Assembly: GCA_036399695.1 (NCBI GenBank) | Contig: DASWMP010000008.1 | Span: 1-63,193, forward strand | Source of the DNA: Thermoanaerobaculia bacterium | GTDB lineage: Bacteria > Acidobacteriota > Thermoanaerobaculia > Gp7-AA8 | DNA: 63,193 bases | Direction: 5' to 3' | In this document: positions 1 through 63,193 of the stretch, in pieces | How the letters are laid out: each line of letters starts with the position of its first letter | Numbering within the stretch: position 1 is the first letter of the stretch | Notes under the pieces: model-generated | What the model saw: only the letters and a program-made list of their open reading frames with translations | Database searches by the model: none | What the model was told of the DNA's origin: nothing | Made by a program: the position numbers and the translations under genes

Positions 1-55
1 CACCGCTCTGCTACACGTGTAAAAGAGCGGCGGCTTGCGCCACCGCACTCCAAGA
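1..55. repeat. right half of a family-1 palindromic element, cut by the window edge
   Basis: GCGCCACCGCACTCCAAG (37-54) is the reverse complement of CTTGGAGTGCGGTGGCG at 63163-63179. AGAGCGGCGG (23-32) pairs with CCACCGCTCT at the other window end. The element lies 26 nt downstream of the PKS stop codon (81-83). Confidence 0.8.
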
Positions 56-80
56 CCGCAGGCTCGAAATAGGCGACGCG

Positions 81-3000
81 CTACACCAGCAGCTTCAGCG
101 CTCGAACCGCTTCGGTGGTGTCGAGCGTGTCGTCGCCGATGGCGTTGATGATGTCTTCGATGGACTTCATGTTCGGGTCGAGGGCGAATTCGGTCTCGAG
201 GCGCTGCTCGAGGGCCGACTCGGTGATCCAGTAGCGGTCGCGGGCGAATGGGTAGGTGGGCAGTGGAATGCGTCGCGGCTTGGCGCCGGCGTAGAGGCGC
301 GTCCAGTCGACCGGCTGGCCTTTGACCCACAGCTCGAGGAGCTTCGGGTTGTCGATGACTTCCTGGAGTCCGCCACCGCGGCGGTCTTGACCCGGCTCCA
401 CGCGTCCGCGATACAGACCGTCGATCTCTGTCGCACCGGCATCAAAAGCCGCCAGCTTCCCGGCCAGCTCCTCGGCCGTGCCGACGATGAAGCCGGCGCG
501 TTCTTCCATCGCGTCCCGCCCGATCTGCAGCGTCCAGGCGACGGCTGCGAGATCGACCGGCTGTTCGGCGCCGAGCAGGAGCTCGCGGAGATCGCGTGCG
601 CGCTGGCGCAACTGCTCGGCCGTCCGTGCCGACAGCGGAATGATGAATGAAGCATCGCCCCCGGTCGTCGCGGCTCGCGCCGCCGGGCGATGCTCCTCGA
701 TGACGAGATGCGCGTTGGTGCCGCTGAAGCCGAAGGAGCTGACGGCCGCGCGACGCAGCGAATCGGGCGCGACGTCCCACGGCTTCGTCTCCCGGCTGAT
801 GTAGAAGGGGGAGTTGCCAAAGTCGAAGCGTGAGTTTTCCGACTTTACGTTGAGCGTCGGCACCAGCGTCCGGTGACGCATCGACAGCAGCACCTTCTGC
901 AGGCCGGCAACGCCGGCGGCGGCGGTGGTGTGGCCGATGTTGCTCTTCACCGAGCCGATGGCGCAGAAGTTCTTCCTGGCCGTCTTCTCTTTGAACACCG
1001 TGGCCAGCGCTTCGAGCTCGATCGGGTCGCCGAGCCTCGTGCCGGTGCCGTGGGCCTCGACGTACGTGATGGTGTCGGGATCGATCTCGTGCTTCGCGTA
1101 GAGCTCCCGTTCGAGCTCGATCTGGCTGCTGATGCTGGGCGCGGTGATACCGTTGGTCTTGCCGTCCTGATTGATGCCGGACGCGAGGATGACGCCGTAG
1201 ATGTGGTCCCCGTCGGCCTCCGCGTCTTTGAGGCGCTTGAGCACGAGCGCACCGACGCCTTCGCCGTTCACGATGCCATCCGCCCCGTCGTCGAACGTCT
1301 TGCACTGGCCGGTGGCCGAGAACATCCCCGCCGCGCTCATGGAGACGTACGCCTCCGGGCTGAGCCAGAGACTGACGCCGCCAACAAGGGCCATGTCGAT
1401 CTCACCGCGGGCGAAAGCCTGGCTGGCCAGATGAATGGCCACGAGCGAGGCCGAGCAGGCCGTGTCGACGGAGAGCGCCGGCCCCTTCAGGTTGAGGTAG
1501 TAGGCGATGCGCGCGGCGGCAATGGCGAAGCTGTTACTCGTGACCGGCGCCGAGAGCACGCCATGCTGCAGCAGGAGCGACGTGTAGTCGTTGGTGGAGA
1601 TGCCGAGATAGACACCACACCGTTTGTTGCTGAGCGTCGTGCTGCAGTAGCCGGCGTCTTCGAACGCGCGATAGCTCTCCTGCAGGAACAGCCGGTGCTG
1701 CGGGTCCATGTACTCCGCTTCCTGCGGAGAGATCCGGAAGAAGCGGGCATCGAAGCAATCGACGTCGTCGATCGCCCCCATCCACTTCGAGTACGTCTTC
1801 TCGGCGCGGGTGCGATCCGCGTCGTAGTACCGCTGCATGTCCCAACGGCTTTCCGGCACCTCGGTGATGGCGTTCTTCCCCGCGGCGAGGTTCTCCCAAT
1901 ACTGCTTCAACCCCTCGGCCTTCGGGTAGCGGCCGGACATGCCGACGATGGCGATCCTGTCGTCCGCTGCTGCAGGCGCTGACGAAGACTTGCGAATGCG
2001 CAACCTCTTCGCCGTGCGCGGCTGCGCACTCACGAGCGGCTGAGCGCTGACCACCGGCGCGGCGGCCTCCATGCGCTCAGATACCGCCGGTTCAGGAGCG
2101 GGCGCCGGCATCTTCGCGAGCTCCTGCTCGAGGAACAGCGAGAGCTCGCGAATGGTCGGGTAGTCGTACAGGCGGATGTGCGACAGCTCGGTGCCATACT
2201 TTTTGTTGATGGAGACGACCAGCTCCGCGCCGAGGAACGAGTCGAGGCCGAGATCGACGAGAGGCTGGTCGGCGTCGATTACGGAGGGCTCGATGCGCAG
2301 CACGGTGCCGAGCAGCACTTTCAGTTGCTGCTGCAGCTCCGCGAGAGTGACGGCTGGTGTTGCCGCCGCCGCGCGTTGCGCGGGAGCGGCGGGTGCCGTG
2401 GATGCGGCGGGGGCGAAGATGCGCGCGTTGCGCAGGAAAGCGGCGATCTTCGCCTTCGAACCTTCGGCGATGAGCGTCTGGTCGTGAGGCAGGGCGAGGC
2501 TGCGATAGAACGTCTGCAGGCCGGTGGTGGTCCGCATCGGTTCGATGCCGGTGGTCTGGCGCACCAGCTCCTGGCTCGCGATGTCGAGCTTCATTCCGCC
2601 CGCCTGCCACAACGGCCAGTCGATCGAGCGGGTGCGTCCGTAGCGCTCGCCGGCCGTCACCTGACGATTGCGATACGCGGCGAACTGGTCGAGGAAACCG
2701 TTGGCAGTGGCGTAGTCGGCCTGCCCGGGGTTGCCGAGTGCGCCGGCGATGGAGGAGAAGAGAACGAAGAAGTCGAGCTTCAGGTGGCGTATAGCCGCGT
2801 CGAGGTTGAGTGCGCCCGCGACTTTCGGCGCGAGGACGGCACGAAACTCGGCGCCCGTCTTCTTCACGATCATGTTGTCGGCGAGCATCCCGGCAACGTG
2901 CAGGATGCCGTCGAGGCGGCCGTGCTCCGCGACGAGGAAGGCGATGAGCTGCTGGACTTTGTGATCGTCGCTGAGCTCGACCTGGCGGTAGCTGACCTGC

Positions 3001-6000
3001 CCGGCGTTGGAGGACCAGCCGTCGATGACGGCCTGCTTTTCCGCGCTCCATGCTGAGCGGCCGGTCAACACGATTCGCGCGTTGCGCGTCTGTTCGAGGA
3101 TCTCTTTCGCGAAGAGCGTCCCCAGGGCGCCGAAGCCACCGGTGATCAGGTAGACGCCGCCGTCTTTGAAGGCGACCGGCGGCTGGGCGGCGTCGGCGGC
3201 GAGCTCCTGCCAGCGCAGCACTTCGCGGGTGTCGTTTCCATAGCGGATCACCGGCTCGATCGTCCGCGACTTCTCCCCGTCCAGCCGCCCCGCCAATTCC
3301 GCGGTCGTGGTCTGCGGCGGGACGATCATGAGCTGTCCGGTGAACTGCGGGCTTTCCAGTGCGGCCGTCTTCAACAGCGCGGAGAGGCCAGCGAAGAGTG
3401 CCCCGTCGTGCTCCCCCGACACGACGACGTGCATCAGCACGCGCCCTGCGGGCTTGCGGCTCAGGATGGCCTGCACGTACTCGAAGATTGCGACGGCGTG
3501 GTCGGTGCAACGGGCGGCGACGCTCTGGTGCTCCGCGGCGAGCAGTGACAGGCAATGGCTGTCCGGCAGCAGCGTCTGCAACGTCTCGCTGTCGACGTTC
3601 GGCAGCTCGCAGGAGACGACGTGGTGCTCCCGGTATTCCATGCCGCTCGTCGTGGAGATGGCGACGTCACCCGTCACCCACGCCGGCGCGGCGAACACGC
3701 TCTCAACTTGCGGTGCCGTCGTAGCGGCGGTACCGCGGGCGCGGTGCGCCACGGCCGAAGCCAGCCCCTTCCGCCGCAGCGACGGGTGCAGTCGTGCCGT
3801 GGTCGTGCCGCGAGGGCCACCCTGCTTCGCGGCGGGCGCCTCGATCCAGTAGCGCTCCTTCGCAAACGGGTAGACCGGGAGGCTGATGCGTCGCGGCTTC
3901 GGCTCGTCGTACAGCCGGTTCCACTGGAGCTCGAGCCCTTTCACCCAGAGCTCGAGGAGCTTCGGCAGCTTCTGCTGCGCGAGCAGCCGGTCGACGAGCG
4001 TCTCCTTCATCTCCTCGTCGAGACCGAGCGCGCTCAGGCTGTCGCGGTTGCGCTTCACCTGTCCCTGGTAAACGTCGTCGATGCGCTGCTCGCCATCGGC
4101 GAATGCCTGCAGCTTTGCAGTGAGCTCCTCGATCGTGCTCACGACGAAGCCGGCGCGCTCGTCCATCGGCGACCGGCCGGCCTGCAGCGTGTAGGCGATG
4201 TCGCGCAGCTCGCGTGAGGGCTCTGAGCGGATGAAAGCGATGAGATCGAGCGCCTTCTGCTTCAGTTGTTCGGTGGTCCTGGCGGACAGCGGCACGATGG
4301 TCGTGGCATTCGGCGGGACAGCCGGGAGCGGATGCGCTTCGACGGCCGGCCGGTACTCACCGATGACCATGTGCACGTTCGTCCCGCTGAAGCCGAAGGA
4401 GCTGATGGCCGCCTGACGTTTTCCGTTATCGGCTGCTTTCCACTCCTGCAGGCGCTCGTTGACGAAGAAGGGGCTGTTCGTCAGGTCGATGTGCTCATTG
4501 AGCCGCTCGAAGTTGATGGTCGGCGGCAACTGGCGGTGCTTCAGCGCGAGGATGAGCTTCATGACGCCGGCGATTCCGGCGGCCGTGAGACAGTGGCCGA
4601 TGTTGCTCTTGATCGACCCGAGGGCGCAGTAGGCGTTCTTCTGGGTGTATTTGCCGAAAGCGTTTTTCAGTCCTTCCACCTCGATCGGGTCGCCGAGCTT
4701 CGTGCCGGTGCCGTGCGCCTCGATGAGCTGGATGGCGTTCGGGTCGATGCCGAAGTGGTCGTACACCTCCTGCTCGAGCCGCGTCTGCGCTTCCGCGTTC
4801 GGCGCCGTGATGCCGTTGCTGCGGCCATCCTGGTTGACGCCCCATCCTTCGATGACGCCGTAGATGATGTCGCCGTCGCGCTCGGCGTCGGCCAGGCGCT
4901 TCAGCATCACCACGCCCACACCTTCACCCGGCACGAACCCGTCGGCGCGCTGGTCGAACGTGAAGCACTTGCCTTCGGGCGACAGCATGCCGGCCTGCGC
5001 CGTCTTGATGTGCATCTCCGGCCCGGCCATCACACAGACGCCGCCGGCCAGGGCGAGATCGCTGCCCCCTGAGCTCAACGTGTCGCAGGCCTGGGCGATG
5101 GCCACGAGCGACGACGAGCAGGCCGTATCGATCGCCACGCTGGCGCCCTGCAGGTTCAGGAAGTAGGAGATGCGCGCCGCGAGGATCGACATCGCGCCGC
5201 CGGTGAAGCCCTGCGCGCTCAGTTGGTGCTGGCGGGACAACTGGTGGTAGTCCGTGGCGGCGCAGCCAACGAAGACGCCGCACCGGCTGCCCGACAGCAC
5301 GCGGCTGTCGTACCCGGCGTTCTCGATGGTGTGCCAGCACGCCTGCAGAAAGAGCCTCTGCTGCGGATCCATGCTCTCCGCTTCGGTCGGCGAGATGTTG
5401 AAGAAGAGCGGGTCGAACAGATCGACACCATCGAGCGCCCCGAGCCATTGGCTGTTCGTCTTCCCCGGCACGGCGTCGCCCGGTTGATAGAAGGCGTTCA
5501 GGTCCCACCGGTTCGCCGGGACGGGGGCGATACAGTTCCGGCCGTCGGCGATGTTCTGCCAGAACTCGTCGAGGTTCTTCGCCTGCGGGAACTGCCCGGC
5601 CATGCCGATGACGGCGATTGGCTGCGCGGCCGCGGGTGCGGGCGCGGCGACCGGCTCCACGCGTGTGGCCGCGCGGCGGCGGCGACGCGTCGTGGCGGCG
5701 GCGGCAGGCCGCGGCTTCGCAATCGCGAGTTGCGGGGACGTGCGGCTCACCGGCCCGGCTGGCCTCTCCACGGCCGGGGCTTCGTCGATCGGAGCGGCGG
5801 CGACGCGTGAGAGCGTCCCGTGCTTCTCGGCTTCCTCCCGGACGTGGCGGCTGAGCTGAGTGAGCGTCGGGAAGCTGTAGACCTTCGTCGCTTCGATCGA
5901 GGTCTCGTATTTCTCGTTGATCTTGCGGATCCAGGTGACGCCGCTGATGGAGTCCAGGCCCAGGTCGACGAACTGGGCGTTCTCGTCGATGTCGCTCTCG

Positions 6001-9000
6001 CGCATCTGCAGCTCGTTCGCGAGCAGCGTCCTGAGGCCGGCCGTGACCGTGCGCAGGACGTCGCCGTCGCTGGTGCGAGGTGCGGCCGCGGGTTGCGGCG
6101 GTGCGGGGCGCGGCGGTGCGATGACGGGCGCAGGCTCGGCCTCTTCGTGGAAGTTGCTTTCGATCTGCGCGAGCGTGGCGGCCTGGCCGACGAACGTCTG
6201 TTCGTGCATGGCCACTTCGAGCCGGTACGTTTCCTCGATCGACTCACGGACGCCGGCCGTCAACTGCTGCTTGAGGGCCACGAGCCGTGGCCTGGAAGCG
6301 CGCGCGATCTGCCGGGCCAGGGTCATCGCCGCCGGCGACACGACCTCCGCGCGAGGGAGGATGGGCAACCGCAAACCACGCGCTTTCAGGTCGCTGCCGG
6401 TGTAGTAACGGGCGGTGAACAGGCTCTCTCTGGCCAGGTCCGCCCCCATCTTCGCGGCGAGGATCGCGGTGGCTCCGGCGCCGGGGGTGAAGCCGTAATC
6501 CATGTAGGGGCTGACGTAGCGGCTCTCGTCGCTCAGCAGCACCACGTCGGCGAACATGCCCAGCGTCCAGCCGGCGCCGATGCCGTGTCCCTGCATCGCC
6601 GCGATGACCGGCACCTTGCAGACGAACGGCAACTGGAAGATCTTGAGGTCGGTGAACTTGGCCTTCCCCTGCTGGATGGCCAGGAGGCCGTCTTTGGTGC
6701 CGCCGGACGCAAAGTAGCTGTCGTAGCCGGTGAGGACGACCACCTTGCAGGCGGGCGTGCTCTCGATGCGGGCGAAGACTTCGTTGAGCCCGTCGATGAA
6801 GGCGTCGGAGAACATGTTCTTCGCCTGACGGTCCTCCATCTTCACCACGATGATGCCCTCTTCGTCGACCGTGGCGGTGACGACGTTCGAGCGCAGCACA
6901 ATCGGGCCGGCCGAGGGTGCGGGCTGCTCGGCGGGTTGCTCGACGGGAGCGGGCGTGCTCGCGTCATGTGTCGCGTGACTGACAGGATTGTCCGTCCTCC
7001 ACTCCTGGCCGACGATGGTGGCGGCGGTGTGCTGTTTCCACGCGGCCAGCGTCGTCCGCGGCCATTGCGTCCAGCGCTCGGCAATGGCGATCGCGGCCGG
7101 CAGCACCTGGGGGCGCTCGACGGCTGTCACCGTGCCGGTGCGTTGCGCGAGGACGGCACCGGAGTAGCTCGAGGCGATCAGCAGCAGCTCGCTCGCGGCC
7201 TGGTTCCCGAAGCGGCGGGCGAAGAGCGGCACCGCTGCCGGCAGTGCGTTCGCCGACGAGTAGGAGCCGGTGCGGCTGTAGACGGCCGCCTCGCAGAATT
7301 GAGCCACCAACCAGCCGTTGCCGCTCGCGTTGTCGCTGAGTGCGGCCACGATCGGAACCGGTGAGTCGGCGAGCAGCCGCTGAACGTCGGCCAGCACATC
7401 GCCGGAGACCGGCGGCAGAAATTCAGGATGGCGGCTGGACAGCACGATCGCTTTGCAGGACGCGTCCTGATTCACTTCGGCGAAGACGCCCCTGAGATCG
7501 GCGAGCAGCTCGCGGGCGCTGGCATCGGCGGCCAGCTTCAGGACGAGCACACCGTTGGCCGGCGGGACGAGCTCGACGAAGGTGGTCGCGGTGAGCGCTG
7601 CGATTTCGGATTTCGGATTTGCGATGTCCGGGTTGGTCTGCGGCGCGATGGGCGCAAGGGCGTTGACGTACACCGCGAGCCGTCGCGTCAGGTGCTCCTT
7701 GAGCAGACGGAGCGCATCCCGCGACTTCGACACCAGCGACGCGGCCAGTTGCTCCCCATGCGACTTCACTTCCGCTCCAGCGACGATCGGGAACGTCCAG
7801 CCTTTGGCCCGCAGTTGCTTCGCCGTGGAGGGGCCGGCGACGTACAGCAGGTCGTGTGCATGCGGCTCGCCGAAGCGCTCGGCGAACAGCAGCGCCTCCG
7901 CCGTCGTGGGCAGGAGGCCACTGTCCACATGGGTGAACCCGCACGCCGCCTCCTCGCTGCACACCATGAAGTCGCAGAGCGCCGCGGCCATGAAGGCGGC
8001 GCCGGCGGCATCGCCTTCGAGGACCGCGATGATGGGATACGCGAACGACGCGAGGGCGCGATACAGCCCCTGCTCGATGGCGGAGTTGTAGTCGTCCCTG
8101 CTGCCGGACGTGAAGGCGCGGTCGAGACCTTCGAGCGTCAGGACCTTCAGCGCCGGCTCCGGCTGCACGCGCGCCAGCGCCTGCAGCAGTTGGGGAACGG
8201 CGTCGCTGGATGCGTTGACGCGGATGGTGAATCTGCCGTTGCCCTCGTCGAACAGCCGCACCGAATCGGCGTCCGGTCCGCCCTTGCGGATCGGGAGCGA
8301 CGGCGTCGACAGGGCGATTGGTGCGCGCGCTGCGACGCGCTGCGCACCGACGGCGCCGGGTGCTGCCAGCAAAATCGCGGCGCGCTTCTTCCGCTCCGCC
8401 GGGATGACGGGTTGCTGCTGCGTGGCCAGCACGATCTCCTTGCGTGTCAGAGGCATAACGACCGCGGCCGCGGCCTTGGCTGCAGTCACGACCGGTGCCG
8501 CAACCTCGAACCGGGCCGCCTGCATCGTGACGCCGCGCAGTTGCACCGCGACGTTACCTTGCGGATCGCAGACGTCGATGTCCACGGCGGCGTCGCTCGT
8601 GGAGCGCACCCAGGCCACCATCTCGCTGCTGCACGGCGCCAGGATGCGCAACGTCTCCAGCGCAACCACGGCCGGGCCGCCGAACAGCCGCCCCGCCGCC
8701 TGCAGCGCACCCTCGATCACCGCCGGGTGCAGGACGTAGTCGCTGGTGGTAGCGGCGATGTTCTGCGGGAGTGCGAGCTTCGCCAGAAGCTGGCCGTCAC
8801 CGCCGCCGCCGAGCTGCGCCAGATCGAGCCTCGAGGGCGGCGCTTCGTAGCTCAGCACTCCACGGCCGTGGCAATGCACGGTGTCGCCGCTGTAAATCTC
8901 GTAGTCGATCTCGTCCCGATCGTTCGCAACCAGGGCGATGCTGACAGGCTGGTTCCCGGTCACGACGACCGGCTCCGACCAGACGTGCTCCCGCAGTTCC

Positions 9001-12000
9001 AGCATCGCCGACGCACACCACGCCGGGAACGCGTCAGCGATCGCCGCCCGCGCCATCTCCAGATACGCGGCGGAGGCAAGCCGTCTCGCACCGTGAGATC
9101 CCTCGAGGAAGAGCTCCTCCCCCGTGAAGGTCGAGCTGTAGCGCTGCTCGTTCAGATCGGACGTGTTGCTGTGCACCAGCGGATGCACGAACCCGCTCGC
9201 AACCTGTGTGGCCGCCACCTCACGAACAGCAGGCAGCTCCAGCCAGCAGCGTTCCTTCGCGAACGGATACACCGGCAGGCTCACGCGCGACGGCCTGGTC
9301 TCGCCGTAAAGCTTCGTCCAGTCCAGCTCCAGCCCTTTGACCCAGAGGTCGAGCAGCTTGCTGAACTTCCGATTGGCGATCCACTTGTCGACGGTCTGCT
9401 GCAGATCGGTGTCGGTACTGAAGGCGGACAGCGACTCGTTTTTCCGTTTCGCCTGCCCCTGATAAGCGCCGTCGATCCCCTGCTCGCCGGCCACATACGC
9501 GCGCAGCTTCTCGACCAGCTCTTCGGGCGAGCTCACGACGAAGCCGAGACGCTCGTCCATCGCTTCGCGGCCGGCCTGGAGCGTGTACGCCGTGGCCACG
9601 AGGTCGAGAGTGCTCAGGCGCGGGCGGACGAAGTCCAGCAGGTCCTGCGCTTTCTGTAGCAGTTGCTCGGGCGTCCTCGCCGAGAGCAGGATGGCCACGT
9701 TGCCACCCGCGGCCGGCTGGGCGGCCGGCGCCGCATACTCCTCGATGAGCAGGTGGGCGTTCGAGCCGCCGGCGCCGAACGACGAGAGGCCGGCGATGCG
9801 CGGCAACTGACGGCCGTCGATGACCGGCGGCTCCCACGACCTCAGCTCCTGATTGACGACGAAGGGGGTGCTCTCGAACTCGATGTGCGGGTTCAACTGC
9901 GCCGAGTGGAGCGACGGCACGAGCTGCCGGTGCTGCATCTGCAGCAGGATCTTGGTGAGGCCCGCGATGCCCGCGGCCGATTCGCAGTGGCCGATGTTCG
10001 ACTTGGCAGAGCCGATGAGGCAGAAGCCGGTGTCCTTCGTGTAGTGCTGGAAGGCGCGGGTGAGCGCGGCGATCTCGATCGGGTCGCCGAGCTTCGTCCC
10101 GGTGCCGTGCGCTTCGATGTAGCTGACGTGCCGGGCGTCGGTCTTCGATTCCGCCAGGGCCCGGCCGATGGCGCTGGCCTGCGCCTGCGGGTTCGGGACG
10201 GTGTAGCCGTTCGTCTTGCCGCCGTGATTGAGGGCGCTGCCGCGGATCACGCCGTAGATGTGGTCGCCGTCGCGCTTCGCGTCGGACAGCCGCTTGAGCA
10301 CGACCACGCCGACGCCCTCGCCCGGGATGTAGCCGTCGCCCCCTTCGCCGAAGCTCTGGCAGTGGCCGTCGCTGGAGATGAACTGCCCCGCGCTCAGCAC
10401 GAGGTACTTGTTCGGATGGATGCTGACGTTGACGCCGCCCGCGAGCGCGAGGCTGGTGCGCCCGAGCTTCAGGTCCTGACAGGCTACGTGGATCGCCGTC
10501 AGCGACGAGGAGCACATGGTGTCGAGCGTCATGCTCGGGCCGTGCAGGTTCAGCGCGTACGACACGCGGTTGGCGATGCTCGCCGCGCTTCCGGCCACTC
10601 CGATCCTCGTCCCGAGCGCGCTGGCCTCGGCTCCGAACAACTGATACTCGCTGTACATCACGCCGGCGTACACGCCGACCTGACCGGCGAGGTCGTCGTT
10701 CTGCGGCACCTGAAGGGTGGCACGGGTGTAACCGGCGTCTTCGATGGCCATCCAGGCGTGCTGCAGGAAGAGCCGCTCCTGCGGATCGATCTGCTTCGCT
10801 TCCTTCGGCGAGATGTTGAAGAAGAGCGCGTCGAACTCGTCGACACCGGCGATGAAGCCGCCCCACTTACTGTAGTGATGGCCCCCTTCCGTGCGGTCCT
10901 CACTAAAGTAGGCGCGCCAGTCCCAGCGCGACTTCGGGACTTCGGTGATGCAGTCCCTGCCGTCGCGGAGGTTGTTCCAGTAGGCCGCGAGATCGACGGC
11001 CTCCGGATAGCGGCCGCTCAGGCCGATGATGGCGATGGGCTCATCGTGAGAGGCGGCGGCTTGCGCCGGGCGCCTGACGGCGGAGCGGCCGTGCCGGCGG
11101 GGCAGCCGCTCGATGGGACCGATAGGACCGATGGGACCAATGGGACTAATGGGACTGATGGGGCTCTGCTCTTTGGCGGCAGGTGCTGCCACCAGCGCCG
11201 AGAGGCGCGCGGCGTGGGCCTGCGCAAAGTAGCGCGTCAGCTCGGCCATCGTGCGGTACTCGAAGAACAGCGTCTTCGGAAGTGAGCCGAACGTCTGTTC
11301 CAACTGGGTCGTGAGCTTGAGCGCGAGGATCGAGTCGATGCCGTACTTTTCCCACGGGGCCTCGGGGTCGATGCGATGGGCCGGTACCTTCAGCAGCCCG
11401 GCCAGTTCCTTGCGCAGGTACTCCTGCGTCTTCTCCGCGAGGCCATCGGCTGAGACAGCGACGGCCGATGCCGGCGTTGCGGCTTCGACCGGACGCTCGG
11501 CGCTCCCGAAGAGGAACGCACGCAGCCGCGCCGTATCTCCTTCGGCGACGAGCACCTGGTCGTGCGCCAGCGCCAGGCTGTGATGGAACGCCTGCAGTCC
11601 GGTGGCGGACTGCATCGGCTGTACGCCCATCGTGCGCTCCAGCACTTCCTGCGTGGCCGCGTCGATGCGCATCCCGCCGGCCTGCCAGAGCGGCCAGTTG
11701 ATCGAGCGCGTGCGGCCGTGGCGTTCGCCCGCCGCCACCTGCCGGTTGCGATGGGCGGCGAAGTGATCGAGGAAGGCGTTCGCTGCCGCGTAGTCGGCCT
11801 GCCCGACGTTGCCGATGGCACCGGCGAACGAGGAGAAGAGGACGAAGAAGTCGAGCTGAAGGTGGCGGCTGGCGTGGTCGAGATGGCAGGTACCGGTGAC
11901 TTTCGGGCCGAGGACTTCGGCGAATTCGCCGGCGGACTTTCTGAGGATGAAGTTGTCGGCGACGCGGCCGGCGCAGTGCAGGATGCCGTCGAGGCTCCCG

Positions 12001-15000
12001 TGCTCGCCGATGATCATGTCGACGAGCTGCTCGACCTGACGGAGCTCGCCCAGATCCACGCGGCGGTAGCTCGCGCGCCTCTTGTTCGCGCCGAGCGCAT
12101 CGAGGAGCGCCTGCTTCTGCGGTGTGAGCGGGGAGCGCCCGGTCAGCACGACGCGCGAGCCGGCGGTGCGCTCGAGGATCTCTTTGGCGAAGACGAGGCC
12201 CAGCGCGCCGAGGCCGCCGGTGATGAGATAGACGCCCCGATCTTTGAACGCTGCCGCGGCTGCCGGTGAGGACGGAATCTCTTCCCAGCGCAGCACCTGC
12301 CGCCGTCCGCCGTCGTAGCGCACCACCGCGTCGGTGGCCGTCGTCTTCTCCGCTTCCAGCCAGCGCGCCAGATCCTCGGTAGACGTCTGCATGGGAGCGA
12401 GGAGGAGCTGACCGGTGAGGTTCGGATTCTCCAGGGCCGCCGTCTTCAGCAAACCGGAGAGGCCGGCGAAGACCGCCTGCTCCCCGTCGGCCGGTACGAC
12501 GATCTGCACGAGGACGCGGCCCTGCGGCTTCGCCTCCAGGATCGTGCGGATCTGCTCGAAGGAGCCGAGCGCGTACGCGGAGTAGCGCTCCGCCAGCCCA
12601 TCCGCGCCGCGCGCGTGCAGCGCGACGCACTCGGTGGTTAGCAGCAGGGCGGAAAGATCATCAATGTCCACGGCCGCCAGCTCACAAAGCGCCACTTGGT
12701 GAGCGGTGAACGGGGAACCCATAGGACCTGTGGGCTCAAGGGCTATCCCATGTGTCCCATTGGTCTCATCTGTCCCATCGTGCCTCGCATCCCTCCACGC
12801 CGGTACCGCCAGTATGGCGCCCGCCGCACTCGTAACCACCGCGCCGGCGCTCAGCTTGCGCGACGAGAGTCCCCGCATCTGCACGCAGACGTTCCCGCTC
12901 GCGTCGCACAGATCGAGATCGAACTTCACGACGTGATCGGCGGCGTGACTGCCGGCCGCGTAGCGGACCCACGCCACCATCTCGGTGGTGCAAGGCGCGA
13001 CGATCCGCAGCGTCTCCAGCGCGAACGGCAGGCGCGGCTCCCCTGCATCGCCGGCCAGCAGCCCGACGCACGACTGCATCCCGCTGTCCATGAGCGACGG
13101 ATGCAGGACGTACTCGCTCGCAATCTGTCCGGCAATCTCCGGCAGCCGTAGTTGCGCCAGCAATTGCCCGCTGCCGCGATGAATGTCCGTGACTCCGCGG
13201 AACGACGGTCCGTACAGGAGCCCCATCTGTCGCCAGGCCGCGTACAACCCGCCGGGCTCGAGGTGCGACGCCCCCATCTCCCGCCGGAGCTGCTCGATGT
13301 CGAGTCTCGCGGTTGCCGGTTCGCGGCTCAGGACCGCGCGGCCCTGGCAGTGCACGACCTCCGCGTCCCCCTCTCCGCTGTAGACCTCGAAGACGATCCG
13401 GTCCTGCTCGTCGGTCGCCAGAGCGATGCTGACCTGCCGCGCACCGTCGACGACGATCGGCTGCACCCAGACCACGTCCTGCAGCTCCAGCACGACACCG
13501 TCGGCACGCTTCGGCAGGGCCTGCTCGATGGCCGCCCGCGCCATCTCCAGGTAGGCCACGCCCGGCAGCACCTTACGCGCCGCCTCGCCGCTCGCCTGCA
13601 CCTGGTGATCGGCGAGGAAGAACTCGTCACCGGTGAACGTCGACCCATAGCGCTGCTCGCTGAGATCGGAGATGTTGCTGTGCAGCAGCGGGTGGATGAC
13701 GGCCGTGGCCTTACCGGCCGCCAGCGTGCGCTGCGCGGTGGGCTCGATCCAGTAACGCTCCTTCGCGAACGGATAGAGCGGCAGGAGGATCCGCCGCGGC
13801 CTGGCCTCGCCGTAGAACGCGTTCCAATCGAGCTCGATCCCGTTGACCCAGAGCTCCAGCAGCTTCGCCAGCTTCTTCTCGGCGCGCCATTTCTCGATGA
13901 CCGACTGCTGCAGGTCGGTGTCCTGGCTGATGATGCCGAGCGTCGCCTTCGTCCGCTTGCCTTCTCCGCGGAAGGCATCGGCGATCGGCTGTACGCCGTC
14001 GGCGTAAGCCTGCAGCTTCTCCGCGAGCTCGTCGATCGAGCTGACGACGAAGCCGAGACGCTCCTCCATCGGTTCCCGTCCAGCCTGGAGCGTGTACGCG
14101 AGCTCCGCGAGATCGAGCGACGCGGTCTCGCGGCGAACGAACGCCAACAGATCCAGCACCTTCTGCTTCAGTTGCTCGGCCGTGCGTGCCGACAACGGCA
14201 CGATCGTCTTCGCACCCGGCACCGCCGTCGCGGTCCGCCGCGCCACACCCGGTGGCGGCACGTACTCGCCGATGACGAGATGCACGTTCGTGCCGCTGAA
14301 GCCGAACGAGCTGATGGCCGACCGCCGCTTCTGTCCCGGCGCGGGCGTCCAGTCCTGCAGGCGGCCGTTGACGTAGAAGGGGCTGCCCGTCAGGTCGATG
14401 TGCTCGTTGACGCGCTCGAAGTTGACCGTCGGCGGAAGCTGTTTGTGCCGCAGCGCGAGGATCAGCTTCTGCACGCCGGCGATGCCGGCCGCGGTGAGGC
14501 AGTGACCAATGTTGCTCTTCACCGAGCCGAGGGCGCAGTACTGCTGCTCCTGGGTGTACTTGGCGAAGGCGTTCTTCAGCCCTTCCACTTCGATCGGGTC
14601 GCCCAGCTTCGTGCCGGTGCCGTGCGCCTCGATGAGCTGGATGCCGGCCGGATCGATGCCGTAGCGGTCGTAGACGTCCTGCTGGAGGCGCGTCTGCGAC
14701 TCAGGATTCGGCGCCGTGATGCCGTTGGTCTTGCCATCCTGATTGATGCCCCACCCTTCGATGACGGCGTGGATGATGTCGCCGTCGCGCTGGGCGTCGG
14801 CCAGCCGCTTGAGCAGCACGACGCCGACGCCTTCGCCCATGACGAAGCCGTTGGCGCGCTGATCGAACGTGTAGCACTGGCCGTCCGCCGAGAGCATCCC
14901 CGCCTGCGCCGTCTTGATGTGCATCTCCGGCCCGGCCATGACGTACACGCCGCCGGCCAGGGCGAGATCGCTGGCGCCCGAAAGCAGGCTGTCGCAGGCG

Positions 15001-18000
15001 TCGGCAATCGCCACCAGCGACGACGAACAGGCCGTGTCGATGGAGACGCAGGGGCCGCGCAGGTTCAGAAAGTAGGAAATGCGCGCCGCCAAGATCGACG
15101 TGGCATCCCCAGTGAACCCCTCGGCGCTGAGTTGCTGCGTCCGCGACAGCAGGTGGTAGTCGCCGAACGCGCAGCCGACGAACACACCGCACTTGCTGCC
15201 CGACAGCGACCGCGCGTCGTACCCGGCGCTTTCGATGCTGTGCCAGCAGGCCTGCAGAAACAGCCGCTGCTGCGGGTCGATGCTTTCCGCTTCCCTCGGC
15301 GAGATGTTGAAGAAGAGCGGGTCGAACCGGTCGTACTCCTCGAGCGCGCCGAGCCACCGGCTGTACGTCTTCCCGGCCACGGCGCCGCCCGGCTGGTAAT
15401 ACGCATCGAGGTCCCACCGCTCCGGCGATACCGGCGTGATGCAGTTGCGCCCGTCGGCGATGTTCTGCCAGAACTCCTCGAGGTTCTTCGCCCGCGGGAA
15501 CTGGCCGGCCAGGCCGATGACGGCGATCGGCTCGGCCGTCCGCGCGGCCGCCTGAGCCTTGCCGAAGCGGGACGCCGTGCCGCTGCGCCAGGAGGTGAGC
15601 TTCTGCGATGTGGCCGCGATCGGCGGCGTGGCCACGCCGGCACCCGGACGTGCGATCTCGAGCTTCGGCGCGGGCGCCACCACCGGCGCGGCGGCGGCAG
15701 GCGCCGCCTGCTCGCGCACGAGCGTCCCCTGCTTCTCCGCTTCCCCTTCGACGTAGCGGGCGAACTGGCTCAGCGTCGGGTAGCTGTAGATGCGCGTCGC
15801 TTCGATCGACGTGCGGTATTTCTCGTTGATTTTCCGGACCCAGGCCACGCCACCGATGGAATCGAGCCCCAGATCGATGAACTGGGTGTTGTCATCGATG
15901 TCGCTCTCCCGCATCTGCAGCTCGTTGGCGAGGAGCGTTCTGACTGTGGCGGAGACGTCCGTCTGTCCGGCTTGATGTGGGACAGACACTCCTGCCTGTC
16001 CTGCGTTCCCCTCATGTAGGACAGGCACTCCTGCCTGTCCCCCGTCGCCATGGACACCGTCACGATGGACAGGCAAGAGTGCCTGTCCTGCAACATCCTG
16101 CGCGGCGAAGTTCGTCTCGATCTGCGCCAGCGTTGCGGCCTTGCCGACGAACGTCTGCTCGTGCATGGCCAGCTCGCGGCGATACGTCTCCGCGAGCGGC
16201 TGCTGCATCGCGTCGCGGAACTGTTGCTTGAGGGCGATCAGATGGTGGCGCGGAGCGCGGGCAATCTTCCGGGCCAGAGCCAGCGCCGCGGGGACGACCT
16301 GATTGCGGGAGACGACCGGCAGCCGCACGCCTCTGGCGCGCAGCTCTCCGCCGGTGTATTGCTGCGCCGTCAGCAGGCTCTCTCGTGCGATGTCCTCGCC
16401 GAGCTTGTCGCCGATGATCCAGGTCGCGCCGGCGCCGGGCGTGAAACCGTAGTCCATGTAGGGGCTGACGTAGCGGCTCTCCTCGCTCAGCACGATGGCG
16501 TCGGCGAACATGCCCAGCGCCCAGCCGGCGCCGATGCCATGTCCCTGCATCGCGGCGATGACCGGGAGCGCACAGTCGAGCGGGAACTGGAACACCTTGA
16601 CGTCGGTGAAGCGCGCTTTGCCTTCGTGGATCGCCAGCAGCGTCTCTTTCGTCCCACCGGAGGCAAAGTAGCTGTCGAAGCCGGTCAGGATCACGACCTT
16701 GCAGGCCGGCATCCGCTCGATGTTCGCGAACGCCTCCTGCATCCCCTCCACCAGTGCTTCGGAGAACATGTTCTTCGCGACCCGGTCCTCCATCGTCACG
16801 ACGACGATGCCGTCCGGGTGCGCGGTGGCCGTGACGACGCTCGACTGCAGCGGGATGGGTGTGGCGGTCTTGACGTCCGCCGCTTCGAGCTCGGAGTCCG
16901 GCGGCGCAGGCGCCGCGCTGCTATCCATGTCGAAGAGCGGCTGCTGCGCCACCACACTCCGGGAGAGCGCAGCCGCAAGCTCCACGGCCGTCGAAAGCAC
17001 CTGGTCGTCGCCGGCCACGATCGCGCTGCCGGCGCGCTGTTGCAGCTCGGCACCGGAGTAGGCATCGCCGGTGAGCAGAAACTCACGGCCGGCATCGCTG
17101 CCGAAGCGGTGCGTGAACGCGGCGGCAGCAGCCGGAGCGAGGCCGGCGGCGGAGTATGTGCCGCTGCTGCTGTAGACCGTTGCGTGGCACAACTGGCCGA
17201 GGAGCCAGGCGTTCCCGCTGGCGTCCCCGTCGAAGGCGGCGACGACGGCAGACCGCGACGCCGCGAGCAGCGGCTGCAGCTCGAGGACGGCGCCGTACGA
17301 CAGGTCCGCGGGGATGCTGGCCAGAACGACGGCCCGGCCGTCGCCCTGCTGCTGCATCGCCGTCAGGAGGTCGCGGAGGCCCGGCACCACGTCCTTCGCC
17401 TGCACATCCGCGTCGAACCTGATGACCACGACGCCGTCGCCGCGCTCGGCGACGCGGATGTACGGCGACGGTGACGTCAGCGGCTGGGCAACCACGGCCG
17501 GCGCGGGCAGCGTCGCCTCGACGGCGCGCAAGGCGGCGACCGGAACGGCAACGTTGCGCGTCAGGTGCTGCTTCAGCAGGCGCAGAGCCTCGCGCGACTT
17601 CGTCGTCAGCGTCGCGGCCAGTTGCCGGGCGTACGTCTCGACGTCCGCCCGCGGCAGGACCGGGCAGGTCCACCCGCGGGCCTGCAACTCGCGTCCGGTC
17701 AGCGTCCGGGAGACGTACAGCAGGTCCTGCGCGCGCACGTGGCCGAAGCGGGCACTGAACAGCGCCAGCTCGGCCGCCGCGGGATGGAGCGCTTCCTGCG
17801 CATCGGTGAAGGCGTAGGCCGCCTCTTCGCTGCACACCATCAGACCGCACAGCGCGGCGGTCAGGAAGGAGGCGCCGAGCGTATCGCCGTGCAGGACGGC
17901 GATAACCGGGTACGGGAAGGACGCAAGGTCGCCGTAGAGACCCTGCGCGACGGCTTCGTCGTGGGTCTCGCGTCCGCGCGGCAGCGCCTGCTCCAGGCCG

Positions 18001-21000
18001 GCGATCAGCAGGACCTTCGTCGACGGATCGTCCTGCACCTTCGCCAGCGCCTGCTTCAACTGGGCGATGACGGTGCGCGGGCTGGACGACGGCTCGAGGC
18101 GGATCGAGAAGAGGCCCTGGCCGTCGTCGAACAGCCGGACGGCCGGCGCGACCGCGGCGGCCACGCGGAGCGCGGCATTGACCAGCGTGATGGGCGCGCG
18201 TCCGGCGGACGGTGCGGGCACGCTAGCGCCCGGAGTCGCCAGAGAGATCGAGGGACGTTTCTTTCGCTCCGGCGCCACGGAGACAGCTTCGACCGGCGGC
18301 AGGAACGTCACTTCCGTGCGAGCGGGCGTGGCGGTGGCGCGGGCCGGTAACGGCGCCGCGGCCGGAGCTGTGGGCTCCTCGACCGCCATGACCGGACTCG
18401 CGCCATGCTGCAGGACCGCGCGTCCCTGGCAGTGGACCGTCTCCCGCTCCCCTTCGCGGCTGTAGATCTCGAAACCGATCTCCTCTTCGTCGCGCGGCAG
18501 CAGGGCGATGCAGACTTCGATGGCGGGCGTGACGGCGACCGGCTCGCCCCAGGCCACGTCGTGCAGTTCCAGATGCGTATCGTCCGGAATCGTGGCCGCC
18601 CGCTCGATCGCGGCGCGGGCCATCTCCAGGCAGGCTTCCGGCGGAAGGAGGGTCTGCCCGTTGGCGCTGGTGCGGAGGAACGATTCGTCGCCGCTGAACG
18701 TCGAGCTGTAGCTCTGCTGCCGCAGGTCGGAGGTGTTGCGGTGCAGCAGCGGGTGGAGCACCGCGGCCGTGGCCTGCTTCGCCGGAGCCGGCGCGACGGG
18801 CGGCGGCAGCTCGATCCAGTAACGGTCGCGGGCGAAGGGGTAGACCGGCAGGCTGACGCGGCGCGGCGTGACGCCGCCGTACAGCTTCTTCCAGTCGACG
18901 TCGAGGCCTTTCACCCAGACGTCGACGAGCTTCGCGAGCTTGCGCGAGGCGATCCAGCGGTCGATGGTCTGCTGCAGGTCGGCGTCGTTGCTGAAGACCG
19001 ACAGCGCTTCCCGGTTGCGCTTTACCTGTCCTTCGTAGACGTCCTCGAGACCCTGCCGGCCGCTCACGTACGCCTGCAGCTTCTCGGCGAGCTGGCCGGC
19101 CGAGGTGACGACGAAGGCCAGCCGCTCGTCCATCGCTTCCCGGCCGGTCTGCAGCGTCCAGGCCGTGGCGGCCAGGTCGAGCGTGTCGATGCGCGGGCGG
19201 AGGTACGCGAGCAGGTCGGCCGCTTTCTGCCGCAGTTGCTCCGGCGTCCTCGCGGAAAGGACGACCACCGCTTCCGGCAGCGCGACCGTACGCGCCGCCG
19301 GAACCTGGTACTCCTCGACGATCAGGTGCGCGTTCGCGCCCCCGGCGCCGAATGAGGAAATGCCGGCGATGCGGGGCTGCGTCTGCCCGTCGATCACCGG
19401 CTGCGCCCAGGGCCGCACCTGCTGGTTGACGACGAACGGCGTCGCCGCAAAGTCGATGTGCGGATTCAGCTCCGCCGAATGGAGCGACGGCACCAGCTCC
19501 TGATGCTCCATCTGCAGCAGGACCTTCGTCAGGCCGGCGATGCCGGCGGCCGACTCGCAGTGGCCGATGTTCGACTTGGCCGAGCCGATCGGGCAGAAGC
19601 CGGCCTCCTTCGTGTACTGGCTGAAGGCCTTGGTCAGCGCGGCGATCTCGATCGGGTCGCCCAGCTTCGTCCCGGTGCCGTGCGCTTCGATGTAGCTGAC
19701 GTGGCGCGCGTCGGTCTTCGATTCCGAGAGTGCGCGGGCGATGGCGCTGGCCTGCGCCTGCGGATTCGGCACCGTGTAGCCGTTGGTCTTGCCGCCGTGA
19801 TTGAGGGCGCTGCCGCGGATGACGCCGTAGATGTGATCGCCGTCCCGCTCCGCCTCGGAGAGCCGCTTCAGCACGACCACCCCGACGCCCTCGCCCGGGA
19901 TGTAGCCGTCGCCGCCTTCGCCGAAGCTCTGGCAGTGGCCGTCGCTGGAGATGAACTGGCCGGCGCTCAGCATCAGGTACTTGTTCGGATGAATGCTGAC
20001 GTTGACGCCGCCGGCGATCGCCAGGCTGGTGCGCCCCTGTTTCAGGTCCTGACAGGCGATGTGGATGGCCGTCAGCGACGAGGAGCACATCGTGTCGAGC
20101 GCCATGCTCGGGCCGTGCAGGTTCAGCGCGTACGAAACACGGTTGGCGATGCTGGCGGCGCTGCTGCCGATGCCGAGACGGTTGCCATTCGTGCTGGCGT
20201 CGAGCCCGAGCAACTGGTACTCGGTGTACATCACGCCGACGTACACGCCGGCCTGGCCGGGCAGATCGCCGGCATGCGGTACCTGCAGCCCCGCGCGCGT
20301 GTAGCCCGCGTCCTCGATGGCCATCCAGGCGTGCTGCAGGAACAGCCGCTCCTGCGGATCGATGTGCTTCGCCTCTTTGGGGGAGATGTTGAAGAAGAGC
20401 GGGTCGAATTCGTCGACCCCGGCGATGAAGCCGCCCCACTTGCTGTAGTGGTAGCCGGGCTGGGTCCGGTCCTCGTTGTAGTAGGTGCGCCAGTCCCACC
20501 GTTCTTTCGGGACTTCGATGATGCAGTCCTTGCCGTCGCGCAGGTTCTGCCAGTAGGCCTGGAGGTCCACCGCCTCCGGGTAGCGGCCGCTCAAGCCGAT
20601 GATGGCGATGGGCTCATCCTGCGGCGCCGGCGCTTGCGCCGCCGGCGTGGCCGGATTGTCCGTGCGGCGGCGGGCGGAGCGGCGGTTCTCCCGGGAGGGG
20701 AAAACGATGGGACCGATGGGACCAATGGGACCTATGGGTTTTTCATTGGTCCCACCGGTCTTCGCGGCAAACAGCGTCTCCAGCCGCGCGGAGTGCGCCT
20801 GCGCAAAATACCGCGCCAGCTCGCTCAGCGTCTGGTACTCGAAGAAGAGCGTCTTCGAGAGCGCGCCGAACGTGAGCTCCAGGTGGCCCGTGAGCTTCAT
20901 CGCCAGGATCGAGTCGATGCCGTAGGTCTCCAGCGCGGCCTCGGGGTCGATGCGGTGGTACGGGAGCTTCAGCAGCTCCGCGGACTGGCGGCGGAGATAC

Positions 21001-22469
21001 TCCTGCGTCTTTTCGAAGAGGCTCTCGGCGTCGAGCGCGGCGGCGGGCGCCGGCGCCACGGGGGAGACTTCGGCCTCGAGCGGACGGCCGGTCAGCGCCA
21101 CCTTGCGCATCTCCGCGAGGTTCCCTTCCATCACCAGCAACTGATCGCCCGGCAGGGCCAGACTGCGATGAAAGGCCTGCAGGCCGGTGGCGGTGCGCAT
21201 CGGGCGCATGCCGGTGCTCTGCTGCAGCAGCTCGCCGTTGGCTGGATCCGGCACCATCCCGCCGTCCTGCCAGATCGGCCAGTTGATCGAGCGCGTACGG
21301 CCGTAGCGCAGGCCGGCCGCTACCTGCCGGTTGCGCCAGGCGGCGAAGCGGTCGAGGAAGGCGTTGGCGGCGGCGTACGCACCCTGTCCGGGGTTGCCGA
21401 AGGCGCCGATGACGGAGGAGAAGAGGACGAAGAAGTCGAGCTTCAGGTCGTGCGTGGCCTGGTCGAGGTTGCACGTGCCCGCGACCTTCGGGGCCAGGAC
21501 GGCGCTGAATTCGGCGTCGCTCTTCGTGAGGATGAAGCGATCGGCGACGATGCCGGCGCTGTGGAGGATGCCGTCCAGCCGTCCGTGCTCTTCACGGATG
21601 GCGGCGATGAGCTGCTCGACCTGCGCCGCGTCGGCGACGTCGGCCTGCCGGTAGCTCAGGCGGTCGGCCGAGGGGGAGAGGTCGTTGAGCAGGGCGCGGG
21701 TTTCGTCCGTCAGTGGCGAGCGGCCCGTCAGCACCACGTGCGCCTGGGAAGCCCGGGCGAAGATCTCCTTCGCGAAGAGCAGTCCGAGTCCGCCGAGGCC
21801 GCCGGTGATCAGGTAGATGCCCTGATCTTTGAAGGCGATCGAAGACTCCGCGCGCTCTTCCGCGACTTCTTCCCACTGGAGGATCTGGCGGACGCCGTTG
21901 GCATAGCGCACGACCGGATCGGCGGCGCCCGTTTTCTCCGCCGCGAGGTAGCGGCTCAGTTCCTCGGCCGTGATGCCGGCTGGCACGAGGAGCAACTGTC
22001 CGGCGATGGCCGGATTCTCGAGGGTGGCGGTCCGGAGCAAGCCGGACAGCCCGGCGAAGAGCGCCTGCTCCTCGCTGTCCGCGACGACGAGCTGGATGAG
22101 CGTCTTCCCCTGCGGCCTTTCTTCGATGACGGCGCGCAGGGTTGCGGCGACGGCGAGGGCGTGATTGCCATACCGCTCGGCGAGAGGCTGTTGGGCGGCC
22201 GCCTGCAGCGATTCAAAGCGGCTGTGCGGCAGCGTGGCCTGGAGCTGGCCGGCCGTGACGGCCGGGCGCTCGCAGAGCAGGACGTGGTGGGCACCGTAGA
22301 CGGTGGCACCCGCCGTTACCGGCGCCGGGTGCCACGCCGGTGCGGCCAGCAGGACGCCCGGCCCCTGCTCCTTGAGGGCCTTGATCTTCTCCAACGCCTC
22401 TGTCTGCGACAGGCTGCCGTTGGACAACTCGCTGTAGATCTGCCTGAGCCATTCTTTCATTTGCATCAC
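81..22469 (-). CDS. trans-AT (AT-less) modular polyketide synthase, 7462 aa, ending in a KS (split module)
   Basis: Single uninterrupted 22.4-kb ORF. Domain order N->C (coordinates descending): KR (about 22350-21100; GGLGGLG, YAAANAFLD); ACP (GIDS, Ser 20910-20912); KS (20620-19310; DTMCSSS Cys 20085-20087, HGTGT, NIGH); N-terminal half of a DH fold without catalytic His (about 18760-18400); three crotonase-fold domains (18140-16107), the last with the ECH2-type signature LTGFDSYFASGGT...AAMQGHGIGAGW; ACP with Trp six residues after Ser (GLDSIGGVAW, Ser 15858-15860). Then KS (15535-14262, Cys 15027-15029); DH (about 13700-12870; LADHQV..LPGVAYLEM, HPSLMDSGMQ); KR (12815-11560); ACP (Ser 11331-11333); KS (11048-9733, Cys 10512-10514); full-length but motif-dead DH (about 9200-8500); second crotonase triad (8261-6150); Trp-flag ACP (Ser 5949-5951). 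Then KS (5628-4353, Cys 5118-5120); DH deletion scar (3845-3696); KR (3695-2480); ACP (Ser 2238-2240); KS (1965-690, DTACSAS Cys 1455-1457); KS-flanking linker and a helical tail of about 45 aa. There is no acyltransferase domain. Every KS is followed by the LPxYPFxxxRYW flanking motif typical of trans-AT systems. Confidence 0.95.
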   Translation of the reverse strand: MMQMKEWLRQIYSELSNGSLSQTEALEKIKALKEQGPGVLLAAPAWHPAPVTAGATVYGAHHVLLCERPAVTAGQLQATLPHSRFESLQAAAQQPLAERYGNHALAVAATLRAVIEERPQGKTLIQLVVADSEEQALFAGLSGLLRTATLENPAIAGQLLLVPAGITAEELSRYLAAEKTGAADPVVRYANGVRQILQWEEVAEERAESSIAFKDQGIYLITGGLGGLGLLFAKEIFARASQAHVVLTGRSPLTDETRALLNDLSPSADRLSYRQADVADAAQVEQLIAAIREEHGRLDGILHSAGIVADRFILTKSDAEFSAVLAPKVAGTCNLDQATHDLKLDFFVLFSSVIGAFGNPGQGAYAAANAFLDRFAAWRNRQVAAGLRYGRTRSINWPIWQDGGMVPDPANGELLQQSTGMRPMRTATGLQAFHRSLALPGDQLLVMEGNLAEMRKVALTGRPLEAEVSPVAPAPAAALDAESLFEKTQEYLRRQSAELLKLPYHRIDPEAALETYGIDSILAMKLTGHLELTFGALSKTLFFEYQTLSELARYFAQAHSARLETLFAAKTGGTNEKPIGPIGPIGPIVFPSRENRRSARRRTDNPATPAAQAPAPQDEPIAIIGLSGRYPEAVDLQAYWQNLRDGKDCIIEVPKERWDWRTYYNEDRTQPGYHYSKWGGFIAGVDEFDPLFFNISPKEAKHIDPQERLFLQHAWMAIEDAGYTRAGLQVPHAGDLPGQAGVYVGVMYTEYQLLGLDASTNGNRLGIGSSAASIANRVSYALNLHGPSMALDTMCSSSLTAIHIACQDLKQGRTSLAIAGGVNVSIHPNKYLMLSAGQFISSDGHCQSFGEGGDGYIPGEGVGVVVLKRLSEAERDGDHIYGVIRGSALNHGGKTNGYTVPNPQAQASAIARALSESKTDARHVSYIEAHGTGTKLGDPIEIAALTKAFSQYTKEAGFCPIGSAKSNIGHCESAAGIAGLTKVLLQMEHQELVPSLHSAELNPHIDFAATPFVVNQQVRPWAQPVIDGQTQPRIAGISSFGAGGANAHLIVEEYQVPAARTVALPEAVVVLSARTPEQLRQKAADLLAYLRPRIDTLDLAATAWTLQTGREAMDERLAFVVTSAGQLAEKLQAYVSGRQGLEDVYEGQVKRNREALSVFSNDADLQQTIDRWIASRKLAKLVDVWVKGLDVDWKKLYGGVTPRRVSLPVYPFARDRYWIELPPPVAPAPAKQATAAVLHPLLHRNTSDLRQQSYSSTFSGDESFLRTSANGQTLLPPEACLEMARAAIERAATIPDDTHLELHDVAWGEPVAVTPAIEVCIALLPRDEEEIGFEIYSREGERETVHCQGRAVLQHGASPVMAVEEPTAPAAAPLPARATATPARTEVTFLPPVEAVSVAPERKKRPSISLATPGASVPAPSAGRAPITLVNAALRVAAAVAPAVRLFDDGQGLFSIRLEPSSSPRTVIAQLKQALAKVQDDPSTKVLLIAGLEQALPRGRETHDEAVAQGLYGDLASFPYPVIAVLHGDTLGASFLTAALCGLMVCSEEAAYAFTDAQEALHPAAAELALFSARFGHVRAQDLLYVSRTLTGRELQARGWTCPVLPRADVETYARQLAATLTTKSREALRLLKQHLTRNVAVPVAALRAVEATLPAPAVVAQPLTSPSPYIRVAERGDGVVVIRFDADVQAKDVVPGLRDLLTAMQQQGDGRAVVLASIPADLSYGAVLELQPLLAASRSAVVAAFDGDASGNAWLLGQLCHATVYSSSGTYSAAGLAPAAAAAFTHRFGSDAGREFLLTGDAYSGAELQQRAGSAIVAGDDQVLSTAVELAAALSRSVVAQQPLFDMDSSAAPAPPDSELEAADVKTATPIPLQSSVVTATAHPDGIVVVTMEDRVAKNMFSEALVEGMQEAFANIERMPACKVVILTGFDSYFASGGTKETLLAIHEGKARFTDVKVFQFPLDCALPVIAAMQGHGIGAGWALGMFADAIVLSEESRYVSPYMDYGFTPGAGATWIIGDKLGEDIARESLLTAQQYTGGELRARGVRLPVVSRNQVVPAALALARKIARAPRHHLIALKQQFRDAMQQPLAETYRRELAMHEQTFVGKAATLAQIETNFAAQDVAGQALLPVHRDGVHGDGGQAGVPVLHEGNAGQAGVSVPHQAGQTDVSATVRTLLANELQMRESDIDDNTQFIDLGLDSIGGVAWVRKINEKYRTSIEATRIYSYPTLSQFARYVEGEAEKQGTLVREQAAPAAAAPVVAPAPKLEIARPGAGVATPPIAATSQKLTSWRSGTASRFGKAQAAARTAEPIAVIGLAGQFPRAKNLEEFWQNIADGRNCITPVSPERWDLDAYYQPGGAVAGKTYSRWLGALEEYDRFDPLFFNISPREAESIDPQQRLFLQACWHSIESAGYDARSLSGSKCGVFVGCAFGDYHLLSRTQQLSAEGFTGDATSILAARISYFLNLRGPCVSIDTACSSSLVAIADACDSLLSGASDLALAGGVYVMAGPEMHIKTAQAGMLSADGQCYTFDQRANGFVMGEGVGVVLLKRLADAQRDGDIIHAVIEGWGINQDGKTNGITAPNPESQTRLQQDVYDRYGIDPAGIQLIEAHGTGTKLGDPIEVEGLKNAFAKYTQEQQYCALGSVKSNIGHCLTAAGIAGVQKLILALRHKQLPPTVNFERVNEHIDLTGSPFYVNGRLQDWTPAPGQKRRSAISSFGFSGTNVHLVIGEYVPPPGVARRTATAVPGAKTIVPLSARTAEQLKQKVLDLLAFVRRETASLDLAELAYTLQAGREPMEERLGFVVSSIDELAEKLQAYADGVQPIADAFRGEGKRTKATLGIISQDTDLQQSVIEKWRAEKKLAKLLELWVNGIELDWNAFYGEARPRRILLPLYPFAKERYWIEPTAQRTLAAGKATAVIHPLLHSNISDLSEQRYGSTFTGDEFFLADHQVQASGEAARKVLPGVAYLEMARAAIEQALPKRADGVVLELQDVVWVQPIVVDGARQVSIALATDEQDRIVFEVYSGEGDAEVVHCQGRAVLSREPATARLDIEQLRREMGASHLEPGGLYAAWRQMGLLYGPSFRGVTDIHRGSGQLLAQLRLPEIAGQIASEYVLHPSLMDSGMQSCVGLLAGDAGEPRLPFALETLRIVAPCTTEMVAWVRYAAGSHAADHVVKFDLDLCDASGNVCVQMRGLSSRKLSAGAVVTSAAGAILAVPAWRDARHDGTDETNGTHGIALEPTGPMGSPFTAHQVALCELAAVDIDDLSALLLTTECVALHARGADGLAERYSAYALGSFEQIRTILEAKPQGRVLVQIVVPADGEQAVFAGLSGLLKTAALENPNLTGQLLLAPMQTSTEDLARWLEAEKTTATDAVVRYDGGRRQVLRWEEIPSSPAAAAAFKDRGVYLITGGLGALGLVFAKEILERTAGSRVVLTGRSPLTPQKQALLDALGANKRRASYRRVDLGELRQVEQLVDMIIGEHGSLDGILHCAGRVADNFILRKSAGEFAEVLGPKVTGTCHLDHASRHLQLDFFVLFSSFAGAIGNVGQADYAAANAFLDHFAAHRNRQVAAGERHGRTRSINWPLWQAGGMRIDAATQEVLERTMGVQPMQSATGLQAFHHSLALAHDQVLVAEGDTARLRAFLFGSAERPVEAATPASAVAVSADGLAEKTQEYLRKELAGLLKVPAHRIDPEAPWEKYGIDSILALKLTTQLEQTFGSLPKTLFFEYRTMAELTRYFAQAHAARLSALVAAPAAKEQSPISPISPIGPIGPIGPIERLPRRHGRSAVRRPAQAAASHDEPIAIIGLSGRYPEAVDLAAYWNNLRDGRDCITEVPKSRWDWRAYFSEDRTEGGHHYSKWGGFIAGVDEFDALFFNISPKEAKQIDPQERLFLQHAWMAIEDAGYTRATLQVPQNDDLAGQVGVYAGVMYSEYQLFGAEASALGTRIGVAGSAASIANRVSYALNLHGPSMTLDTMCSSSLTAIHVACQDLKLGRTSLALAGGVNVSIHPNKYLVLSAGQFISSDGHCQSFGEGGDGYIPGEGVGVVVLKRLSDAKRDGDHIYGVIRGSALNHGGKTNGYTVPNPQAQASAIGRALAESKTDARHVSYIEAHGTGTKLGDPIEIAALTRAFQHYTKDTGFCLIGSAKSNIGHCESAAGIAGLTKILLQMQHRQLVPSLHSAQLNPHIEFESTPFVVNQELRSWEPPVIDGRQLPRIAGLSSFGAGGSNAHLLIEEYAAPAAQPAAGGNVAILLSARTPEQLLQKAQDLLDFVRPRLSTLDLVATAYTLQAGREAMDERLGFVVSSPEELVEKLRAYVAGEQGIDGAYQGQAKRKNESLSAFSTDTDLQQTVDKWIANRKFSKLLDLWVKGLELDWTKLYGETRPSRVSLPVYPFAKERCWLELPAVREVAATQVASGFVHPLVHSNTSDLNEQRYSSTFTGEELFLEGSHGARRLASAAYLEMARAAIADAFPAWCASAMLELREHVWSEPVVVTGNQPVSIALVANDRDEIDYEIYSGDTVHCHGRGVLSYEAPPSRLDLAQLGGGGDGQLLAKLALPQNIAATTSDYVLHPAVIEGALQAAGRLFGGPAVVALETLRILAPCSSEMVAWVRSTSDAAVDIDVCDPQGNVAVQLRGVTMQAARFEVAAPVVTAAKAAAAVVMPLTRKEIVLATQQQPVIPAERKKRAAILLAAPGAVGAQRVAARAPIALSTPSLPIRKGGPDADSVRLFDEGNGRFTIRVNASSDAVPQLLQALARVQPEPALKVLTLEGLDRAFTSGSRDDYNSAIEQGLYRALASFAYPIIAVLEGDAAGAAFMAAALCDFMVCSEEAACGFTHVDSGLLPTTAEALLFAERFGEPHAHDLLYVAGPSTAKQLRAKGWTFPIVAGAEVKSHGEQLAASLVSKSRDALRLLKEHLTRRLAVYVNALAPIAPQTNPDIANPKSEIAALTATTFVELVPPANGVLVLKLAADASARELLADLRGVFAEVNQDASCKAIVLSSRHPEFLPPVSGDVLADVQRLLADSPVPIVAALSDNASGNGWLVAQFCEAAVYSRTGSYSSANALPAAVPLFARRFGNQAASELLLIASSYSGAVLAQRTGTVTAVERPQVLPAAIAIAERWTQWPRTTLAAWKQHTAATIVGQEWRTDNPVSHATHDASTPAPVEQPAEQPAPSAGPIVLRSNVVTATVDEEGIIVVKMEDRQAKNMFSDAFIDGLNEVFARIESTPACKVVVLTGYDSYFASGGTKDGLLAIQQGKAKFTDLKIFQLPFVCKVPVIAAMQGHGIGAGWTLGMFADVVLLSDESRYVSPYMDYGFTPGAGATAILAAKMGADLARESLFTARYYTGSDLKARGLRLPILPRAEVVSPAAMTLARQIARASRPRLVALKQQLTAGVRESIEETYRLEVAMHEQTFVGQAATLAQIESNFHEEAEPAPVIAPPRPAPPQPAAAPRTSDGDVLRTVTAGLRTLLANELQMRESDIDENAQFVDLGLDSISGVTWIRKINEKYETSIEATKVYSFPTLTQLSRHVREEAEKHGTLSRVAAAPIDEAPAVERPAGPVSRTSPQLAIAKPRPAAAATTRRRRRAATRVEPVAAPAPAAAQPIAVIGMAGQFPQAKNLDEFWQNIADGRNCIAPVPANRWDLNAFYQPGDAVPGKTNSQWLGALDGVDLFDPLFFNISPTEAESMDPQQRLFLQACWHTIENAGYDSRVLSGSRCGVFVGCAATDYHQLSRQHQLSAQGFTGGAMSILAARISYFLNLQGASVAIDTACSSSLVAIAQACDTLSSGGSDLALAGGVCVMAGPEMHIKTAQAGMLSPEGKCFTFDQRADGFVPGEGVGVVMLKRLADAERDGDIIYGVIEGWGVNQDGRSNGITAPNAEAQTRLEQEVYDHFGIDPNAIQLIEAHGTGTKLGDPIEVEGLKNAFGKYTQKNAYCALGSIKSNIGHCLTAAGIAGVMKLILALKHRQLPPTINFERLNEHIDLTNSPFFVNERLQEWKAADNGKRQAAISSFGFSGTNVHMVIGEYRPAVEAHPLPAVPPNATTIVPLSARTTEQLKQKALDLIAFIRSEPSRELRDIAYTLQAGRSPMDERAGFVVSTIEELTAKLQAFADGEQRIDDVYQGQVKRNRDSLSALGLDEEMKETLVDRLLAQQKLPKLLELWVKGLELQWNRLYDEPKPRRISLPVYPFAKERYWIEAPAAKQGGPRGTTTARLHPSLRRKGLASAVAHRARGTAATTAPQVESVFAAPAWVTGDVAISTTSGMEYREHHVVSCELPNVDSETLQTLLPDSHCLSLLAAEHQSVAARCTDHAVAIFEYVQAILSRKPAGRVLMHVVVSGEHDGALFAGLSALLKTAALESPQFTGQLMIVPPQTTTAELAGRLDGEKSRTIEPVIRYGNDTREVLRWQELAADAAQPPVAFKDGGVYLITGGFGALGTLFAKEILEQTRNARIVLTGRSAWSAEKQAVIDGWSSNAGQVSYRQVELSDDHKVQQLIAFLVAEHGRLDGILHVAGMLADNMIVKKTGAEFRAVLAPKVAGALNLDAAIRHLKLDFFVLFSSIAGALGNPGQADYATANGFLDQFAAYRNRQVTAGERYGRTRSIDWPLWQAGGMKLDIASQELVRQTTGIEPMRTTTGLQTFYRSLALPHDQTLIAEGSKAKIAAFLRNARIFAPAASTAPAAPAQRAAAATPAVTLAELQQQLKVLLGTVLRIEPSVIDADQPLVDLGLDSFLGAELVVSINKKYGTELSHIRLYDYPTIRELSLFLEQELAKMPAPAPEPAVSERMEAAAPVVSAQPLVSAQPRTAKRLRIRKSSSAPAAADDRIAIVGMSGRYPKAEGLKQYWENLAAGKNAITEVPESRWDMQRYYDADRTRAEKTYSKWMGAIDDVDCFDARFFRISPQEAEYMDPQHRLFLQESYRAFEDAGYCSTTLSNKRCGVYLGISTNDYTSLLLQHGVLSAPVTSNSFAIAAARIAYYLNLKGPALSVDTACSASLVAIHLASQAFARGEIDMALVGGVSLWLSPEAYVSMSAAGMFSATGQCKTFDDGADGIVNGEGVGALVLKRLKDAEADGDHIYGVILASGINQDGKTNGITAPSISSQIELERELYAKHEIDPDTITYVEAHGTGTRLGDPIELEALATVFKEKTARKNFCAIGSVKSNIGHTTAAAGVAGLQKVLLSMRHRTLVPTLNVKSENSRFDFGNSPFYISRETKPWDVAPDSLRRAAVSSFGFSGTNAHLVIEEHRPAARAATTGGDASFIIPLSARTAEQLRQRARDLRELLLGAEQPVDLAAVAWTLQIGRDAMEERAGFIVGTAEELAGKLAAFDAGATEIDGLYRGRVEPGQDRRGGGLQEVIDNPKLLELWVKGQPVDWTRLYAGAKPRRIPLPTYPFARDRYWITESALEQRLETEFALDPNMKSIEDIINAIGDDTLDTTEAVRALKLLV
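6150..8261 (-). other. in-line crotonase triad B (ECH1-like, crotonase-like, ECH2)
   Basis: VRLFDEGNGRFTIRV..KVLTLEGLDRAFTSGSRDDY..; FVELVPPANGVLVLKL..; VVTATVDEEGIIVVKMEDR..VVVLTGYDSYFASGGT..AAMQGHGIGAGW. Confidence 0.75.
11112..11165. repeat. 9-bp microsatellite, 6 copies (plus strand RATGGGACY) in an ACP-KS linker
   Basis: gatgggacc gataggacc gatgggacc aatgggact aatgggact gatggggct. Translated on the minus strand as SPISPISPIGPIGPIGPI. Confidence 0.9.
12716..12782. repeat. dispersed and degenerate copies of the 9-bp motif (plus strand CCCATNGGN) at the DH-KR junction
   Basis: cccatagga, cccatgtgt, cccattggt and cccatcgtg. Translated as TDETNGTHGIALEPTGPMGSP. The locus lies about 35 nt from the joint of the 9.3-kb PKS duplication. 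Confidence 0.7.
15979..16092. repeat. family-2 palindromic element (78-bp full copy plus an upstream partial copy) in frame in the ECH2-ACP linker of the PKS
   Basis: TGTAGGACAGGCACTC (16015-16030) and GAGTGCCTGTCCTGCA (16077-16092) pair with one mismatch. A partial copy, GGACAGACACTCCTGCCTGTCCTGC, lies at 15979-16003. 78 bp equals 26 codons. The element is translated as ..GVHGDGGQAGVPVLHEGNAGQAGVSVPHQAGQ.. Confidence 0.85.
16107..18140 (-). other. in-line crotonase triad A (ECH1-like, crotonase-like, ECH2)
   Basis: The first domain reads VRLFDDGQGLFSIRLE..KVLLIAGLEQALPRG..PVIAVLHGDTLGASF. The second reads YIRVAERGDGVVVIRFD..AVVLAS..VVAAFDGDASGNAW. The third reads VVTATAHPDGIVVVTMEDR..VVILTGFDSYFASGGT..PVIAAMQGHGIGAGW. 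Confidence 0.75.
20706..20754. repeat. 9-bp microsatellite, 4 copies plus one inverted copy, in an ACP-KS linker
   Basis: gatgggacc gatgggacc aatgggacc tatgggttt, then cattggtccca in the opposite orientation (20744-20754). Translated as GGTNEKPIGPIGPIGPI. Confidence 0.9.
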
Positions 22470-22709
22470 ACCCGTGTGCGTTCGGTTCGCAGCTTCGTTG
22501 GAGGGGAATCGGAGGAGTGGCGCCGGCTCATGCCGGCTCGTGGTCTGGGGGGCTCAGGTCCCCGGGCTTGCGCCCGGGGCTACGACGCTGACGCCCGCCA
22601 GGGGCGGACTGCGCGGTTCACGTCCGCCTCAGGCCGGGAAGAAGTGATCGCAACTCGGAAAAAGCGACTTCAAGTCGGATTCAGGTAACTTCGGGTCGGA
22701 AAGTGATGG

Positions 22710-25700
22710 CTACCCCAGGTCGGCGGCGTCGTCGACCGAGACTTTGCGGCTGACGACGTCCGCCAGCAGGGTTTCGTAGAAGGCGAGGTCCACGGTCGCT
22801 TCGGGCTGGCGGTTGGCCTTGATCGGAATCCGCCCGGCGGTCGCCGGCGGGAACGGCGACTTGGTTTCACTCTCGAGGGCCCGCGAGGCCAGCCCCCGCA
22901 CCTGCACGCGGACGTTCCCCTGAGGATCGCACAGGTCGAGGTCGACGGTGGAGGTGCCGTTCTTCCCGTACCGCAGCCAGGCCACCATCTCCGCCGACGG
23001 CTCCGCCAGGATGCGCACCGACTCGACGGCGAACGGCACGGAGGGTTTGCCGGGCAGGTGGTCGAAGTCGACGAACAGCCCGAGGGAGGCCTGCAGGGCG
23101 CTGTCCATCAGGCTGGGATGGAGCACGTAGTCCTGCTGACTGCCCGCGACGCCCGCCGGCAGCCGTAGTTGCGCGAGCAGTTGCTGCTCGCCGAAACGGA
23201 TGCTCGTGATCCCCTGATGGGCCGGCCCATACTCCAGCCCCATCCTTCCGAACAGCTCGTAAACCTCGGCGGCGTCGAGCTGCCCGTCCCGCATCTCCCC
23301 GGCGAGGCGCACCAGGTCGATGGCCCGGACCGCCGCGTCAGGGCTGAAGAGCCCCTGCCCCTGGCAGTGCAGCGTCTCCTGCTCGCCGGCCAGGCTGTAG
23401 ATCTCGAAGTCGATCCGGTTCGCCCCGTTCGCCACCAGCGCGATCGAGACCGTGGCCGCGCCGGTGACGACGATCGGCTTCAGCCAGACGATGTTCTGCA
23501 GCTCGAGGACGCTCCCAGCCGCGGAGGCCGGTGAGGCCTGCACGATCGCCGCGCGGGCCATCTCCAGATAGGCCACGCCCGGCAGGACTGCCCGCGTCTG
23601 GCCGTTCGTGCGCACCTGATGGTCGGTGAGGAAGAACTCCGTGCCGTTGAAGGTGGTGGTGAAGCGCTGCTCGCTGAGGTCGGAGGTATTGCGGTGCAGC
23701 AACGGATGCAGCACCTCGACCGCCGCGGAGGAGGCCACCTGCACGTTCACGACAGGGTCGATCCAGCAGCGCTCTTTCGCGAAGGGGTAGGTCGGCAGGC
23801 TGACGCGCCGCGGCTTCTCCCCTCGGTACAACTGCTCCCACTCGATCTCCAGCCCCTTGACCCAGAGCTCCAGCAGCTTGGCCCATTTGCCCCGCTCGAG
23901 CCACTTGCCGACCGCCTCGCGCAGCTCTTCATCCCCTCGGAAGAGCGCCAGCGTCTCGCTGTTCCGCCGCACCTCGCCGCGATAGAGGCCGTCGATGCCG
24001 CTCTTGCCGTCGAGAAACGCGCCGAGCTTCGTCTCCAGTTCGTCCAGCGATCCGGCCGTGAAAGCCAGCCGGTGATCCATCGCCTCGCGGCCGATCTGTA
24101 ATGTATATGCGGCCGCGGCCAGGTCACTGGCCTGCACATCTCCGCGGGCGATGGCCTGGCGCAGATTGACGGCCTGCTCCTTCAGCCGCTCGCCGTCCTT
24201 CGCCGAAAGCACGATGACGGCGGGCCCGGTGGTGGCGGGAGACTGCACCGCGCCGCCGGCATACTCCTCCACCACCACATGGGCGTTGACGCCGCCGAAG
24301 CCGAACGAGCTCACGCCCGCCAGGAGCGGCCGTGCGCGTCCGGCTCCATCCTTCAACGGCCGCCACGGCTGATTCTCGCGGACGAGGTAGAAGGGGGTGT
24401 CCTCGAGGTGGATGTAGGGGTTGATCTCCTCGCAGTGCAGGCTGCGCACGAGCGTGCGGTGCTGCATCTGCAGGATGATCTTGATCAGCCCCGCGGCGCC
24501 GGCCGCCAGTTCGAGGTGACCGATGTTGGTCTTCACCGAGCCCAGTCCGCAGTAGCCGGTGGCCGGCGCTTCGCCGAGCTCCTCGTGCAGGCTGCGGAAC
24601 GCGCTGGTCAGGCCGTTGATCTCGATCGGATCGCCGAGAGGCGTACCGGTGCCATGAGCTTCGATGTAGGAGACGCTGGCGGGATTGACGCCGGCGCGGC
24701 GATAGGCGTCCTTGATCAGCTCCGCCTGCGCCTGGGGATTCGGCGCCGTCAGCGACTGCGCGCGTCCGCCGTGGTTCTCCGCGCTGCCGCGGATCAGGGC
24801 GTAGATGTGATCGCCGTCCCGCTCCGCCGCGCTCAGTTTCTTGAGCACGACCATGCCGACCCCTTCGCCGCGGGCATAGCCATCCGCCCGGCTCGAGAAG
24901 GTCTTGCACTTGCCGTCCGGGCTGAGCATGCCGGCCTTGTTGAAGCTGACGTGCAGCGTCGGGAAGAGCGTGTTGACGCCGCCGACGAGGGCCATGTCGC
25001 AGTCGTCGGCCAGAATCGCCCGCACCGCACGATGCACGGCCACGAGTGAGCTGGAGCAGGCCGTTTCAACCGGCTCGCTCGGCCCGTGCAGGTTCAGGAG
25101 GTAGCTGAGGCGGTTCGGGCCGACGGAGGGCACGAGTCCGGTCGCGGTGTAGCCCTCGATGCCGGTACCGTCGTGCGTCAGCAGCAGTTCGCCGTAGCCG
25201 GTGTTGGCCGTGCCGATGAAGACGCCGGTGCGGCTGCCCCACAACTGCTTCGGTCCGTATCCGGCGTCCTCGAACGCCTTCCAGCCGTACATCATGGTCA
25301 GCCGGTGCTGCGGGTCCATGCGCTCCGCTTCGCGCGGGGAGATGCCGAAGAACAGCGGATCGAACTCGTCGACCCCGTCCATGAAGGCGCCCCACTTCAC
25401 GCTGCTCCGGTTGCCGTCTTCTTTCTCGTCGGCATAGAGCGCTTCCCAGTCCCACCGGCTCTTCGGAATCTCCACGACGCTCTGCCGGCCTGCCAGGAGG
25501 TTGGCCCAGAAGGCGTGCAGGTCGTCGGCGCCGGGGAAGCGTCCGCTCATGCCGATGATGGCAATGGGCTCGGCGTGCTGCGGCGCCGGTGCTGCCGCGG
25601 CCGTGGTGGCCGTCGTGGCAGCGGCCTGCGCTCTGCCGCGCTTCCGTCCAAGTCGCGCGTCGCGTGCCGCGACCGGCGCCGGCGCTTCGCTTCTTCCCAT

Positions 25701-28700
25701 CGGTCCCATGGGTCCCATAGGGCCCATAGGTCTCTCGCGGCTCACGCTGAGCCCGAGCTTCTCCACCAGCCGCTCCGCGTGATGCTCCGCCAGGTATCGG
25801 GCAAACGCCCGCACCGTCGGGTGCTCGAAGAAGATCGTCGGCATCAACTCCAGCCCGCAGGCGCGGTTCACATGGTTGGCAAAGCCCGTCAGGCTGATCG
25901 AGTCGAACCCGAATTCGCTCAGCTCCGCGTCGAGATCGACATCCTCTTTCTTCACCTTGAGCAGCGTGCCGACGGCGTCGACGAGCCACTTTTCGATGCT
26001 CTCGCGCAGCTCCGCACGGTCGCGTGGTGCCTCGCTCCCGACGACGCGCGCCGTCTGCGGAACCGGCATCGCCGGTGCGGCCGTGCGCCCCAGCAGCTTC
26101 TCCACAAGCTTCGCGCCGTGCGTCTTCGCCAGATGAGCGGCGAAGGCGCGCACGGTCGGATGCTCGAAGAACACCGTCGGCATCAGCGCAAGGCCGAAGG
26201 CCTGATTGACGTGGTTGGCCAGGCCGGTGAGGCTGATGGAGTCGAACCCGAACTCGCTCAGCTCCGCGTCGGGATCGACGTCCTCTCTCTTTACCTTGAG
26301 CAGCAGGACGACGGCTTCGGCGAGCCAGCTTTCGATCTTGGGCAGTAGCGCTGCTTCGTTAGGCGCACCGCTCTGCGCAGGGGCGGGGGCGATGGTACCG
26401 ATGGGACTGACAGGACTGATAGGACCCATGGGAAGAGACGCGGTGACGGGCGCGGTCACCGGCACGGTCGCACGACGTTTGTGCCGGATCACGCCGTTGC
26501 TTTCCGCGATGATGATCTGCTGCCCCAACCCGTACGCGCCATGCGCGGGGAAGGAGACGTGGCCGAAGCCTTCCTCCTCCAGCACTGCTTTCCAGCTCGT
26601 GTCCGTGAGGCCGGGGCTGCCTTCGATGCGCAGCTCCGGATCGGCGTAGGCCCACCAGCCTTCCAGCAGCCCGAAAGTGAGGTGCATGAAGGCGCTGTTG
26701 GTGCTGATCTCGTTCAGCACGAGGATGCCGTTCTTCTTCAGCGCCGCTTTCGCATTGCGCAGCGTGTCGCGCATGCGCTGCGTGGCGTGCAGCACGTTCG
26801 CGGCGAGGACGACGTCGTACGCACCACGCTCGACGCCCTGCTCATCGAGGCTCTTCTCCACGTCCACCACGGCGTAGCGCAGGTAGTCACGTCCGGCGCC
26901 GTAAGCGTTCTCGCCATGCACGAGGAACCACTTGGAGACGTCGCTGTAGCAGTACTCCCGGACGTGCGGGCGATAGTCGTCCAGCTTGCGCAGGAGCCCT
27001 TCGCTGCTCCCGCCGGTGCCGGCGCCCAGCTCCAGCAGACGCAGATTGAGAGAGGCGTCCTCGCGGGCGCCACGCTCCTCGACGTACCAGCCAACGACGT
27101 CGGCCATCACGCCGTTGAAGTAGTCGGCCACGCTGTTGTTCTTGTAGACCGCGCCCACGAGGTCCAGCGAGGAGCTCGGGAAGATGACGTCCGTTGCCCG
27201 CCGCTCGCCGCGCAGGATGGGCCGGAGGCTGCGCATCGTGGCGTCGACCAGCTTCACGTGAGCCTGCATGCCGGGGTGGGCTTCGGACCAGCGCCCCGTT
27301 TCCTGCTCCCACTCGCGCCAGAGTTGTCCGGCGTCCGCTGTTGCATCGAGCGAAGCGCCGTGTGCGGCGAGGAGGCGCAGGGTCTCTTGCGTCCAGCGCT
27401 CGTAGGCGCTGATGATGCCGGCCGGTGTTGCGGCGACCGCGCCGGCGGGATTGCTTCCGAGGGTGGCCATCTCCGCCGCCAGCAGCTTCACCAGCATGGC
27501 GTCGAGCTCCTGGCGCTCCTGCTGCCACGACGGCGGCCATTCGCGCACGTCGCGTTCCGCCAGCAGCGTGGCGGAGACGGAGGGCGCGTCCTGGCGGGCG
27601 ACCGTCAGGGCCTCCCCTTCCGACACGCCGAGTGCCCGCAACGCTTCCGGTCCGTTCGTCCGGAGCAGGCCGGCCCGATCGAGCGGTCCGCTCAGAAGCT
27701 GCTCCAGGCCGGCCATCGCTTCTTCGGCCTCGAGCGAGCCCCAGCCCATGCGGGCCATCCGCTCCTGATGCTCGGGCGCCGCCACGACGCCGACGCTCCC
27801 CCAGTAGCCCCACTGCATGACCTTCACCGGATACGCCGCCGTGGCCGACTGCCAGTCGGCAAAGGCATCGGTGAACGTGCAGCCGGCGGCGTAGTTGCTC
27901 TGCCCCGGCGCCTTGAGGAAGCTCTGCAACGAGGAGAAGTAGAGGACGAAGTCGAGCGGGTCCTGGCCGAACACCTGCGCCAGACGGACCGAGACGTCCA
28001 CCTTGGCGGCGAGCGCCGCACGGAACTGCTCTTCGGTCATGTTCGCCAGGCTTTTGTCGATGAGGACGATCGCCGAGTGGATGACGCCGTCGATGCGGTT
28101 GTAACGCTCCAGGATCAGCTCGCGCGCCCGCTCCAGCTCCTCGCGGCTCGTCGCATCCGCCGCGATGTAGAACGGACGTTCGCCACGTCCGCGCACGACC
28201 CGTTCCTGCGCCGCGGCGATGGAGGCGTCCTTCTCCCGCCGCCCGATCCAGGCCACGCGCGCGTCGTAGTTGGCGATGAGGTACTCGCTGAGGACTTCGC
28301 CCACGCCACCGGCGCCGCCGATCACGACGTACGCCCCTTCGGGCCTGAACTTCGGCTGGGGAGCCGGCGCCGAGGCGCATTCCACCAGCAGCTCGCGATA
28401 CCACTGGCCGTCGCGATGGGCCCAGCCGTCGCCGCGCGCATCGAACGGCAACCGCGCGACGTCCGTCCACGGCACATCGCCGTCGACGTCGACGAGCCGC
28501 ACGTTCCAGTTCCGGTACTCCTTGGCCATCGACCCGAGCAGCCCGCGCACGCTGGCGTGGGCCGGGTCGATCGCCTCGCCGCGACGGACCTGCTGCGTCG
28601 CGTTCGTGATGACCGTCCAGGCCAGCTCGCCGGCGCCGTAGCCGTCGCGCAGCAGCGCCTTGATCAGGCGGAACCCGAAGAGCACGCCGTGCTCCTGGGC

Positions 28701-31700
28701 GCGAATGAAACTCTCCGCGTCACCCGCGGAGGTGGGCGGCAGAATCCAGCACAGATGATCGATGCGCGTGCCCTGCAATTGCGCGGCAATTTCGTCGATG
28801 GTGGCGGAGCCATCGATGTTGATGAGCTCCGCGCCCGCAATCCCGGCACGCCCGCCGATGACCACCACCCGCTCGCCGGAGAGGGACTCGGTGAATTCGG
28901 GCTGCACGGCGTTCCAGACCGCCGCCAGCGTGACGGCGCCGCCGGTGGCCACGGGGAACGATGGGACCAATGGGACAGATGGGGTTCTCACAGGTCCGAT
29001 CTGTCCGACAGGTGCCATTGGTTGCATCGTTGCCTTTGCCCCCGCCTCGACACCACGCCGCTCCCGCGCCCGTGCCGCAAACCCTTTCACACGGACGCAC
29101 AAACGTCCCTGCGCATCACAGATATCCACGTCGATCTTCACGACGCGGTCACGCTGATGGCTGCCCGGCGCGAAGCGCACCCAGGCCATCATGTCCCCGG
29201 CGCATCGGGAAACGATCTGCACCGACTCGAGCGCGAAGGGCAGCCGCAGCTCGGAGGCGGACCAGCCGTCGATCAGGCCGAGGCTCCCCTGCAGCGCGCT
29301 GTCCATCATGCTGGGGTGAAGGACGTACTCGGCCGCGCTCTCGCGCACCTTTTCCGGCAACGTCAGGTGCGCCAGCAGCTCGTTCTGCCCGAGGTTGAGA
29401 CTCCTGATTCCACGGAAGGAAGGGCCGAGCATCAGCCCCTTCTGCGCGAACGCTTCATAGATGTTATCGGCGCGCACCGTGCCCTGCTGCATCCGCTGCT
29501 GGAGTCCGGCGACGTCGAGCAGTTCCGGCGCTGATTCAGGGCGCCACGCGGCGCGGCCCTGACAGTGGACGACGTCCGTGTCCCCGCCGTGGCTGTAGAT
29601 CTCGTATTCGATCTCCCCCTCTTCGTTCTCCGACAGAGCGATGCTGACCTCCGTCTCCGCCGTGACGACGAGCGGTTGCGACCAGACGTTGTTGACCAGC
29701 TCCAGGACGGACGCTTCGGGCCGGACCGGCGTGGCCTGCTCGATTGCCGCACGAGCCATCTCCAGGTACGCCACCCCGGGCAGCACCCGCTCCGCGCCGC
29801 AGCCGTCGGCCGCCACGCGATGATCGACGAGGAAGAACTCCTCACCGGTCAGTGTCGAGCCATACCGCTGGACGTCGAGGTCCGACGTATTGCGGTGGAG
29901 CAAGGGATGGAGCATCGCCGGCGCCGCCCCAGCGTGCACCGCCGTCACCGTGGACGGCGCGGTGTCGAGCCAGTAGCGGTCGCGGGCAAACGGATACGCC
30001 GGCAGCGGCAGGCAGCGGTACCGCCGGTCGCCATACAGCGGCGCCCAATCGATCTCCAGCCCCTCCGTCCACGCTTCGGCGATGCGCGCGAGACTCTGTT
30101 CCTTCCACCAGCTCGCGATGACTTCCACGCCCGGCGCGGAGGTCCGGTTGCCGCCTTTGCCGCGCACCGCGACACGTCCGCGACGGGAGTTCTCCGGCTG
30201 CTTGCCGTCGAGGATCGCGGCGAGCGCCGTCCGCAGCTCCTTCATGCTGCTGGCCACGACCGCGAGGCGCTCGCGCATCGCCTCACGCCCGGCCTGCAGC
30301 GTGTAGGCGATGTCGTGCAGTTGGTCCGCGCTCACCGCGCCGAGATAGCTCTCGAAGTTGCGGACCAGCGCGAGCAGGCGGTTCTCGGTACGGGCAGAGA
30401 AGACGAAGAGTGCAGGGCGGGCCGCGTCGTAATCGCGGCTCAATGCCGGAGCGGGGCTGCCCGCGTATTCCTCGAGGATCACGTGCGCGTTCGAGCCACC
30501 GGCGCCGAACGAGCTCACACCCGCGCGGCGGGGAAGCTGCGCGGGACGCGGCCAGGGCGCGAGCTCGCGCTGCACCTGGAAGCGGCTGCGCTGGAAGTCG
30601 ATGTTCGGATTCAGTTGCTCCGTATGCAGCGTCGGCGCAAGTTGCCCATGCTGCATCTGCAGGATGACTTTGACGATCGAGGCGACGCCAGCCGCCGCTT
30701 CGAGGTGCCCGATGTTCGACTTGATCGAACCGATGGCGCACTCGCGGCTGTCGTCGCCGCCGAGTCCGAGCGCCTTTTCCAGCCCCGCAAGTTCGATCGG
30801 ATCGCCGAGCGACGTGCCCGTGCCGTGTCCGTCGATGTAGGAGATGGTTCGCGGGTCGACGCCGCCGCGCTTCAATGCTTCGGCGATGACGTTCCCCTGC
30901 GCCTTCGGGCTCGGCACCGTGTAGCCGTTGGTCCGGCCGCCATGGTTGATGGCCGAGCCTTTGATCACCGCCAGGATGGAATCGCCGTCGGCAACCGCGC
31001 CGGCGAGAGGCTTGAGCAGCAGCGAGCAGACGCCTTCTCCCGGCACGTAGCCGTCGCCCCCCGCACCGTAGCTGCGGCAGCGGCCATCCGTCGAGAGGAA
31101 GCGCCCCCGCGACAGGAAGAGATACTTGCTGTTGGTGAGCGACAGGTTCACGCCGGCGACGATCGCGGACTGGCTTTCCCCTTCGCGGATGCTCTGACAG
31201 GCCACGTGCAGCGCGGTCAACGACGACGAGCACGCCGTGTCGATGGCCATGCTCGGCCCGGCCAGATCGAGGTAATACGAGATGCGGTTCGGGATGCTGT
31301 AGAGCAGGCTGCTCGGCGCGATGGGCGTGCCCGAGAGAGTGGCCTCGACGCCCGCGCTTTCGTACGGCTGCCAGAGCGCGCCGACGAACACGCCGACACG
31401 GCCGCCAGCCAGCGTCCGCAGGCGGTTCGGTGTGTAGCCGGCCCGCTCGAGCATCTCCCATACGACCTCGAGGAGCAGCCGTTCCTGCGGATCGATCAGC
31501 TCCGCCTCACGCGGCGAGATGTTGAAGAAGCCGGCGTCGAAGCGGTCGACGTCGTCGATGAAGCCGCCCCATTTGCCATAGATGCCGTTCTGTTCCGGAT
31601 CGGCGTCGTAGTACTTGCGGTAGTCGAAACGGCCGGCCGGGATCTCGGTGATGCAGTCGCGCCCTTCGCGGAGCACGTCCCACAGCTCGTCGAGGTTGCG

Positions 31701-34700
31701 CGCGCCGGGGAAGCGGCCCGCCGCGCTGACGATGGCGATGTCGTCCTGGTTCTGGCGAGCGCTGCTCACAGCTTCCGGAGCGCGTGCGCCGTCATGTTGT
31801 TCGGGCTCGCTCTGCGTCGCGACCACGCGCCGTTCGCTCACCGGTACGGCCGGCAGCGCCGCCAGCAGCTTCTCGCGATGCATGTCCAGGAAGTAGGCGC
31901 TCAGTTCGTCGATCGTCCGGTACTCGAAGAACAGCGTCTTGGACAGCGGCCCGAAGACGTGCTCGAAGATCTCGTTCAGCTCCACGACCATCACGGAGTT
32001 GACGCCGTACTGGTCGAAGCCCGTCTGGACGTCGAGCTCCCCCTCGGCGACGCCGATCGACGGCGCGATGAGGGACCGGAAGTAGGCACGCGCGCGGTCG
32101 TCGAGCTGTTCACCTGCTCCCATAGGTTCCATAGGTCCCATAGGTCCCATGGCGGGCTGAGCGACGGGCGTGATCTCGGCTGCCGGCGCCGGCTTCTCCG
32201 CGCCACGGGTCAGCACGTCCGCGTGATGCAGGACGAAGTAGCCGGCCAGCTCGGTGATGTTCCGGTATTCGAAGAAGAGCGTCTTCGGGAGCGGCCCGAA
32301 CACCTCTTCGAAGCTCTGGTTCAGCTCGACCACCATCACCGAGGTGACCCCGTAGTCGTCGAACTGAACGGAGAAGTCGATCTCGTCGGCCGCTAAGCCA
32401 ATCGGACCGGCCACGAGCGATCGGATCAGCTCCTGAGCGGCGGTGGCCAGCACTCCCTCTGCCAGCGGAGTCCGGGACGCGCTCTGCACCACTCTCGCTC
32501 CATGTGCCGCGGCGGCGCCCTGCTTCAGCGCGCGGATGGCGAAGCCGGTCAGGCGGACGACGACCTCACCGTCCATCCGGCAGACGTCGAGATCGAACTT
32601 CCTCATCTCCTCATTGCGGAGGTTGGCGGGCCGGGGCCGGCAATAGACGTAGCACTCGGCCGGAATTGGCGCGAGCACCTCGAGGTCGTCCATGCCGATC
32701 GGTACGTACCAGCGGTCGTTGCCGCTGCTCCGCTTGTTGCTGACGAGCGCCGTCTGGAACGCACCGGTCAGCAGCGCGGGATGCAGCACGTAATCGTCGA
32801 TCGTCCCGGCGACCTCCGCCGGCAGTACCAGCTTCCCCAGCGCCTCGGTATCGCTGAGCGAGATCTGCTGCATCGGCTGGAACGTCGTGCCGACGATGAG
32901 CCCCTCACCGCGGATCTGCCCGTAAACCTGCGCCGGATAGCGGGTCTCGTCACAACGCGCGGTCACGACGGCTACGTCGATCCGCGAATCGGCCGCCTTT
33001 GCCGGGTCGCCGGGCGTGACTTGCCCCATCGCGTGCAGGCGCTTCTCCCCGTCCGGCCCGAAGCTCACGACTTCATACGCGAGCTGATCGTCCTTTTTCG
33101 TGATCTGCACGTGCGCGCTGAAGTCTTCGGCCGGCGACGAGAGCGGGCTGGCCCAGTAGTTGTGCGTCAGCCTCCTGGCCACGCCGGTGCCGAGCACGAG
33201 ATCGGCCGCCTGCCGCGCCATCTCCACGTAGCAGGCGCCGGGCATGTTGTACTGCCCGTCGACGACGTGGTCGCGCAGGTAGAACTCGGCGGTCTTGAAG
33301 ACGCGGCTGAACCGGAGCTGCTGCCGGTCCGAGCGGTCGACGTCGATGAGGGAGCGGTTCCACCGCGCCACATCGCCGTTCGCTGCGACCGGCTCCGCTT
33401 TCCCGATGGCAATGAGGTGCGCGGCGAGCTTGTCGACGGTGTCGAGATCGAAGAAGAGCGTCGGCTTCAGATCGGCGCCGAAGTGCTTGTTGACGTCGTT
33501 GGTGACGCCGAGGAGCGCCGCGGAATCGAGACCGAGCTCACCGAGCGTGCGTCCGCCGGCGATGGCGTTGGGTGCGAGTCCCAGGTATCCGGCGAAGATC
33601 GTCTTGAGCTCGCGCTGAAGCCGGGCGAGCGGAGCTTCGGCCTCGGGTTGCGCCTGTGCTACGCGCACCGGCTGGTCGAGCCCGAGGCAACGTTCGATCT
33701 TTGCTTTGTCTCCGTCGAGGGCGATGAGCTGGTGCGTCTCGGGGAACGTCTGCTTCGCGAGCGCCAGTGCGGTCTCGAAGATGGCCACCCCGTCCGCGGT
33801 CGGCAGCGGCTTCATGCCGAAGACGCGCAGCAGATGGCGCTCCTCTTCGGCAGTCACGCGCATGCCACCCTGCGCCCACAGCGGCCAGTTGATCGCCAGG
33901 CTCACGCCTGAGCGGCGCTGCTCCGCCGCCAGCTCGTTCCGCACTTGCGTGAAGCTGTCGAGGAAGCTGTTCGCGGAGGCGTAATCGGACTGTCCCTGGT
34001 TGGGCATCACCGCGGCGATGGACGAGAAGACGACGAAGAAATCGAGCGGCTCGTCGCGCGTGAGGTCATCGAGGTTCAGCGCGCCCTCGATCTTCGGGGC
34101 GAGCACGCGCGCGAACGAGTCGTGCTGCTTGCGCAGGATGAACGCATCCTCGATGACGCCCGCCGCGTGAATGACACCGTCGATGGCGGGATGGACGGTC
34201 TTGATCTCCGCGAGCACGGCGGCGAGGGCGTCGCGATCGGTGATGTCGACGCTGAAGTAGTGACACTTGCCGCCGGCGCTCTCGATGTCGGCGATCTTCG
34301 CGGCGATCGCGTCAGTCATCGCGCTGCGGCCGAGCCAGAGGACCGTGGCGCCGTACGTCGACGCGAGATGCCGTGTGAAGACGGAGCCGAGGCCGCCGTT
34401 GCCGCCCGCGACGACGTAGACGCCCTTGCGCTTCAACAGCGGGGCCGCGGCATCGCCACCCTGAGCCGCCTCATGAACGATCCGGCGCACGTGACGTTCT
34501 CCACCGCGATACAGCACCTCGCGCAGCGCCGGCGCGTCCGCGGCCGCGGCCAACTCCAGCGACACGGTGCGAGCCAGCTCGTCGGCGGAGAGACCGTCGA
34601 CGCCAAGCGTCACGTAATCGAAGTTCGGGTTCTCGTACTTGAGCGTCCTGGCGAAGCCGCCGACCGTCGCATGGACCGCGCGGGTGAAGTCGTGTCCGAG

Positions 34701-37700
34701 CGGATGCACATAGACGAACTGCACGCGCTCGCGCAGCTTCGCCTTCAGCGCGGCCTGCGTCAGATACAGCACGCTGAAGATCGTGGCGTCCAGCGCGGCC
34801 GAAGCGTCGCCGGCGCCCCCGGCGTTCATGCCCCAGAGATGCGCGATGCGCGAGACCGAAATGCCCTGTGCTGCGAGCTCCTGCAGCAGACGCTCATAGC
34901 CGGCACGGTCGCGCGGATCGAGCTCGTAGACCGCGGGCTCCAGCTCGGTGGAACCGCTGACCTCATCGGTCCTGGCTGTCCCATTGGTCCCATTGGTCCC
35001 ATACGCCGCAGGCGGCCGCACGAGGACAACCCTTTCGTAACCGCCGCAACGCGCGAAACTCTCGGCGGTCTCTACGTCCTGCGCGAAGAGCACCAGCGTC
35101 TTTGCCGCGACGCCCGGCTGCGCGGCCGGATCGCTCCGCGTCCACACCGGCCGGTAGTAGATGTCGCCTCGGCGTTCGGCCGGCGCTGTCGCCGGCCGCT
35201 CGGCGAGCGGACGCTTCTGAAAGTTCCGGAGCTCCACCAGCACGTTGCCGTTTGCGTCGACGAGCGTGGCGTCGAACGCGGTGCCGTTCCCGTCCGGCGA
35301 GCCGGCGGTGCTGACGGTGGCGTGGACGAAGCAGCGCTCTTCGACAGCCTTGAACACCTCGGCCGTCTCCAGGAAAAAGGGCACGAACTGGCGTCCCTGG
35401 CGCCGCAGCCCCAGAAGGGTCAGCGCCGTCACGGCCTGAAAGACGCCATCCATGATGCTGGGATGCAGGACGTAGCCTTGCGCGTCTCCGCGCAGCGCGT
35501 CGGGCAGCGTGACTTCGGCGAGGATCTCCCGGTCGTTGTGCACGCACTCGTCGAGCACCTGAAACGTGCTCCCGTACGCGAGCCCGTGCCGCTCGAACAG
35601 CGCGTAGAGATCGGTCTTCGCACCGCGGCTGCTGCACCTCGCCCGCACCGCGGCGAGGTCCACGGTACGGCGCCGGCCCGGCTCCGCGGGACGGACCGCG
35701 ACCACACCCTTGCTGTGGACCGTCTGACCCTGGACCAGCTCGAAGCTCACCTTGTCCTGCTGCGGGGTCAGCCGGAGCTCCACCTGAACGTCTCCAGCCT
35801 CGATCACGACCGGGGCGATCCAGTAGACGTTCTCGAGCACCTGCACGCCGTTGCCCAGCTTCGTCGCGGCCGCGGCCCGCGCGAGCTCCAGGTGCATCAC
35901 ACCCGGGAGCATCGGCCTGTGCTGCACCACATGGTCGCGGATGAAGAAATCGGCCCGACGCAGCACGACTGACGTAGCGCCTGGCGCCGGCTCGTGTTTG
36001 ACGGGCTCCGGCACGATCGCCTTCGACGGCCGCGCACCACCCGCTTCAGTAAACCAGCAGCGCTTCCGCGCGAACGGATAGGTGGGCAGCGGCAACCGCC
36101 GTGCCGGCGACGCCGCGTCAGTCCAGTCGATCGCCTCACCCTGCACCCAGCGCGTCGCCAGAGACGCGTCAGGTGTCTGCCGATCGCCGGAAGCGTGCAG
36201 CACGATTCCCGGCTTCGTCCCTTCACCGCCGGCGACGTAGCCCCGCAGGGTCTCGGCGACCTCCTCGATGGATGACGCGACCACCGCCAGCCGTTCGTCG
36301 AACGCATCCCTGCCGCTCTGCAGTGTGTACGCGACGTCGCGCGGGGAAAGACGTGCGGCACTGTCGCCGTGCTCGCGCGCCGCGAAATAGTCGGCCATCG
36401 ACGCCGCGTACGCGTGCAGCCGCCCCTTCTTCGCGGACAGCGGGAAGACGTAAGGCCGTTCCTCGGTCTCCGGATCGGCGGCCACAATCGGCGCTTCTTC
36501 GAGCACGACGTGCGCGTTGACGCCGCCCATGCCGAAGGAGCTGACGCCGGCTCTTCTCGGCGCTTCACTCGTGTCCCACGGCGCCGCATCCACGGCGACG
36601 TAGAACGGGCTGCCGTCCAGCTCGATGTAGGGATTGATGCGGTCGAAGCTCCGGACCGGCGGGATCGTCCGGTGCTTGAGCGCCATGACGACCTTCACGA
36701 TGCCGGCGACGCCCGACGCGCTTTCCAGATGGCCGACGTTCGTCTTCACCGCGCTCAGCGCGCACCGCCGCGTGTCGTCGCCGGCCTGCAGCGGGAGCTC
36801 CCGCACCAGTTCGGCGAACGCCTTCTTCAGACCATTGATCTCGATCGGGTCGCCCAGCGGCGTCCCCGTGCCGTGCGTCTCGATGTAGCCGATGGAGCGA
36901 GGATCGATCCCGGCACGACGCCACGCCTCACGCACCACCGCCGCCTGGGCGTCGGTACTCGGAGCGGTGAGGAAGTTGGACCGGCCGCCATGATTGATGG
37001 CCGAGCTCCTGATGACCGCGTGGATGTGGTCGCGGTCGCGCACGGCGTGGTCGAGCCGCTTGATGAACAGCACCCCGACACCTTCGCTGCGCACGTAACC
37101 GTTGGCCGAGGCACTGAAAGTGTTGCACCGTCCGTCCGGCGAAAGCATCCCGGACTTGCTGTGCGAAATGAACATGGTCGGCGTCAGCAGGGTGTTCACC
37201 CCGCCGACGATGGCCGCCTCACACTCGCCGGTGGTGATGTCGCGGATGGCGTTGTGCAATGCGACGAGACTGCTGGAGCAGGCCGTGTCCACCGCCTCAC
37301 TCCGTCCCCGCAGGTTGAAGAGATACGACACACGGTTCGCCAGGATCGAATGCACGGTGCCGGTGGAGATGTACGGCGCGATGTCGTGCCGGCTCTCTCG
37401 CATCAATTCGCTGTAGTCGTTTTTCGACACGCCGGCATACACGCCGATCGTCCGGCCCGACAGGCTGGCCACGCTGTAACCGGCATCTTCGACGGCATGC
37501 CACGCGGTCTCCAGAAAGAGGCGATGCTGCGGGTCGATGAACGCCGCTTCGTTGGGCGCGATGCCGAAGAAGAGCGGATCGAATTTGTCGACGTCGTCGA
37601 TGAACCCGCCCCACTTGACGTTGGTCTTGTTGGCCTCGACACGCGGGTCGCCGAAGTAGCGCCGCCAGTCCCACCGGTCGGCCGGAACCTCACGGATGGA

Positions 37701-37835
37701 ATCGCGCTTGCCGACGATGTTGCGCCAGTATTCGTCGTAGTTCGCCGCGCCCGGAAACCTGCACGACATGCCCACGATGGCAATGTCGACAGCCGGACGG
37801 ACGTCCCCGCCGTTTCGCTTCTCTTCTGGATTCAT
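22710..37835 (-). CDS. trans-AT (AT-less) modular polyketide synthase, 5041 aa, starting directly with a KS
   Basis: Single 15.1-kb ORF. Domain order N->C: KS (37790-36495, DTACSSS Cys 37278-37280); DH (about 35980-35200; IRDHVV..LPGVMHLE, HPSIMDGVFQ); KR (about 35050-33900; GGNGGLG, SDYASANSFLD); ACP (GLDSA, Ser 33522-33524); DH-like domain with His but Thr in place of the catalytic Asp (33330-32530); ACP (GVTSV, Ser 32340-32342); ACP (GVNSV, Ser 31995-31997). Then KS (31745-30467, Cys 31230-31232); DH (about 29930-29100); KR (about 28900-27800); C-methyltransferase (about 27400-26560; LELGAGTGG 27009-27035, VLHAT, LLEGWW); ACP (FDSIS, Ser 26238-26240); ACP (Ser 25899-25901). Then KS (25575-24262, ETACSSS Cys 25056-25058); DH (about 23730-22900); tail of about 55 aa. 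All three KS keep Cys-His-His. There is no AT domain. Confidence 0.95.
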   Translation of the reverse strand: MNPEEKRNGGDVRPAVDIAIVGMSCRFPGAANYDEYWRNIVGKRDSIREVPADRWDWRRYFGDPRVEANKTNVKWGGFIDDVDKFDPLFFGIAPNEAAFIDPQHRLFLETAWHAVEDAGYSVASLSGRTIGVYAGVSKNDYSELMRESRHDIAPYISTGTVHSILANRVSYLFNLRGRSEAVDTACSSSLVALHNAIRDITTGECEAAIVGGVNTLLTPTMFISHSKSGMLSPDGRCNTFSASANGYVRSEGVGVLFIKRLDHAVRDRDHIHAVIRSSAINHGGRSNFLTAPSTDAQAAVVREAWRRAGIDPRSIGYIETHGTGTPLGDPIEINGLKKAFAELVRELPLQAGDDTRRCALSAVKTNVGHLESASGVAGIVKVVMALKHRTIPPVRSFDRINPYIELDGSPFYVAVDAAPWDTSEAPRRAGVSSFGMGGVNAHVVLEEAPIVAADPETEERPYVFPLSAKKGRLHAYAASMADYFAAREHGDSAARLSPRDVAYTLQSGRDAFDERLAVVASSIEEVAETLRGYVAGGEGTKPGIVLHASGDRQTPDASLATRWVQGEAIDWTDAASPARRLPLPTYPFARKRCWFTEAGGARPSKAIVPEPVKHEPAPGATSVVLRRADFFIRDHVVQHRPMLPGVMHLELARAAAATKLGNGVQVLENVYWIAPVVIEAGDVQVELRLTPQQDKVSFELVQGQTVHSKGVVAVRPAEPGRRRTVDLAAVRARCSSRGAKTDLYALFERHGLAYGSTFQVLDECVHNDREILAEVTLPDALRGDAQGYVLHPSIMDGVFQAVTALTLLGLRRQGRQFVPFFLETAEVFKAVEERCFVHATVSTAGSPDGNGTAFDATLVDANGNVLVELRNFQKRPLAERPATAPAERRGDIYYRPVWTRSDPAAQPGVAAKTLVLFAQDVETAESFARCGGYERVVLVRPPAAYGTNGTNGTARTDEVSGSTELEPAVYELDPRDRAGYERLLQELAAQGISVSRIAHLWGMNAGGAGDASAALDATIFSVLYLTQAALKAKLRERVQFVYVHPLGHDFTRAVHATVGGFARTLKYENPNFDYVTLGVDGLSADELARTVSLELAAAADAPALREVLYRGGERHVRRIVHEAAQGGDAAAPLLKRKGVYVVAGGNGGLGSVFTRHLASTYGATVLWLGRSAMTDAIAAKIADIESAGGKCHYFSVDITDRDALAAVLAEIKTVHPAIDGVIHAAGVIEDAFILRKQHDSFARVLAPKIEGALNLDDLTRDEPLDFFVVFSSIAAVMPNQGQSDYASANSFLDSFTQVRNELAAEQRRSGVSLAINWPLWAQGGMRVTAEEERHLLRVFGMKPLPTADGVAIFETALALAKQTFPETHQLIALDGDKAKIERCLGLDQPVRVAQAQPEAEAPLARLQRELKTIFAGYLGLAPNAIAGGRTLGELGLDSAALLGVTNDVNKHFGADLKPTLFFDLDTVDKLAAHLIAIGKAEPVAANGDVARWNRSLIDVDRSDRQQLRFSRVFKTAEFYLRDHVVDGQYNMPGACYVEMARQAADLVLGTGVARRLTHNYWASPLSSPAEDFSAHVQITKKDDQLAYEVVSFGPDGEKRLHAMGQVTPGDPAKAADSRIDVAVVTARCDETRYPAQVYGQIRGEGLIVGTTFQPMQQISLSDTEALGKLVLPAEVAGTIDDYVLHPALLTGAFQTALVSNKRSSGNDRWYVPIGMDDLEVLAPIPAECYVYCRPRPANLRNEEMRKFDLDVCRMDGEVVVRLTGFAIRALKQGAAAAHGARVVQSASRTPLAEGVLATAAQELIRSLVAGPIGLAADEIDFSVQFDDYGVTSVMVVELNQSFEEVFGPLPKTLFFEYRNITELAGYFVLHHADVLTRGAEKPAPAAEITPVAQPAMGPMGPMEPMGAGEQLDDRARAYFRSLIAPSIGVAEGELDVQTGFDQYGVNSVMVVELNEIFEHVFGPLSKTLFFEYRTIDELSAYFLDMHREKLLAALPAVPVSERRVVATQSEPEQHDGARAPEAVSSARQNQDDIAIVSAAGRFPGARNLDELWDVLREGRDCITEIPAGRFDYRKYYDADPEQNGIYGKWGGFIDDVDRFDAGFFNISPREAELIDPQERLLLEVVWEMLERAGYTPNRLRTLAGGRVGVFVGALWQPYESAGVEATLSGTPIAPSSLLYSIPNRISYYLDLAGPSMAIDTACSSSLTALHVACQSIREGESQSAIVAGVNLSLTNSKYLFLSRGRFLSTDGRCRSYGAGGDGYVPGEGVCSLLLKPLAGAVADGDSILAVIKGSAINHGGRTNGYTVPSPKAQGNVIAEALKRGGVDPRTISYIDGHGTGTSLGDPIELAGLEKALGLGGDDSRECAIGSIKSNIGHLEAAAGVASIVKVILQMQHGQLAPTLHTEQLNPNIDFQRSRFQVQRELAPWPRPAQLPRRAGVSSFGAGGSNAHVILEEYAGSPAPALSRDYDAARPALFVFSARTENRLLALVRNFESYLGAVSADQLHDIAYTLQAGREAMRERLAVVASSMKELRTALAAILDGKQPENSRRGRVAVRGKGGNRTSAPGVEVIASWWKEQSLARIAEAWTEGLEIDWAPLYGDRRYRCLPLPAYPFARDRYWLDTAPSTVTAVHAGAAPAMLHPLLHRNTSDLDVQRYGSTLTGEEFFLVDHRVAADGCGAERVLPGVAYLEMARAAIEQATPVRPEASVLELVNNVWSQPLVVTAETEVSIALSENEEGEIEYEIYSHGGDTDVVHCQGRAAWRPESAPELLDVAGLQQRMQQGTVRADNIYEAFAQKGLMLGPSFRGIRSLNLGQNELLAHLTLPEKVRESAAEYVLHPSMMDSALQGSLGLIDGWSASELRLPFALESVQIVSRCAGDMMAWVRFAPGSHQRDRVVKIDVDICDAQGRLCVRVKGFAARARERRGVEAGAKATMQPMAPVGQIGPVRTPSVPLVPSFPVATGGAVTLAAVWNAVQPEFTESLSGERVVVIGGRAGIAGAELINIDGSATIDEIAAQLQGTRIDHLCWILPPTSAGDAESFIRAQEHGVLFGFRLIKALLRDGYGAGELAWTVITNATQQVRRGEAIDPAHASVRGLLGSMAKEYRNWNVRLVDVDGDVPWTDVARLPFDARGDGWAHRDGQWYRELLVECASAPAPQPKFRPEGAYVVIGGAGGVGEVLSEYLIANYDARVAWIGRREKDASIAAAQERVVRGRGERPFYIAADATSREELERARELILERYNRIDGVIHSAIVLIDKSLANMTEEQFRAALAAKVDVSVRLAQVFGQDPLDFVLYFSSLQSFLKAPGQSNYAAGCTFTDAFADWQSATAAYPVKVMQWGYWGSVGVVAAPEHQERMARMGWGSLEAEEAMAGLEQLLSGPLDRAGLLRTNGPEALRALGVSEGEALTVARQDAPSVSATLLAERDVREWPPSWQQERQELDAMLVKLLAAEMATLGSNPAGAVAATPAGIISAYERWTQETLRLLAAHGASLDATADAGQLWREWEQETGRWSEAHPGMQAHVKLVDATMRSLRPILRGERRATDVIFPSSSLDLVGAVYKNNSVADYFNGVMADVVGWYVEERGAREDASLNLRLLELGAGTGGSSEGLLRKLDDYRPHVREYCYSDVSKWFLVHGENAYGAGRDYLRYAVVDVEKSLDEQGVERGAYDVVLAANVLHATQRMRDTLRNAKAALKKNGILVLNEISTNSAFMHLTFGLLEGWWAYADPELRIEGSPGLTDTSWKAVLEEEGFGHVSFPAHGAYGLGQQIIIAESNGVIRHKRRATVPVTAPVTASLPMGPISPVSPIGTIAPAPAQSGAPNEAALLPKIESWLAEAVVLLLKVKREDVDPDAELSEFGFDSISLTGLANHVNQAFGLALMPTVFFEHPTVRAFAAHLAKTHGAKLVEKLLGRTAAPAMPVPQTARVVGSEAPRDRAELRESIEKWLVDAVGTLLKVKKEDVDLDAELSEFGFDSISLTGFANHVNRACGLELMPTIFFEHPTVRAFARYLAEHHAERLVEKLGLSVSRERPMGPMGPMGPMGRSEAPAPVAARDARLGRKRGRAQAAATTATTAAAAPAPQHAEPIAIIGMSGRFPGADDLHAFWANLLAGRQSVVEIPKSRWDWEALYADEKEDGNRSSVKWGAFMDGVDEFDPLFFGISPREAERMDPQHRLTMMYGWKAFEDAGYGPKQLWGSRTGVFIGTANTGYGELLLTHDGTGIEGYTATGLVPSVGPNRLSYLLNLHGPSEPVETACSSSLVAVHRAVRAILADDCDMALVGGVNTLFPTLHVSFNKAGMLSPDGKCKTFSSRADGYARGEGVGMVVLKKLSAAERDGDHIYALIRGSAENHGGRAQSLTAPNPQAQAELIKDAYRRAGVNPASVSYIEAHGTGTPLGDPIEINGLTSAFRSLHEELGEAPATGYCGLGSVKTNIGHLELAAGAAGLIKIILQMQHRTLVRSLHCEEINPYIHLEDTPFYLVRENQPWRPLKDGAGRARPLLAGVSSFGFGGVNAHVVVEEYAGGAVQSPATTGPAVIVLSAKDGERLKEQAVNLRQAIARGDVQASDLAAAAYTLQIGREAMDHRLAFTAGSLDELETKLGAFLDGKSGIDGLYRGEVRRNSETLALFRGDEELREAVGKWLERGKWAKLLELWVKGLEIEWEQLYRGEKPRRVSLPTYPFAKERCWIDPVVNVQVASSAAVEVLHPLLHRNTSDLSEQRFTTTFNGTEFFLTDHQVRTNGQTRAVLPGVAYLEMARAAIVQASPASAAGSVLELQNIVWLKPIVVTGAATVSIALVANGANRIDFEIYSLAGEQETLHCQGQGLFSPDAAVRAIDLVRLAGEMRDGQLDAAEVYELFGRMGLEYGPAHQGITSIRFGEQQLLAQLRLPAGVAGSQQDYVLHPSLMDSALQASLGLFVDFDHLPGKPSVPFAVESVRILAEPSAEMVAWLRYGKNGTSTVDLDLCDPQGNVRVQVRGLASRALESETKSPFPPATAGRIPIKANRQPEATVDLAFYETLLADVVSRKVSVDDAADLG
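25696..25731. repeat. 9-bp microsatellite, 4 copies (plus strand CCCATNGGN) in an ACP-KS linker
   Basis: cccatcggt cccatgggt cccataggg cccataggt. Translated as PMGPMGPMGPMG. Confidence 0.9.
26391..26435. repeat. 9-bp microsatellite, 5 degenerate copies in the MT-ACP linker
   Basis: gatggtacc gatgggact gacaggact gataggacc catgggaag. Translated as LPMGPISPVSPIGTI. Confidence 0.8.
28960..29022. repeat. 9-bp microsatellite, 3 good and about 4 degenerate copies in a DH-KR linker
   Basis: gatgggacc aatgggaca gatggggtt ctcacaggt ccgatctgt ccgacaggt gccattggt. Translated as PMAPVGQIGPVRTPSVPLVPS. Confidence 0.75.
32119..32154. repeat. 9-bp microsatellite, 4 copies in the ACP-ACP linker
   Basis: cccataggt tccataggt cccataggt cccatggcg. 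Translated as AMGPMGPMEPMG. Confidence 0.9.
34978..35004. repeat. 9-bp microsatellite, 3 copies in a DH-KR linker
   Basis: gtcccattg gtcccattg gtcccatac. Translated in a different frame as YGTNGTNGT. Confidence 0.9.
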
Positions 37836-37911
37836 GTGGATTCAGCCTGCCTGTCGGGCAATGAGTGGGAGATACGACCGGGAGCGCCCCCGGCGGGCGG
37901 CCCCGATCGTT

Positions 37912-38658
37912 CTACTTCGACGCTATGGCGACGTCGGCTCTTTCCTGGATCGAGGGGTAGCGGGCCTGCTGCCACCGCGGGTTGTCGAGGTACTTCTGCA
38001 GCGGGTGAAGCAGTCTGTACTGCGCGCGGGGGGCGAAGCGGTTGAACATGAAGTATGGGAGGCCCATGTCCACGTTCATGCGGTTCTCCACTTCCACCTG
38101 CCCGTTATCGAGCGGCGTGAAGCTCCACGTGTTGTGCATGTGCGAGACGCGGTAGCAGCAATCGTTCTGTGGGAGATCGTCCGGCATGGCCATGAAATCA
38201 ATCAGGACGGCTTTCGTGACCGGGTTCTGTGTCGCACGCGCTTTGATGAGCACTTCGCGGGCATCAAAGGGGCCGCGGGCGCGGAGGCGGAAGAGGTGGA
38301 TGTAGGAGAGGTCCTGCGAGTTCCAGGGCTGGATGGCCGCGATGCTTTTACAGCTCGGGAACCAGGTCGAGCAGTCCTCGCTCGACGTCTGCATCATCGA
38401 GTCGACGGCCGCGTTCATCGTCGTGCGGACGCGCGTGACGCCGCGGACGCGCTGCACTACATCGCCTGGCGCCTTGAGCGTGTAAATCGTCACGCCGTTC
38501 TTGTCGATCACCTTTTCCCACTTATTGGAGCCCGAATACTTCCAGGCGAAATGGGCCCCGGTGGCGAGCACCATCAGGACGACGGCTGCAATGAACAGAA
38601 ACCGGGCTGCTTTGGCCATGAAACCGCGACGTTTTGTACCGCTGTTCTCAGTTGTCAC
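37912..38658 (-). CDS. membrane-anchored START/SRPBCC-like lipid-binding protein, 248 aa
   Basis: ORF with a GTG start preceded by a strong Shine-Dalgarno sequence (AAGGAGG, 5-nt spacer). An N-terminal hydrophobic helix (AARFLFIAAVVLMVLATGAHFAW) is followed by a START-like pattern: W-K..W-E-K-V..K-N-G-V-T-I-Y...G..RV.G...V......V.....W. The assignment is by pattern recall only, not by search. Confidence 0.6.
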   Translation of the reverse strand: MTTENSGTKRRGFMAKAARFLFIAAVVLMVLATGAHFAWKYSGSNKWEKVIDKNGVTIYTLKAPGDVVQRVRGVTRVRTTMNAAVDSMMQTSSEDCSTWFPSCKSIAAIQPWNSQDLSYIHLFRLRARGPFDAREVLIKARATQNPVTKAVLIDFMAMPDDLPQNDCCYRVSHMHNTWSFTPLDNGQVEVENRMNVDMGLPYFMFNRFAPRAQYRLLHPLQKYLDNPRWQQARYPSIQERADVAIASK

Positions 38659-38663
38659 TGTTG

Positions 38664-38670
38664 CCTCCTT
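38664..38670 (-). promoter_or_regulatory. Shine-Dalgarno sequence AAGGAGG for the START-like gene
   Basis: The minus strand reads AAGGAGG-CAACA-GTG. Confidence 0.65.
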
Positions 38671-38728
38671 GCAATCAGACGATTCGAAATCGTGTCCGCG
38701 GCAGCGAGTACGCCGCGCGGACGGTCAA

Positions 38729-40075
38729 TTAGTGCGCGAGTAGACGTCCGGCCAGGTACTTGCCGAGACAGATCAGCGTGAAACTCGGGGCGATCTTCAC
38801 GTCTGCCGGAATGACCGAGCCGTCACATACGTGCAGGTTCCGGATTTCCGTTTCGAGGTTGGAGCTCAGGTGCTCTTTGATGCGGATCGTGCCGCCGATG
38901 TGCGAGGCTGCCGGCTGCGACTTGAAGATGTCTTTCGCGCCCGCGCGCTGCAGGATCTGGCGGGCGATCTCTTCTCCCCGCTTCAGCTTGGACTGATCCT
39001 CGGCGGTGAACTGCTTGTAATACCGGCCGTCCTCGCGCAGACCGCCGCCCAGGCCTTCCTTCACCATCACGCCGATGCCGATGCTGCTCGCGTGGCGGAA
39101 GGCACGGATCCACTGGCGGCTGCTGAGCATGAACATCTTGAACAGCTTGCGAGGAAAGTTCGCGTCGCCGACGCCGATGTTGTCTTCGAGGACGGGGCCC
39201 ATGCTGGCCACGAAACTTTTGCCTGCTTTCAGCCCCGGCACGTAGCCGAACAGGCCGAACCCGGGATGGCAATAGAAGCCGTTATTGAGGACGCTGCGGA
39301 TGCCGCTGTCCCGCAGAATGATCGGCGAGGCCGCGGAGCCGGCGGAGAGCACGACCTTCGGTGCGTAGGCCTTCCGGACCTCGACCTCCTTCTTCGACTT
39401 GCGGACCTCGTACTCCACACCGACCGCGCTCTGGTTGGCCGACAGCACCTTCAGGACCCTCGCGCGGTTGACGAGCGTCGCACCGTTCTGCACGGCTTCT
39501 TCGACGTAGCTCCGTGCGTTCCATTTCGCGTCCGGCGTATACCCGTCCGCGCATTTGGCCAGGTCGATGAGCATCGAGCTCTTCGGCCAGGGATAGCCGC
39601 AATCCATCGCGCTCTGCCGCAGTCGAAGGGACTGCGAACCGAGCAACTCGTCCGGGATGACGGACAGCGGCAGTTCCCGCTTCGCGTCTTCGACGGCGCC
39701 CGAGAGATCGACGCCCAGCGCCTGGAACTTATCGAGCGGCGGGAAATCGGCGATGGCGAAGTACAGCGATGTCGTGCCGCCGGTCGTGAACGCCCTCGGC
39801 GCCACGAGATTGTCACTGACGGAAACCGCACTGAAGATCCCCGCCGTTGCAAGCGACCCTTCCTGCACTTTGGCATTGCCGCCGCGCTCGAGGATCAGTA
39901 CCCGCTTTTTGCCTTTGCTCAATTCTCTTGCGATCGTGGCGCCGGAGGGCCCGGACCCCACCACGATGGCATCGAATTCGCTGCTATGAGATTGCTCGTT
40001 CAACTGTGATCTCCAATGGATTGCACGTACAGGCGGAGAGTGTCTGTGTGCGATGAAGTGGTGTAGGACAGACAC
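38729..40075 (-). CDS. GMC-family FAD-dependent oxidoreductase, 448 aa as the maximal ORF
   Basis: N-terminal Rossmann motif FDAIVVGSGPSGATIARELS..VLILERGG. C-terminal GMC-type region ASHIGGTIRI...LHVCDGSVIP. The annotated GTG at 40075 lies inside a palindromic repeat element and has no usable spacer to a Shine-Dalgarno sequence. A TTG at 40003 (..TGGAGATCACAG-TTG-AAC..) is a plausible alternative start 12 aa before the FAD motif. Confidence 0.8.
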   Translation of the reverse strand: MSVLHHFIAHRHSPPVRAIHWRSQLNEQSHSSEFDAIVVGSGPSGATIARELSKGKKRVLILERGGNAKVQEGSLATAGIFSAVSVSDNLVAPRAFTTGGTTSLYFAIADFPPLDKFQALGVDLSGAVEDAKRELPLSVIPDELLGSQSLRLRQSAMDCGYPWPKSSMLIDLAKCADGYTPDAKWNARSYVEEAVQNGATLVNRARVLKVLSANQSAVGVEYEVRKSKKEVEVRKAYAPKVVLSAGSAASPIILRDSGIRSVLNNGFYCHPGFGLFGYVPGLKAGKSFVASMGPVLEDNIGVGDANFPRKLFKMFMLSSRQWIRAFRHASSIGIGVMVKEGLGGGLREDGRYYKQFTAEDQSKLKRGEEIARQILQRAGAKDIFKSQPAASHIGGTIRIKEHLSSNLETEIRNLHVCDGSVIPADVKIAPSFTLICLGKYLAGRLLAH

Positions 40076-40138
40076 TCCTGTCTGTCCGCCCTGGACGCGG
40101 GCGGTGATAGACGGACAGACAAGAGTGTCTGTCCTACA
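40038..40138. repeat. family-2 palindromic element (77-bp unit plus an extra half-arm) in the MATE/GMC intergenic region
   Basis: TGTAGGACAGACACTC (40062-40077) and GAGTGTCTGTCCTACA (40123-40138) are perfect 16-nt inverted repeats. The internal arms CTGTCTGTCC and GGACAGACAA also pair. An extra GAGTGTCTGT lies at 40038-40047. Confidence 0.85.
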
Positions 40139-40147
40139 TGGACCGCC

Positions 40148-41473
40148 TCAGAACCGGACCGTCTTCCAGCGTCCGCTGGCCCAGATCATTGTGATGAGAA
40201 TCGTCGAGATCAGACCGTAGACGACCTGCACGAGAGAGATCTGCACAAGGCCGTAATGCAGATGAGGGCCAACGACCCAGACGGCCGGAAGGAACAGCAG
40301 CCATTGCGTGATGAACGAGACCAGCATCACGCGATTGCCGTCGCCGAGGCTGTAGAGGGTGTAGGCGAAGATCCAGATCAGGCTGCCGAAGCCGGCGGTG
40401 CCGCCGAGCAACTGAAACGGAACGACGGCGATTTCGATCGTCCGCGGATCATGCAGGAAGATCGAAAGGACTTGCCGGGGAAAGAAGATGAGCGGAAGGC
40501 CGAGGATGACGTTGATGATCACGCCCAGCTTCCCGGCGTCCCAGCCCCACTGAGCGGCACCCTCTACGTTGCCTTCGCCGACGGTCCTGGACACCAGTGT
40601 TGCAGACGCCTGACCGAGCGACGCGGCCACGATCAACAGGAGCATCGACATTCTGACCTGGACGTTCATCACCGCCAGTTCGGCCGTGCCGAGGCGGCCG
40701 ATCATCCAGAAGAAGACGATGTAGCCGAAGGAGAAGAAGAACTCCTGAACGTTTGCCGGCATCCCGAGCTTCATGATGCGGCCGAGCAGCGACAGGGCCG
40801 GCTTCACCGACAGGAAGCCTTGTCCCCGGAAACGGAGCGCGACGACCACCAGATTGATGATCAGACCGACGCAGAGGGCCGTCACCGTACCGACTGCCGC
40901 GCCCTGAGCGCCCATCTTCGGCGCGCCGAAATGGCCGAAGATCAGCGCGTAGTTCACCGAGATGTTCGTCACGTTCATCACGAGGATGATGAGCATGTAG
41001 ATCTTCGTCCGCTCGACGCCGGCCCAGAAGCCCTTGAACGCCATCAGCATCCCGACGACCGGCACTGCCAGATATCGCGTTCTGAGATACGGCACGCCGA
41101 TGACCGAGACTTCCGGATCGGAAGAGATCAGCGAGAAGAAGAACGGTGTGAACCGGTAGCAGAGAATCGCCAGGGGTAACCCGACACCGAGTCCGAGCAG
41201 CAGCCCGCCGTTGAGTGTCAGGCAGAGCGGCTCCTTCGAGCCTTCGCCCCGCCGGCGCGCGACGATGCCCTGCACCGCCGCCGCGATCCCGCCGACCAGC
41301 GCCAGGACCAGCGTGTTGCTGAACGCCGCCAACCCGACCGCGGCGATGGACTGATGCCCCAGCGTCCCGACCATCGCAATGTCGATGAGATCCATCATCA
41401 AGTTCGCGCTGATCGCAATGCTGAGCGGAAACGCCAGCTTGGATATCGTTTTGATTCTGTCTCTGGTGAGCAT
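40148..41473 (-). CDS. MATE-family multidrug/metabolite efflux transporter, 441 aa
   Basis: About 12 hydrophobic segments. The N-terminal pattern (KLAFPLSIAISANLMMDLIDIAMVGTLG) and the duplicated half-repeat (MKLGMPANVQEFFFSFGYIVFFWMIGRLG) are typical of NorM/DinF-like MATE proteins. The ATG is preceded by GGATAAGGAA. Confidence 0.85.
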   Translation of the reverse strand: MLTRDRIKTISKLAFPLSIAISANLMMDLIDIAMVGTLGHQSIAAVGLAAFSNTLVLALVGGIAAAVQGIVARRRGEGSKEPLCLTLNGGLLLGLGVGLPLAILCYRFTPFFFSLISSDPEVSVIGVPYLRTRYLAVPVVGMLMAFKGFWAGVERTKIYMLIILVMNVTNISVNYALIFGHFGAPKMGAQGAAVGTVTALCVGLIINLVVVALRFRGQGFLSVKPALSLLGRIMKLGMPANVQEFFFSFGYIVFFWMIGRLGTAELAVMNVQVRMSMLLLIVAASLGQASATLVSRTVGEGNVEGAAQWGWDAGKLGVIINVILGLPLIFFPRQVLSIFLHDPRTIEIAVVPFQLLGGTAGFGSLIWIFAYTLYSLGDGNRVMLVSFITQWLLFLPAVWVVGPHLHYGLVQISLVQVVYGLISTILITMIWASGRWKTVRF

Positions 41474-41479
41474 GAAAGG

Positions 41480-41485
41480 TTCCTT
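41480..41485 (-). promoter_or_regulatory. Shine-Dalgarno-like AAGGAA for the MATE gene
   Basis: The minus strand reads GGATAAGGAA-CCTTTC-ATG. Confidence 0.5.
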
Positions 41486-41572
41486 ATCCCTCGAGAGTGG
41501 ATTTCATCTGATGGAGTGGAGCACTCCTGTTTTGATGTGAGGTGGGTGTGAGCCGCTGAGCCGGTGGGCTGC

Positions 41573-59302
<17,730 letters not shown>

Positions 59303-59306
59303 GTGA

Positions 59307-59314
59307 CCTTCCTC
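59307..59314 (-). promoter_or_regulatory. Shine-Dalgarno-like GAGGAAGG for the main NRPS (supports the ATG at 59302)
   Basis: The minus strand reads GAGGAAGG-TCAC-ATG-GAA-ACC. Confidence 0.55.
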
Positions 59315-59394
59315 GAGATGACGCATCCGCCGGCCGGTTCGCCGGGGATGCCGGGTGAGTTGCTGAATGGGGGGAGTACGCCGCGGGCGGGAGG

Positions 59395-59773
59395 CTAAGT
59401 TTTGCGTGCCGGAGACAAAGCTTTGAGTCCCGGGGTCAAAGCTTTGAGTCGCGGAGTCAAAGCTTTGAGTCGTGGAGTCAAAGCTTTGAGTCGCGGAGTC
59501 AAAGCTTTGAGTCGTGGAGGCAAAGTTTTGACTCCCGGAGGCAAAGTTTTGAGTGGCGGAGTCAAAGTTTTGAGTGGCGGAGTCAAAGCTTTGACTCCCG
59601 AGGCAAAAGTTTTTGAGTCCCGAGGCAAAGCTTTGAGTCGCGGAGTCAAAGCTTTGAGTCGTGGAGTCAAAGTTTTGCGCCCTGAGTCAAAGTTTTGAGT
59701 GGCGGAGACAAAGTTTTGAGTGCGGGAGGCAAAGCGTTGGGTGCGAGGGTCAAAGCTTTGAGTCAAAGCGTTG
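59395..59773. repeat. tandem array of about 18 units of 21 bp, consensus TCAAAGCTTTGAGTCGYGGAG
   Basis: Read directly from the sequence. The units are head-to-tail, and each carries the 12-bp palindrome TCAAAGCTTTGA (variant TCAAAGTTTTGA). The array abuts the stop codon of the upstream NRPS relic and ends 93 nt upstream of the ATG at 59302. Confidence 0.95.
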
Positions 59774-62700
59774 TCACAGCTTCACCTGCCCCAGGTATTC
59801 GATGTTGCCATCGTCCAGCCAGCGGCCGCGGTCACCGGTTTTGTACATGCGGGTGCCGGGGACGAAAGGATTCGGAACCCACTTTTCCTGCGTGAGGCGG
59901 GCGCGGTTCAGGTAGCCGCGCGGCAGACCGTCTCCCGACACGTGCAGCTCGCCGGCGACGCCGACCGGTTGCGGACGACTGCCGCGGTCGAGAATGTAGA
60001 TGCGTGTGTTGTCCACCGGCCGGCCGATGGGGATGACGGCGCGATCGAGCGTGGAGCAGTCGTACGACGTGGCGTCGATCGCCGCCTCGGCCGGACCGTA
60101 AACCTGATGCAGGACGGCCTTCGGGAATGTCGCCCGGCAGCGCTCGGCCGAGGCGCGGTCCAGGCCTGCGCCGGTGCAGAAGACCCGGCGGACGGTTTCG
60201 AACGTATCGCCGGTCTCGGCGAGGAACGTGCGCAGCAGCGAGGGGGTGAAATGCACGGCCGTTGCTTTCGAATCGGTGAGCACCCCCGCCAGCGGCGCCG
60301 AGGAAGCGATCGTGACGGACGCCCCGGCGGTGAGGGGCCAGAAGAGCTCCCCTACCGCGGTGTGGGAGGCGTGGGATGCGTGCTGTAGCAGGACGTCGTG
60401 GGCGTCGAGCGGATGACGGCGCTGCATCGAGCTGACCCGGTTCACCAGTGCCCGATGTTCGACGACGACGCCTTTCGGCTTCCCTTCCGCTGCCGCGGGA
60501 TAGACGACATAGCAGGCGCTCGCGGCTGAAGCGTCGTCGCGGAGCAACACACCCTGCGTTTTCAGCGCGGCGGCGCGGCGGACGATCTCCCCCCACTGGC
60601 GGTCGAGCACGACCAGCTTCGCGTTCGGTGCGAGCAGCGGGGCGAGCTTGTACCGGCAGGACTCCTGCGTCAGGACGACGGCGGCCTGACTGTCCTGGAG
60701 GACGTACGTGAGCTGCTCCTCGGCATCGGCCGGATCGAGCGGCAGATACGTCCCACCGGCTCTGACGACGCCGAGTGCGCCGATGGCCAGGTCGAAGGAG
60801 GGCTCGACGCAGACGGCCACGACGCTCTCCGCCGTCACGCCGAGCGCCTGCAGATACAACGCAAGCTCGCCGCTCTTGTCGGCGAGGGCCTGGTAGCTCA
60901 GTGGGTGTCCGGCGACGGTCACGACCGTCCTCGACGGAGCGGCGGCGGCCTGCGCGGAGAAGAGCTGGTGGATGGAGCGGTCGCGCGGATAGTCGGTGTC
61001 GGTGCTGTTGAAGCCGACGAGCAACTGCTGCTTCTCCACTTCGGTGACGCATTCGAGCGCCCGGATCTTCGTGGTGGGCCTGGCGGCGATGGCGCGGCAG
61101 AGCGAGGTGAAATGTACGCCGAGGCGGGCGATGGTTTGCGGCGTGTAGCGGGCGGCGTCGGTCAGGCGGAGGCAGAGCGCTGAACGCAGCGGGGCGGGCG
61201 CTTCCTGCGTCATCAGCAGCGCCGGGAAATCGCCTGCGGCCTCGGGCGCCGCGGCCTGGTGCGCGTAGGCCTCGTCGCAGGTCTTCTTCACCTGCGAGAG
61301 CAGCGCGGAGAAGGTGTCTTCAGGCTCGATGCGGCTGCGGAGCGGCAGAAGGCGTCCGCCGCCGGCGGTCACGACGCAGATGTCGCTTTCGCCGGTGTAG
61401 CGATGGAGCAGCACCTTGAACGCCGCCAGGAGGATCATGAAGAGGGACGCGCCTTTGTGCTGCGCCACCGCTTCAAGCTGGGCGGACACGTCGGCATCGA
61501 GGTCGAATGTGTAGCTGCCGGCGACAGGGTCGCTGCTCGTGCGCGGATGGTCGGCCGGCAGTTCGAGACGCTCCGGCAGGCCGCTGAGCTTCTGCTGCCA
61601 GTACGCGCGGCCTTGCTCGAAGAGCCGCGACGCGGCGAGCTGCTGCTGCTCCTGCTCCGTCAGCATCGGGAGCTCGTGCACCGCCAGATCAGGACTGGCA
61701 CCGAACCCCCGCAGCAGGACGGCATAGTGCCGGTACAGCGCTTCGATCGTCTCGCGCGAATAGAGGTCGGGGTTGTACTTGAGGTGGACGCTGAACGCAG
61801 ACCCCTGCGCCTCGTAGATTTCGAGGCCCAGCTCGAAGTCCCCTTCCTGCCAGATGCCCGGGACGTTCTCGAGCTGAAACAGCTCCTGCTGCAGCATCGA
61901 CATGAAGTCCGCGGGGTTGACGAAGTTCTGGTAGGCGTACGAGACGCGGAAGATCGGTGCGTTGTCACGCCGCGTCGACCTGAGCCCTTCGACGATCAGC
62001 GGGAAGGGGAAGCTGGAGTGGTAGAGCGCGTCCAGCATCGTTCCCTGCACTTTGCGCATGAACTGCTTGACCGTCAGCGGCGCGCCGCAGTGCACCCGCA
62101 GCGGCACCATGTTGATGAAGTAGCCGACCTCCGTCGCGAACTCCTGCGACGGCCGTCCCATGACCGGCATGCCGACGATGACGTCGTCCTGGTTCGAGTA
62201 GCGATGCAGCAGGAGCTGGAAAGCGGCGAGGAAGATCACGGACGGCGGCACCGCGTGCGCTTTGCTGAAATCGCGCGCCCATGCGCCGAGGTCTTGCGGC
62301 AGGTCAGTGACGAGCGTGTCGCCGGAGAAGGTTGTCTGCTGCGGGCGCTGCGTGCCCGGCAGGAGCTCGAACAGCGGCAATTCGCCGTCGAGCTGTTGTT
62401 GCCAGTAGCGCGCGTGCGCGGCGCCTTCGGACGATGCGAGCATCGCCTCTTCCCAGGCGACGAACTTCTGATAGCCGGGCAGCGGCTGCACCGGCCGCGG
62501 CGAAATGCCTTCGATCAGTTGCTGGTAACAGTCGAGGAGCGCCTTGAGCACGAGCACGGCCGAAGCGCCGTCGATGATGATGTGGTGCACGGTGAGCAGG
62601 AGGACCGGCTTCTCGTTCGCGCGGGCGAACAGCTCGATGCGCGTGAGCGGCCCGCGCTCGAGATCGAAGGGCTGCTTGGCGCGCGACTGCAGGAACGGCA

Positions 62701-63154
62701 GCAGTTGTGCGTCGCCGAGGGCAAGCGTCTGGTGCTGAAGTGACGTGCGGCAGGAAGCGTCGACGCGCTGGTAGAGGGCGCCGTCGCGCTCGATGACTCT
62801 CGCGGTGAGGATCGGGAGCTCGTCGAGCACGCGGTCCCACGCTTCCGCCAGCACGGCGGGATCGATGTCCGCGTTGATCCGGAAGCAGAGCGGCACGTTG
62901 TACGCGCTCATCCCGGGATTCATCTTCTGCAGGATGTACAGCCCCTTCTGCCCCGCGGAGAGCGGGAACTCGACGGGCGTGACGTCCTCCGCCTGCAGGA
63001 AGGCGATGAGCTCCGGCTTGAGACGGACGATGCCGTCGCGCAGCTCCTGCGTCAGCGCACCCTTCTGCGCGTAGCAGCTCAACTGACCGGCATGGGCAGA
63101 CAGCTTCACCCCATTGCTGGCCAGCTTGCGGAGAAGCTCGTTGACGGTTTCCAT
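59774..63154 (-). CDS. decayed, 3'-truncated NRPS module (dock-C-C remnant-degenerate A; no carrier domain); possible pseudogene
   Basis: The ORF is open to the window edge (GTG at 63187). The ATG at 63154 gives METVNELLRKLASNGVKLSA..., paralogous to the start of the downstream NRPS. It contains a docking domain (63154-62993) and a complete C domain with intact HHIIIDG (62567-62587). Next comes only the C-terminal half of a second C domain, with internal deletions (about 61627-60953). The A domain has ruined core motifs: YPAAAEGKPKG instead of YTSGSTGxPKG (60470-60502), HTAVGE instead of FDVSVWE, and GPAEA instead of GPTEA. The protein stops at ...EYLGQVKL, before motifs A8-A10, and has no T domain. 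Confidence 0.85.
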   Translation of the reverse strand: METVNELLRKLASNGVKLSAHAGQLSCYAQKGALTQELRDGIVRLKPELIAFLQAEDVTPVEFPLSAGQKGLYILQKMNPGMSAYNVPLCFRINADIDPAVLAEAWDRVLDELPILTARVIERDGALYQRVDASCRTSLQHQTLALGDAQLLPFLQSRAKQPFDLERGPLTRIELFARANEKPVLLLTVHHIIIDGASAVLVLKALLDCYQQLIEGISPRPVQPLPGYQKFVAWEEAMLASSEGAAHARYWQQQLDGELPLFELLPGTQRPQQTTFSGDTLVTDLPQDLGAWARDFSKAHAVPPSVIFLAAFQLLLHRYSNQDDVIVGMPVMGRPSQEFATEVGYFINMVPLRVHCGAPLTVKQFMRKVQGTMLDALYHSSFPFPLIVEGLRSTRRDNAPIFRVSYAYQNFVNPADFMSMLQQELFQLENVPGIWQEGDFELGLEIYEAQGSAFSVHLKYNPDLYSRETIEALYRHYAVLLRGFGASPDLAVHELPMLTEQEQQQLAASRLFEQGRAYWQQKLSGLPERLELPADHPRTSSDPVAGSYTFDLDADVSAQLEAVAQHKGASLFMILLAAFKVLLHRYTGESDICVVTAGGGRLLPLRSRIEPEDTFSALLSQVKKTCDEAYAHQAAAPEAAGDFPALLMTQEAPAPLRSALCLRLTDAARYTPQTIARLGVHFTSLCRAIAARPTTKIRALECVTEVEKQQLLVGFNSTDTDYPRDRSIHQLFSAQAAAAPSRTVVTVAGHPLSYQALADKSGELALYLQALGVTAESVVAVCVEPSFDLAIGALGVVRAGGTYLPLDPADAEEQLTYVLQDSQAAVVLTQESCRYKLAPLLAPNAKLVVLDRQWGEIVRRAAALKTQGVLLRDDASAASACYVVYPAAAEGKPKGVVVEHRALVNRVSSMQRRHPLDAHDVLLQHASHASHTAVGELFWPLTAGASVTIASSAPLAGVLTDSKATAVHFTPSLLRTFLAETGDTFETVRRVFCTGAGLDRASAERCRATFPKAVLHQVYGPAEAAIDATSYDCSTLDRAVIPIGRPVDNTRIYILDRGSRPQPVGVAGELHVSGDGLPRGYLNRARLTQEKWVPNPFVPGTRMYKTGDRGRWLDDGNIEYLGQVKL

Positions 63155-63162
63155 GGATTGAT

Positions 63163-63193
63163 CTTGGAGTGCGGTGGCGAACGCCACCGCTCT
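63163..63193. repeat. left half of a family-1 palindromic element, cut by the window edge
   Basis: CTTGGAGTGCGGTGGCGAACGCCACCGCTCT. It shares the TTGGAGTGCGG core with the element at 55408. The last 9 nt (CACCGCTCT) are identical to the first 9 nt of the window. Confidence 0.8.

Follow-up and report, generated by a model that had tools for sequence, protein, structure and literature searches.

A probable trans-AT PKS-NRPS hybrid gene cluster with a DUF-SH didomain from an uncultured soil acidobacterium

The window analyzed here (the whole stretch of 63,193 nucleotides) is most likely the central 63 kb of a single ~105-kb trans-AT PKS/NRPS hybrid cluster from an uncultured soil acidobacterium. 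The cluster is an orphan, and very probably it encodes a hybrid line in which a polyketide is passed to a five-residue peptide line and released reductively. The proposed working order (PKS1 > PKS2 > PKS3 > PKS4 > NRPS > reductase) differs from the gene order. The original prediction had offered two readings of the window, namely two separate products or a non-colinear hybrid with reductive release. It is partly supported overall, and it is the non-colinear hybrid that fits all the evidence gathered.

Gene content and contig joins

The window corresponds to the entire contig C8, which carries a REP-like palindrome at both ends. The same element terminates ~130 contig ends of the assembly, and the cluster has been broken by the assembler at such palindromic repeats. 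That the PKS neither starts nor ends in the window, as first described, is accordingly an effect of the assembly. The element at the start of C8 has a rare TTGC centre, and contig C305 opens with the complementary arm (28 nt). These two contig starts hold the only TTGC-variant arms in the whole assembly, in complementary orientation. The gene for ECH1 is split between C301 and C222, thereby joining those contigs. The C222-C8 join has two bases, synteny and the matching REP halves (the end of C222 is a poly-C artefact). The resulting order is C301(-) > C222(-) > window(-) > C305(+) (Table 1). Identical gene order was observed on single contigs of four related genomes: G061 (one 117.9-kb contig), G015, G124 and G121. 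These four genomes are uncultured Thermoanaerobaculia/Acidobacteriota MAGs.

Recovery of the flanks, as originally suggested, yielded the missing ATs, the HMGS, the donor ACP, the KS(Cys>Ser), ECH1 and two further PKS proteins. All window genes are indeed co-directional, on the minus strand, although the single operon first suggested on this basis is no more than a possibility. Instead of the eight genes claimed, however, seven were found: the eighth (ORF 59395-59766, 123 aa) was rejected, being a translation of the 21-bp x 17.9 repeat array between g1 and g2. The reported gaps of 70-240 nt hold for all neighbors except g1 and g2, which are separated by 447 nt. This array is absent at the corresponding position in G061 and G124, and a second such array is present on contig C140. 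The hairpin repeat in the C domain of module 2 adds ~40 residues that are missing from paralogues and orthologues. In this genome, array and hairpin might interfere with expression or function.

Table 1. Features of the window and gene content of the joined contigs
Feature	Position	Strand	Remarks
REP-like hairpin loop and one arm	1..56		TTGC-centred; partner arm opens C305
PKS2 (g7), first half	81..22469	-	KR-ACP-KS4-halfDH-ECH'-ECH'-ECH2-ACP(W)-KS5-DH-KR-ACP-KS6-
PKS2 (g7), second half	81..22469	-	-halfDH-ECH'-ECH'-ECH2-ACP(W)-KS7-KR-ACP-KS8-linker-tail; tail 84-698
Triple crotonase-fold unit 2	6138..8234	-	then beta-branch-flagged ACP ~5835-6032
Triple crotonase-fold unit 1	16095..18113	-	then beta-branch-flagged ACP 15750-15947
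PKS1 (g6)	22710..37835	-	KS1-DH-KR-ACP-DH'-ACP-ACP-KS2-DH-KR-MT-ACP-ACP-KS3-DH
g5, membrane-anchored protein	37912..38658	-	probable START/SRPBCC lipid-binding fold
g4, FAD-dependent GMC-type oxidoreductase (divergent)	38729..40075	-	
g3, MATE efflux transporter	40148..41473	-	Pfam MatE
g2, five-module NRPS with terminal reductase	41573..59326	-	
g2 terminal reductase	41927-42691	-	NAD_binding_4
g2 module 5, predicted Ser	42803-45943	-	code DVWHFSLIDK
g2 module 4, predicted Ala	46010-49123	-	code DLYNNALTYK
g2 module 3, predicted Ala, with extra half PCP	49190-52501	-	code DLYNNALTYK
g2 module 2, predicted Asp	52568-55813	-	code DLTKVGHVGK
Hairpin repeat, 69-nt arms	55408..55550		in frame within module 2 C domain
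g2 module 1, C(HQxxxDG)-A(predicted Glu)-PCP	55880-59014	-	code DTKDLGVVDK
g2 docking head	59132-59302	-	
Tandem array, 17.9 copies of 21-bp palindromic unit GGAGTCAAAGCTTTGAGTCCC	59390..59764		fills g1-g2 gap
g1	59774..63154	-	Pfam TubC_N, Condensation, AMP-binding
g1 dead A-core remnant	59777-60961	-	
g1 C-domain fragment	61022-61636	-	
g1 intact C domain	61637-62968	-	HHIIIDG motif complete
g1 beta-hairpin docking head	62984-63154	-	
Half of REP-like palindromic element	63158..63193		contig end, just 5' of g1 start
Contig C301		-	ABC exporter, donor ACP, KS(Cys>Ser), ECH1
Contig C222		-	AT1, phosphoesterase, PPTase, AT2 (FabD-like), PKS4
Window (C8)		-	g1, NRPS g2, MATE, GMC oxidoreductase, START-like g5, PKS1, PKS2
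Contig C305		+	PKS3, HMGS, DUF4386 membrane protein

Polyketide line and putative sulfur-insertion didomain

The domain string given in the original prediction proved real. PKS1 begins 15 aa ahead of KS1, and PKS2 terminates in a KS, a linker and a tail. PKS1 has no N-terminal docking region, and neither a loading module nor a starter enzyme was found that could serve KS1. The mupirocin system likewise has a trans-AT PKS subunit, MmpD, whose first domain is a KS and in which no loading module can be recognised; in architecture MmpD is otherwise unrelated to PKS1. In the relative G121, the PKS behind g5 opens with an AprA-type loading module. The DH' of PKS1 lacks the catalytic Asp. Among the KS domains, KS4, KS6, KS9 and KS10 are 80-85% identical, each located behind a DH-KR module, and KS5 and KS7 (80% identical) are both located behind ECH modules.

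Three modules are split over successive proteins: KS-DH of PKS1 and KR-ACP of PKS2, KS of PKS2 and DH-KR-ACP of PKS3, and KS-DH of PKS3 and ACP of PKS4. PKS2, PKS3 and PKS4 thus each open with the domains that are missing from the preceding protein. Such KS|DH and DH|KR junctions have been described as split-module types (PMC9113145). The working order is deduced from these split modules, together with the docking elements, the KS similarity and the relative that possesses both a loading module and a TE-ended NRPS.

The line has the typical trans-AT characteristics, i.e. KS modules without integrated AT and free-standing AT genes (AT1 and AT2 on C222). Acyl_transf_1 has no match in the window, and genome-wide it matches only on C210 and twice on C222. 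AT2 scored 338.7 bits against the FabD equivalog (cut-off 260.9), and the ATs adjoin PKS4 in G061, G015, G121 and G124. AT, TE and HMGS are indeed absent from the window. The reported lack of an HMGS cassette, however, holds for the window and not for the cluster, where parts of the cassette are found on C301 and C305. The HMG-CoA synthase homologue is located at C305:18314-19726 (TIGR01835: 237 bits, below cut-off). C301 contains both the donor ACP and the KS in which Cys has been substituted by Ser (active site GGASASG, both His retained). The discrete ECH1, scored with the G061 orthologue (74% identity to this genome's copy over the C301-held part), reached 320 bits against PksH. The in-line third ECH scored 221 bits against PksI and 188 against CurF ECH2. 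In crotonase unit 1 (AF2 model: pLDDT 87.6, pTM 0.89; compared with Foldseek) only this third domain is PksI/CurF-ECH2-like. A Trp six residues after the ACP Ser is what we take to be the beta-branch flag. The only occurrences of the corresponding motif GLDSxxxxxW are at PKS2 residues 2201 and 5504, in the ACPs behind the ECH units. All five functions of the HMGS branching in bacillaene and curacin (AcpK, PksF, PksG, PksH, PksI; CurF ECH2) are found here too, and the Trp flag of those lines is shared by the acceptor ACPs. In contrast to them, parts of the cassette lie at opposite ends of the cluster, and the in-line ECH2 is preceded by two degenerate crotonase-fold domains. The triple crotonase unit is widespread.

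PKS4 begins with ACP-DUF-SH, a leinamycin-type sulfur-insertion didomain, and ends with an ACP and a conserved tail. Its DUF shows 40% identity to LnmJ-DUF (218 columns, E = 2e-43; reference sequence machine-read from the PDF of Supplementary Fig. 4 of PMC8479088), and the stated identity range for such DUFs is 30-57% (PMC8479088). The SH domain directly behind it belongs to the PLP-dependent beta-eliminating lyase family (Beta_elim_lyase: 94 bits). Its best PDB match is 9cen ('Polyketide Synthase Protein', E = 1.5e-62), with tyrosine phenol-lyases next. By analogy, DUF-SH would put sulfur on the chain. Module 12 contains a DH and lacks a KR, and the origin of the enoyl substrate for sulfur addition is unexplained by module content.

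Other DUF-SH PKSs (leinamycin LnmJ, guangnanmycin GnmT, weishanmycin WsmR and the 'non-LNM type' families, PMC8479088) likewise combine trans-AT PKS with an HMGS cassette. As in the LnmJ type, a tyrosine phenol-lyase-type PLP-dependent lyase follows the DUF within the PKS protein. Unlike in the leinamycin type, where the didomain is in the last module before the TE, it is located mid-line here (KS-DH | ACP-DUF-SH-KS). The cluster also lacks a thiazole-forming NRPS start and macrolactam logic, and its order is PKS then NRPS instead of NRPS then PKS. With three further KS modules and then the NRPS behind DUF-SH, it falls outside the leinamycin family proper. No TE is present on the four contigs, and no heterocyclisation-type start was seen. 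Acidobacteria, to which the uncultured host belongs, are missing from the representative list of PMC8479088.

Proposed PKS-to-NRPS junction and alternative explanations

Six clusters share the conserved C-terminal tail of PKS4 (LEQVLWQ..Y.K.TF*), in every case ahead of a TubC_N head. Both g1 and g2 carry such an N-terminal head (PF18563: 49.1 and 54.6 bits, respectively; cut-off 26), so that both elements of SLiM / beta-hairpin docking are present, including the conserved C-terminal motif after the last ACP. Judged by its sequence, the tail matches the TubC-type heads of g1 and g2 and would pair with both. It has been documented that one SLiM can serve several beta-hairpin-headed partners (PMC9113145). 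In the TubC-type docking of enacyloxin (Bamb_5917/Bamb_5915, PMC9113145) a C-terminal motif of the carrier recruits a beta-hairpin-headed C domain, as here. Unlike Bamb_5915, g1 has an added dead A-core, the acceptor PCP belongs to a second headed partner (g2), and the docking is read from sequence.

The first reading of g1 as a relic applies to its A domain, which is dead and truncated behind its core. The A3 motif reads YPAAAEGKPKG, Asp235 has been replaced by His and the protein stops at the A8 hinge; neither an A-sub domain nor a PCP is present in its domain map. It does not apply to the docking head and the C domain, which are intact and conserved. The HHxxxDG motif of the latter is retained in five genomes (56-68% identity across genera), and it is the best-conserved element of the junction. 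From these motif states the C domain seems to act in trans. A recognisable means to bind g2 was not found in g1.

The predicted reductase at the end of the NRPS was confirmed (NAD_binding_4: 227.8 bits). This SDR-type domain is preceded by C-A-PCP modules and shows a readable Rossmann motif TGASGFLG (TGxxGxxG) and YAQSK (YxxxK). The g2 peptide is predicted as Glu-Asp-Ala-Ala-Ser, with Ala least certain; the amino-acid calls depend on the reference codes used for comparison. The degenerate part of the junction appears to be the first C domain of g2 itself, rather than that of g1. Its catalytic His is gone (HQxxxDG in this genome, HQxxxDA in G124), and the whole domain is deleted in G061 and G015, where the docking head is retained even so. 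The His-to-Gln change in itself is no proof of inactivity.

Of the remaining window genes, g3 matches TIGR00797 above cut-off (219.6 bits) and all family matches of g4 are below their cut-offs. No Pfam or NCBIfam family matched g5, which gave a weak Polyketide_cyc2 hint. Its AF2 model is of low confidence (pLDDT 58), and the best 44 PDB matches of that model are START domains, pointing to a probable START/SRPBCC lipid-binding fold. Homologues of g5 occur in 16 of the 127 genomes of the order, and g5 accompanies the NRPS-MATE-GMC set.

In the proposed mechanism, the chain would start at KS1 of PKS1 and proceed through PKS2 and PKS3 via the split modules KS-DH|KR-ACP and KS|DH-KR-ACP. It would enter PKS4 via KS-DH|ACP-DUF-SH, where, by homology to leinamycin, (thio)cysteine would be added and cleaved, and the sulfur would stay on the chain. 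Fifteen KS steps, including two HMGS-derived beta-branches, one C-methylation and two retained hydroxyls, would place the chain on the last ACP of PKS4. The C-terminal tail would then recruit the heads of g1 and g2, after which the intact C domain of g1 would condense the polyketide with the first g2-bound amino acid. Subsequently, g2 would add the predicted five residues and the reductase would free an aldehyde or alcohol. Export may proceed by the MATE and ABC pumps, and tailoring or binding of the product is a possible role of g4 and g5.

It is hardly credible that two independent pathways are interleaved here, i.e. that the NRPS makes a Glu-Asp-Ala-Ala-Ser aldehyde or alcohol from A1-PCP1 with C1 silent, next to a separate beta-branched polyene with another release. 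A C1 without catalytic His would suit an initiation module, the array in the g1-g2 gap may hold its own promoter, and the genes of the NRPS-MATE-GMC-g5 set turn up together in 16 of 127 genomes. However, that set adjoins a DUF-SH PKS in every relative inspected, and in five related genomes the NRPS genes are located among those of the PKS. The g2 reductase is the only release domain of the cluster; neither the four contigs nor the whole cluster of G061 contain a TE or another PKS release domain. Moreover, the N-terminal heads on g1 and g2 point to a partner acting before them, a role for which PKS4 qualifies with its matching tail. With the NRPS genes inside the PKS cluster, no release domain in the PKS and this matching tail, the two products considered originally do not fit either. 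In G121 the NRPS is a single ORF (Dock-C-A-PCP...-TE), and in G104 a PKS gene ending in KS-DH directly precedes the ACP-DUF-SH gene, itself directly before Dock-C-A-PCP, so that in both the junction C domain is joined in cis to A-PCP of the NRPS that comes right after the PKS. The same arrangement, canonical for elongation, speaks against a convergent hybrid, in which the NRPS frees the pentapeptide and g1 offloads the PKS4 polyketide onto it or onto another soluble amine or alcohol. That route is quite unlikely, despite the precedent of the enacyloxin release C domain Bamb_5915 (PMC9113145), the separate nature of g1 (beta-hairpin head, intact C domain, no carrier) and a dead or absent C1 that would suit a self-initiating NRPS. 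The head of g2 kept despite the C1 deletion rather suggests recruitment to the same PKS terminus.

It is very unlikely that the cluster is decaying in this genome and its product no longer made. The dead A domain of g1, the dead C1, the hairpin insert, the array, the REP elements between PKS genes and the missing loading module could be read in this way. Yet none of the seven reading frames is interrupted over 63 kb, two of them encoding 7462 and 5917 aa; those of PKS3 and PKS4 are open too, and the Cys-His-His triad is kept in 15 of the 15 KS of the line. The truncation point of g1 and the KS-first start are common to four genomes in four genera, and are therefore old and retained.

Relation to known systems and significance

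The hybrid line proposed here follows the same logic as myxalamid-type lines (polyene PKS, NRPS, terminal reductase). In myxalamid biosynthesis (MxaA) an NRPS takes over a polyunsaturated polyketide, and reduction then frees it as an amino aldehyde or alcohol. The myxalamid line is colinear in its genes, has a PKS of the cis-AT type and adds one amino acid, whereas the present one is trans-AT, with five amino acids and NRPS genes upstream of the first PKS gene.

The fragment has been turned into a complete, testable ~105 kb cluster map with a defined working order, and the contiguous orthologue on the 117.9-kb contig of a Thermoanaerobaculia MAG could be cloned. The copy-specific centres of the REP hairpins allow contig ends to be joined in this repeat-rich genome. 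So far, members of the cluster family are known only from uncultured soil Acidobacteriota, and no characterised polyketide from this group was found in the searchable literature. The putative mid-line sulfur-insertion didomain, the apparently trans-acting junction C domain and the widespread triple crotonase unit are of engineering interest.

A more tentative proposal, which we consider possible yet rather doubtful as a whole, is that the PKS-to-NRPS hand-over was split by duplication and complementary decay, with g1 acting in trans, C1 of g2 dead or deleted, both recruited by a single tail, and a new sulfur-bearing product. If true, condensation would be performed in trans by a stand-alone protein of docking head and C domain that drags along a dead A-core. 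The acceptor NRPS would have its C1 dead in two genomes and deleted in two, and both proteins would be recruited by one conserved tail, that of the last, dimeric PKS. The product would be a ~C32 polyketide with beta-branches and a thiol or hydropersulfide group, ending in an acidic pentapeptide aldehyde, and this would be the first mid-chain DUF-SH chemistry. The four genera would then form a natural series of a junction dismantled without loss of function, with the unsplit G121 as the starting state.

Gene content and contig joins

The genes of the window were defined by translation, Pfam scans and a self-seeded domain map, and all long open reading frames were found on the minus strand. The domain string read in the original prediction was correct. 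Its eight genes, however, are seven: the supposed eighth is a 123-aa ORF that was rejected as a mere translation of a 21-bp palindromic array. This array is missing there in two relatives. The apparent lack of a start and an end of the line is an assembly effect. The window covers contig C8 from end to end, one of 411 contigs in the assembly, and both of its ends sit in a REP-like palindrome. One family of such palindromes is present at ~130 contig ends of this assembly and breaks much of it.

Genome-wide Pfam searches for PKS, AT and HMGS genes revealed further PKS genes on contigs C305 and C222. The latter contig also encodes two ATs (AT2 lies above the FabD equivalog cut-off), and the sole HMGS of the genome is on C305.

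Features of the cluster in the window (contig C8) and on other contigs of the same assembly
Feature	Contig	Position	Strand	Description
REP-like halves	C8	1-56 and 63158-63193		contig ends
g7/PKS2	C8	22469-81	-	KR-ACP-KS-halfDH-ECHx3-ACP-KS-DH-KR-ACP-KS-halfDH-ECHx3-ACP-KS-KR-ACP-KS-tail
g6/PKS1	C8	37835-22710	-	KS-DH-KR-ACP-DH'-ACP-ACP-KS-DH-KR-MT-ACP-ACP-KS-DH
g5	C8	38658-37912	-	no family match
g4	C8	40075-38729	-	GMC-type flavoprotein
g3	C8	41473-40148	-	MATE efflux transporter
g2	C8	59326-41573	-	docking head, five C-A-PCP modules, terminal reductase
g1	C8	63154-59774	-	TubC_N docking head, C, C fragment, A-core; no PCP
Triple crotonase-fold units	C8	16095-18113 and 6138-8234		one per beta-branching module
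9-bp tandem repeats	C8	11111-11162, 20705-20738, 25695-25732, 32118-32150, 34978-35002		in frame, 2.8-5.8 copies
Extra half PCP	C8	49190-49400		g2 residues 3335-3379, between PCP3 and C4
Hairpin repeat	C8	55408-55550		69-nt arms, NRPS module 2 C domain
21-bp palindromic array	C8	59390-59764		17.9 copies, g1-g2 gap
Rejected 123-aa ORF	C8	59395-59766		translated 21-bp array
PKS3, HMGS, DUF4386 protein	C305		+	PKS3: DH-KR-ACP-(KS-DH-KR-ACP)x2-KS-KR-ACP-KS-DH
AT1, metallophosphoesterase, PPTase, AT2, PKS4	C222		-	PKS4: ACP-DUF-SH-KS-DH-KR-ACP-KS-DH-KR-ACP-KS-ACP-tail
Metallophosphoesterase	C222	16761-17543		calcineurin-type, between AT1 and PPTase
ABC exporter, small ACP, KS, ECH1	C301		-	KS with Ser replacing active-site Cys; most of PksH-like ECH1
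Second 21-bp array	C140	40623-40896

C301 is joined to C222 because the ECH1 gene is broken across them, with its final 48 residues on C222. In the arms of the REP-like palindrome the central 4 nt are variable, but the two arms of any one copy complement each other there, so that rare variants can be used for pairing contig ends. Only two TTGC variants exist in the whole assembly, at the starts of C8 and C305, and they are oriented as the arms of one hairpin. Since these copy-specific arms complement each other, C8 is joined to C305. The ends of C222 and C8 also carry matching REP halves, but that of C222 is a homopolymer artefact; the proposed C222-C8 join rests on synteny. With all four contigs joined, the cluster would span ~105 kb.

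For this synteny, g1 was used to search 127 genomes of the order to which this bacterium belongs, and the contigs were annotated. The genes lie together on a single 117.9-kb contig of a related genome (G061:C4). The order is ABC, ACP, KS(S), ECH1, AT1, phosphoesterase, PPTase, AT2 and PKS4, continued by g1, the reductase-ended NRPS, MATE, GMC, g5, PKS1, PKS2, PKS3 and HMGS, after which restriction-type genes are found. Three other relatives (G015, G124 and G121) display the same order over the available parts. The metallophosphoesterase is conserved beside the PPTase in G061, G015 and G121 and may be an ACP phosphodiesterase-like partner. The g5 protein, for which profile searches gave no family match, is membrane-anchored. 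Its predicted fold is START-like, an assignment that is tentative because the AF2 model is of low confidence. The gene accompanies NRPS-MATE-GMC in 16 of the 127 genomes and directly precedes the first PKS gene in every inspected case.

Proposed working order and PKS4-NRPS junction

The original prediction had left a choice between two separate products and a non-colinear hybrid with reductive release. The analysis supports the latter, an orphan trans-AT PKS-NRPS hybrid with non-colinear gene order. PKS2, PKS3 and PKS4 each open with exactly those domains that are missing from the preceding protein, and such split modules at protein boundaries are typical of trans-AT PKSs (PMC9113145). The Cys-His-His triad is kept in all KS domains (15/15). 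KS4, KS6, KS9 and KS10 are 80-85% identical; each of them comes after a DH-KR module, which in two cases is on the preceding protein. KS5 and KS7 (80% identical) both follow ECH modules. These identities fit the proposed working order. In the sister cluster of G121 (contig C2, L024-L027), the PKS downstream of g5 opens with an AprA-type (pivaloyl/t-butyl-forming) loading module and one ORF encodes the whole NRPS, Dock-C-A-PCP...-TE. This places the PKS behind g5 at the start of the line and the NRPS at its end. A TE was sought on C301, C222, C8 and C305 and none was found, which leaves the g2 reductase as the sole release domain. No characterised trans-AT product of an acidobacterium turned up in the literature searches.

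Two other placements of PKS4 were considered. Its opening domains could be read as ACP-GNAT-like-PLP and thus as an SxtA-style loading module, but this was rejected, since the 'GNAT-like' part is a homologue of LnmJ-DUF. In G104, moreover, a KS-DH-ending PKS gene lies directly upstream of the ACP-DUF-SH PKS gene, and Dock-C-A-PCP comes next in the same colinear run. Alternatively, the last ACP of PKS4 could pass the chain to KS1 of PKS1 in a cyclic or iterative line. This was rejected because the PKS4 tail is paired with TubC_N heads in six clusters. PKS1 also has only 15 residues ahead of KS1, and thus no room for a docking region, and it is at this position that G121 carries its loading module.

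The preferred transfer from PKS4 to the NRPS would be mediated by this tail, ...LEQVLWQ(D/E)....(S)Y(E/D)K.TF*, which follows the last ACP of the PKS upstream of a docking-head C protein in 6/6 clusters. A TubC_N head is present at the N-terminus of both g1 and g2, and the tail would bring both to PKS4; several headed partners sharing one SLiM have been documented (PMC9113145). In the simplest reading, g1 would provide the junction C domain in trans. The g1-type C domain (56-68% identity between genera) keeps HHxxxDG in five genomes and has NHxxxDG in G121, where it is still fused to the NRPS. In this genome, g2 has HQIVADG in its first C domain, against HQLISDA in G124; the domain is missing in G061 and G015, where g2 starts with Dock-A-PCP. 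The g1 protein has a dead A domain, in which A3 reads YPAAAEGKPKG, Asp235 is replaced and the A-sub domain is lacking. All four g1 orthologues (4/4) end at one point, just past RWLDDGN..YLG.

Predicted chemistry and the triple crotonase units

The specificity codes predict Glu (DTKDLGVVDK, 9/10 positions shared with the Glu code DAKDLGVVDK), Asp (DLTKVGHVGK, 9/10 with the Asp code DLTKVGHIGK), Ser (DVWHFSLIDK) and, least certain, Ala (DLYNNALTYK, found twice, 9/10 with DLFNNALTYK). The predicted product would be a hybrid that contains sulfur and Glu-Asp-Ala-Ala-Ser, the Ser as aldehyde or alcohol. The DUF of PKS4 is 40% identical to LnmJ-DUF, and the PDB matches of the PLP domain behind it are a PKS chain (9CEN) and then tyrosine phenol-lyases; a literature search on the code 9CEN found nothing relevant. 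By homology, DUF and PLP domain form the DUF-SH didomain of leinamycin-type lines, where it puts -SH/-SSH on the chain (PMC8479088). In PKS4 it is placed mid-line, behind a KS-DH without KR. The DH' of PKS1 lacks the catalytic Asp and may be an isomerase or cyclase.

The HMGS beta-branching cassette is complete, and W-flagged ACPs are found in two modules. In each triple crotonase unit only the third of the tandem domains is ECH2-like. The AF2 model of this ECH'-ECH'-ECH2 unit is compact (pLDDT 87.6, pTM 0.89) and each third matches a crotonase monomer. This suggests a single-chain pseudo-trimer, the packing being read solely from the pTM. An alignment-based search (loci L034-L113) found at least 526 copies of the full unit in many phyla, with hosts among the Acidobacteriota, Bacteroidota, Gammaproteobacteria, Verrucomicrobia, Planctomycetota and others; Aquimarina sp. 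Aq78 is one of the hosts. The papers searched gave no description of the triple unit.

Repeats, inserts and variation in the family

The 21-bp array fills the 447-nt gap between g1 and g2, carries open reading frames on both strands and was absent from this position in G061 and G124. It may have a regulatory role for the NRPS gene. A second such array lies elsewhere in the assembly. The hairpin repeat is inserted in frame and adds ~40 residues compared to the paralogous C3 and the G124 and G061 orthologues. The 9-bp repeats are translated as (PIG)n, (PMG)n or (NGT)n; those that could be located in the protein sequences fall between domains of the PKS proteins, in most cases from ACP to the next KS. 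The extra half PCP is a C-terminal half with the HS motif retained, and G124 carries the same duplication.

In the sister cluster of G121, the amino-acid codes of the TE-terminated NRPS differ. Together with its loading module, this indicates that both the start and the end of the line are diversifying in this cluster family.

Follow-up and report, generated by a model that had tools for sequence, protein, structure and literature searches.

Two giant trans-AT polyketide synthase (PKS) genes in a 63,193-nt stretch of a contig from a Thermoanaerobaculia bacterium (the whole stretch is called the window below) carry the same 9-bp unit, GGTCCCATN/NATGGGACC, in array after array between their domains. 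This raises the question of whether the synthases have acquired repetitive peptides under selection, or whether the arrays represent DNA which spread for its own sake and came to be translated. The eight tracts are probably not peptide repeats but copies of a DNA repeat with a dispersed distribution, which lie in frame and have been filtered by selection.

Eight nonamer tracts in two synthase genes

The window holds exactly eight arrays of the nonamer, with three to six units each, at the coordinates given in a preliminary description of this DNA; scans of the window recover the same eight loci, and a sensitive three-unit scan returned precisely these and no others. A period of 9 was reported by TRF for the nonamer tracts, as for a tandem repeat with a 9-bp unit. 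Arrays of consecutive units (at least two units, at most one mismatch) number 8 in the window versus 0 in 100 shuffles, and 12 copies of the exact 8-mer were counted over the two strands, all of them within tracts, compared with ≈ 2.3 expected from an estimate based on base composition. All genes lie on the minus strand, and all eight tracts are in frame and interdomain by Pfam boundaries, as compiled in the following list.

81..22469, minus strand: gene A, trans-AT PKS of 7462 aa, with the domains KR-ACP-KS-DH-ECH-ECH-ACP-KS-DH-KR-ACP-KS-DH-ECH-ECH-ACP-KS-KR-ACP-KS
22710..37835, minus strand: gene B, trans-AT PKS of 5041 aa, with the domains KS-DH-KR-ACP-DH-ACP-ACP-KS-DH-KR-MT-ACP-ACP-KS-DH
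11112..11165, minus strand: tract 1, six direct units, (NATGGGACC)6 on the plus strand; gene A, SPISPISPIGPIGPIGPI, aa 3769-3786, ACP-KS linker
12716..12782, plus strand: tract 2, inverted pair, degenerate; gene A, HDGTDETNGTHGIALEPTGPMGS, aa 3230-3252, DH-KR linker
20706..20754, minus strand: tract 3, four units, then an inverted one, hairpin; gene A, GGTNEKPIGPIGPIGPI, aa 572-588, ACP-KS linker
25696..25731, plus strand: tract 4, four units, GGTCCCATN on the plus strand; gene B, RPMGPMGPMGPMG, aa 4035-4047, ACP-KS linker
26391..26435, minus strand: tract 5, five units, degenerate; gene B, LPMGPISPVSPIGTI, aa 3801-3815, MT-ACP linker
28960..29022, minus strand: tract 6, inverted pair, degenerate; gene B, QPMAPVGQIGPVRTPSVPLVPS, aa 2938-2959, DH-KR linker
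32119..32154, plus strand: tract 7, four units; gene B, PAMGPMGPMEPMG, aa 1894-1906, ACP-ACP linker
34978..35004, plus strand: tract 8, three perfect units; gene B, AYGTNGTNGT, aa 944-953, DH-KR linker

The preliminary description had confined the tracts to linkers and had seen none in the NRPS genes. Both observations hold, with 8/8 tracts outside the Pfam domain matches of genes A and B, and zero tracts in the two NRPS ORFs scanned.

A repeat common in the metagenome might have caused chimeric joins, such that the tracts would be a product of assembly. The same metagenome does contain many further copies of the repeat, the sequencing depth over the tracts is raised 5- to 20-fold, and the contigs of a Logan assembly, made independently from the same sample, are interrupted, solely within tract 7 (32119). 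An artefact is nevertheless scarcely credible, as contigs of this independent assembly cross the other seven tracts, including tract 1, with zero differences, and frame and domain order stay coherent through all tracts. Several contigs at host depth (≈ 10-16x) link a '-' array to a '+' array via loops of 8-29 nt. Because contigs break and become cross-linked at these sites, the repeat is a hazard for metagenome assembly.

Reading frames, codons and encoded peptides

The three peptides described early on, (S/G)PI, PMG and NGT, could be confirmed; the rule that tied each to an orientation fails at 28960, where the plus strand reads ATGGGACC and the protein reads VPLVPS, a fourth frame. One arm of this tract is translated in an MGP-like frame, the other in the VPL/VPS frame. 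Four of the six possible frames are in use (GPI, GPM, GTN and VPL/S), and the frames SH[RW] and WDx are absent from the window tracts. The suggestion that the nonamer yields three unrelated tripeptides had to be abandoned, since GPI and PMG are one Gly-Pro-hydrophobic triplet. This is easily understood from their complementary codons: the reverse complement of GGN-CCN-ATN, shifted by one base, is ATN-GGN-CCN, and both orientations give Gly-Pro-Ile/Met.

The tract codons are almost uniformly rare in the host, with the exact nonamer retained. Only 1 of 27 Gly codons is GGC (P = 5e-11) and 1 of 30 Pro codons is CCG (P = 4e-14), and GC3 amounts to 0.50 in the tracts versus 0.87-0.91 in the genes. 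The nearest homologues, P0001 (55% identity) and P0002 (54%, Thermoanaerobaculia), lack the tracts, which are absent from 120/120 PKS matches and 16/16 short-query matches; relative to P0001 and P0002, tract 4 is an insertion. Propagation at the level of DNA, rather than selection of a peptide, had been proposed from the change of frame, and this view is supported by the four frames and the host-rare codons, by the lack of tracts in homologues, and by the intergenic nonamer hairpins of related genomes described below.

According to the alternative view, the linkers would have evolved short Gly-X-Y spacers independently, of a collagen-like or polyproline-II type, and the shared DNA motif would be a by-product of complementary Gly and Pro codons. 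Along these lines, the GPI, GPM and GTN frames, three of the four in use, place Gly at each third residue, so that some protein-level preference is possible; the nonamer is frequent among genuine collagen-like ORFs from Firmicutes, Bacteroidota, phages and giant viruses; and tract 4 has been kept in a related strain. Independent peptide selection is nonetheless unlikely in view of the host-rare codons, which preserve the exact nonamer nearly throughout, of the VPL/VPS frame and the hairpin arrangements also present within the tracts, of the absence of such tracts from the 120 homologous PKSs, and of identical arrays that are non-coding in related genomes. Furthermore, a Pfam scan of genes A and B gave no match to Collagen (PF01391). 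Collagen-like (G-X-Y)n proteins include the length-variable BclA of Bacillus. In these proteins, and in the tail-fibre collagens of phages and giant viruses, the same nonamer gives GPM/GPI/GTN with Gly at each third residue; however, they are long (15 to >100 triplets), diverse and peptide-selected, whereas the PKS tracts comprise merely 3-6 triplets and also use a Gly-less frame and rare codons.

Coding DNA with dyad symmetry, of which both orientations or arms are translated, is also found in PARCEL and in the palindromes of Nematomorpha. PARCEL units, however, have 25 residues and form whole surface proteins, and the palindromes of Nematomorpha encode conserved protein regions, whereas the nonamer unit contributes three residues to disordered linkers.

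Located at domain borders, clustered rare codons, Pro-Gly stretches or hairpins in the mRNA could in principle act as translational pause sites, a slowed ribosome helping the giant synthase to fold domain by domain. The tracts do consist of rare codons and fall precisely on domain borders, and hairpins can form in two of them. Genes A and B have many interdomain linkers, however, and just 8 of these carry a tract; the homologues are devoid of tracts, and the same elements are also intergenic. A pausing role, judged here from sequence features, would be very unlikely.

A dispersed hairpin repeat in related genomes

The nonamer constitutes a dispersed repeat family in Thermoanaerobaculia (Acidobacteriota) and some other soil phyla. 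A scan of genome contigs matched more than 114 stretches; among the matches listed, Thermoanaerobaculia and a single additional Acidobacteria MAG account for ≈ 33, and one genome may have as many as 8 loci, the taxonomic labels of MAG contigs being open to binning errors. In its typical full form the element is a hairpin of 70-100 bp, intergenic and usually located at gene 3' ends, which consists of two inverted nonamer arrays in the layout 5'-(NATGGGACC)n - short loop - (GGTCCCATN)n-3'. The order -,+ was found in 26 array pairs, compared with a few in the order +,-, and of two hairpins folded as examples, one reaches -52.7 kcal/mol (z -14) and the other -43.4 kcal/mol (z -11). Of 34 intergenic elements, 15 are flanked by convergent genes, 2 by divergent genes and 17 by tandem genes (P = 0.002 for convergent versus divergent placement). 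The inverted-pair architecture of these hairpins recurs in tracts 3, 6 and 2 of the window. Direct and inverted copies had been reported to adjoin at 20706-20754, and tract 3 indeed consists of four units and then one inverted unit, its DNA fold reaching -18.4 kcal/mol (z -5.3); tract 6 folds with z -2.8.

In-frame copies are found elsewhere, in a 1116-aa membrane protein (L061), in a 716-aa ORF (L112) taken by eye for a chelatase-like protein, and in two orthologous proteins (L086 and L094), putative GT9-type heptosyltransferases as judged by eye. The latter, from two species of Thermoanaerobaculia, share the insertion site of the element and differ in the frame in which it is read. The tracts of the window resemble copies of this dispersed hairpin repeat, and such repeat DNA therefore seems able to settle within enzyme genes at sites tolerated by the protein.

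The Rickettsia palindromic elements (RPE), reportedly described by Ogata et al. in 2000, are said to be dispersed, to occupy intergenic DNA and, in frame, the interior of ORFs, and to place the inserted peptide where the protein tolerates it; they reportedly consist of unique sequence, 100-150 bp in length, and are restricted to Rickettsia. The nonamer element is likewise a dispersed palindromic repeat, with intergenic copies as well as in-frame copies in ORFs (the eight window copies, L061, L086, L094 and L112) at tolerated protein sites, the tracts lying outside Pfam domains and L086 and L094 sharing their insertion site. It differs from the RPE in that it is built of tandem 9-bp units, extends over several phyla, varies in length and mostly has one arm within genes.

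REP and REPIN sequences are short (20-40 bp) imperfect palindromes which bear a GTAG or CGTC tag on one of their ends (PMC3733652). Together with BIMEs (PMC3116915, PMC3733652), they resemble the nonamer element as high-copy hairpins in inverted pairs situated preferentially downstream of genes, and the element is extragenic and of high copy number in related genomes, with all window copies intragenic. On the other hand, its ends read ATGGGAC...GTCCCAT, a consistent GTAG/CGTC tag is lacking (GTAG is sporadic), and its stems are formed by 30-45 bp of tandem nonamers in place of one 20-40 bp palindrome. REPs are lineage-specific, whereas the nonamer recurs across phyla. Within the 8-kb loci analysed, neither an IS200/IS605-like RAYT transposase nor a recurrent transposase-like or other mobilising ORF was seen near the elements, nor any other trace of an insertion mechanism. 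Direct repeats of the kind left by MITEs as target-site duplications were not found flanking 26 hairpin elements, in a gapless search that could miss short or imperfect duplications.

Tentatively, the GGTCCCATN arrays may be regarded as a previously undescribed, multi-phylum family of tandem-nonamer hairpins, possibly spreading within genomes and colonising gene 3' ends and in-frame linkers, including those of assembly-line synthases. If so, they would amount to a natural linker-insertion scan and would supply polymorphism in both length and orientation, and the REP/RPE/MITE group would gain a new small element, composed of tandem 9-bp units, read in several frames within genes and common to poorly studied soil phyla.

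Duplication, recombination and the history of the tracts

Tracts 1 and 3 occupy equivalent positions in a tandem duplication of gene A, measured at ≈ 9.6 kb instead of the 9.3 kb first given. The tracts at 11112 and 20706 are hence paralogues, leaving seven independent loci. Tract 1 has six direct units versus four plus one inverted in tract 3; the three shared units are 93% identical, compared with 79% across the full alignment of 236 columns. At the tract-1 site of a related strain the array is remodelled and its orientation is opposite (137 nt vs 134 nt). A related strain with flanks 85-90% identical has tract 4 as well, with its orientation retained and unchanged within the reach of the contigs, from which it follows that some tracts at least are old and stable. 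The preliminary description had regarded the tracts as slippage-prone spacers that tune linker length; slippage gains partial support from the different unit number and architecture of the paralogues and from the remodelled strain variant, and an adaptive tuning role finds none.

It had also been proposed that the tracts promote module recombination, the micro-homology of the arrays causing PKS modules to be duplicated, deleted or exchanged. Arrays of 27-54 bp are repeated in a single orientation at distances of several kb, tract 2 lies within the 1.2-kb segment which separates the duplication units, and different tracts are joined to each other by assemblers. However, tracts 1 and 3 are internal to the duplicated block X and not at its edge, their flanks aligning on both sides with 79% identity overall, and block Y ends at 3824 and at 13730, in coincidence with an LPxYPFx5W motif at 3878 and another at 13781. 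The 12716 locus had been said to adjoin the duplication joint; tract 2 and the edge of a homology block are ≈ 200 bp apart, the breakpoint itself coincides with the LPxYPFx5W motif, and tract 2 is an insertion in a loop conserved in the paralogue, where the equivalent loop has no tract and is ≈ 14 aa shorter. The motif LPTYPFx5W is an established exchange-unit boundary in trans-AT PKSs (PMC11260071). Modules recombine there, and one breakpoint of the gene A duplication falls on it, but this boundary is no DNA repeat: it is defined by a protein motif, conserved downstream of the KS domain, and the nonamer tracts are located elsewhere. Recombination driven by the arrays is highly improbable on these grounds.

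The origin of the tracts as in-frame copies of a dispersed DNA repeat can be rationalized in four steps. We infer that an array or a hairpin copy was seeded into the gene. Survivors would be copies with a length divisible by three, free of stop codons and placed in a structurally tolerant linker; consistent with such a filter, 8/8 tracts are found in linkers and solely the four mildest frames are used. Slippage, or rearrangement mediated by hairpins, would subsequently add, remove or invert units, and point mutations would erode the arrays, as suggested by the comparison of tracts 1 and 3, by the variant which a related strain has at the tract-1 site, and by the degeneracy of tracts 2 (12716), 5 (26391) and 6 (28960). 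The second arm would mostly be lost within genes. The encoded Gly/Pro-rich tripeptides would presumably act as an inert spacer, and a benefit to the PKS need not be assumed. The tracts also caution against treating low-complexity linker peptides as selected features. For PKS engineering, the tracts mark ACP-KS, DH-KR, MT-ACP and ACP-ACP sites with 9-22 added residues and an intact frame.

Nonamer tracts in the linkers of genes A and B

The window, which makes up the final 63,193 bp of a 120.7-kb JGI contig (Ga0334956_000012, sample 3300034139), stems from a biocrust metagenome, has a G+C content of 67% and carries all its large genes on the minus strand; the best named homologues originate from Thermoanaerobaculia. 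Genes A and B are trans-AT polyketide synthases (PKSs); they lack AT domains and have KS linkers of the RhiE-like type, with in-line ECH pairs present in gene A.

81-22469, minus strand: gene A, trans-AT PKS, 7462 aa
22710-37835, minus strand: gene B, trans-AT PKS, 5041 aa
41573-59326, minus strand: gene C, NRPS with the domain order TubC_N-(C-A-T)x5-R

The eight tracts of a 9-bp unit (nonamer) that the preliminary description had placed at 11112, 12716, 20706, 25696, 26391, 28960, 32119 and 34978 (start positions; tracts 1-8 in this order) were confirmed, with a period of 9 according to TRF. All 12 occurrences of the exact 8-mers GGTCCCAT/ATGGGACC in the window fall within the tracts, and arrays of at least two units number 8 in the window vs 0 in 100 shuffles. 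A sensitive scan for three consecutive units, with a threshold of at least 19 of 24 matching positions, recovers exactly the eight tract loci, a score of 19 being seldom attained by phase-preserving shuffles. Judged by Pfam domain boundaries, three sites are of the ACP-KS type, three DH-KR, one MT-ACP and one ACP-ACP, such that the location in linkers only, as previously described, holds for all eight; equally, no tract was found in the NRPS ORFs of the window, in agreement with the earlier observation. If all positions are assumed equal, the probability of finding the eight within the 37.5 kb of PKS is P = 0.015. It becomes 0.026 when only seven loci are taken as independent, tracts 11112 and 20706 being counted as one event since they lie inside a duplicated block.

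Logan contigs break at nonamer arrays. In X1, an independent Logan assembly of the same sample, tracts 1-6 and 8 are spanned by contigs with zero differences; the tracts are thus not mis-assemblies, and an assembly artefact was rejected. Depth in X1 rises over the tracts to 5- to 20-fold that of the flanks. Several further X1 contigs at host depth (~10-16x) link a '-' array to a '+' array (the signs giving the orientation of the nonamer) through loops of 8-29 nt and look like classical hairpin elements. The host genome presumably carries the element in an intergenic form as well. Two other soil metagenomes contain dozens of array-bearing contigs with unrelated flanks.

Reading frames and DNA-level identity

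Four reading frames, rather than three, occur in the tracts, and only these four:

Frame 1: GGT CCC ATN, read as GPI
Frame 2: ATG GGA CCN, read as MGP
Frame 3: NAT GGG ACC, read as (N/D/H)GT
Frame 4: GTC CCA TNG, read as VPL/VPS, found in the latter half of tract 28960

The tripeptides GPI and PMG, regarded earlier as unrelated, are encoded by complementary codons: GGN (Gly) is the reverse complement of CCN (Pro), and ATN pairs with NAT, so that Gly-Pro-Ile/Met can be read from both orientations of the nonamer. Inverted units adjoin direct units in three tracts, namely 12716, 28960 and 20706, the last of which had already been described in this way; the predicted fold of tract 20706 amounts to -18.4 kcal/mol (z -5.3), and that of tract 28960 has z -2.8.

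Whether such a repeat is a selected peptide or a stretch of DNA propagated as such can be judged from codon usage and from relatives. Glycine is encoded by GGT/GGA/GGG in 26 of 27 tract codons vs 64% GGC usage in the host (P = 5e-11), and proline by CCC/CCT/CCA in 29 of 30 vs 69% CCG usage (P = 4e-14); asparagine is AAT every time, ACG is never used for threonine, and GC3 is 0.50 in the tracts vs 0.87-0.91 in the genes. In the nearest homologues of gene B, P0001 (55% identical) and P0002 (54%, labelled Thermoanaerobaculia), the linkers are ordinary and Ala/Pro-rich, and in the alignment tracts 4 and 6 appear as insertions. Tract 2 adds ~14 residues to the loop AVPAW...HQVALCEL, and these are missing from the corresponding loop of the paralogous module, AAPAW...HHVVSCEL. 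At least three such triplets were found in 0 of 120 homologous PKS proteins. A short protein query with the tract 4 linker for close-strain fragments returned no match with the tract, the best linker-spanning matches being 43-50% and the closest partial fragments 62-75% identical; a search of metagenome contigs for orthologous clusters gave two loci only, at 30% identity, and did not return the source contig itself. With host-rare codons in the tracts and the tracts absent from relatives, the proposal of the preliminary description that the repeat is propagated as DNA rather than selected as a peptide is upheld.

A dispersed hairpin element in other genomes

A genome scan for CCCATNGGTCCCATNGGTCC, with one genome per species, matched at least 114 stretches, which, among the matches listed, form two classes. 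Class (a) comprises collagen-like G-X-Y ORFs of Firmicutes and Bacteroidota with low GC. Class (b) consists of arrays dispersed over MAGs of high GC, chiefly from Thermoanaerobaculia and other Acidobacteriota, with at least 8 loci in the richest genome, but also from Planctomycetota, Verrucomicrobiota, Hydrogenedentota and others. Within the collagen-like ORFs the nonamer is a true peptide repeat. Nearly all 86 viral matches reside in such ORFs, and phages were rejected as carriers of the element.

The typical class (b) element, 5'-(NATGGGACC)n - loop - (GGTCCCATN)n-3', is a near-perfect hairpin, with predicted folds of -52.7 kcal/mol (z -14) for locus L043 and z -11 for L027; among the matches listed, 26 array pairs are in -,+ order vs a few in +,- order. 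By third-codon-position G+C analysis of the flanks, 34 of the elements listed are intergenic, 15 between convergent, 2 between divergent and 17 between tandem genes, and the element is biased to gene 3' ends (P = 0.002). Single-armed long arrays also occur among these matches, with at least 22 units in the longest.

In-frame copies are found in other proteins too, which means that PKSs are not the only enzymes or proteins to carry such tracts. A 1116-aa membrane protein of Thermoanaerobaculia SMAG_U11946 (L061, GC3 0.86) contains SHWSHWSHRSHRSHGTNGTDGTDGTNGT, and a 716-aa ORF of a Burkholderiaceae MAG (L112), by eye possibly chelatase-like, contains HRTDGTDGSDRTDRT. In orthologous proteins from two Thermoanaerobaculia species (L086:7100-7230, L094:990-1130), which by eye resemble GT9-type heptosyltransferases, the element occupies the same site and is read in different frames, as IGPMGPMG in L086 and DRTNRTDGTNRTDGTNRPPIRPIGPI in L094.

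On the most likely account, which carries moderate confidence, each tract is a copy of this dispersed nonamer-array hairpin element that has survived in frame, the copies having presumably come by insertion rather than arisen in place, and being probably neutral. Among known elements, the Rickettsia palindromic elements and the REP/REPIN elements come closest. As the nonamer element differs from REP in tag and size, and from MITEs in target-site duplication, it is classed as a variant beside these elements rather than as one of them. Around 26 hairpins, a gapless search saw no target-site duplications, and no transposase or other mobilising gene recurred near the elements within the 8-kb loci. 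Rfam gave no matching family for 17 hairpin-bearing loci or for the window; in literature text the 8-mer retrieved primer sequences only and 17-mers no match, and no published work on repeats in PKS linkers was found.

Arrays of ~20-22 units in one orientation (L014:7695-7889, L017:747-925, L062:5076-5262, L097:671-846), hosted by Acidobacteria and Hydrogenedentota MAGs, behave like minisatellites rather than hairpins. At L053:1720-2250, a composite unit of ~135 bp is repeated four times in tandem, each copy with one nonamer hairpin and a shared spacer, and the element thus recurs here within a larger, higher-order repeat. By consensus matching, (NATGGGACC)n with n of at least 4 fits the G3-N6 G-quadruplex pattern on the G-rich strand, such that tract 11112-11165, where this is the template strand of gene A, and the intergenic arrays are candidate quadruplexes.

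Tract remodelling, the gene A duplication and a 21-bp array

Three units are common to tracts 1 and 3, which are paralogous, and agree in 25 of 27 bases vs a mean of 79% over the 236-column alignment; upstream of these follow three more direct units in tract 1 and one inverted unit in tract 3. X3, a soil run with a related strain, includes a 548-nt contig that is 92-97% identical to the flanks of tract 1; between these flanks, 137 unalignable nt replace 134 bp of the tract-1 locus (window 11069-11202), a length change of +3 that keeps the frame. Bases 197-234 of this contig match tract 4 on the + strand, and the array orientation at the tract-1 locus is thus opposite. The X3 relative also carries tract 4 itself, with its orientation unchanged, and a relative in X2, another soil run, carries tract 5. 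These paralogue and strain comparisons show that the tracts are remodelled at the DNA level and that some persist over 10-15% divergence.

The suggestion that the arrays promote module recombination was not borne out, as nothing ties them to breakpoints. The tandem duplication in gene A is made up of two blocks: the copies of block Y, at 3824-8401 and 13730-18274, have 77% identity, and those of block X, at 9125-12512 and 18695-22100, have 76%. The ends of block Y (3824/13730) coincide with LPxYPFx5W motifs at 3878 and 13781, described as the exchange-unit boundary for trans-AT PKSs (PMC11260071), and block X contains both tract 1 and tract 3 in its interior. Tract 12716, placed earlier next to the duplication joint, lies at a distance of 204 bp from where block X ends, within a loop that has a homologous counterpart in the paralogue. 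A DH domain follows the motif of the upstream duplicate and is absent there from the downstream one.

Directly upstream of gene C, a 447-bp gap is filled by 17.9 copies of a 21-bp unit (window 59390-59764; coding strand ~GACTCAAAGCTTTGACTCCGC), each with a perfect palindrome of 12 bp, TCAAAGCTTTGA. Spacing by 21 bp corresponds to two helical turns and, from the sequence, would be compatible with operator-like sites bound by a dimeric protein. An NRPS ORF at 59774-63187 (minus strand, TubC_N-C-A), which shares the frame of gene C, ends within core motif A8 (...NIEYLGQVKL*), and its stop coincides with the border of this array; it has neither the C-terminal subdomain of the A domain nor a carrier domain and is probably a truncated remnant.

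What the first reader, a model, noticed from the sequence alone, without database searches (positions are those of the whole stretch)
15958..16092. A second palindromic element family translated as part of the ECH2-ACP linker of the PKS
Seen directly: a 78-bp copy (16015-16092) is bounded by TGTAGGACAGGCACTC and GAGTGCCTGTCCTGCA, with a partial copy just upstream (15979-16003). It is nearly identical in design to the intergenic element at 40062-40138. 78 bp is exactly 26 codons, and the frame stays open (..GQAGVPVLHEGNAGQAGVSVPHQAGQ..). The paralogous linker in the duplicated module (around 6050-6150) lacks it and is a plain Pro/Ala-rich spacer. Inference from this: the insertion post-dates the duplication.
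Basis: partly seen in the sequence, partly recalled or inferred. Interest (0 to 1): 0.62.

Follow-up and report, generated by a model that had tools for sequence, protein, structure and literature searches.

The report
REP repeats translated in PKS linker
Three copies of a small mobile hairpin repeat (a REP element, the kind moved by a RAYT transposase) sit in frame in the flexible spacer between two domains of a giant polyketide synthase gene and are probably read as protein. This kind of event is already known, seen here in a soil acidobacterium where about thirty other sites inside genes carry the same inserts.

Summary
Window 15976-16092 holds three 26-nt REP units, each a GT(G/A)G-type head plus a 22-nt palindrome GGACAGRCA-N4-TGYCTGTCC. 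Two of them form the 78-bp inverted doublet. All lie in frame in the 7462-aa trans-AT PKS ORF, exactly between the ECH2 and ACP domains.

The family has 412 exact units in this 6.4-Mb genome (686 with up to 3 mismatches, in 444 clusters). A REP-associated tyrosine transposase gene is flanked by the same units here and in two related genomes. This is therefore a classical REP/RAYT system, in a Thermoanaerobaculia-like acidobacterium from a biocrust metagenome.

The paralogous linker, both linkers of the nearest orthologue and about 35 homologous linkers are Pro/Ala-rich and lack the repeat, so the insertion reading holds. Two refinements:
- The mobile module is the 26-nt unit, not the 78-bp piece. 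The spacers of the two window copies are unrelated.
- The cluster has replaced almost the whole variable linker rather than being added to it.

Genome-wide, 32 clusters lie in frame in genes (CarB, ArgH, Ppc, NRPS A domains). Fifteen of them are in giant ORFs, and the cysteine-free frame GQT(L/G)(L/V)SV is strongly preferred. Intragenic GTAG-REPs are already described (PMC3733652), so this is a new member of a known kind.

The parts
81..22469 (-). Host gene: a 7462-aa trans-AT polyketide synthase. It has KS, KR, DH, ECH and ACP domains, RhiE-like KS linkers and no AT domain.
   Evidence: ORF list; Pfam on both halves; the nearest homologues are 7.2-7.5-kaa PKSs of Acidobacteriota/Thermoanaerobaculia MAGs.
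16146..16814 (-). ECH2 (enoyl-CoA hydratase/isomerase, PF00378) domain, aa 1886-2108, immediately upstream of the linker in the protein.
15750..15947 (-). ACP (PP-binding, PF00550), aa 2175-2240, with the LGLDSIGG serine motif intact.
16067..16092 (-). REP unit 3: head TGCA (a GTAG head with one change) plus the palindrome GGACAGGCACTCTTGCCTGTCC. It is read in the sense of the head strand as AGQALLPVH.
16041..16066 (.). Unique 26-nt spacer of the doublet, read as RDGVHGDG. It contains a 15-nt tandem duplication (16042-16056 / 16057-16071, 87% identical) that overlaps the edge of unit 3.
   Evidence: family D2. The spacer is unrelated to those of other doublets.
16015..16040 (+). REP unit 2: head TGTA plus GGACAGGCACTCCTGCCTGTCC. 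It is read antisense as GQAGVPVLH and pairs with unit 3 in a helix of about 23 bp.
15976..16001 (+). REP unit 1: head TGTG plus GGACAGACACTCCTGCCTGTCC, in direct orientation to unit 2. It is read antisense as GQAGVSVPH.
15961..15968 (.). Possible vestigial half-unit (GTCTGTCC), read as part of AGQTD. It abuts the conserved D-V-x-A-T lead-in of the ACP.
   Evidence: inverted repeat I8; comparison of linkers. Weak evidence.
6036..6149 (-). Paralogous ECH2-ACP linker (HEEAEPAPVIAPPRPAPPQPAAAPRTSDGDVLRT) without any REP.
   Evidence: The RNA fold z-score here is -0.12, against -6.17 for the REP linker.
40062..40138 (+). Intergenic doublet of the same REP family (heads TGTA/TACA outside, 25-nt spacer), 10 nt downstream of the stop of ORF 40148..41473(-).

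Best explanation
The segment is a cluster of three REP (repetitive extragenic palindrome) units, plus perhaps a remnant of a fourth. They belong to a GT(G/A)G-tagged REP family that is spread through this acidobacterial genome by a REP-associated tyrosine transposase (RAYT, IS200/IS605-type HUH enzyme).

The units landed in, or were duplicated within, the sequence-unconstrained spacer between the ECH2 and ACP domains of a trans-AT PKS. The result is a multiple of three, free of stop codons, and falls in the mildest reading frame (Gly-Gln-Ala/Thr-Gly/Leu-Val/Leu-Pro/Ser-Val, no Cys). The gene therefore stays intact and the repeats are translated as a Gly/Gln/Ala/Val/Pro/His-rich tether of about 44 residues, which now stands in for the ancestral Pro/Ala-rich linker. 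The insert is best seen as a tolerated, nearly neutral passenger.

Shown: the repeat family, its RAYT association, the in-frame position between the domains, absence from paralogue, orthologue and homologues, and the genome-wide frame bias.

Inferred: mobilisation by the RAYT, translation, neutrality, and loss of the old linker by later deletion.
For: - Family size: 412 exact and 686 near-exact units in 444 clusters. 218 of 242 neighbouring pairs are inverted.
- One-sided head: GTGG about 400 times, GTAG about 115 times.
- RAYT: the gene at C268:8324-8842 is flanked by the units on both sides. It scores 92 bits on NCBIfam NF047646 'REP-associated tyrosine transposase' (cut-off 80), and its best PDB match is 4ER8, E. 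coli TnpA-REP, with the HUH and Tyr motifs aligned.
- REP-flanked RAYTs also occur in the same-genus genome G001 and in G022.
- The host frame is open, and the cluster lies between ECH aa 1886-2108 and ACP aa 2175-2240.
- No REP-like peptide occurs in the paralogous linker, the two G020 linkers or about 35 homologous linkers of 28-48 aa.
- The same family lies in frame at 31 other places. Eight host proteins were checked by Pfam: CarB, ArgH, Ppc, an M28-PDZ-PD40 peptidase, an LTA4H-like peptidase, an AAA-ATPase-domain protein and two NRPS adenylation-domain segments.
- 35 of 53 in-frame units use the Cys-free frame (p = 1e-6), as expected if they are translated and filtered by selection.
- The codons of the PKS units are still REP-like and the stems are perfect, so the insert is evolutionarily young.
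- No terminator-like site lies on the coding strand.
Against: - No RNA or protein data exist, and no RNA run holds the locus. Translation is therefore inferred.
- No close orthologue with an empty site exists; the next homologue is 56% identical in this region. The exact insertion boundaries, the target site and the order of events cannot be reconstructed.
- The doublet's spacer is unique, so it is not shown that the 78-bp piece ever moved as one unit.
- The mRNA would form a perfect helix of about 23 bp (-85.5 kcal/mol, z = -6.2). That could have effects, so neutrality is not proven.
- The genome is a fragmented MAG (411 contigs). The only assembly check uses the same sample.
Confidence: 0.85

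Rival explanations
1. The REP cluster marks a recombination or deletion joint. Recombination between REP copies (or slippage between the direct units 1 and 2) removed the native linker, or joined an ECH2 and an ACP-KS segment of different origin. On this reading the repeat is a scar of module rearrangement rather than a simple insertion.
For: - The ancestral 28-48-aa variable linker is almost entirely missing rather than split by the insert.
- Units 1 and 2 are direct repeats 39 nt apart, and the spacer holds a 15-nt tandem duplication.
- REP copies lie in several other megasynthase genes and could serve as homologous sites.
Against: - Both flanks are about equally similar to the paralogue and to G020 (ECH 0.61-0.66, ACP 0.69-0.76), and the domain order is that of all homologues.
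- No partner site or reciprocal product was found.
- Most megasynthase REPs sit in loops of A domains, not at module borders.
Confidence: 0.08
2. The insert has been co-opted. Either the very stable mRNA hairpin pauses ribosomes or shields the 22-kb transcript at a domain border, or the REP-coded peptide is a selected linker.
For: - The fold is -85.5 kcal/mol with z = -6.2, against z = -0.1 for the paralogous linker.
- The stems of units 2 and 3 are perfect, and the G-C stem variant is enriched among in-frame units (9/53 against 21/633, p = 2e-4).
- In CarB of the same-genus genome the REP-like peptide QTGVSVP is kept with only synonymous differences.
Against: - Homologous PKSs work without it, and the linker is highly variable in sequence and length.
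- In-frame copies sit in unrelated proteins and positions, including inside domains.
- The G-C variant is also the normal REP of a related genome, so it need not have arisen in place.
- Intact stems are equally explained by a young age.
Confidence: 0.05
3. The feature is an assembly artefact: a short-read assembler joined two contigs through a shared repeat, or collapsed or expanded repeats at this spot.
For: 144 of 444 REP clusters lie at contig ends, so the family does disturb the assembly. Word depth rises to 74-381x inside the repeat because of the other copies.
Against: - A second assembler's contig (3807 nt, depth 7.2 on both sides) spans 15784-16600 without a difference.
- The flanks are collinear with ECH2-linker-ACP in all homologues, and the frame is kept.
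- The G-C unit variants here are rare in the genome, so they are unlikely to be borrowed from other copies.
Confidence: 0.02

Closest known systems
GTAG-tagged REPs / REPINs mobilised by RAYTs (E. coli, Pseudomonas, Stenotrophomonas, Opitutus terrae; PMC3733652, PMC3116915; TnpA-REP structure 4ER8)
   Same: - A 22-nt palindrome with a one-sided GT(A/G)G tetranucleotide.
- Hundreds of copies, mostly outside genes and mostly in inverted pairs.
- A RAYT gene flanked by the repeats.
- The GTGG head variant is reported for O. terrae GTAG-20.
- PMC3733652 already lists REPs lying wholly inside ORFs (single units, dimers and clusters coding 20-82 aa) and suggests they sit in flexible linkers or loops.
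   Different: - The host phylum: in that 2013 survey GTAG REPs were not listed for Acidobacteria, only TIR-flanked RAYT relatives.
- The host gene is a PKS inter-domain linker, whereas the published cases are mostly DNA replication and repair genes.
- Here the cluster replaces nearly the whole linker.
- About 10% of clusters away from contig ends are in frame in genes, and nearly half of those are in giant megasynthase ORFs.
Rickettsia palindromic elements (RPE-1 to RPE-8; Ogata et al. 2000, 2002, as cited in PMC3733652)
   Same: Selfish palindromic repeats inserted in frame in genes that stay functional, adding a peptide segment at tolerant positions. Only some reading frames are used.
   Different: RPEs are 100-150 bp or CGTC-tagged units with unrelated sequences. 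They occur in an obligate intracellular alphaproteobacterium, and no RAYT is associated with them.
Other hairpin repeats noted earlier in this same genome (in frame in Lhr helicase; a 143-bp hairpin in an NRPS C domain at window 55408-55550)
   Same: Same genome and same outcome: a hairpin repeat read as a floppy loop or linker.
   Different: Those are different repeat families (tandem-unit arms, or a 143-bp hairpin) for which no RAYT link has been shown. The present family is a canonical REP with its own RAYT. These earlier notes are unchecked AI notes and I did not retest them.

Membership tests
REP / REPIN-RAYT system | Short (20-40 nt) imperfect palindrome able to form a stem-loop | tested here: met
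   The 22-nt unit has a 9-bp stem and a 4-nt loop. The stems of units 2 and 3 are 100% complementary.
REP / REPIN-RAYT system | Conserved tetranucleotide GTAG (or a close variant) at one end only | tested here: met
   The head is TGTGGG at 197+208 unit ends and TGTAGG at 56+59 unit ends, always on the side defined by the CTCC/CTCT loop. The PKS units carry GTGG, GTAG and GCAG.
REP / REPIN-RAYT system | High copy number, predominantly extragenic | tested here: met
   There are 412 exact and 686 near-exact units. Of 300 clusters away from contig ends, 32 are in frame in ORFs and the rest are non-coding or at gene borders.
REP / REPIN-RAYT system | Units paired in inverted orientation (REPIN doublets) with conserved composite forms | tested here: met
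   218 of 242 adjacent pairs are inverted. Conserved composite types have 16-, 46-, 51- and 56-nt spacers.
REP / REPIN-RAYT system | The particular 78-bp doublet in the PKS is itself one mobile REPIN | tested here: inconclusive
   Its 26-nt spacer matches no other doublet. The intergenic window copy has an unrelated 25-nt spacer.
REP / REPIN-RAYT system | A RAYT (HUH/Y1 transposase of the REP-associated clade) flanked by the same REPs | tested here: met
   C268:8324-8842 has units 61-194 nt upstream and directly downstream of the gene, the first of these overlapping its last codons. It scores 92.1 bits on NF047646 (cut-off 80) and matches PDB 4ER8. The same arrangement is seen in G001 and G022.
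REP / REPIN-RAYT system | Cleavage and mobilisation of the REP by the RAYT | not testable with these tools
   This needs a biochemical assay or a population-level insertion polymorphism.
Rickettsia palindromic elements | In-frame insertion in ORFs that remain open | tested here: met
Rickettsia palindromic elements | RPE consensus sequences / CGTC tag | tested here: not met
   The head is GT(G/A)G and the sequence is unrelated (family description in PMC3733652).
MITE (IS-derived miniature inverted-repeat element) | Terminal inverted repeats of a parent IS plus target-site duplication | not tested
   No parent IS with these ends was seen. The only associated transposase is the RAYT, which has no TIRs. 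Target-site duplications were not examined because no empty site is available.
trans-AT PKS beta-branching ECH2-ACP junction (host context) | ECH domain followed by ACP in a KS-rich, AT-less megasynthase | tested here: met
   Pfam finds ECH_1, PP-binding, KS, KR, DH and RhiE-like linker domains and no acyltransferase domain.

The most novel reading that the evidence does not exclude
In these Acidobacteriota, REP units may be a regular raw material for protein linkers and loops, not just occasional passengers.

- Insertions are filtered for one mild reading frame.
- They accumulate about six-fold in giant PKS/NRPS genes.
- They can replace native linkers, as in this ECH2-ACP junction.
- Some may become ordinary conserved coding sequence. 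In CarB a REP cluster sits at one loop in this genome, and a REP doublet sits at the same loop in another Thermoanaerobaculia MAG. In the sister species the peptide QTGVSVP differs from the REP only at synonymous sites.

Identical in-frame repeats at loops and linkers of different megasynthase genes could then also act as ready-made in-frame recombination sites for domain or module shuffling.
Probability: 0.12. Interest if true: 0.6.

Novelty: new member of a known kind. Interest (0 to 1): 0.3.

Why it matters
- For annotation: the odd GQAGV-rich stretch in this PKS is repeat-derived linker, not a new domain or motif, and the gene is probably intact.
- For natural-product engineering: it is a natural experiment showing that an ECH2-ACP tether tolerates complete replacement by an unrelated sequence of about 44 residues whose mRNA forms a very stable hairpin.
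- For mobile-element biology: it extends canonical GTAG/GTGG REP-RAYT systems, and their in-frame insertion into genes, to soil Acidobacteriota. It also gives a genome with enough in-frame copies (32 clusters) to study which frames and positions selection allows.
- For metagenomics: it explains part of the fragmentation of this MAG, since a third of the clusters lie at contig ends.

Tried and rejected
- A conserved functional peptide motif. Rejected: the same DNA occurs hundreds of times outside genes and in all six frames, and no homologous linker has it.
- The 78-bp piece as one discrete mobile element. Not supported: the spacers are unrelated.
- An intergenic gap between two PKS genes. Rejected: there is no stop codon, and homologues are continuous.
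- An internal transcription terminator. None is predicted on the coding strand.
- A known RNA family. Rfam gives only far-sub-threshold miRNA-hairpin look-alikes (36 bits against a gathering score of 74).
- Transcript evidence. No RNA run holds the locus.
- A close orthologue with an empty site. The same-genus genome lacks this PKS, and the 5.8-billion-protein search gave nothing closer than 56% identity in this region.
- Population heterogeneity. Only assembled contigs of the source run were available, so it could not be assessed.
- REPs placed specifically at module borders (the recombination-socket idea). Most megasynthase copies are in A-domain loops.
- One literature search was badly framed and returned nothing useful.
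- Structure prediction of the didomain was not run, because no admissible deep alignment could be built.
Full report
**1. The observation**

The + strand of window 15976-16092 carries three copies of a 26-nt module. Each module is a four-base head (TGTG, TGTA or, inverted, TGCA) followed by the 22-nt palindrome GGACAGRCA-NNNN-TGYCTGTCC, which has a 9-bp stem and a 4-nt loop.
- Units 1 (15976-16001) and 2 (16015-16040) are direct repeats.
- Unit 3 (16067-16092) is inverted.
- The short match GTCTGTCC at 15961-15968 may be the remnant of a fourth unit.
- A doublet with the same arms lies between genes at 40062-40138.
- Dinucleotide-preserving shuffles of the window give 0-0.1 matches, against 5-6 observed.

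**2. Host gene and position**

The region lies inside ORF 81..22469 on the minus strand (7462 aa). This is a trans-AT PKS with KS, KR, DH, ECH and ACP domains, RhiE-like linkers and no AT domain.
- The repeats occupy about aa 2126-2169, between the ECH domain (aa 1886-2108) and the ACP (aa 2175-2240).
- The frame is open and reads ..NFAAQDV-AGQALLPVH-RDGVHGDG-GQAGVPVLH-EGNA-GQAGVSVPH-QAGQTD-VSATVRTLL...
- The ACP serine motif LGLDSIGG is intact.
- A contig built by a different assembler from the source run (a biocrust metagenome) covers 15784-16600 with no difference and the same depth on both sides. This argues against an assembler-specific error. It is not independent data.

**3. What the repeat is**

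- The whole genome (6.37 Mb, 411 contigs, 66% G+C) holds 412 exact units and 686 with up to three substitutions, grouped in 444 clusters.
- The relaxed count includes a sister family, GGACGGACAATCYTGTCCGTC, with a TGGA head.
- Units are polar: the head is always on the side defined by a CTCC or CTCT loop. It is GTGG about 400 times and GTAG about 115 times.
- 218 of 242 neighbouring pairs are inverted.
- Several composite forms have conserved spacers of 16, 46, 51 or 56 nt.
- Of nine Y1-transposase (PF01797) matches in the genome, the one at C268:8324-8842 is flanked by these units on both sides.
- That protein passes the curated cut-off of NCBIfam NF047646, 'REP-associated tyrosine transposase' (92 bits against 80). 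Its best solved relative is E. coli TnpA-REP (4ER8), with the HUH (HVHLV) and catalytic Tyr (YVTQNPV) motifs aligned.
- A second RAYT at C120 is flanked by the sister family.
- In the same-genus genome G001 (41 units) and in G022 (117 units), a RAYT is again flanked by this REP. 33 of the 40 other relatives examined have none, and the other five have only 1-4 exact matches each.
- The exact unit is widespread in MAGs named Thermoanaerobaculia, Terriglobia, Acidiferrales, Pyrinomonadaceae and others, and sporadic in other phyla.

All testable defining features of a REP/RAYT system are met. Mobilisation by the RAYT itself cannot be tested here.

**4. Insertion or conserved peptide?**

- The paralogous module of the same protein (48% identical overall, about 66% in ECH2 and 76% in the ACP) has the linker HEEAEPAPVIAPPRPAPPQPAAAPRTSDGDVLRT at nt 6036-6149.
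- The nearest orthologue, an 8451-aa open frame in genome G020, which has no copy of this REP, has two ECH2-ACP junctions with ordinary Pro/Ala linkers.
- About 35 further ECH2-ACP linkers from homologous PKSs are 28-48 aa, variable, and rich in Pro, Ala and Glu. They end in a conserved D-x-L-x-x-V-T-A-T lead-in to the ACP. None contains a GQAGV-type peptide.
- The insertion reading is therefore supported.
- New point: in the REP-bearing copy only about ten linker residues (AAQDV and DVSAT) are not repeat-derived. The native variable linker has been replaced, not simply split. The cause could be later deletion or events between the repeats.
- The spacer of the doublet contains a 15-nt tandem duplication, a sign of local slippage.

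**5. Is it translated and tolerated?**

There are no RNA or protein data. The indirect evidence comes from the genome.

Using a codon-usage score trained on 1590 long ORFs, 32 of the 300 clusters away from contig ends have coding signal in the same frame on both sides and no stop codon. Pfam confirmed real domains on both sides in seven of the eight host proteins checked:
- carbamoyl-phosphate synthase CarB, where a 50-aa REP cluster lies inside the oligomerisation domain;
- argininosuccinate lyase;
- PEP carboxylase;
- an M28-PDZ-PD40 peptidase, where the REP lies between PDZ and propeller;
- an LTA4H-like aminopeptidase, where it lies between domains;
- NRPS adenylation domains, where it lies in loops.

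In the eighth, an AAA-ATPase-domain protein, Pfam matched only the part downstream of the insert.

With the GTGG head all six frames of a unit are stop-free. Even so, 35 of 53 in-frame units use the one frame per strand that gives GQT(L/G)(L/V)SV and avoids cysteine (p = 1e-6; 22 of 32 at cluster level, p = 5e-5). All three PKS units use it. Such a bias is what selection on a translated product would produce.

Fifteen of the 32 clusters lie in ORFs of at least 1500 aa, which make up about 8% of coding DNA (p = 7e-9). Some of these are paralogous copies, for example three at the same A-domain loop. Long multidomain synthetases with many loops and linkers seem to be the most permissive hosts.

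**6. RNA level**

- The coding strand of 15950-16105 folds to -85.5 kcal/mol (z = -6.2), with a near-perfect helix of about 23 bp between units 3 and 2, plus the hairpin of unit 1.
- The paralogous linker gives z = -0.1.
- There is no T-run and no terminator-like site on the coding strand.
- No Rfam family reaches its threshold.
- The PKS units keep REP-like codons (GGA, TTG, CCT) and perfect stems. In contrast, the CarB site in the sister genome differs from the REP at nearly every third codon position. The PKS insert therefore looks comparatively young.
- Units 2 and 3 carry the paired G...C stem variant. This variant is rare here (about 30 units), is enriched among in-frame copies (p = 2e-4), and is the standard form in G022. 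I read it as a subfamily, not as compensatory evolution in place.

**7. Comparison with what is known**

- Di Nocera et al. 2013 (PMC3733652) describe GTAG-tagged REPs and a GTGG-headed family in Opitutus terrae.
- They also describe REP dimers with conserved or variable spacers, and RAYTs flanked by REPs.
- They explicitly report REPs lying inside ORFs as singles, dimers or clusters coding 20-82 aa, and propose that these sit in flexible linkers or loops.
- They relate these to the Rickettsia palindromic elements.
- The REPIN concept is from PMC3116915.
- The present case fits this description.
- What is new is modest: the phylum (Acidobacteria were listed there only for TIR-flanked RAYT relatives), the host (a PKS inter-domain tether that is almost wholly replaced), and the size and frame bias of the in-frame population.
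- A full-text search found no paper that reports REPs in frame in PKS genes.
- Earlier AI notes on this genome report other hairpin families in frame in Lhr and in an NRPS C domain of this window. They agree in kind, but I did not retest them.

**8. Verdict**

- Observation: confirmed.
- Best explanation, confidence 0.85: a tolerated in-frame cluster of RAYT-type REP units serving as the ECH2-ACP linker.
- Rivals: a recombination or deletion scar (0.08), a co-opted RNA or peptide function (0.05), an assembly artefact (0.02).
- Novelty: new member of a known kind.
- Interest: 0.3.

Noticed in passing
window 6969-7001 (unit 6976-6997): The paralogous module of the same PKS carries one in-frame unit of the sister REP family. 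Its reverse complement is gagTGGA-GGACGGACAATCCTGTCAGTCA-cgcgaca. This is nearly identical, flanks included, to the REP next to the second RAYT at C120. It sits in the ECH1-ECH2 linker and is read as ..GQEWRTDNPVSHATH..
   Followed up: partly
genome contig C63:6393-6540 (locus L020); G001 locus L021; L032:4349-4409: CarB has a 50-aa REP cluster inside its oligomerisation domain, and seven related genomes lack it there. The same-genus genome has QTGVSVP at that spot, differing from the REP almost only at third codon positions. Another Thermoanaerobaculia MAG has a REP doublet at the same CarB loop. This is either a recurrent target or an old, partly domesticated insert.
   Followed up: partly
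whole genome (G000): 144 of the 444 REP clusters lie within 240 nt of a contig end. This repeat family is a main cause of the fragmentation of the assembly into 411 contigs.
   Followed up: no
genome contigs C266:19737-19812, C266:43441-43531, C374:616-691: Three NRPS adenylation domains carry a REP doublet at the same loop (..ELTAEKFV[..DRQECLSH..WDRHSCLS]..RLYRTGDL..) with near-identical flanks. The insert seems to have been copied along with module duplication.
   Followed up: partly
genome contig C268:8324-8842: The RAYT reading frame runs into the downstream REP unit (C-terminus ..ERRTDKSVCPT), so the repeat supplies its last codons.
   Followed up: no
G001:C15:169679-170843: In the same-genus genome the RAYT is surrounded by REP units spaced about 119 nt apart in alternating orientation, forming a regular array.
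   Followed up: no
loci L028-L107 (genome-contig scan): The exact 22-nt REP unit occurs in many Acidobacteriota MAGs of several classes. It is also found sporadically in Verrucomicrobia, Gemmataceae, Kiritimatiellia, Armatimonadetes and others.
   Followed up: no
window 16042-16071: There is a 15-nt tandem duplication (CCGTCGCCATGGACA / CCGTCACGATGGACA) inside the doublet's spacer, read as VHRDG-VHGDG. It suggests slippage after insertion.
   Followed up: no

What the first reader, a model, noticed from the sequence alone, without database searches (positions are those of the whole stretch)
59395..59773. An array of about 18 21-bp units, each with a 12-bp palindrome, replaces the 3' end of an NRPS module and sits about 90 nt upstream of the main NRPS start
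Seen directly: 59395-59773 is built from head-to-tail 21-bp units with consensus TCAAAGCTTTGAGTCGYGGAG. Each unit contains the perfect palindrome TCAAAGCTTTGA or the variant TCAAAGTTTTGA. Units ending CGCGGAG and CGTGGAG alternate (59436-59519 and 59622-59663), which gives a 42-bp higher-order period. Because 21 bp is two helical turns, every palindrome faces the same side of the helix. The tract is visibly more AT-rich than the rest of the window. The upstream adenylation domain breaks off exactly here (...WLDDGNIEYLGQVKL-stop). The canonical continuation YLGRxDxQVKIRGxRIELGEIE, the rest of the A domain and the carrier domain are all missing. The last codons plus the stop (plus strand TCACAGCTT) look like a degenerate unit. 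Inference: this could be a phased operator array for a dimeric DNA-binding protein that gates transcription into the downstream operon of about 59 kb. Alternatively it could be a slippage-prone minisatellite that arose at, or caused, the deletion joint. I know of no described array of this form in front of an NRPS gene, but I cannot search.
Basis: partly seen in the sequence, partly recalled or inferred. Interest (0 to 1): 0.78.

Follow-up and report, generated by a model that had tools for sequence, protein, structure and literature searches.

The report
Intergenic 21-bp minisatellite between NRPS genes
The 18-copy 21-bp repeat is real, but it looks like a lineage-specific, neutrally decaying tandem repeat in the spacer between two co-directional peptide-synthetase genes, and neither a regulatory operator array nor the scar of a deletion.

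Summary
The array is real. It spans 59390-59773 with period 21, 17.9 copies and GC 0.51 against 0.67 for the window, and no copy occurs elsewhere in the window.

It is not an assembly artefact. An orthologous locus from another metagenome (L069, flanking protein 86% identical) has a 16-copy array at the same position with the same majority unit.

- **The truncation is not linked to the array.** The upstream protein stops at the A8 hinge (…YLGR) in all 8 homologous clusters examined. It is under purifying selection (dN/dS about 0.2). Six of those clusters have unique spacers of 78-357 bp and no array.
- **The palindrome is not conserved.** The 10-nt core is intact in 14 of 17 window units but only 3 of 16 L069 units. 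Identity between the two arrays (0.69) equals the neutral expectation from synonymous sites (0.70). The L069 period is 43 bp.

A similar 21-bp array lies between convergent genes in another Thermoanaerobaculia genome, where no gene start faces it. No σ70-type promoter match, regulator gene, Rfam, plasmid or phage match was found.

Best reading: a non-coding minisatellite in a probably transcribed spacer. Interest is low.

The parts
59390..59773 (.). Tandem array of about 18 units of 21 bp. The sense-strand (minus) majority unit is CTCCGCGACTCAAAGCTTTGA. It is non-coding.
   Evidence: TRF; unit table; no copies elsewhere in the window; orthologous array in L069 at 5240-5581.
59436..59519 (.). 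Two identical 42-bp blocks (units ending CGCGGAG and CGTGGAG). They record a recent block duplication. A third copy with one mismatch lies at 59625-59666.
   Evidence: Unit listing; matches with 0-1 mismatches.
59774..63154 (-). Upstream gene of 1126 aa: TubC_N docking domain, full C domain, partial C domain and adenylation core, ending at the A8 hinge. It has no A-sub subdomain and no carrier domain.
   Evidence: Pfam; translation; the same end point in 7 homologues; dN/dS 0.15-0.28 against L069.
59303..59375 (-). Conserved leader of the downstream gene. It holds a hairpin at 59323-59351 (sense GCAUCC-CCGGC...GCCGG-C-GGAUGC) and the Shine-Dalgarno sequence GAGGAAGG.
   Evidence: 86% identity to L069 over 71 nt, against 75% at four-fold sites; alignment; the hairpin appears in the predicted fold.
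41573..59302 (-). Downstream NRPS, which begins with a TubC_N docking domain, C and A. The true start is the ATG at 59302 (METV...). The ATG at 59326 used by the JGI gene call is out of frame in L069.
   Evidence: Pfam; gene calls; sequences.

Best explanation
The array is a non-coding minisatellite. A 21-bp unit with a hairpin-prone dyad core (TCAAAGCTTTGA) was amplified in tandem inside the pre-existing spacer between two co-directional NRPS genes. This happened in the common ancestor of the window's organism and the L069 organism, both probably Thermoanaerobaculia.

**Shown.**
- The array is absent from six more distant homologous clusters.
- Both arrays keep the same majority unit.
- Their units have diverged from one another at the synonymous-site rate.
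- The window lineage has added recent 42-bp block duplications.

**Inferred.**
- Amplification and turnover occur by slipped-strand mispairing or unequal recombination of one- and two-unit blocks.
- The array is carried on a polycistronic mRNA as an untranslated, C-rich, hairpin-forming spacer.
- Its only likely effect is to separate translation of the two genes. The downstream gene keeps its own conserved leader hairpin and ribosome-binding site.
- No sequence-specific partner is needed.
For: - **The array is real and inherited.** L069 comes from a different sample and its flanking protein is 86% identical. It carries a 16.1-copy array starting 24-30 nt after the orthologous stop codon.
- **Same ancestral unit.** The majority unit is identical in the two arrays, 21 of 21 positions.
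- **Neutral decay.** Mean unit-pair identity is 0.693 between the arrays and 0.683 within L069. The proportion of synonymous differences in the flanking gene is 0.299, so the neutral expectation is about 0.70.
- **Loss of the core.** CAAARYTTTG is intact in 14 of 17 window units but only 3 of 16 L069 units.
- **Satellite-type block structure.** The window has identical 42-bp blocks, L069 a 43-bp super-period and L023 a 63-bp super-period.
- **Not coding.** 43 is not a multiple of 3, and the ORFs across the L069 array are fragmented.
- **Dispensable.** L070, L072, L073, L074, L077 and L079 have the same gene pair with unique spacers of 78-357 bp and no array.
- **Comparable arrays lie in unrelated contexts.** L023 lies between a GidA/TrmFO-family gene and a convergent methyltransferase gene. 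Other arrays in other phyla lie next to unrelated genes.
- **The genome is repeat-prone.** NRPS linkers carry in-frame 9-bp repeats encoding (PIG)n and (PMG)n.
Against: - About 340-375 bp of AT-enriched DNA has been kept at a similar copy number (16 against 18) in both lineages over dS of about 0.38. That could reflect selection for the array's presence or length rather than for unit sequence.
- The 21-bp period equals two helical turns. Of the arrays recovered with a 19-23-bp search window, nearly all have periods of 21-22 bp, which hints at a structural or protein-binding constraint.
- The L023 unit shares TCGYGGA and the same C/T polymorphism with the window unit. This suggests a shared source or partner, although it is not statistically compelling.
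- There are no read-level, transcript or binding data.
Confidence: 0.6

Rival explanations
1. The array is an RNA-level cis element. Transcribed with the operon, it forms a run of hairpins, because adjacent 12-nt palindromes pair across the 9-nt spacer. It is also a C-rich, G-poor untranslated tract. This could set the expression ratio of the two genes by protecting the upstream mRNA 3' end, by sequestering the downstream ribosome-binding site with its CUCC motifs, or by Rho-dependent polarity.
For: The window RNA folds far better than shuffles (-185.8 against -127.6 kcal/mol, z = -9.7), and L069 does so weakly (z = -2.9). The sense-strand C/G ratio is 2.07 in the window and 1.41 in L069. The plus-strand GC skew is +0.28 over the array. 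The array-free homologues L072 and L073 show GC-rich inverted repeats, read by eye, in the same spacer (sequences).
Against: The structure signal comes from the palindromes, which are lost in L069 (3 of 16 cores intact). There is no covariation and no Rfam match. The tract is strongly structured, whereas Rho loading sites are unstructured. No terminator-like site was found on the sense strand.
Confidence: 0.17
2. The array is a DNA-level phased binding array (operator, roadblock or nucleoid-protein site) for a dimeric protein that controls entry into the downstream NRPS.
For: The window has perfect 12-bp palindromes at 21-bp spacing. Arrays recovered with the same core in other genomes mostly have 21-22-bp periods. 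The array lies about 90 nt from the start codon.
Against: Cores are not conserved in the orthologue (3 of 16), and units decay neutrally. In L069 the spacer part CTCCG.GAC is better conserved than the right half of the palindrome. L069 phasing drifts between 21 and 22 bp. There is no σ70-like promoter, no regulator gene among the window's small ORFs and no single site elsewhere in 63 kb. Homologous clusters lack the array. The L023 array lies between gene 3' ends.
Confidence: 0.12
3. The array is a tandemly amplified copy of a dispersed REP/MITE-like palindromic element family of Thermoanaerobaculia, deposited here by a mobile-element mechanism.
For: The L023 unit (CAAAACTTTGCCTCGYGGASS) matches the window unit at 15-17 of 21-22 positions. 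GACTCCSGGAG occurs in one window unit and on both flanks of the L023 array in inverted orientation.
Against: There are no single copies in the window or in roughly 150 kb of related loci. The scan of 185,579 species genomes found only one Thermoanaerobaculia locus. The units are in direct, not alternating, orientation. No transposase lies nearby. The similarity outside the selected core is only 7 of 11 positions (my estimate: p about 0.04-0.07).
Confidence: 0.07
4. The array, or its copy number, is an assembly artefact.
For: The sequence is a metagenome contig. The upstream gene starts 39 nt from the contig end. Some similar arrays in other genomes sit at contig ends (L028, L060).
Against: An independent assembly from another sample has a diverged array at the same site. 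The units are heterogeneous enough to be assembled.
Confidence: 0.03

Closest known systems
Bacterial minisatellites/VNTRs, e.g. mycobacterial MIRUs (from my own knowledge)
   Same: Head-to-tail non-coding units of tens of bp in an intergenic spacer between co-directional genes. Higher-order blocks and lineage-specific copy number and variants are also shared.
   Different: MIRU units are 46-101 bp and carry small ORFs that overlap the flanking stop and start codons. Here the unit is 21 bp, has a dyad core, and has no conserved ORF.
REP/BIME palindromic elements of enterobacteria (from my own knowledge)
   Same: Short imperfect palindromes in transcribed spacers just after stop codons, able to form RNA hairpins.
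   Different: REPs are dispersed at hundreds of loci and alternate in orientation within clusters. Here there is a single direct tandem array and no dispersed copies were found.
Iterons and centromere-like or operator arrays, e.g. R6K and RK2 iterons, R1 parC, omega-repressor heptad arrays (from my own knowledge)
   Same: Direct repeats phased at about one or two helical turns. Some have internal dyad symmetry.
   Different: Those arrays sit on plasmids or phages next to rep or par genes, and their sites are conserved. Here the locus is chromosomal NRPS DNA, there is no match in plasmid or viral collections, and the cores decay neutrally.
SARP-type heptamer direct repeats upstream of antibiotic gene clusters in Streptomyces (from my own knowledge)
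   Same: Phased direct repeats in front of biosynthetic genes.
   Different: SARP sites are 2-3 heptamers at 11-bp spacing that overlap a -35 region. Here there are 18 units of 21 bp and no promoter evidence.

Membership tests
Bacterial minisatellite / VNTR | Head-to-tail copies of a 10-100-bp unit with no unique spacers | tested here: met
   Period 21, 17.9 copies. Units are contiguous.
Bacterial minisatellite / VNTR | Signs of slippage or unequal exchange: identical adjacent blocks and higher-order periods | tested here: met
   Identical 42-bp blocks in the window. Super-periods of 43 bp in L069 and 63 bp in L023.
Bacterial minisatellite / VNTR | Non-coding | tested here: met
   The L069 period of 43 is not a multiple of 3. 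ORFs are fragmented. No gene was called there by JGI. The window's 123-aa ORF has no Pfam hit.
Bacterial minisatellite / VNTR | Copy-number polymorphism between strains | tested here: inconclusive
   17.9 against 16.1 copies in two diverged lineages. No population or read data are available.
Bacterial minisatellite / VNTR | Unit sequences free to drift, with no site-specific constraint | tested here: met
   Between-array identity is 0.693 against a neutral expectation of 0.70. Cores are intact in 14 of 17 window units against 3 of 16 L069 units.
Operator / iteron array for a dimeric DNA-binding protein | Binding sites conserved at orthologous loci | tested here: not met
   3 of 16 cores are intact in L069.
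Operator / iteron array for a dimeric DNA-binding protein | Association with a promoter or origin | tested here: not met
   No σ70-like site (other promoter types are not covered). Homologous loci lack the array. The L023 array lies between convergent genes.
Operator / iteron array for a dimeric DNA-binding protein | Strict helical phasing | tested here: inconclusive
   Mostly 21 bp in the window, with 20-, 22- and 13-bp exceptions. L069 alternates 21 and 22 bp.
Operator / iteron array for a dimeric DNA-binding protein | Cognate DNA-binding protein and demonstrated binding | not testable with these tools
   No regulator was found among the window's small ORFs. The other 57 kb of the source contig were not visible.
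REP/BIME-type dispersed palindromic elements | Many dispersed intergenic copies in the same genome | tested here: inconclusive
   None in the 63-kb window or in related loci. Only one Thermoanaerobaculia locus was found in the species-genome scan. The source genome itself is not available.
REP/BIME-type dispersed palindromic elements | Alternating orientation of units within clusters | tested here: not met
   All units are in direct orientation.
CRISPR array | Repeats separated by unique spacers of similar length, with cas genes nearby | tested here: not met
   Units abut one another and the 9-nt 'spacer' is itself repeated. The window holds only NRPS, MatE and oxidoreductase genes.
MIRU-like intra-operon repeats | Unit ORFs overlapping the flanking stop and start codons (translational coupling) | tested here: not met
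   The upstream frame has in-frame stops. There is no start codon in the frame that runs into ATG 59302. Frames are broken in L069.

The most novel reading that the evidence does not exclude
Tandem arrays of 21-22 bp built on a CAAA-NN-TTTG dyad core recur in Acidobacteriota, Chloroflexota, Bacteroidota and Alphaproteobacteria, often with 15-20 copies. They could form an undescribed class of phased binding arrays for a widespread dimeric or nucleoid-associated protein. The copy here would then act as a roadblock or insulator between two NRPS genes, selected for its presence and length rather than for each unit.
Probability: 0.08. Interest if true: 0.6.

Novelty: new member of a known kind. Interest (0 to 1): 0.25.

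Why it matters
There is little direct consequence. The result removes a tempting regulatory story from an uncultured acidobacterial NRPS cluster.

It also shows that the 'broken' adenylation domain is a conserved feature of a cluster family, not damage. If the minority readings were right, the array would be a handle on how very long NRPS operons are insulated or tuned.

The recurrence of 21-22-bp dyad-core arrays across phyla would deserve a systematic survey.

Tried and rejected
- **Coding repeat.** The frames read TQSFDSx or PRLKALT. I rejected this because the L069 period is 43 bp, the ORFs are fragmented, and there is no Pfam hit.
- **Deletion scar.** Rejected because the truncation is shared by all 8 homologues and is under purifying selection.
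- **Known RNA family.** Only sub-threshold miRNA-like noise was found.
- **Plasmid or phage iteron.** There was no blastn hit in 72,556 plasmids and no pattern hit in IMG/VR.
- **Unit-by-unit orthology between the window and L069.** There is no diagonal signal; identity is about 0.70 at every shift.
- **Terminal inverted repeats around the arrays.** Only partial inverted units and a terminator-like hairpin next to L023 were found. Nothing was found beyond array self-complementarity in the window.
- **Literature searches.** I searched by the core sequences and by '21-bp tandem repeat'. These returned primers or unrelated papers.
- **A third orthologue through the downstream NRPS N-terminus.** The best hit was 57% identical, so there was none.
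- **The metagenome pattern scan.** It did not return the source contig. It found only L068, the same locus as L023, and the AT-rich array L067.

Full report
**1.

- Tandem Repeats Finder reports one strong array in the window: 59390-59764, period 21, 17.9 copies, 82% matches, score 382. A 13-bp partial-unit duplication at 59749-59773 reaches the stop codon of the upstream gene.
- Units are spaced 21 bp apart, with a few exceptions of 20, 22 and 13 bp.
- The 12-mers TCAAAGCTTTGA (7 copies) and TCAAAGTTTTGA (2 copies) occur only here. With up to 2 mismatches there are 16 hits against 0.6 expected, all inside the array. The 21-mer gives 10 hits against 0 expected.
- GC is 0.51 against 0.67 for the window.
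- 59436-59477 and 59478-59519 are identical 42-bp blocks.
- All genes lie on the minus strand.
- The upstream ORF (59774-63154) has a TubC_N docking domain, a full C domain, a second partial C match and the complete Pfam AMP-binding core. It has no AMP-binding_C and no carrier domain, and it ends ...DDGNIEYLGQVKL*.
- The downstream NRPS starts at 59302 with its own docking domain.

**2. Source and relatives**

- The window is the last 63 kb of JGI contig Ga0334956_000012 (sample 3300034139). The upstream gene begins 39 nt from the contig end.
- The best protein hits are Thermoanaerobaculia (Acidobacteriota) MAGs.

**3. The truncation is ancestral and selected, not a consequence of the array**

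- Four homologues with the same architecture (P0002 at 86%, the other three at 56-59% identity) all stop at the same residue...LGR plus 0-7 aa.
- Three longer homologues (dock-C-A-C-A core, 1521-1625 aa) also stop at or just after that hinge.
- Against L069, dN/dS is 0.15 for dock plus C, 0.28 for the partial C and 0.21 for the A core, with dS about 0.38. The protein is therefore maintained, not decaying.
- Six of the eight loci (L070, L072, L073, L074, L077, L079) have unique spacers of 250, 165, 78, 104, 357 and 82 bp and no tandem repeat.
- The array therefore neither replaced the 3' end of a module nor caused the joint.
- 'QVKL' in the window is most simply a short read-through into repeat-like DNA, because L069 ends ...YLGR*.

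**4. The array is inherited but decays neutrally**

- L069 (sample 3300063151) carries an array at 5240-5581, starting 24-30 nt after the orthologous stop. It has period 21 with a 43-bp super-period, 16.1 copies and 64% matches.
- The majority unit is identical in both arrays: CTCCGCGACTCAAAGCTTTGA on the sense strand.
- Mean unit-pair identity is 0.764 within the window, 0.683 within L069 and 0.693 between the two.
- The proportion of synonymous differences in the flanking gene is 0.299, and four-fold-site identity is 0.75.
- This fits a homogeneous array at the time of the split, followed by independent neutral decay. The window lineage has added recent block duplications.
- There is no unit-by-unit orthology signal.
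- The 10-nt dyad core survives in 14 of 17 window units but only 3 of 16 L069 units. In L069 every second unit reads CAAAGCATTAC.
- By contrast, the 71 nt just upstream of ATG 59302 are 86% identical. They contain a hairpin (59323-59351) and the Shine-Dalgarno sequence, so that segment is constrained and the array is not.

**5. The array is not coding and not a known RNA, plasmid or phage element**

- The two open frames of the consensus follow from the repeat itself.
- In L069 the 43-bp period breaks every frame.
- There is no Pfam hit, no Rfam family, no plasmid match and no hit in viral contigs.

**6. Other arrays of this form**

- I scanned 185,579 species genomes for three CAAAGYTTTG cores spaced 9-13 nt apart. 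The scan did not find the source genome.
- It did find a 15.3-copy 21-bp array in a Thermoanaerobaculia MAG (L023, the same locus as L068). Its unit, CAAAACTTTGCCTCGYGGASS, shares TCGYGGA and the same C/T polymorphism with the window unit.
- That array lies between the 3' ends of a GidA/TrmFO-family gene and a convergent methyltransferase gene, so no gene start faces it.
- Similar 21-bp arrays occur in Anaerolineae, Bacteroidota and Alphaproteobacteria next to unrelated genes.
- Prevotella sp. P3-122 has about 45 loci carrying a 22-bp version.
- The pattern selected for the core, so only the spacer similarity to L023 (7 of 11 positions) is independent evidence, and it is weak.

**7. Regulatory reading**

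- No σ70-like promoter and no sense-strand terminator was found in 58800-60300.
- The window's small ORFs encode a MatE transporter and an FAD oxidoreductase; the third has no Pfam hit. None is a regulator.
- In the homologous clusters a PKS gene, the truncated gene and the NRPS follow one another at 12-20 bp and then 78-357 bp. This indicates one operon.
- The window RNA folds far better than shuffles (z = -9.7), but L069 does so only weakly (z = -2.9). The signal is therefore the palindromes themselves.

**8. Verdict**

- This is a lineage-specific non-coding minisatellite in an intra-operon spacer (confidence 0.6).
- A weak RNA-level role (0.17) or a DNA-binding role (0.12) is not excluded.
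- It is a new member of a known kind, and interest is low.
- The more notable by-product is the conserved NRPS protein that ends at the adenylation hinge.

Noticed in passing
window 59774-63154 (-); L069 1737-5210; L070 10001-13561; L072 915-4337; L073 10001-13318; L074 6001-10878; L077 6001-10566; L079 6001-10674: A conserved NRPS protein family (dock-C-[A]-partial C-A core) always ends at the A8 hinge (...YLGR). It has no A-sub subdomain and no carrier domain. In the window protein the P-loop is degenerate (YPAAAEGKPKG) and dN/dS is about 0.2. It looks like a maintained pseudo-module or platform, not a pseudogene.
   Followed up: partly
L069 5784-6380 compared with window 57500-59302 (-): After the identical docking domain, the L069 downstream NRPS runs straight into an A domain. 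The window gene has a full C domain (about 480 aa) in between. This is a module-level indel right next to the array.
   Followed up: no
window 59303-59375 (-), hairpin 59323-59351: The leader has a conserved hairpin and the Shine-Dalgarno sequence GAGGAAGG. It is 86% identical to L069, above the four-fold-site identity of 75%. The JGI start at 59326 lies inside the hairpin and is out of frame in L069, so the real start is 59302.
   Followed up: partly
L023 950-1269 (same locus as L068 6849-7168): A 15-copy 21-bp array with a 63-bp super-period lies between convergent GidA/TrmFO-family and methyltransferase genes in a Thermoanaerobaculia MAG. It is followed by a perfect 12-bp-stem hairpin at 1289-1314.
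   Followed up: partly
L001-L065 (Prevotella sp. P3-122, contigs NZ_NPJH01…): About 45 intergenic loci carry 4-9 tandem copies of a 22-bp unit with the palindrome GCAAAGCTTTGC. This is a dispersed tandem-repeat family in one gut Prevotella genome, and related ones occur in other Prevotella and Parabacteroides genomes.
   Followed up: no
L020 4866-5493; L063 1466-1861; L060 3-425; L028 1-308; L067 883-1297; L041 2858-3218: Long 21-bp arrays (10-30 units, often with 63-bp super-periods) with CAAA-NN-TTTG-type cores occur in Bacteroidota, Anaerolineae and an AT-rich metagenome contig. Several sit between convergent genes or at contig ends.
   Followed up: partly
window 11111-11162, 20705-20738, 25695-25732, 32118-32150 (-): In-frame 9-bp tandem repeats in NRPS interdomain linkers encode (PIS/PIG)n and (PMG)n tripeptide runs. 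They recur in two of the NRPS genes.
   Followed up: partly

Follow-up and report, generated by a model that had tools for sequence, protein, structure and literature searches.

The window analyzed here, a 63,193-nt stretch of DNA from a Thermoanaerobaculia bacterium, ends in a gene that looks broken. This gene, orfA (59,774 to 63,154, minus strand), encodes a 1,126-residue protein made up of a docking domain, a condensation (C) domain (here C1), half of a second C domain, and the core of an adenylation (A) domain (the former A2). The original prediction left two options, a pseudogene remaining from the shortening of an assembly line or a docking-plus-C protein acting in trans. This raises the question as to whether orfA is still at work and, if so, on which substrate. 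Judged from the comparisons below, orfA is predicted to be a conserved functional subunit of a trans-AT polyketide synthase (PKS)/nonribosomal peptide synthetase (NRPS) assembly line, not a dead leftover.

Domain layout of orfA

The gene starts with an ATG (METVNELL), and its reading frame stays open as far as the contig end at 63,193, with a GTG upstream of the ATG at 63,187. Pfam profile searches matched TubC_N at residues 4 to 54, Condensation at residues 63 to 506, and AMP-binding at residues 732 to 1082, and found neither AMP-binding_C nor PP-binding in the protein. Neither PF00550 nor the GGxS motif was matched; orfA thus lacks a carrier domain, as originally predicted, and is not a complete C-A-T module. 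The C-terminal A subdomain likewise has no PF13193 match, and the TGA stop (59,774 to 59,776, minus strand) follows directly on EYLGQVKL, at the point where the A core would hinge onto the A subdomain. This stop is not a sequencing error: an independent 3,544-nt Logan contig from a biocrust metagenome run covers 59,643 to 63,186 with no differences and no gaps, and 12 homologs stop there too. Only DNA metagenome runs contain the orfA sequence; none of the runs that contain it is an RNA run. An AF2 model of the protein is confident domain by domain (pLDDT 86), with a pTM of 0.58 that makes the relative placement of the domains unreliable, and Foldseek searches with this model confirmed the C and A folds and nothing further.

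The N terminus is a beta-hairpin docking domain (TubC_N, PF18563; residues 4 to 54; 62,993 to 63,145, minus strand) that scores 49.1 bits against a cutoff of 26 and spans profile positions 1 to 51 of 52. It shares 65% sequence identity with its counterpart in the next NRPS. C1 follows at residues 63 to 506 (61,637 to 62,968, minus strand) and covers positions 5 to 455 of the 456-position PF00668 profile, in two stretches, with 417 bits against a cutoff of 30.6. The domain had been called complete, and it is; its HHIIIDG motif comprises residues 190 to 196 (62,567 to 62,587). In an alignment of eight proteins (A1; six carrier-less relatives and two full modules), His190, His191, Asp195, and Gly196 are invariant, and all six carrier-less members retain HHxxxDG. 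By profile and by motif, C1 is predicted to be a catalytically competent condensation domain.

Everything after C1 is remnant. BLAST and alignments delimit C2', the C-terminal lobe only of a former second C domain, to approximately residues 518 to 700 (61,055 to 61,603, minus strand). It begins at AYWQQKL (about residue 518), where the C-terminal lobe starts, and when the family members are compared by BLAST with the C-lobe of an LCL domain that still works, the match begins at query positions 35 to 41 in nearly all of them. Both of the in-frame deletions described earlier inside this piece were borne out by alignment. The one in the C5 region is common to most relatives, P0011 excepted, and 18 amino acids of the other are absent even relative to the 83% relative.

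The dead A core (residues 732 to 1122; 59,789 to 60,961, minus strand), delimited by PF00501 and by motif alignment, matches the AMP-binding profile with 211 bits over positions 1 to 384 of 384. Its earlier description as truncated thus holds for the C-terminal subdomain of about 100 amino acids (A8 to A10) and the T domain, which are absent, but not for the AMP-binding profile itself, which is fully covered. The reported loss of ATP/AMP motifs stands as well. The A3 P-loop reads YPAAAEGKPKG (residues 885 to 895, correctly placed at 60,470 to 60,502) against an expected YTSGSTGxPKG and deviates from the (T/S)GxxGxPKG pattern; A4 reads HTAV where working domains have FDVS (consensus FDxS), with loss of the amino-binding Asp; and the chain terminates, as NIEYLG-QVKL, at the A8 hinge. 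Because the P-loop, Asp235, and the A subdomain that would supply the A10 Lys are all missing, the tail cannot adenylate. The core nevertheless appears to keep its fold, with pLDDT above 90 in the AF2 model and Foldseek matches to the PheA/TycA cores at an rmsd of 2.4 to 2.9. Conservation within the dead tail is highest in the last 112 residues of this core (IGRPVDNT...YKTGD...EYLG; 59,789 to 60,124, minus strand).

Origin of the family and selection on its tail

At least 12 complete proteins with the architecture of orfA, 53 to 86% identical to it, are encoded in other Acidobacteriota metagenomes. Both deletion junctions of orfA recur in them, as does the hinge as end point. Twelve complete relatives share the AYWQxKL junction between C1 and C2', and the relatives' stops all fall 0 to 20 residues past YLG(R). 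Between these fixed points the catalytic motifs have decayed differently from lineage to lineage. All 12 carrier-less relatives retain the last 112 residues of the A core, whereas seven relatives have deletions, of varying extent, in its A4-A5 middle.

An erosion series connects these proteins to an intact relative, P0007 (dock-C-A-T-C-A-T), through forms in which the first A domain is partly or fully gone. Two sister proteins, P0012 without A1 and P0006 with it, show repeated in-frame loss of A1. As reconstructed from these alignments, the comparisons show a single origin of the orfA family from a two-module subunit, dock-C1-A1-T1-C2-A2-T2. Two ancestral deletions, each fixed once, removed T1 with the N-lobe of C2 and the A2 subdomain with T2 in this reconstruction, and A1 was later eroded or lost, always in frame, several times independently. 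The relic origin proposed earlier is thus upheld by the erosion series, in that the parts after C1 are deletion products of two former modules. The closest full-length relatives of C1, P0021 and P0035, are dock-C-A-T proteins; in their loci they form terminal modules followed by non-NRPS genes and so offer no control on whether the next C domain is intact.

To ask how the remnant evolves, we compared the window with L010, the locus of the 83% relative, in which synonymous sites have diverged to a dS of 0.44 to 0.55. Estimated separately for the C domain part and the remnant, as had been suggested, dN/dS is 0.15 for the docking domain plus C1 and 0.24 for the remnant (95% interval, 0.19 to 0.30); the yardstick, a stretch of the next gene that is still working, has a value of 0.20. 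Within the remnant, C2' gives 0.27 and the last 112 residues of the A core 0.13. All five indels between the two loci are multiples of three. These values show purifying selection, as estimated from this pair, on the dead tail, above all on its last 110 or so residues. The original prediction had not foreseen selection on this part of the protein. For the tail we infer a structural or adaptor role rather than a catalytic one.

Gene conversion was considered as the cause of tail conservation and ruled out by a tree in which the 12 last-segment sequences form one clade (SH-aLRT 98) apart from working A domains, including the local ones.

Neighboring genes and the proposed function of C1

We examined eight loci: the window, L010, L011, L013, L018, L019, L020, and L021. 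In six of these (all but the window and L010), a PKS subunit ending in YE[KI][VI]TF stops at most about 38 nt before the orfA counterpart. This PKS is of the trans-AT type in the five loci with readable domains, and it ends in an ACP plus a conserved C-terminal tail (LEQVLWQ...YEKVTF), without a thioesterase. The link to a PKS-to-NRPS junction that the original prediction suggested is thereby confirmed by synteny. In the window's own genome, a PKS with the matching tail lies at the end of contig C222, on a separate contig from orfA. Genome contig C8 and a 120.7-kb JGI record both end 39 nt before the orfA ATG, and the final 34 nt of the contig are a high-copy hairpin repeat (depth about 790 versus 11). 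In L010, the nearest relative, the gene upstream of the orfA counterpart encodes an epimerase, not a PKS. The window's 97% ortholog of this epimerase is on contig C104 and is followed not by orfA but by a methyltransferase-like ORF, called from a GxGxG-type motif in the translation alone; since the epimerase neighbors differ, the position of the cluster differs between the window and L010.

On the other side of orfA lies the next NRPS (5,917 amino acids; 41,573 to 59,326). It starts with a paralog of the orfA docking domain (59,141 to 59,302, minus strand), and a docking domain of the same specificity class is retained at this position in all eight loci, with 61 to 69% identity to that of the orfA protein. 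This NRPS begins as dock-A-T in seven loci, its own C domain being absent (L010, L011, L018, and L021) or without its catalytic His (three loci). L010 carries a clean in-frame deletion of exactly this first C domain. In the window, L013, and L020, which still have the whole of this domain (here C*), its motif reads HQIVADG (58,598 to 58,618, minus strand; second His replaced by Gln, as predicted), HRIICDS, and HAIIGDD, respectively. Three different substitutions of the catalytic His, together with the change of DG to DS or DD, indicate relaxed selection on C*. The remaining locus, L019, has an intact HHIIADG in its next C, an observation that runs against action in trans in one of eight loci.

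The docking-plus-C option of the original prediction is favored by these comparative data, with the next C absent in four loci and without its catalytic His in three, and with C1 intact in all eight. We consider it probable, at roughly 60%, that C1 works in trans on the first A-T of the next NRPS. The docking domain of orfA would bind the short tail (...LEQVLWQ...YEKVTF) of the last PKS subunit, the donor would be the polyketidyl-S-ACP, and the acceptor, in trans, would be the aminoacyl-S-T1 of the next NRPS, so that C1 would join the polyketide chain to the first amino acid that this NRPS carries. A single tail is able to recruit more than one docking-domain subunit (PMC9113145; PMC13324335), and because both subunits carry docking domains, we propose that the PKS tail recruits both halves of a split module.

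What the tail would contribute is more tentative. It may, although we rather doubt it, be a newly evolved adaptor pseudo-domain, built from the C2 C-lobe and an A core whose subdomain-binding face lies open at the hinge. Such an adaptor would retain the leading A-T of the next NRPS, for instance through contacts with the mobile A subdomain or the carrier of that A-T or through dimerization via the C-lobe/linker platform, and would thus place a foreign carrier in the acceptor site of C1.

Chain release of the kind known from Bamb_5915 is unlikely. Here, C1 would move the polyketide to a free nucleophile (an amine, an alcohol, or a finished peptide) and the next NRPS would start itself from dock-A-T, which does resemble a loading module. 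The missing carrier domain of orfA and a PKS that ends in ACP plus tail without a thioesterase suit this reading, as does the free acceptor used by known stand-alone docking-plus-C proteins (PMC9113145). The nearest relatives of C1, however, are without exception parts of C-A-T modules and hence have a carrier-bound amino acid as acceptor; an independent starter would need no docking domain, yet the next NRPS keeps one in eight of eight loci; and the decay of the next C fits action in trans at least as well.

It is less probable still that only the docking domain and C1 matter and that the tail is junk whose open frame avoids polar effects or a misfolding stub. The lineage-specific decay of catalytic motifs and the piecemeal, in-frame loss of the A2 middle and the whole of A1 are what junk would undergo, but the dN/dS of the tail (0.24, and 0.13 in its last 112 residues) is as low as that of C1 and of a working A domain, and no relative among the family examined has a stop codon simply shifted upstream. 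Nor is translational coupling to the next gene at stake in the window and L010, given the gap of about 450 to 570 nt before the next start.

Loss of the second His is not always fatal to condensation, as VibH-type results illustrate, and the window's C* could therefore retain activity. On this basis C* might still condense, with Gln tolerated for His, leaving orfA as an accessory or regulator; the window, L013, and L020, where C* has not been shortened, and L019, with its intact motif, would agree. We regard this as very improbable, since four of the eight loci, that of the 83% relative included, lack any C domain ahead of the first A-T and since the catalytic residues, where C* persists without its His, have changed in three different ways.

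A neutral pseudogene or fossil would account for the dead A motifs, the half C domain, and the missing carrier domain, but it is highly improbable in view of at least 12 relatives with the same junctions, open frames of 1,105 to 1,625 amino acids in twelve relatives at identities down to 53%, the fixed position between PKS and NRPS, indels that are all in frame, and dN/dS values of 0.13 to 0.27, with that of the remnant, within its interval, no higher than the yardstick. Least probable of all is a split adenylation domain completed in trans by a separate A subdomain plus carrier, for although all relatives end at the natural core/subdomain hinge, the P-loop and amino-binding Asp are lost, seven relatives have A4-A5 deletions, and the 98.8% complete genome has 33 A-subdomain-plus-T matches, every one of them in a frame of at least 571 amino acids and thus none in a short frame of its own.

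Known systems and the intergenic repeat array

A close parallel is Bamb_5915 of the enacyloxin pathway, a stand-alone beta-hairpin docking domain plus C domain whose partner is Bamb_5917 (PMC9113145, PMC13324335). Like orfA, it is a separate TubC-type dock-plus-C protein; a short C-terminal tail recruits it to the carrier at the end of a PKS line, as is proposed for orfA. It differs in using a free small-molecule acceptor, in releasing the chain, and in having no module relics, whereas the likely acceptor for orfA is a carrier-bound amino acid elsewhere and a dead tail of 600 residues follows C1. TubC/EpoB junction modules (dock-C/Cy-A-T) share the PF18563 docking domain and, as judged from the six related loci, the position directly after a PKS ACP with a tail, and P0021 and P0035 have this same architecture, but these modules own the working A and T domains that orfA lacks. 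The tail sharing that the split-module model needs, two docking domains on one PKS tail, has a precedent in the rhabdopeptide NRPS Kj12A-C, in which several docking-domain subunits use a single tail (PMC9113145); there, however, complete modules are used iteratively, rather than two halves of one module. VibH and OaaC likewise have C domains that work without their own A and T, but on free amine acceptors and with no docking domain, PKS junction, or relic tail (PMC10510592, PMC13310621).

For the tail itself, the X domain of glycopeptide NRPSs offers an analogy. This degenerate C-type domain recruits P450 enzymes and is a catalytically dead NRPS domain selected as a binding platform; it has the complete C fold and its partner is known, whereas the dead part of orfA combines half a C domain with an A core. 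If the adaptor reading is true, the tail would correspond to the X domain but derive from an A domain, and it would show how nature joins the halves of an assembly line once modules have been deleted, as a blueprint for doing so. FmoA3 was dropped as a "pseudo-A domain" comparison, since a review shows that its A domain binds its aminoacyl-AMP.

On the proposed reading of C1 in trans, the orfA family would be a natural record of an assembly line that loses modules yet still works: the junction C persists in a protein of its own, the next subunit's C domain turns redundant and decays in several independent ways, and the debris of lost modules shrinks by in-frame deletions while part of it remains under selection. 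If confirmed, it would provide a testable case of a C domain serving the carrier of another subunit via shared docking, a candidate new noncatalytic role for an adenylation core, and design rules for shortening or splitting NRPS lines. For annotation, it is a warning that "incomplete" modules in clusters of uncultured Acidobacteriota are not necessarily pseudogenes or assembly errors.

The noncoding gap between the orfA stop and the next start, in which a sigma-70 consensus scan found no promoter, is filled in the window and L010 mostly by a tandem array (59,390 to 59,764 in the window) of 17.9 units of 21 bp, each with the palindrome GAGTCAAAGCTTTGACTC. We rejected the array as a cause of the truncation, since it is absent from the 77- to 250-nt gaps of the six other loci, which have no room for it and yet show the same hinge stop. 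The array found downstream of the 83% relative's gene is the same one, and it recurs at no fewer than 12 further sites in the window's genome.

Architecture and origin of orfA

The gene orfA lies on the minus strand at 59774..63154 (ATG at 63154, TGA at 59774-59776, frame open to the contig end at 63193) and encodes a protein of 1126 aa, P0002, whose METVNELL start matches the METVTEFL start of the next NRPS and the starts of all relatives. Pfam places a TubC_N docking domain at residues 4-54, a Condensation domain (C1) at residues 63-506, nearly the full profile with a second weaker stretch, and an AMP-binding domain at residues 732-1082 (profile positions 1-384 of 384); no Pfam match to AMP-binding_C or PP-binding was obtained in orfA. 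The original prediction had put the HHIIIDG motif at 62567-62587 and the degenerate YPAAAEGKPKG at 60470-60502, and both coordinates are right. The C terminus, ...NIEYLG-QVKL*, falls at the A8 hinge, where the adenylation core meets the mobile subdomain. An assembly error at the stop was ruled out by an independent Logan contig from a biocrust metagenome run, which spans 59643-63186 with 0 differences and 0 gaps. We also rejected the designations "complete NRPS module" and "working A domain", having tested orfA for their defining features and found these wanting. An AlphaFold2 model built on a 50-row alignment has a mean pLDDT of 86 (>90 in the A core, 74-94 in the half C domain), with a pTM of 0.58 that makes the placement of the domains relative to each other unreliable. 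By Foldseek, the A core superposes on the cores of PheA and TycA with an rmsd of 2.4-2.9 Å.

A homologue search covering 5.8 billion proteins returned full-length matches that share the three Pfam families of orfA and likewise lack a carrier domain: P0003 at 83% and P0009, P0011, and P0012 at 53-54%. Alignment and domain-by-domain BLAST gave 12 complete carrier-less proteins plus fragments. All 12 have the docking domain and an intact C1, begin the second C piece at AYWQxKL, where the C-terminal lobe starts, and end the A core 0-20 residues past YLG(R). What varies is the stretch that separates C1 from the half C domain: a dead A1 core with its subdomain is retained there in P0004, P0006, and P0008, pieces of A1 persist in P0005, P0010, P0013, and P0018, and no A1 is left in the remaining five (P0002, P0003, P0009, P0011, and P0012). 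One relative, P0007 (locus L024), preserves the intact series dock-C1-A1-T1-C2-A2, with the A subdomain and T encoded in the frame that follows. The common junctions, the graded A1 leftovers, and the intact P0007 series show that the carrier-less family descends from a two-module subunit via two shared deletions, one of T1 plus the N-lobe of C2 and the other of the A2 subdomain plus T2, with A1 eroding afterwards. In a C1 tree, a single clade (SH-aLRT 98) unites the 33 proteins that have full C-A-T modules, and every carrier-less protein lies across that branch. P0012, in which A1 is absent, and P0006, in which it is present, are sisters in this tree, and A1 was therefore lost more than once.

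The sole interruption of P0007 is one in-frame TGA (L024 11917-11919) in place of the Trp codon in ...GDLAR(W)LDDGNIQYLGRIDTQVKIRG, which leaves one called gene ending within A7 and the following one beginning within A8. This TGA may reflect a sequencing error or a recent nonsense mutation, or it may be read through.

Directly past the orfA stop, at 59390-59764 and before the next NRPS start, a 21-bp unit is repeated in tandem to form an array of 17.9 copies, and each copy contains the palindrome GAGTCAAAGCTTTGACTC centred on AAGCTT. The gene of the 83% relative (locus L010) has the same array behind it (5240-5581, ~16 copies), again ahead of the NRPS start. Elsewhere in the window's genome the unit forms at least 12 more dispersed arrays, often at contig ends (contigs C140, C166, C80, C148, C52, C328, C362, and C274). 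At six more distant loci the gap after the orfA homologue is only 77-250 nt, too short for such an array, and the repeat is absent from the two gaps that were read through (L011 and L013). Since the six distant proteins nonetheless stop at the same hinge, we ruled out the array as the cause of truncation; it came afterwards.

The PKS-NRPS junction and the first C domain of the next subunit

At six related loci (L011, from GCA_038230535.1; L013; and L018 to L021), a PKS subunit ends no more than ~38 nt before the orfA homologue. Five of these subunits are trans-AT PKSs (4774-5548 aa) with RhiE-like linker and CurL-like domains; of the L021 subunit, only the carrier-domain end is on the contig. 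An ACP and a conserved tail, ...(R)EQ(V/M)LEQVLWQ...YEKVTF*, end the upstream PKS in all six. This synteny bears out the original prediction that C1, with its EFPLSAGQKGLYILQ start, belongs with the C domains that take chains from a PKS.

The window's contig stops 39 nt upstream of the orfA ATG within a very-high-copy hairpin repeat, and it is this dispersed repeat that breaks the assembly there. Summed over contigs, depth is ~790 in the last 34 nt (63160-63193, a hairpin, ...GGTGGCGTTCGCCACC...) and ~11 in orfA. An orthologous PKS of 4926 aa is encoded in the same genome on contig C222 (L017; 40-14820, minus strand) and has the conserved docking tail ...LEQVLWQDDALAPGNYDKETF*; its stop is 39 nt from the contig end, which is a run of ~20 G. 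It is the likely upstream neighbor of orfA across the assembly gap. The orfA homologue of L010 is preceded by a UDP-GlcNAc 2-epimerase homologue (476-1609), a 97%-identical orthologue of which is found in the window's genome on contig C104 (L027; 1225-2358). These differing epimerase neighbors mean that the cluster is placed differently in the two genomes or that one contig is chimeric. On C104 the epimerase orthologue is followed by a convergent ORF resembling a SAM methyltransferase, as judged by a GxGxG-type motif alone.

In all eight loci, the gene after orfA or its homologue is a multi-module NRPS whose N-terminal docking domain is 61-69% identical to that of orfA. The first C domain of this NRPS once took the chain from the lost T2. 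It is full length in the window, where its motif reads HQIVADGAS; the motif is HRIICDSPS in L013, HAIIGDDWS in L020, and an intact HHIIADGWS in L019. In L010, L011, L018, and L021 the domain is absent, and the docking domain is fused directly to A-T. In L010, the closest relative, ...NIVPRSS is followed directly by TRDHRCVHELFAERA..., so that exactly the first C domain of the window's NRPS is gone. Judging by these motifs and junctions, the domain has been inactivated by different substitutions on three or more occasions and is missing from four loci, at least once by a recent separate in-frame deletion. C1, meanwhile, is intact in every aligned member of the orfA family. An intact C1 beside a decaying next C domain is the pattern expected if C1 were now the sole catalyst of condensation between the PKS and the first A-T.

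The window's next NRPS (41573-59326) has further features of its own. Modules 3 and 4 are the same at all but ~2 of the last 110 A-core residues, which fits a recent tandem duplication or conversion. The C domain of module 2 (~55400-55550) has an extra insert of ~38 residues (PPLSHSGSVELPPPGPRLAAAAVGKRQLENHRCRTPNS) seen in no other aligned C domain. After the fifth carrier domain the protein ends in a thioester-reductase-type domain (41573-42900, judged from the tail sequence alone), so the product probably leaves the line as an aldehyde or alcohol and not through thioesterase release.

Purifying selection on the dead tail

We estimated dN/dS by the Nei-Gojobori method between orfA and the L010 DNA, with 95% bootstrap intervals. 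Values were 0.15 (0.11-0.22) for the docking domain plus C1, 0.27 for the half C domain, 0.27 for the first 295 codons of the A part, 0.13 (0.06-0.23) for the last 112 codons, and 0.24 (0.19-0.30) for the whole remnant; the docking domain and start of the working A domain in the next gene gave 0.20 (0.12-0.31). Remnant dS is 0.44-0.55, and all five indels between the two genes (1, 2, 18, 13, and 3 codons) are in frame. Comparisons with L011 and L013 rank the regions identically, though with synonymous sites near saturation. The dead part of orfA is not drifting; the whole frame is under purifying selection.

Across the 12 carrier-less proteins, the catalytic A motifs decay differently by lineage: P0011 retains YTSSSTGKPAG and the FDxS Asp, and orfA reads YPAAAEGKPKG and HTAV at these sites. 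Seven of the 12 have lost some or all of the A4-A5 middle, and the N-terminal ~200 and last ~110 residues of the core are retained in every one, the latter reading IGxPxDNTxIYILD...GELHxxGxGLxRGY...YKTGD...YLGR. These last segments form one clade (SH-aLRT 98) apart from the working A domains of the same loci, which rules out conversion by neighboring domains as the cause of their conservation. The working A domains closest to these segments are those of the window's NRPS module 5 and the L011 NRPS module 1.

Predicted role of orfA and alternatives

Our preferred reading, to which we assign a probability of roughly 0.6, is that the PKS tail would recruit both orfA and the next NRPS via their two similar docking domains. 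C1 would then join the polyketidyl-S-ACP in trans to the aminoacyl-S-T1 of the next subunit, and the orfA tail, unable to adenylate, would be retained for a structural or adaptor function. There are documented cases of tails serving two or more docking-domain subunits and of a stand-alone docking-plus-C protein (PMC9113145; PMC13324335), and according to reviews the platform formed by the C-lobe, C-A linker, and A core can mediate intermolecular protein contacts (PMC10510592).

The main competing explanation, that orfA releases the chain onto a free nucleophile as in enacyloxin, is possible but unlikely. Improbable is a junk tail, its frame kept open to avoid polarity. We consider it very improbable that the next C domain is still active, and scarcely credible that orfA is a neutral pseudogene, one of two proposals in the original prediction. 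A split A domain completed in trans is the least probable, as no stand-alone A-subdomain-plus-T frame occurs in the 98.8% complete genome.

Returning to condensation in trans, the combination of an intact junction C domain, a selected dead tail, and such a partner appears to be undescribed in the literature searched. The dead tail is here a half C domain plus an A core cut at the hinge, and the partner is a subunit whose own C domain is decaying. By analogy, orfA would work most like Bamb_5915, a docking domain plus stand-alone C domain at a PKS end, while its line of descent is that of the TubC/EpoB-type junction modules.
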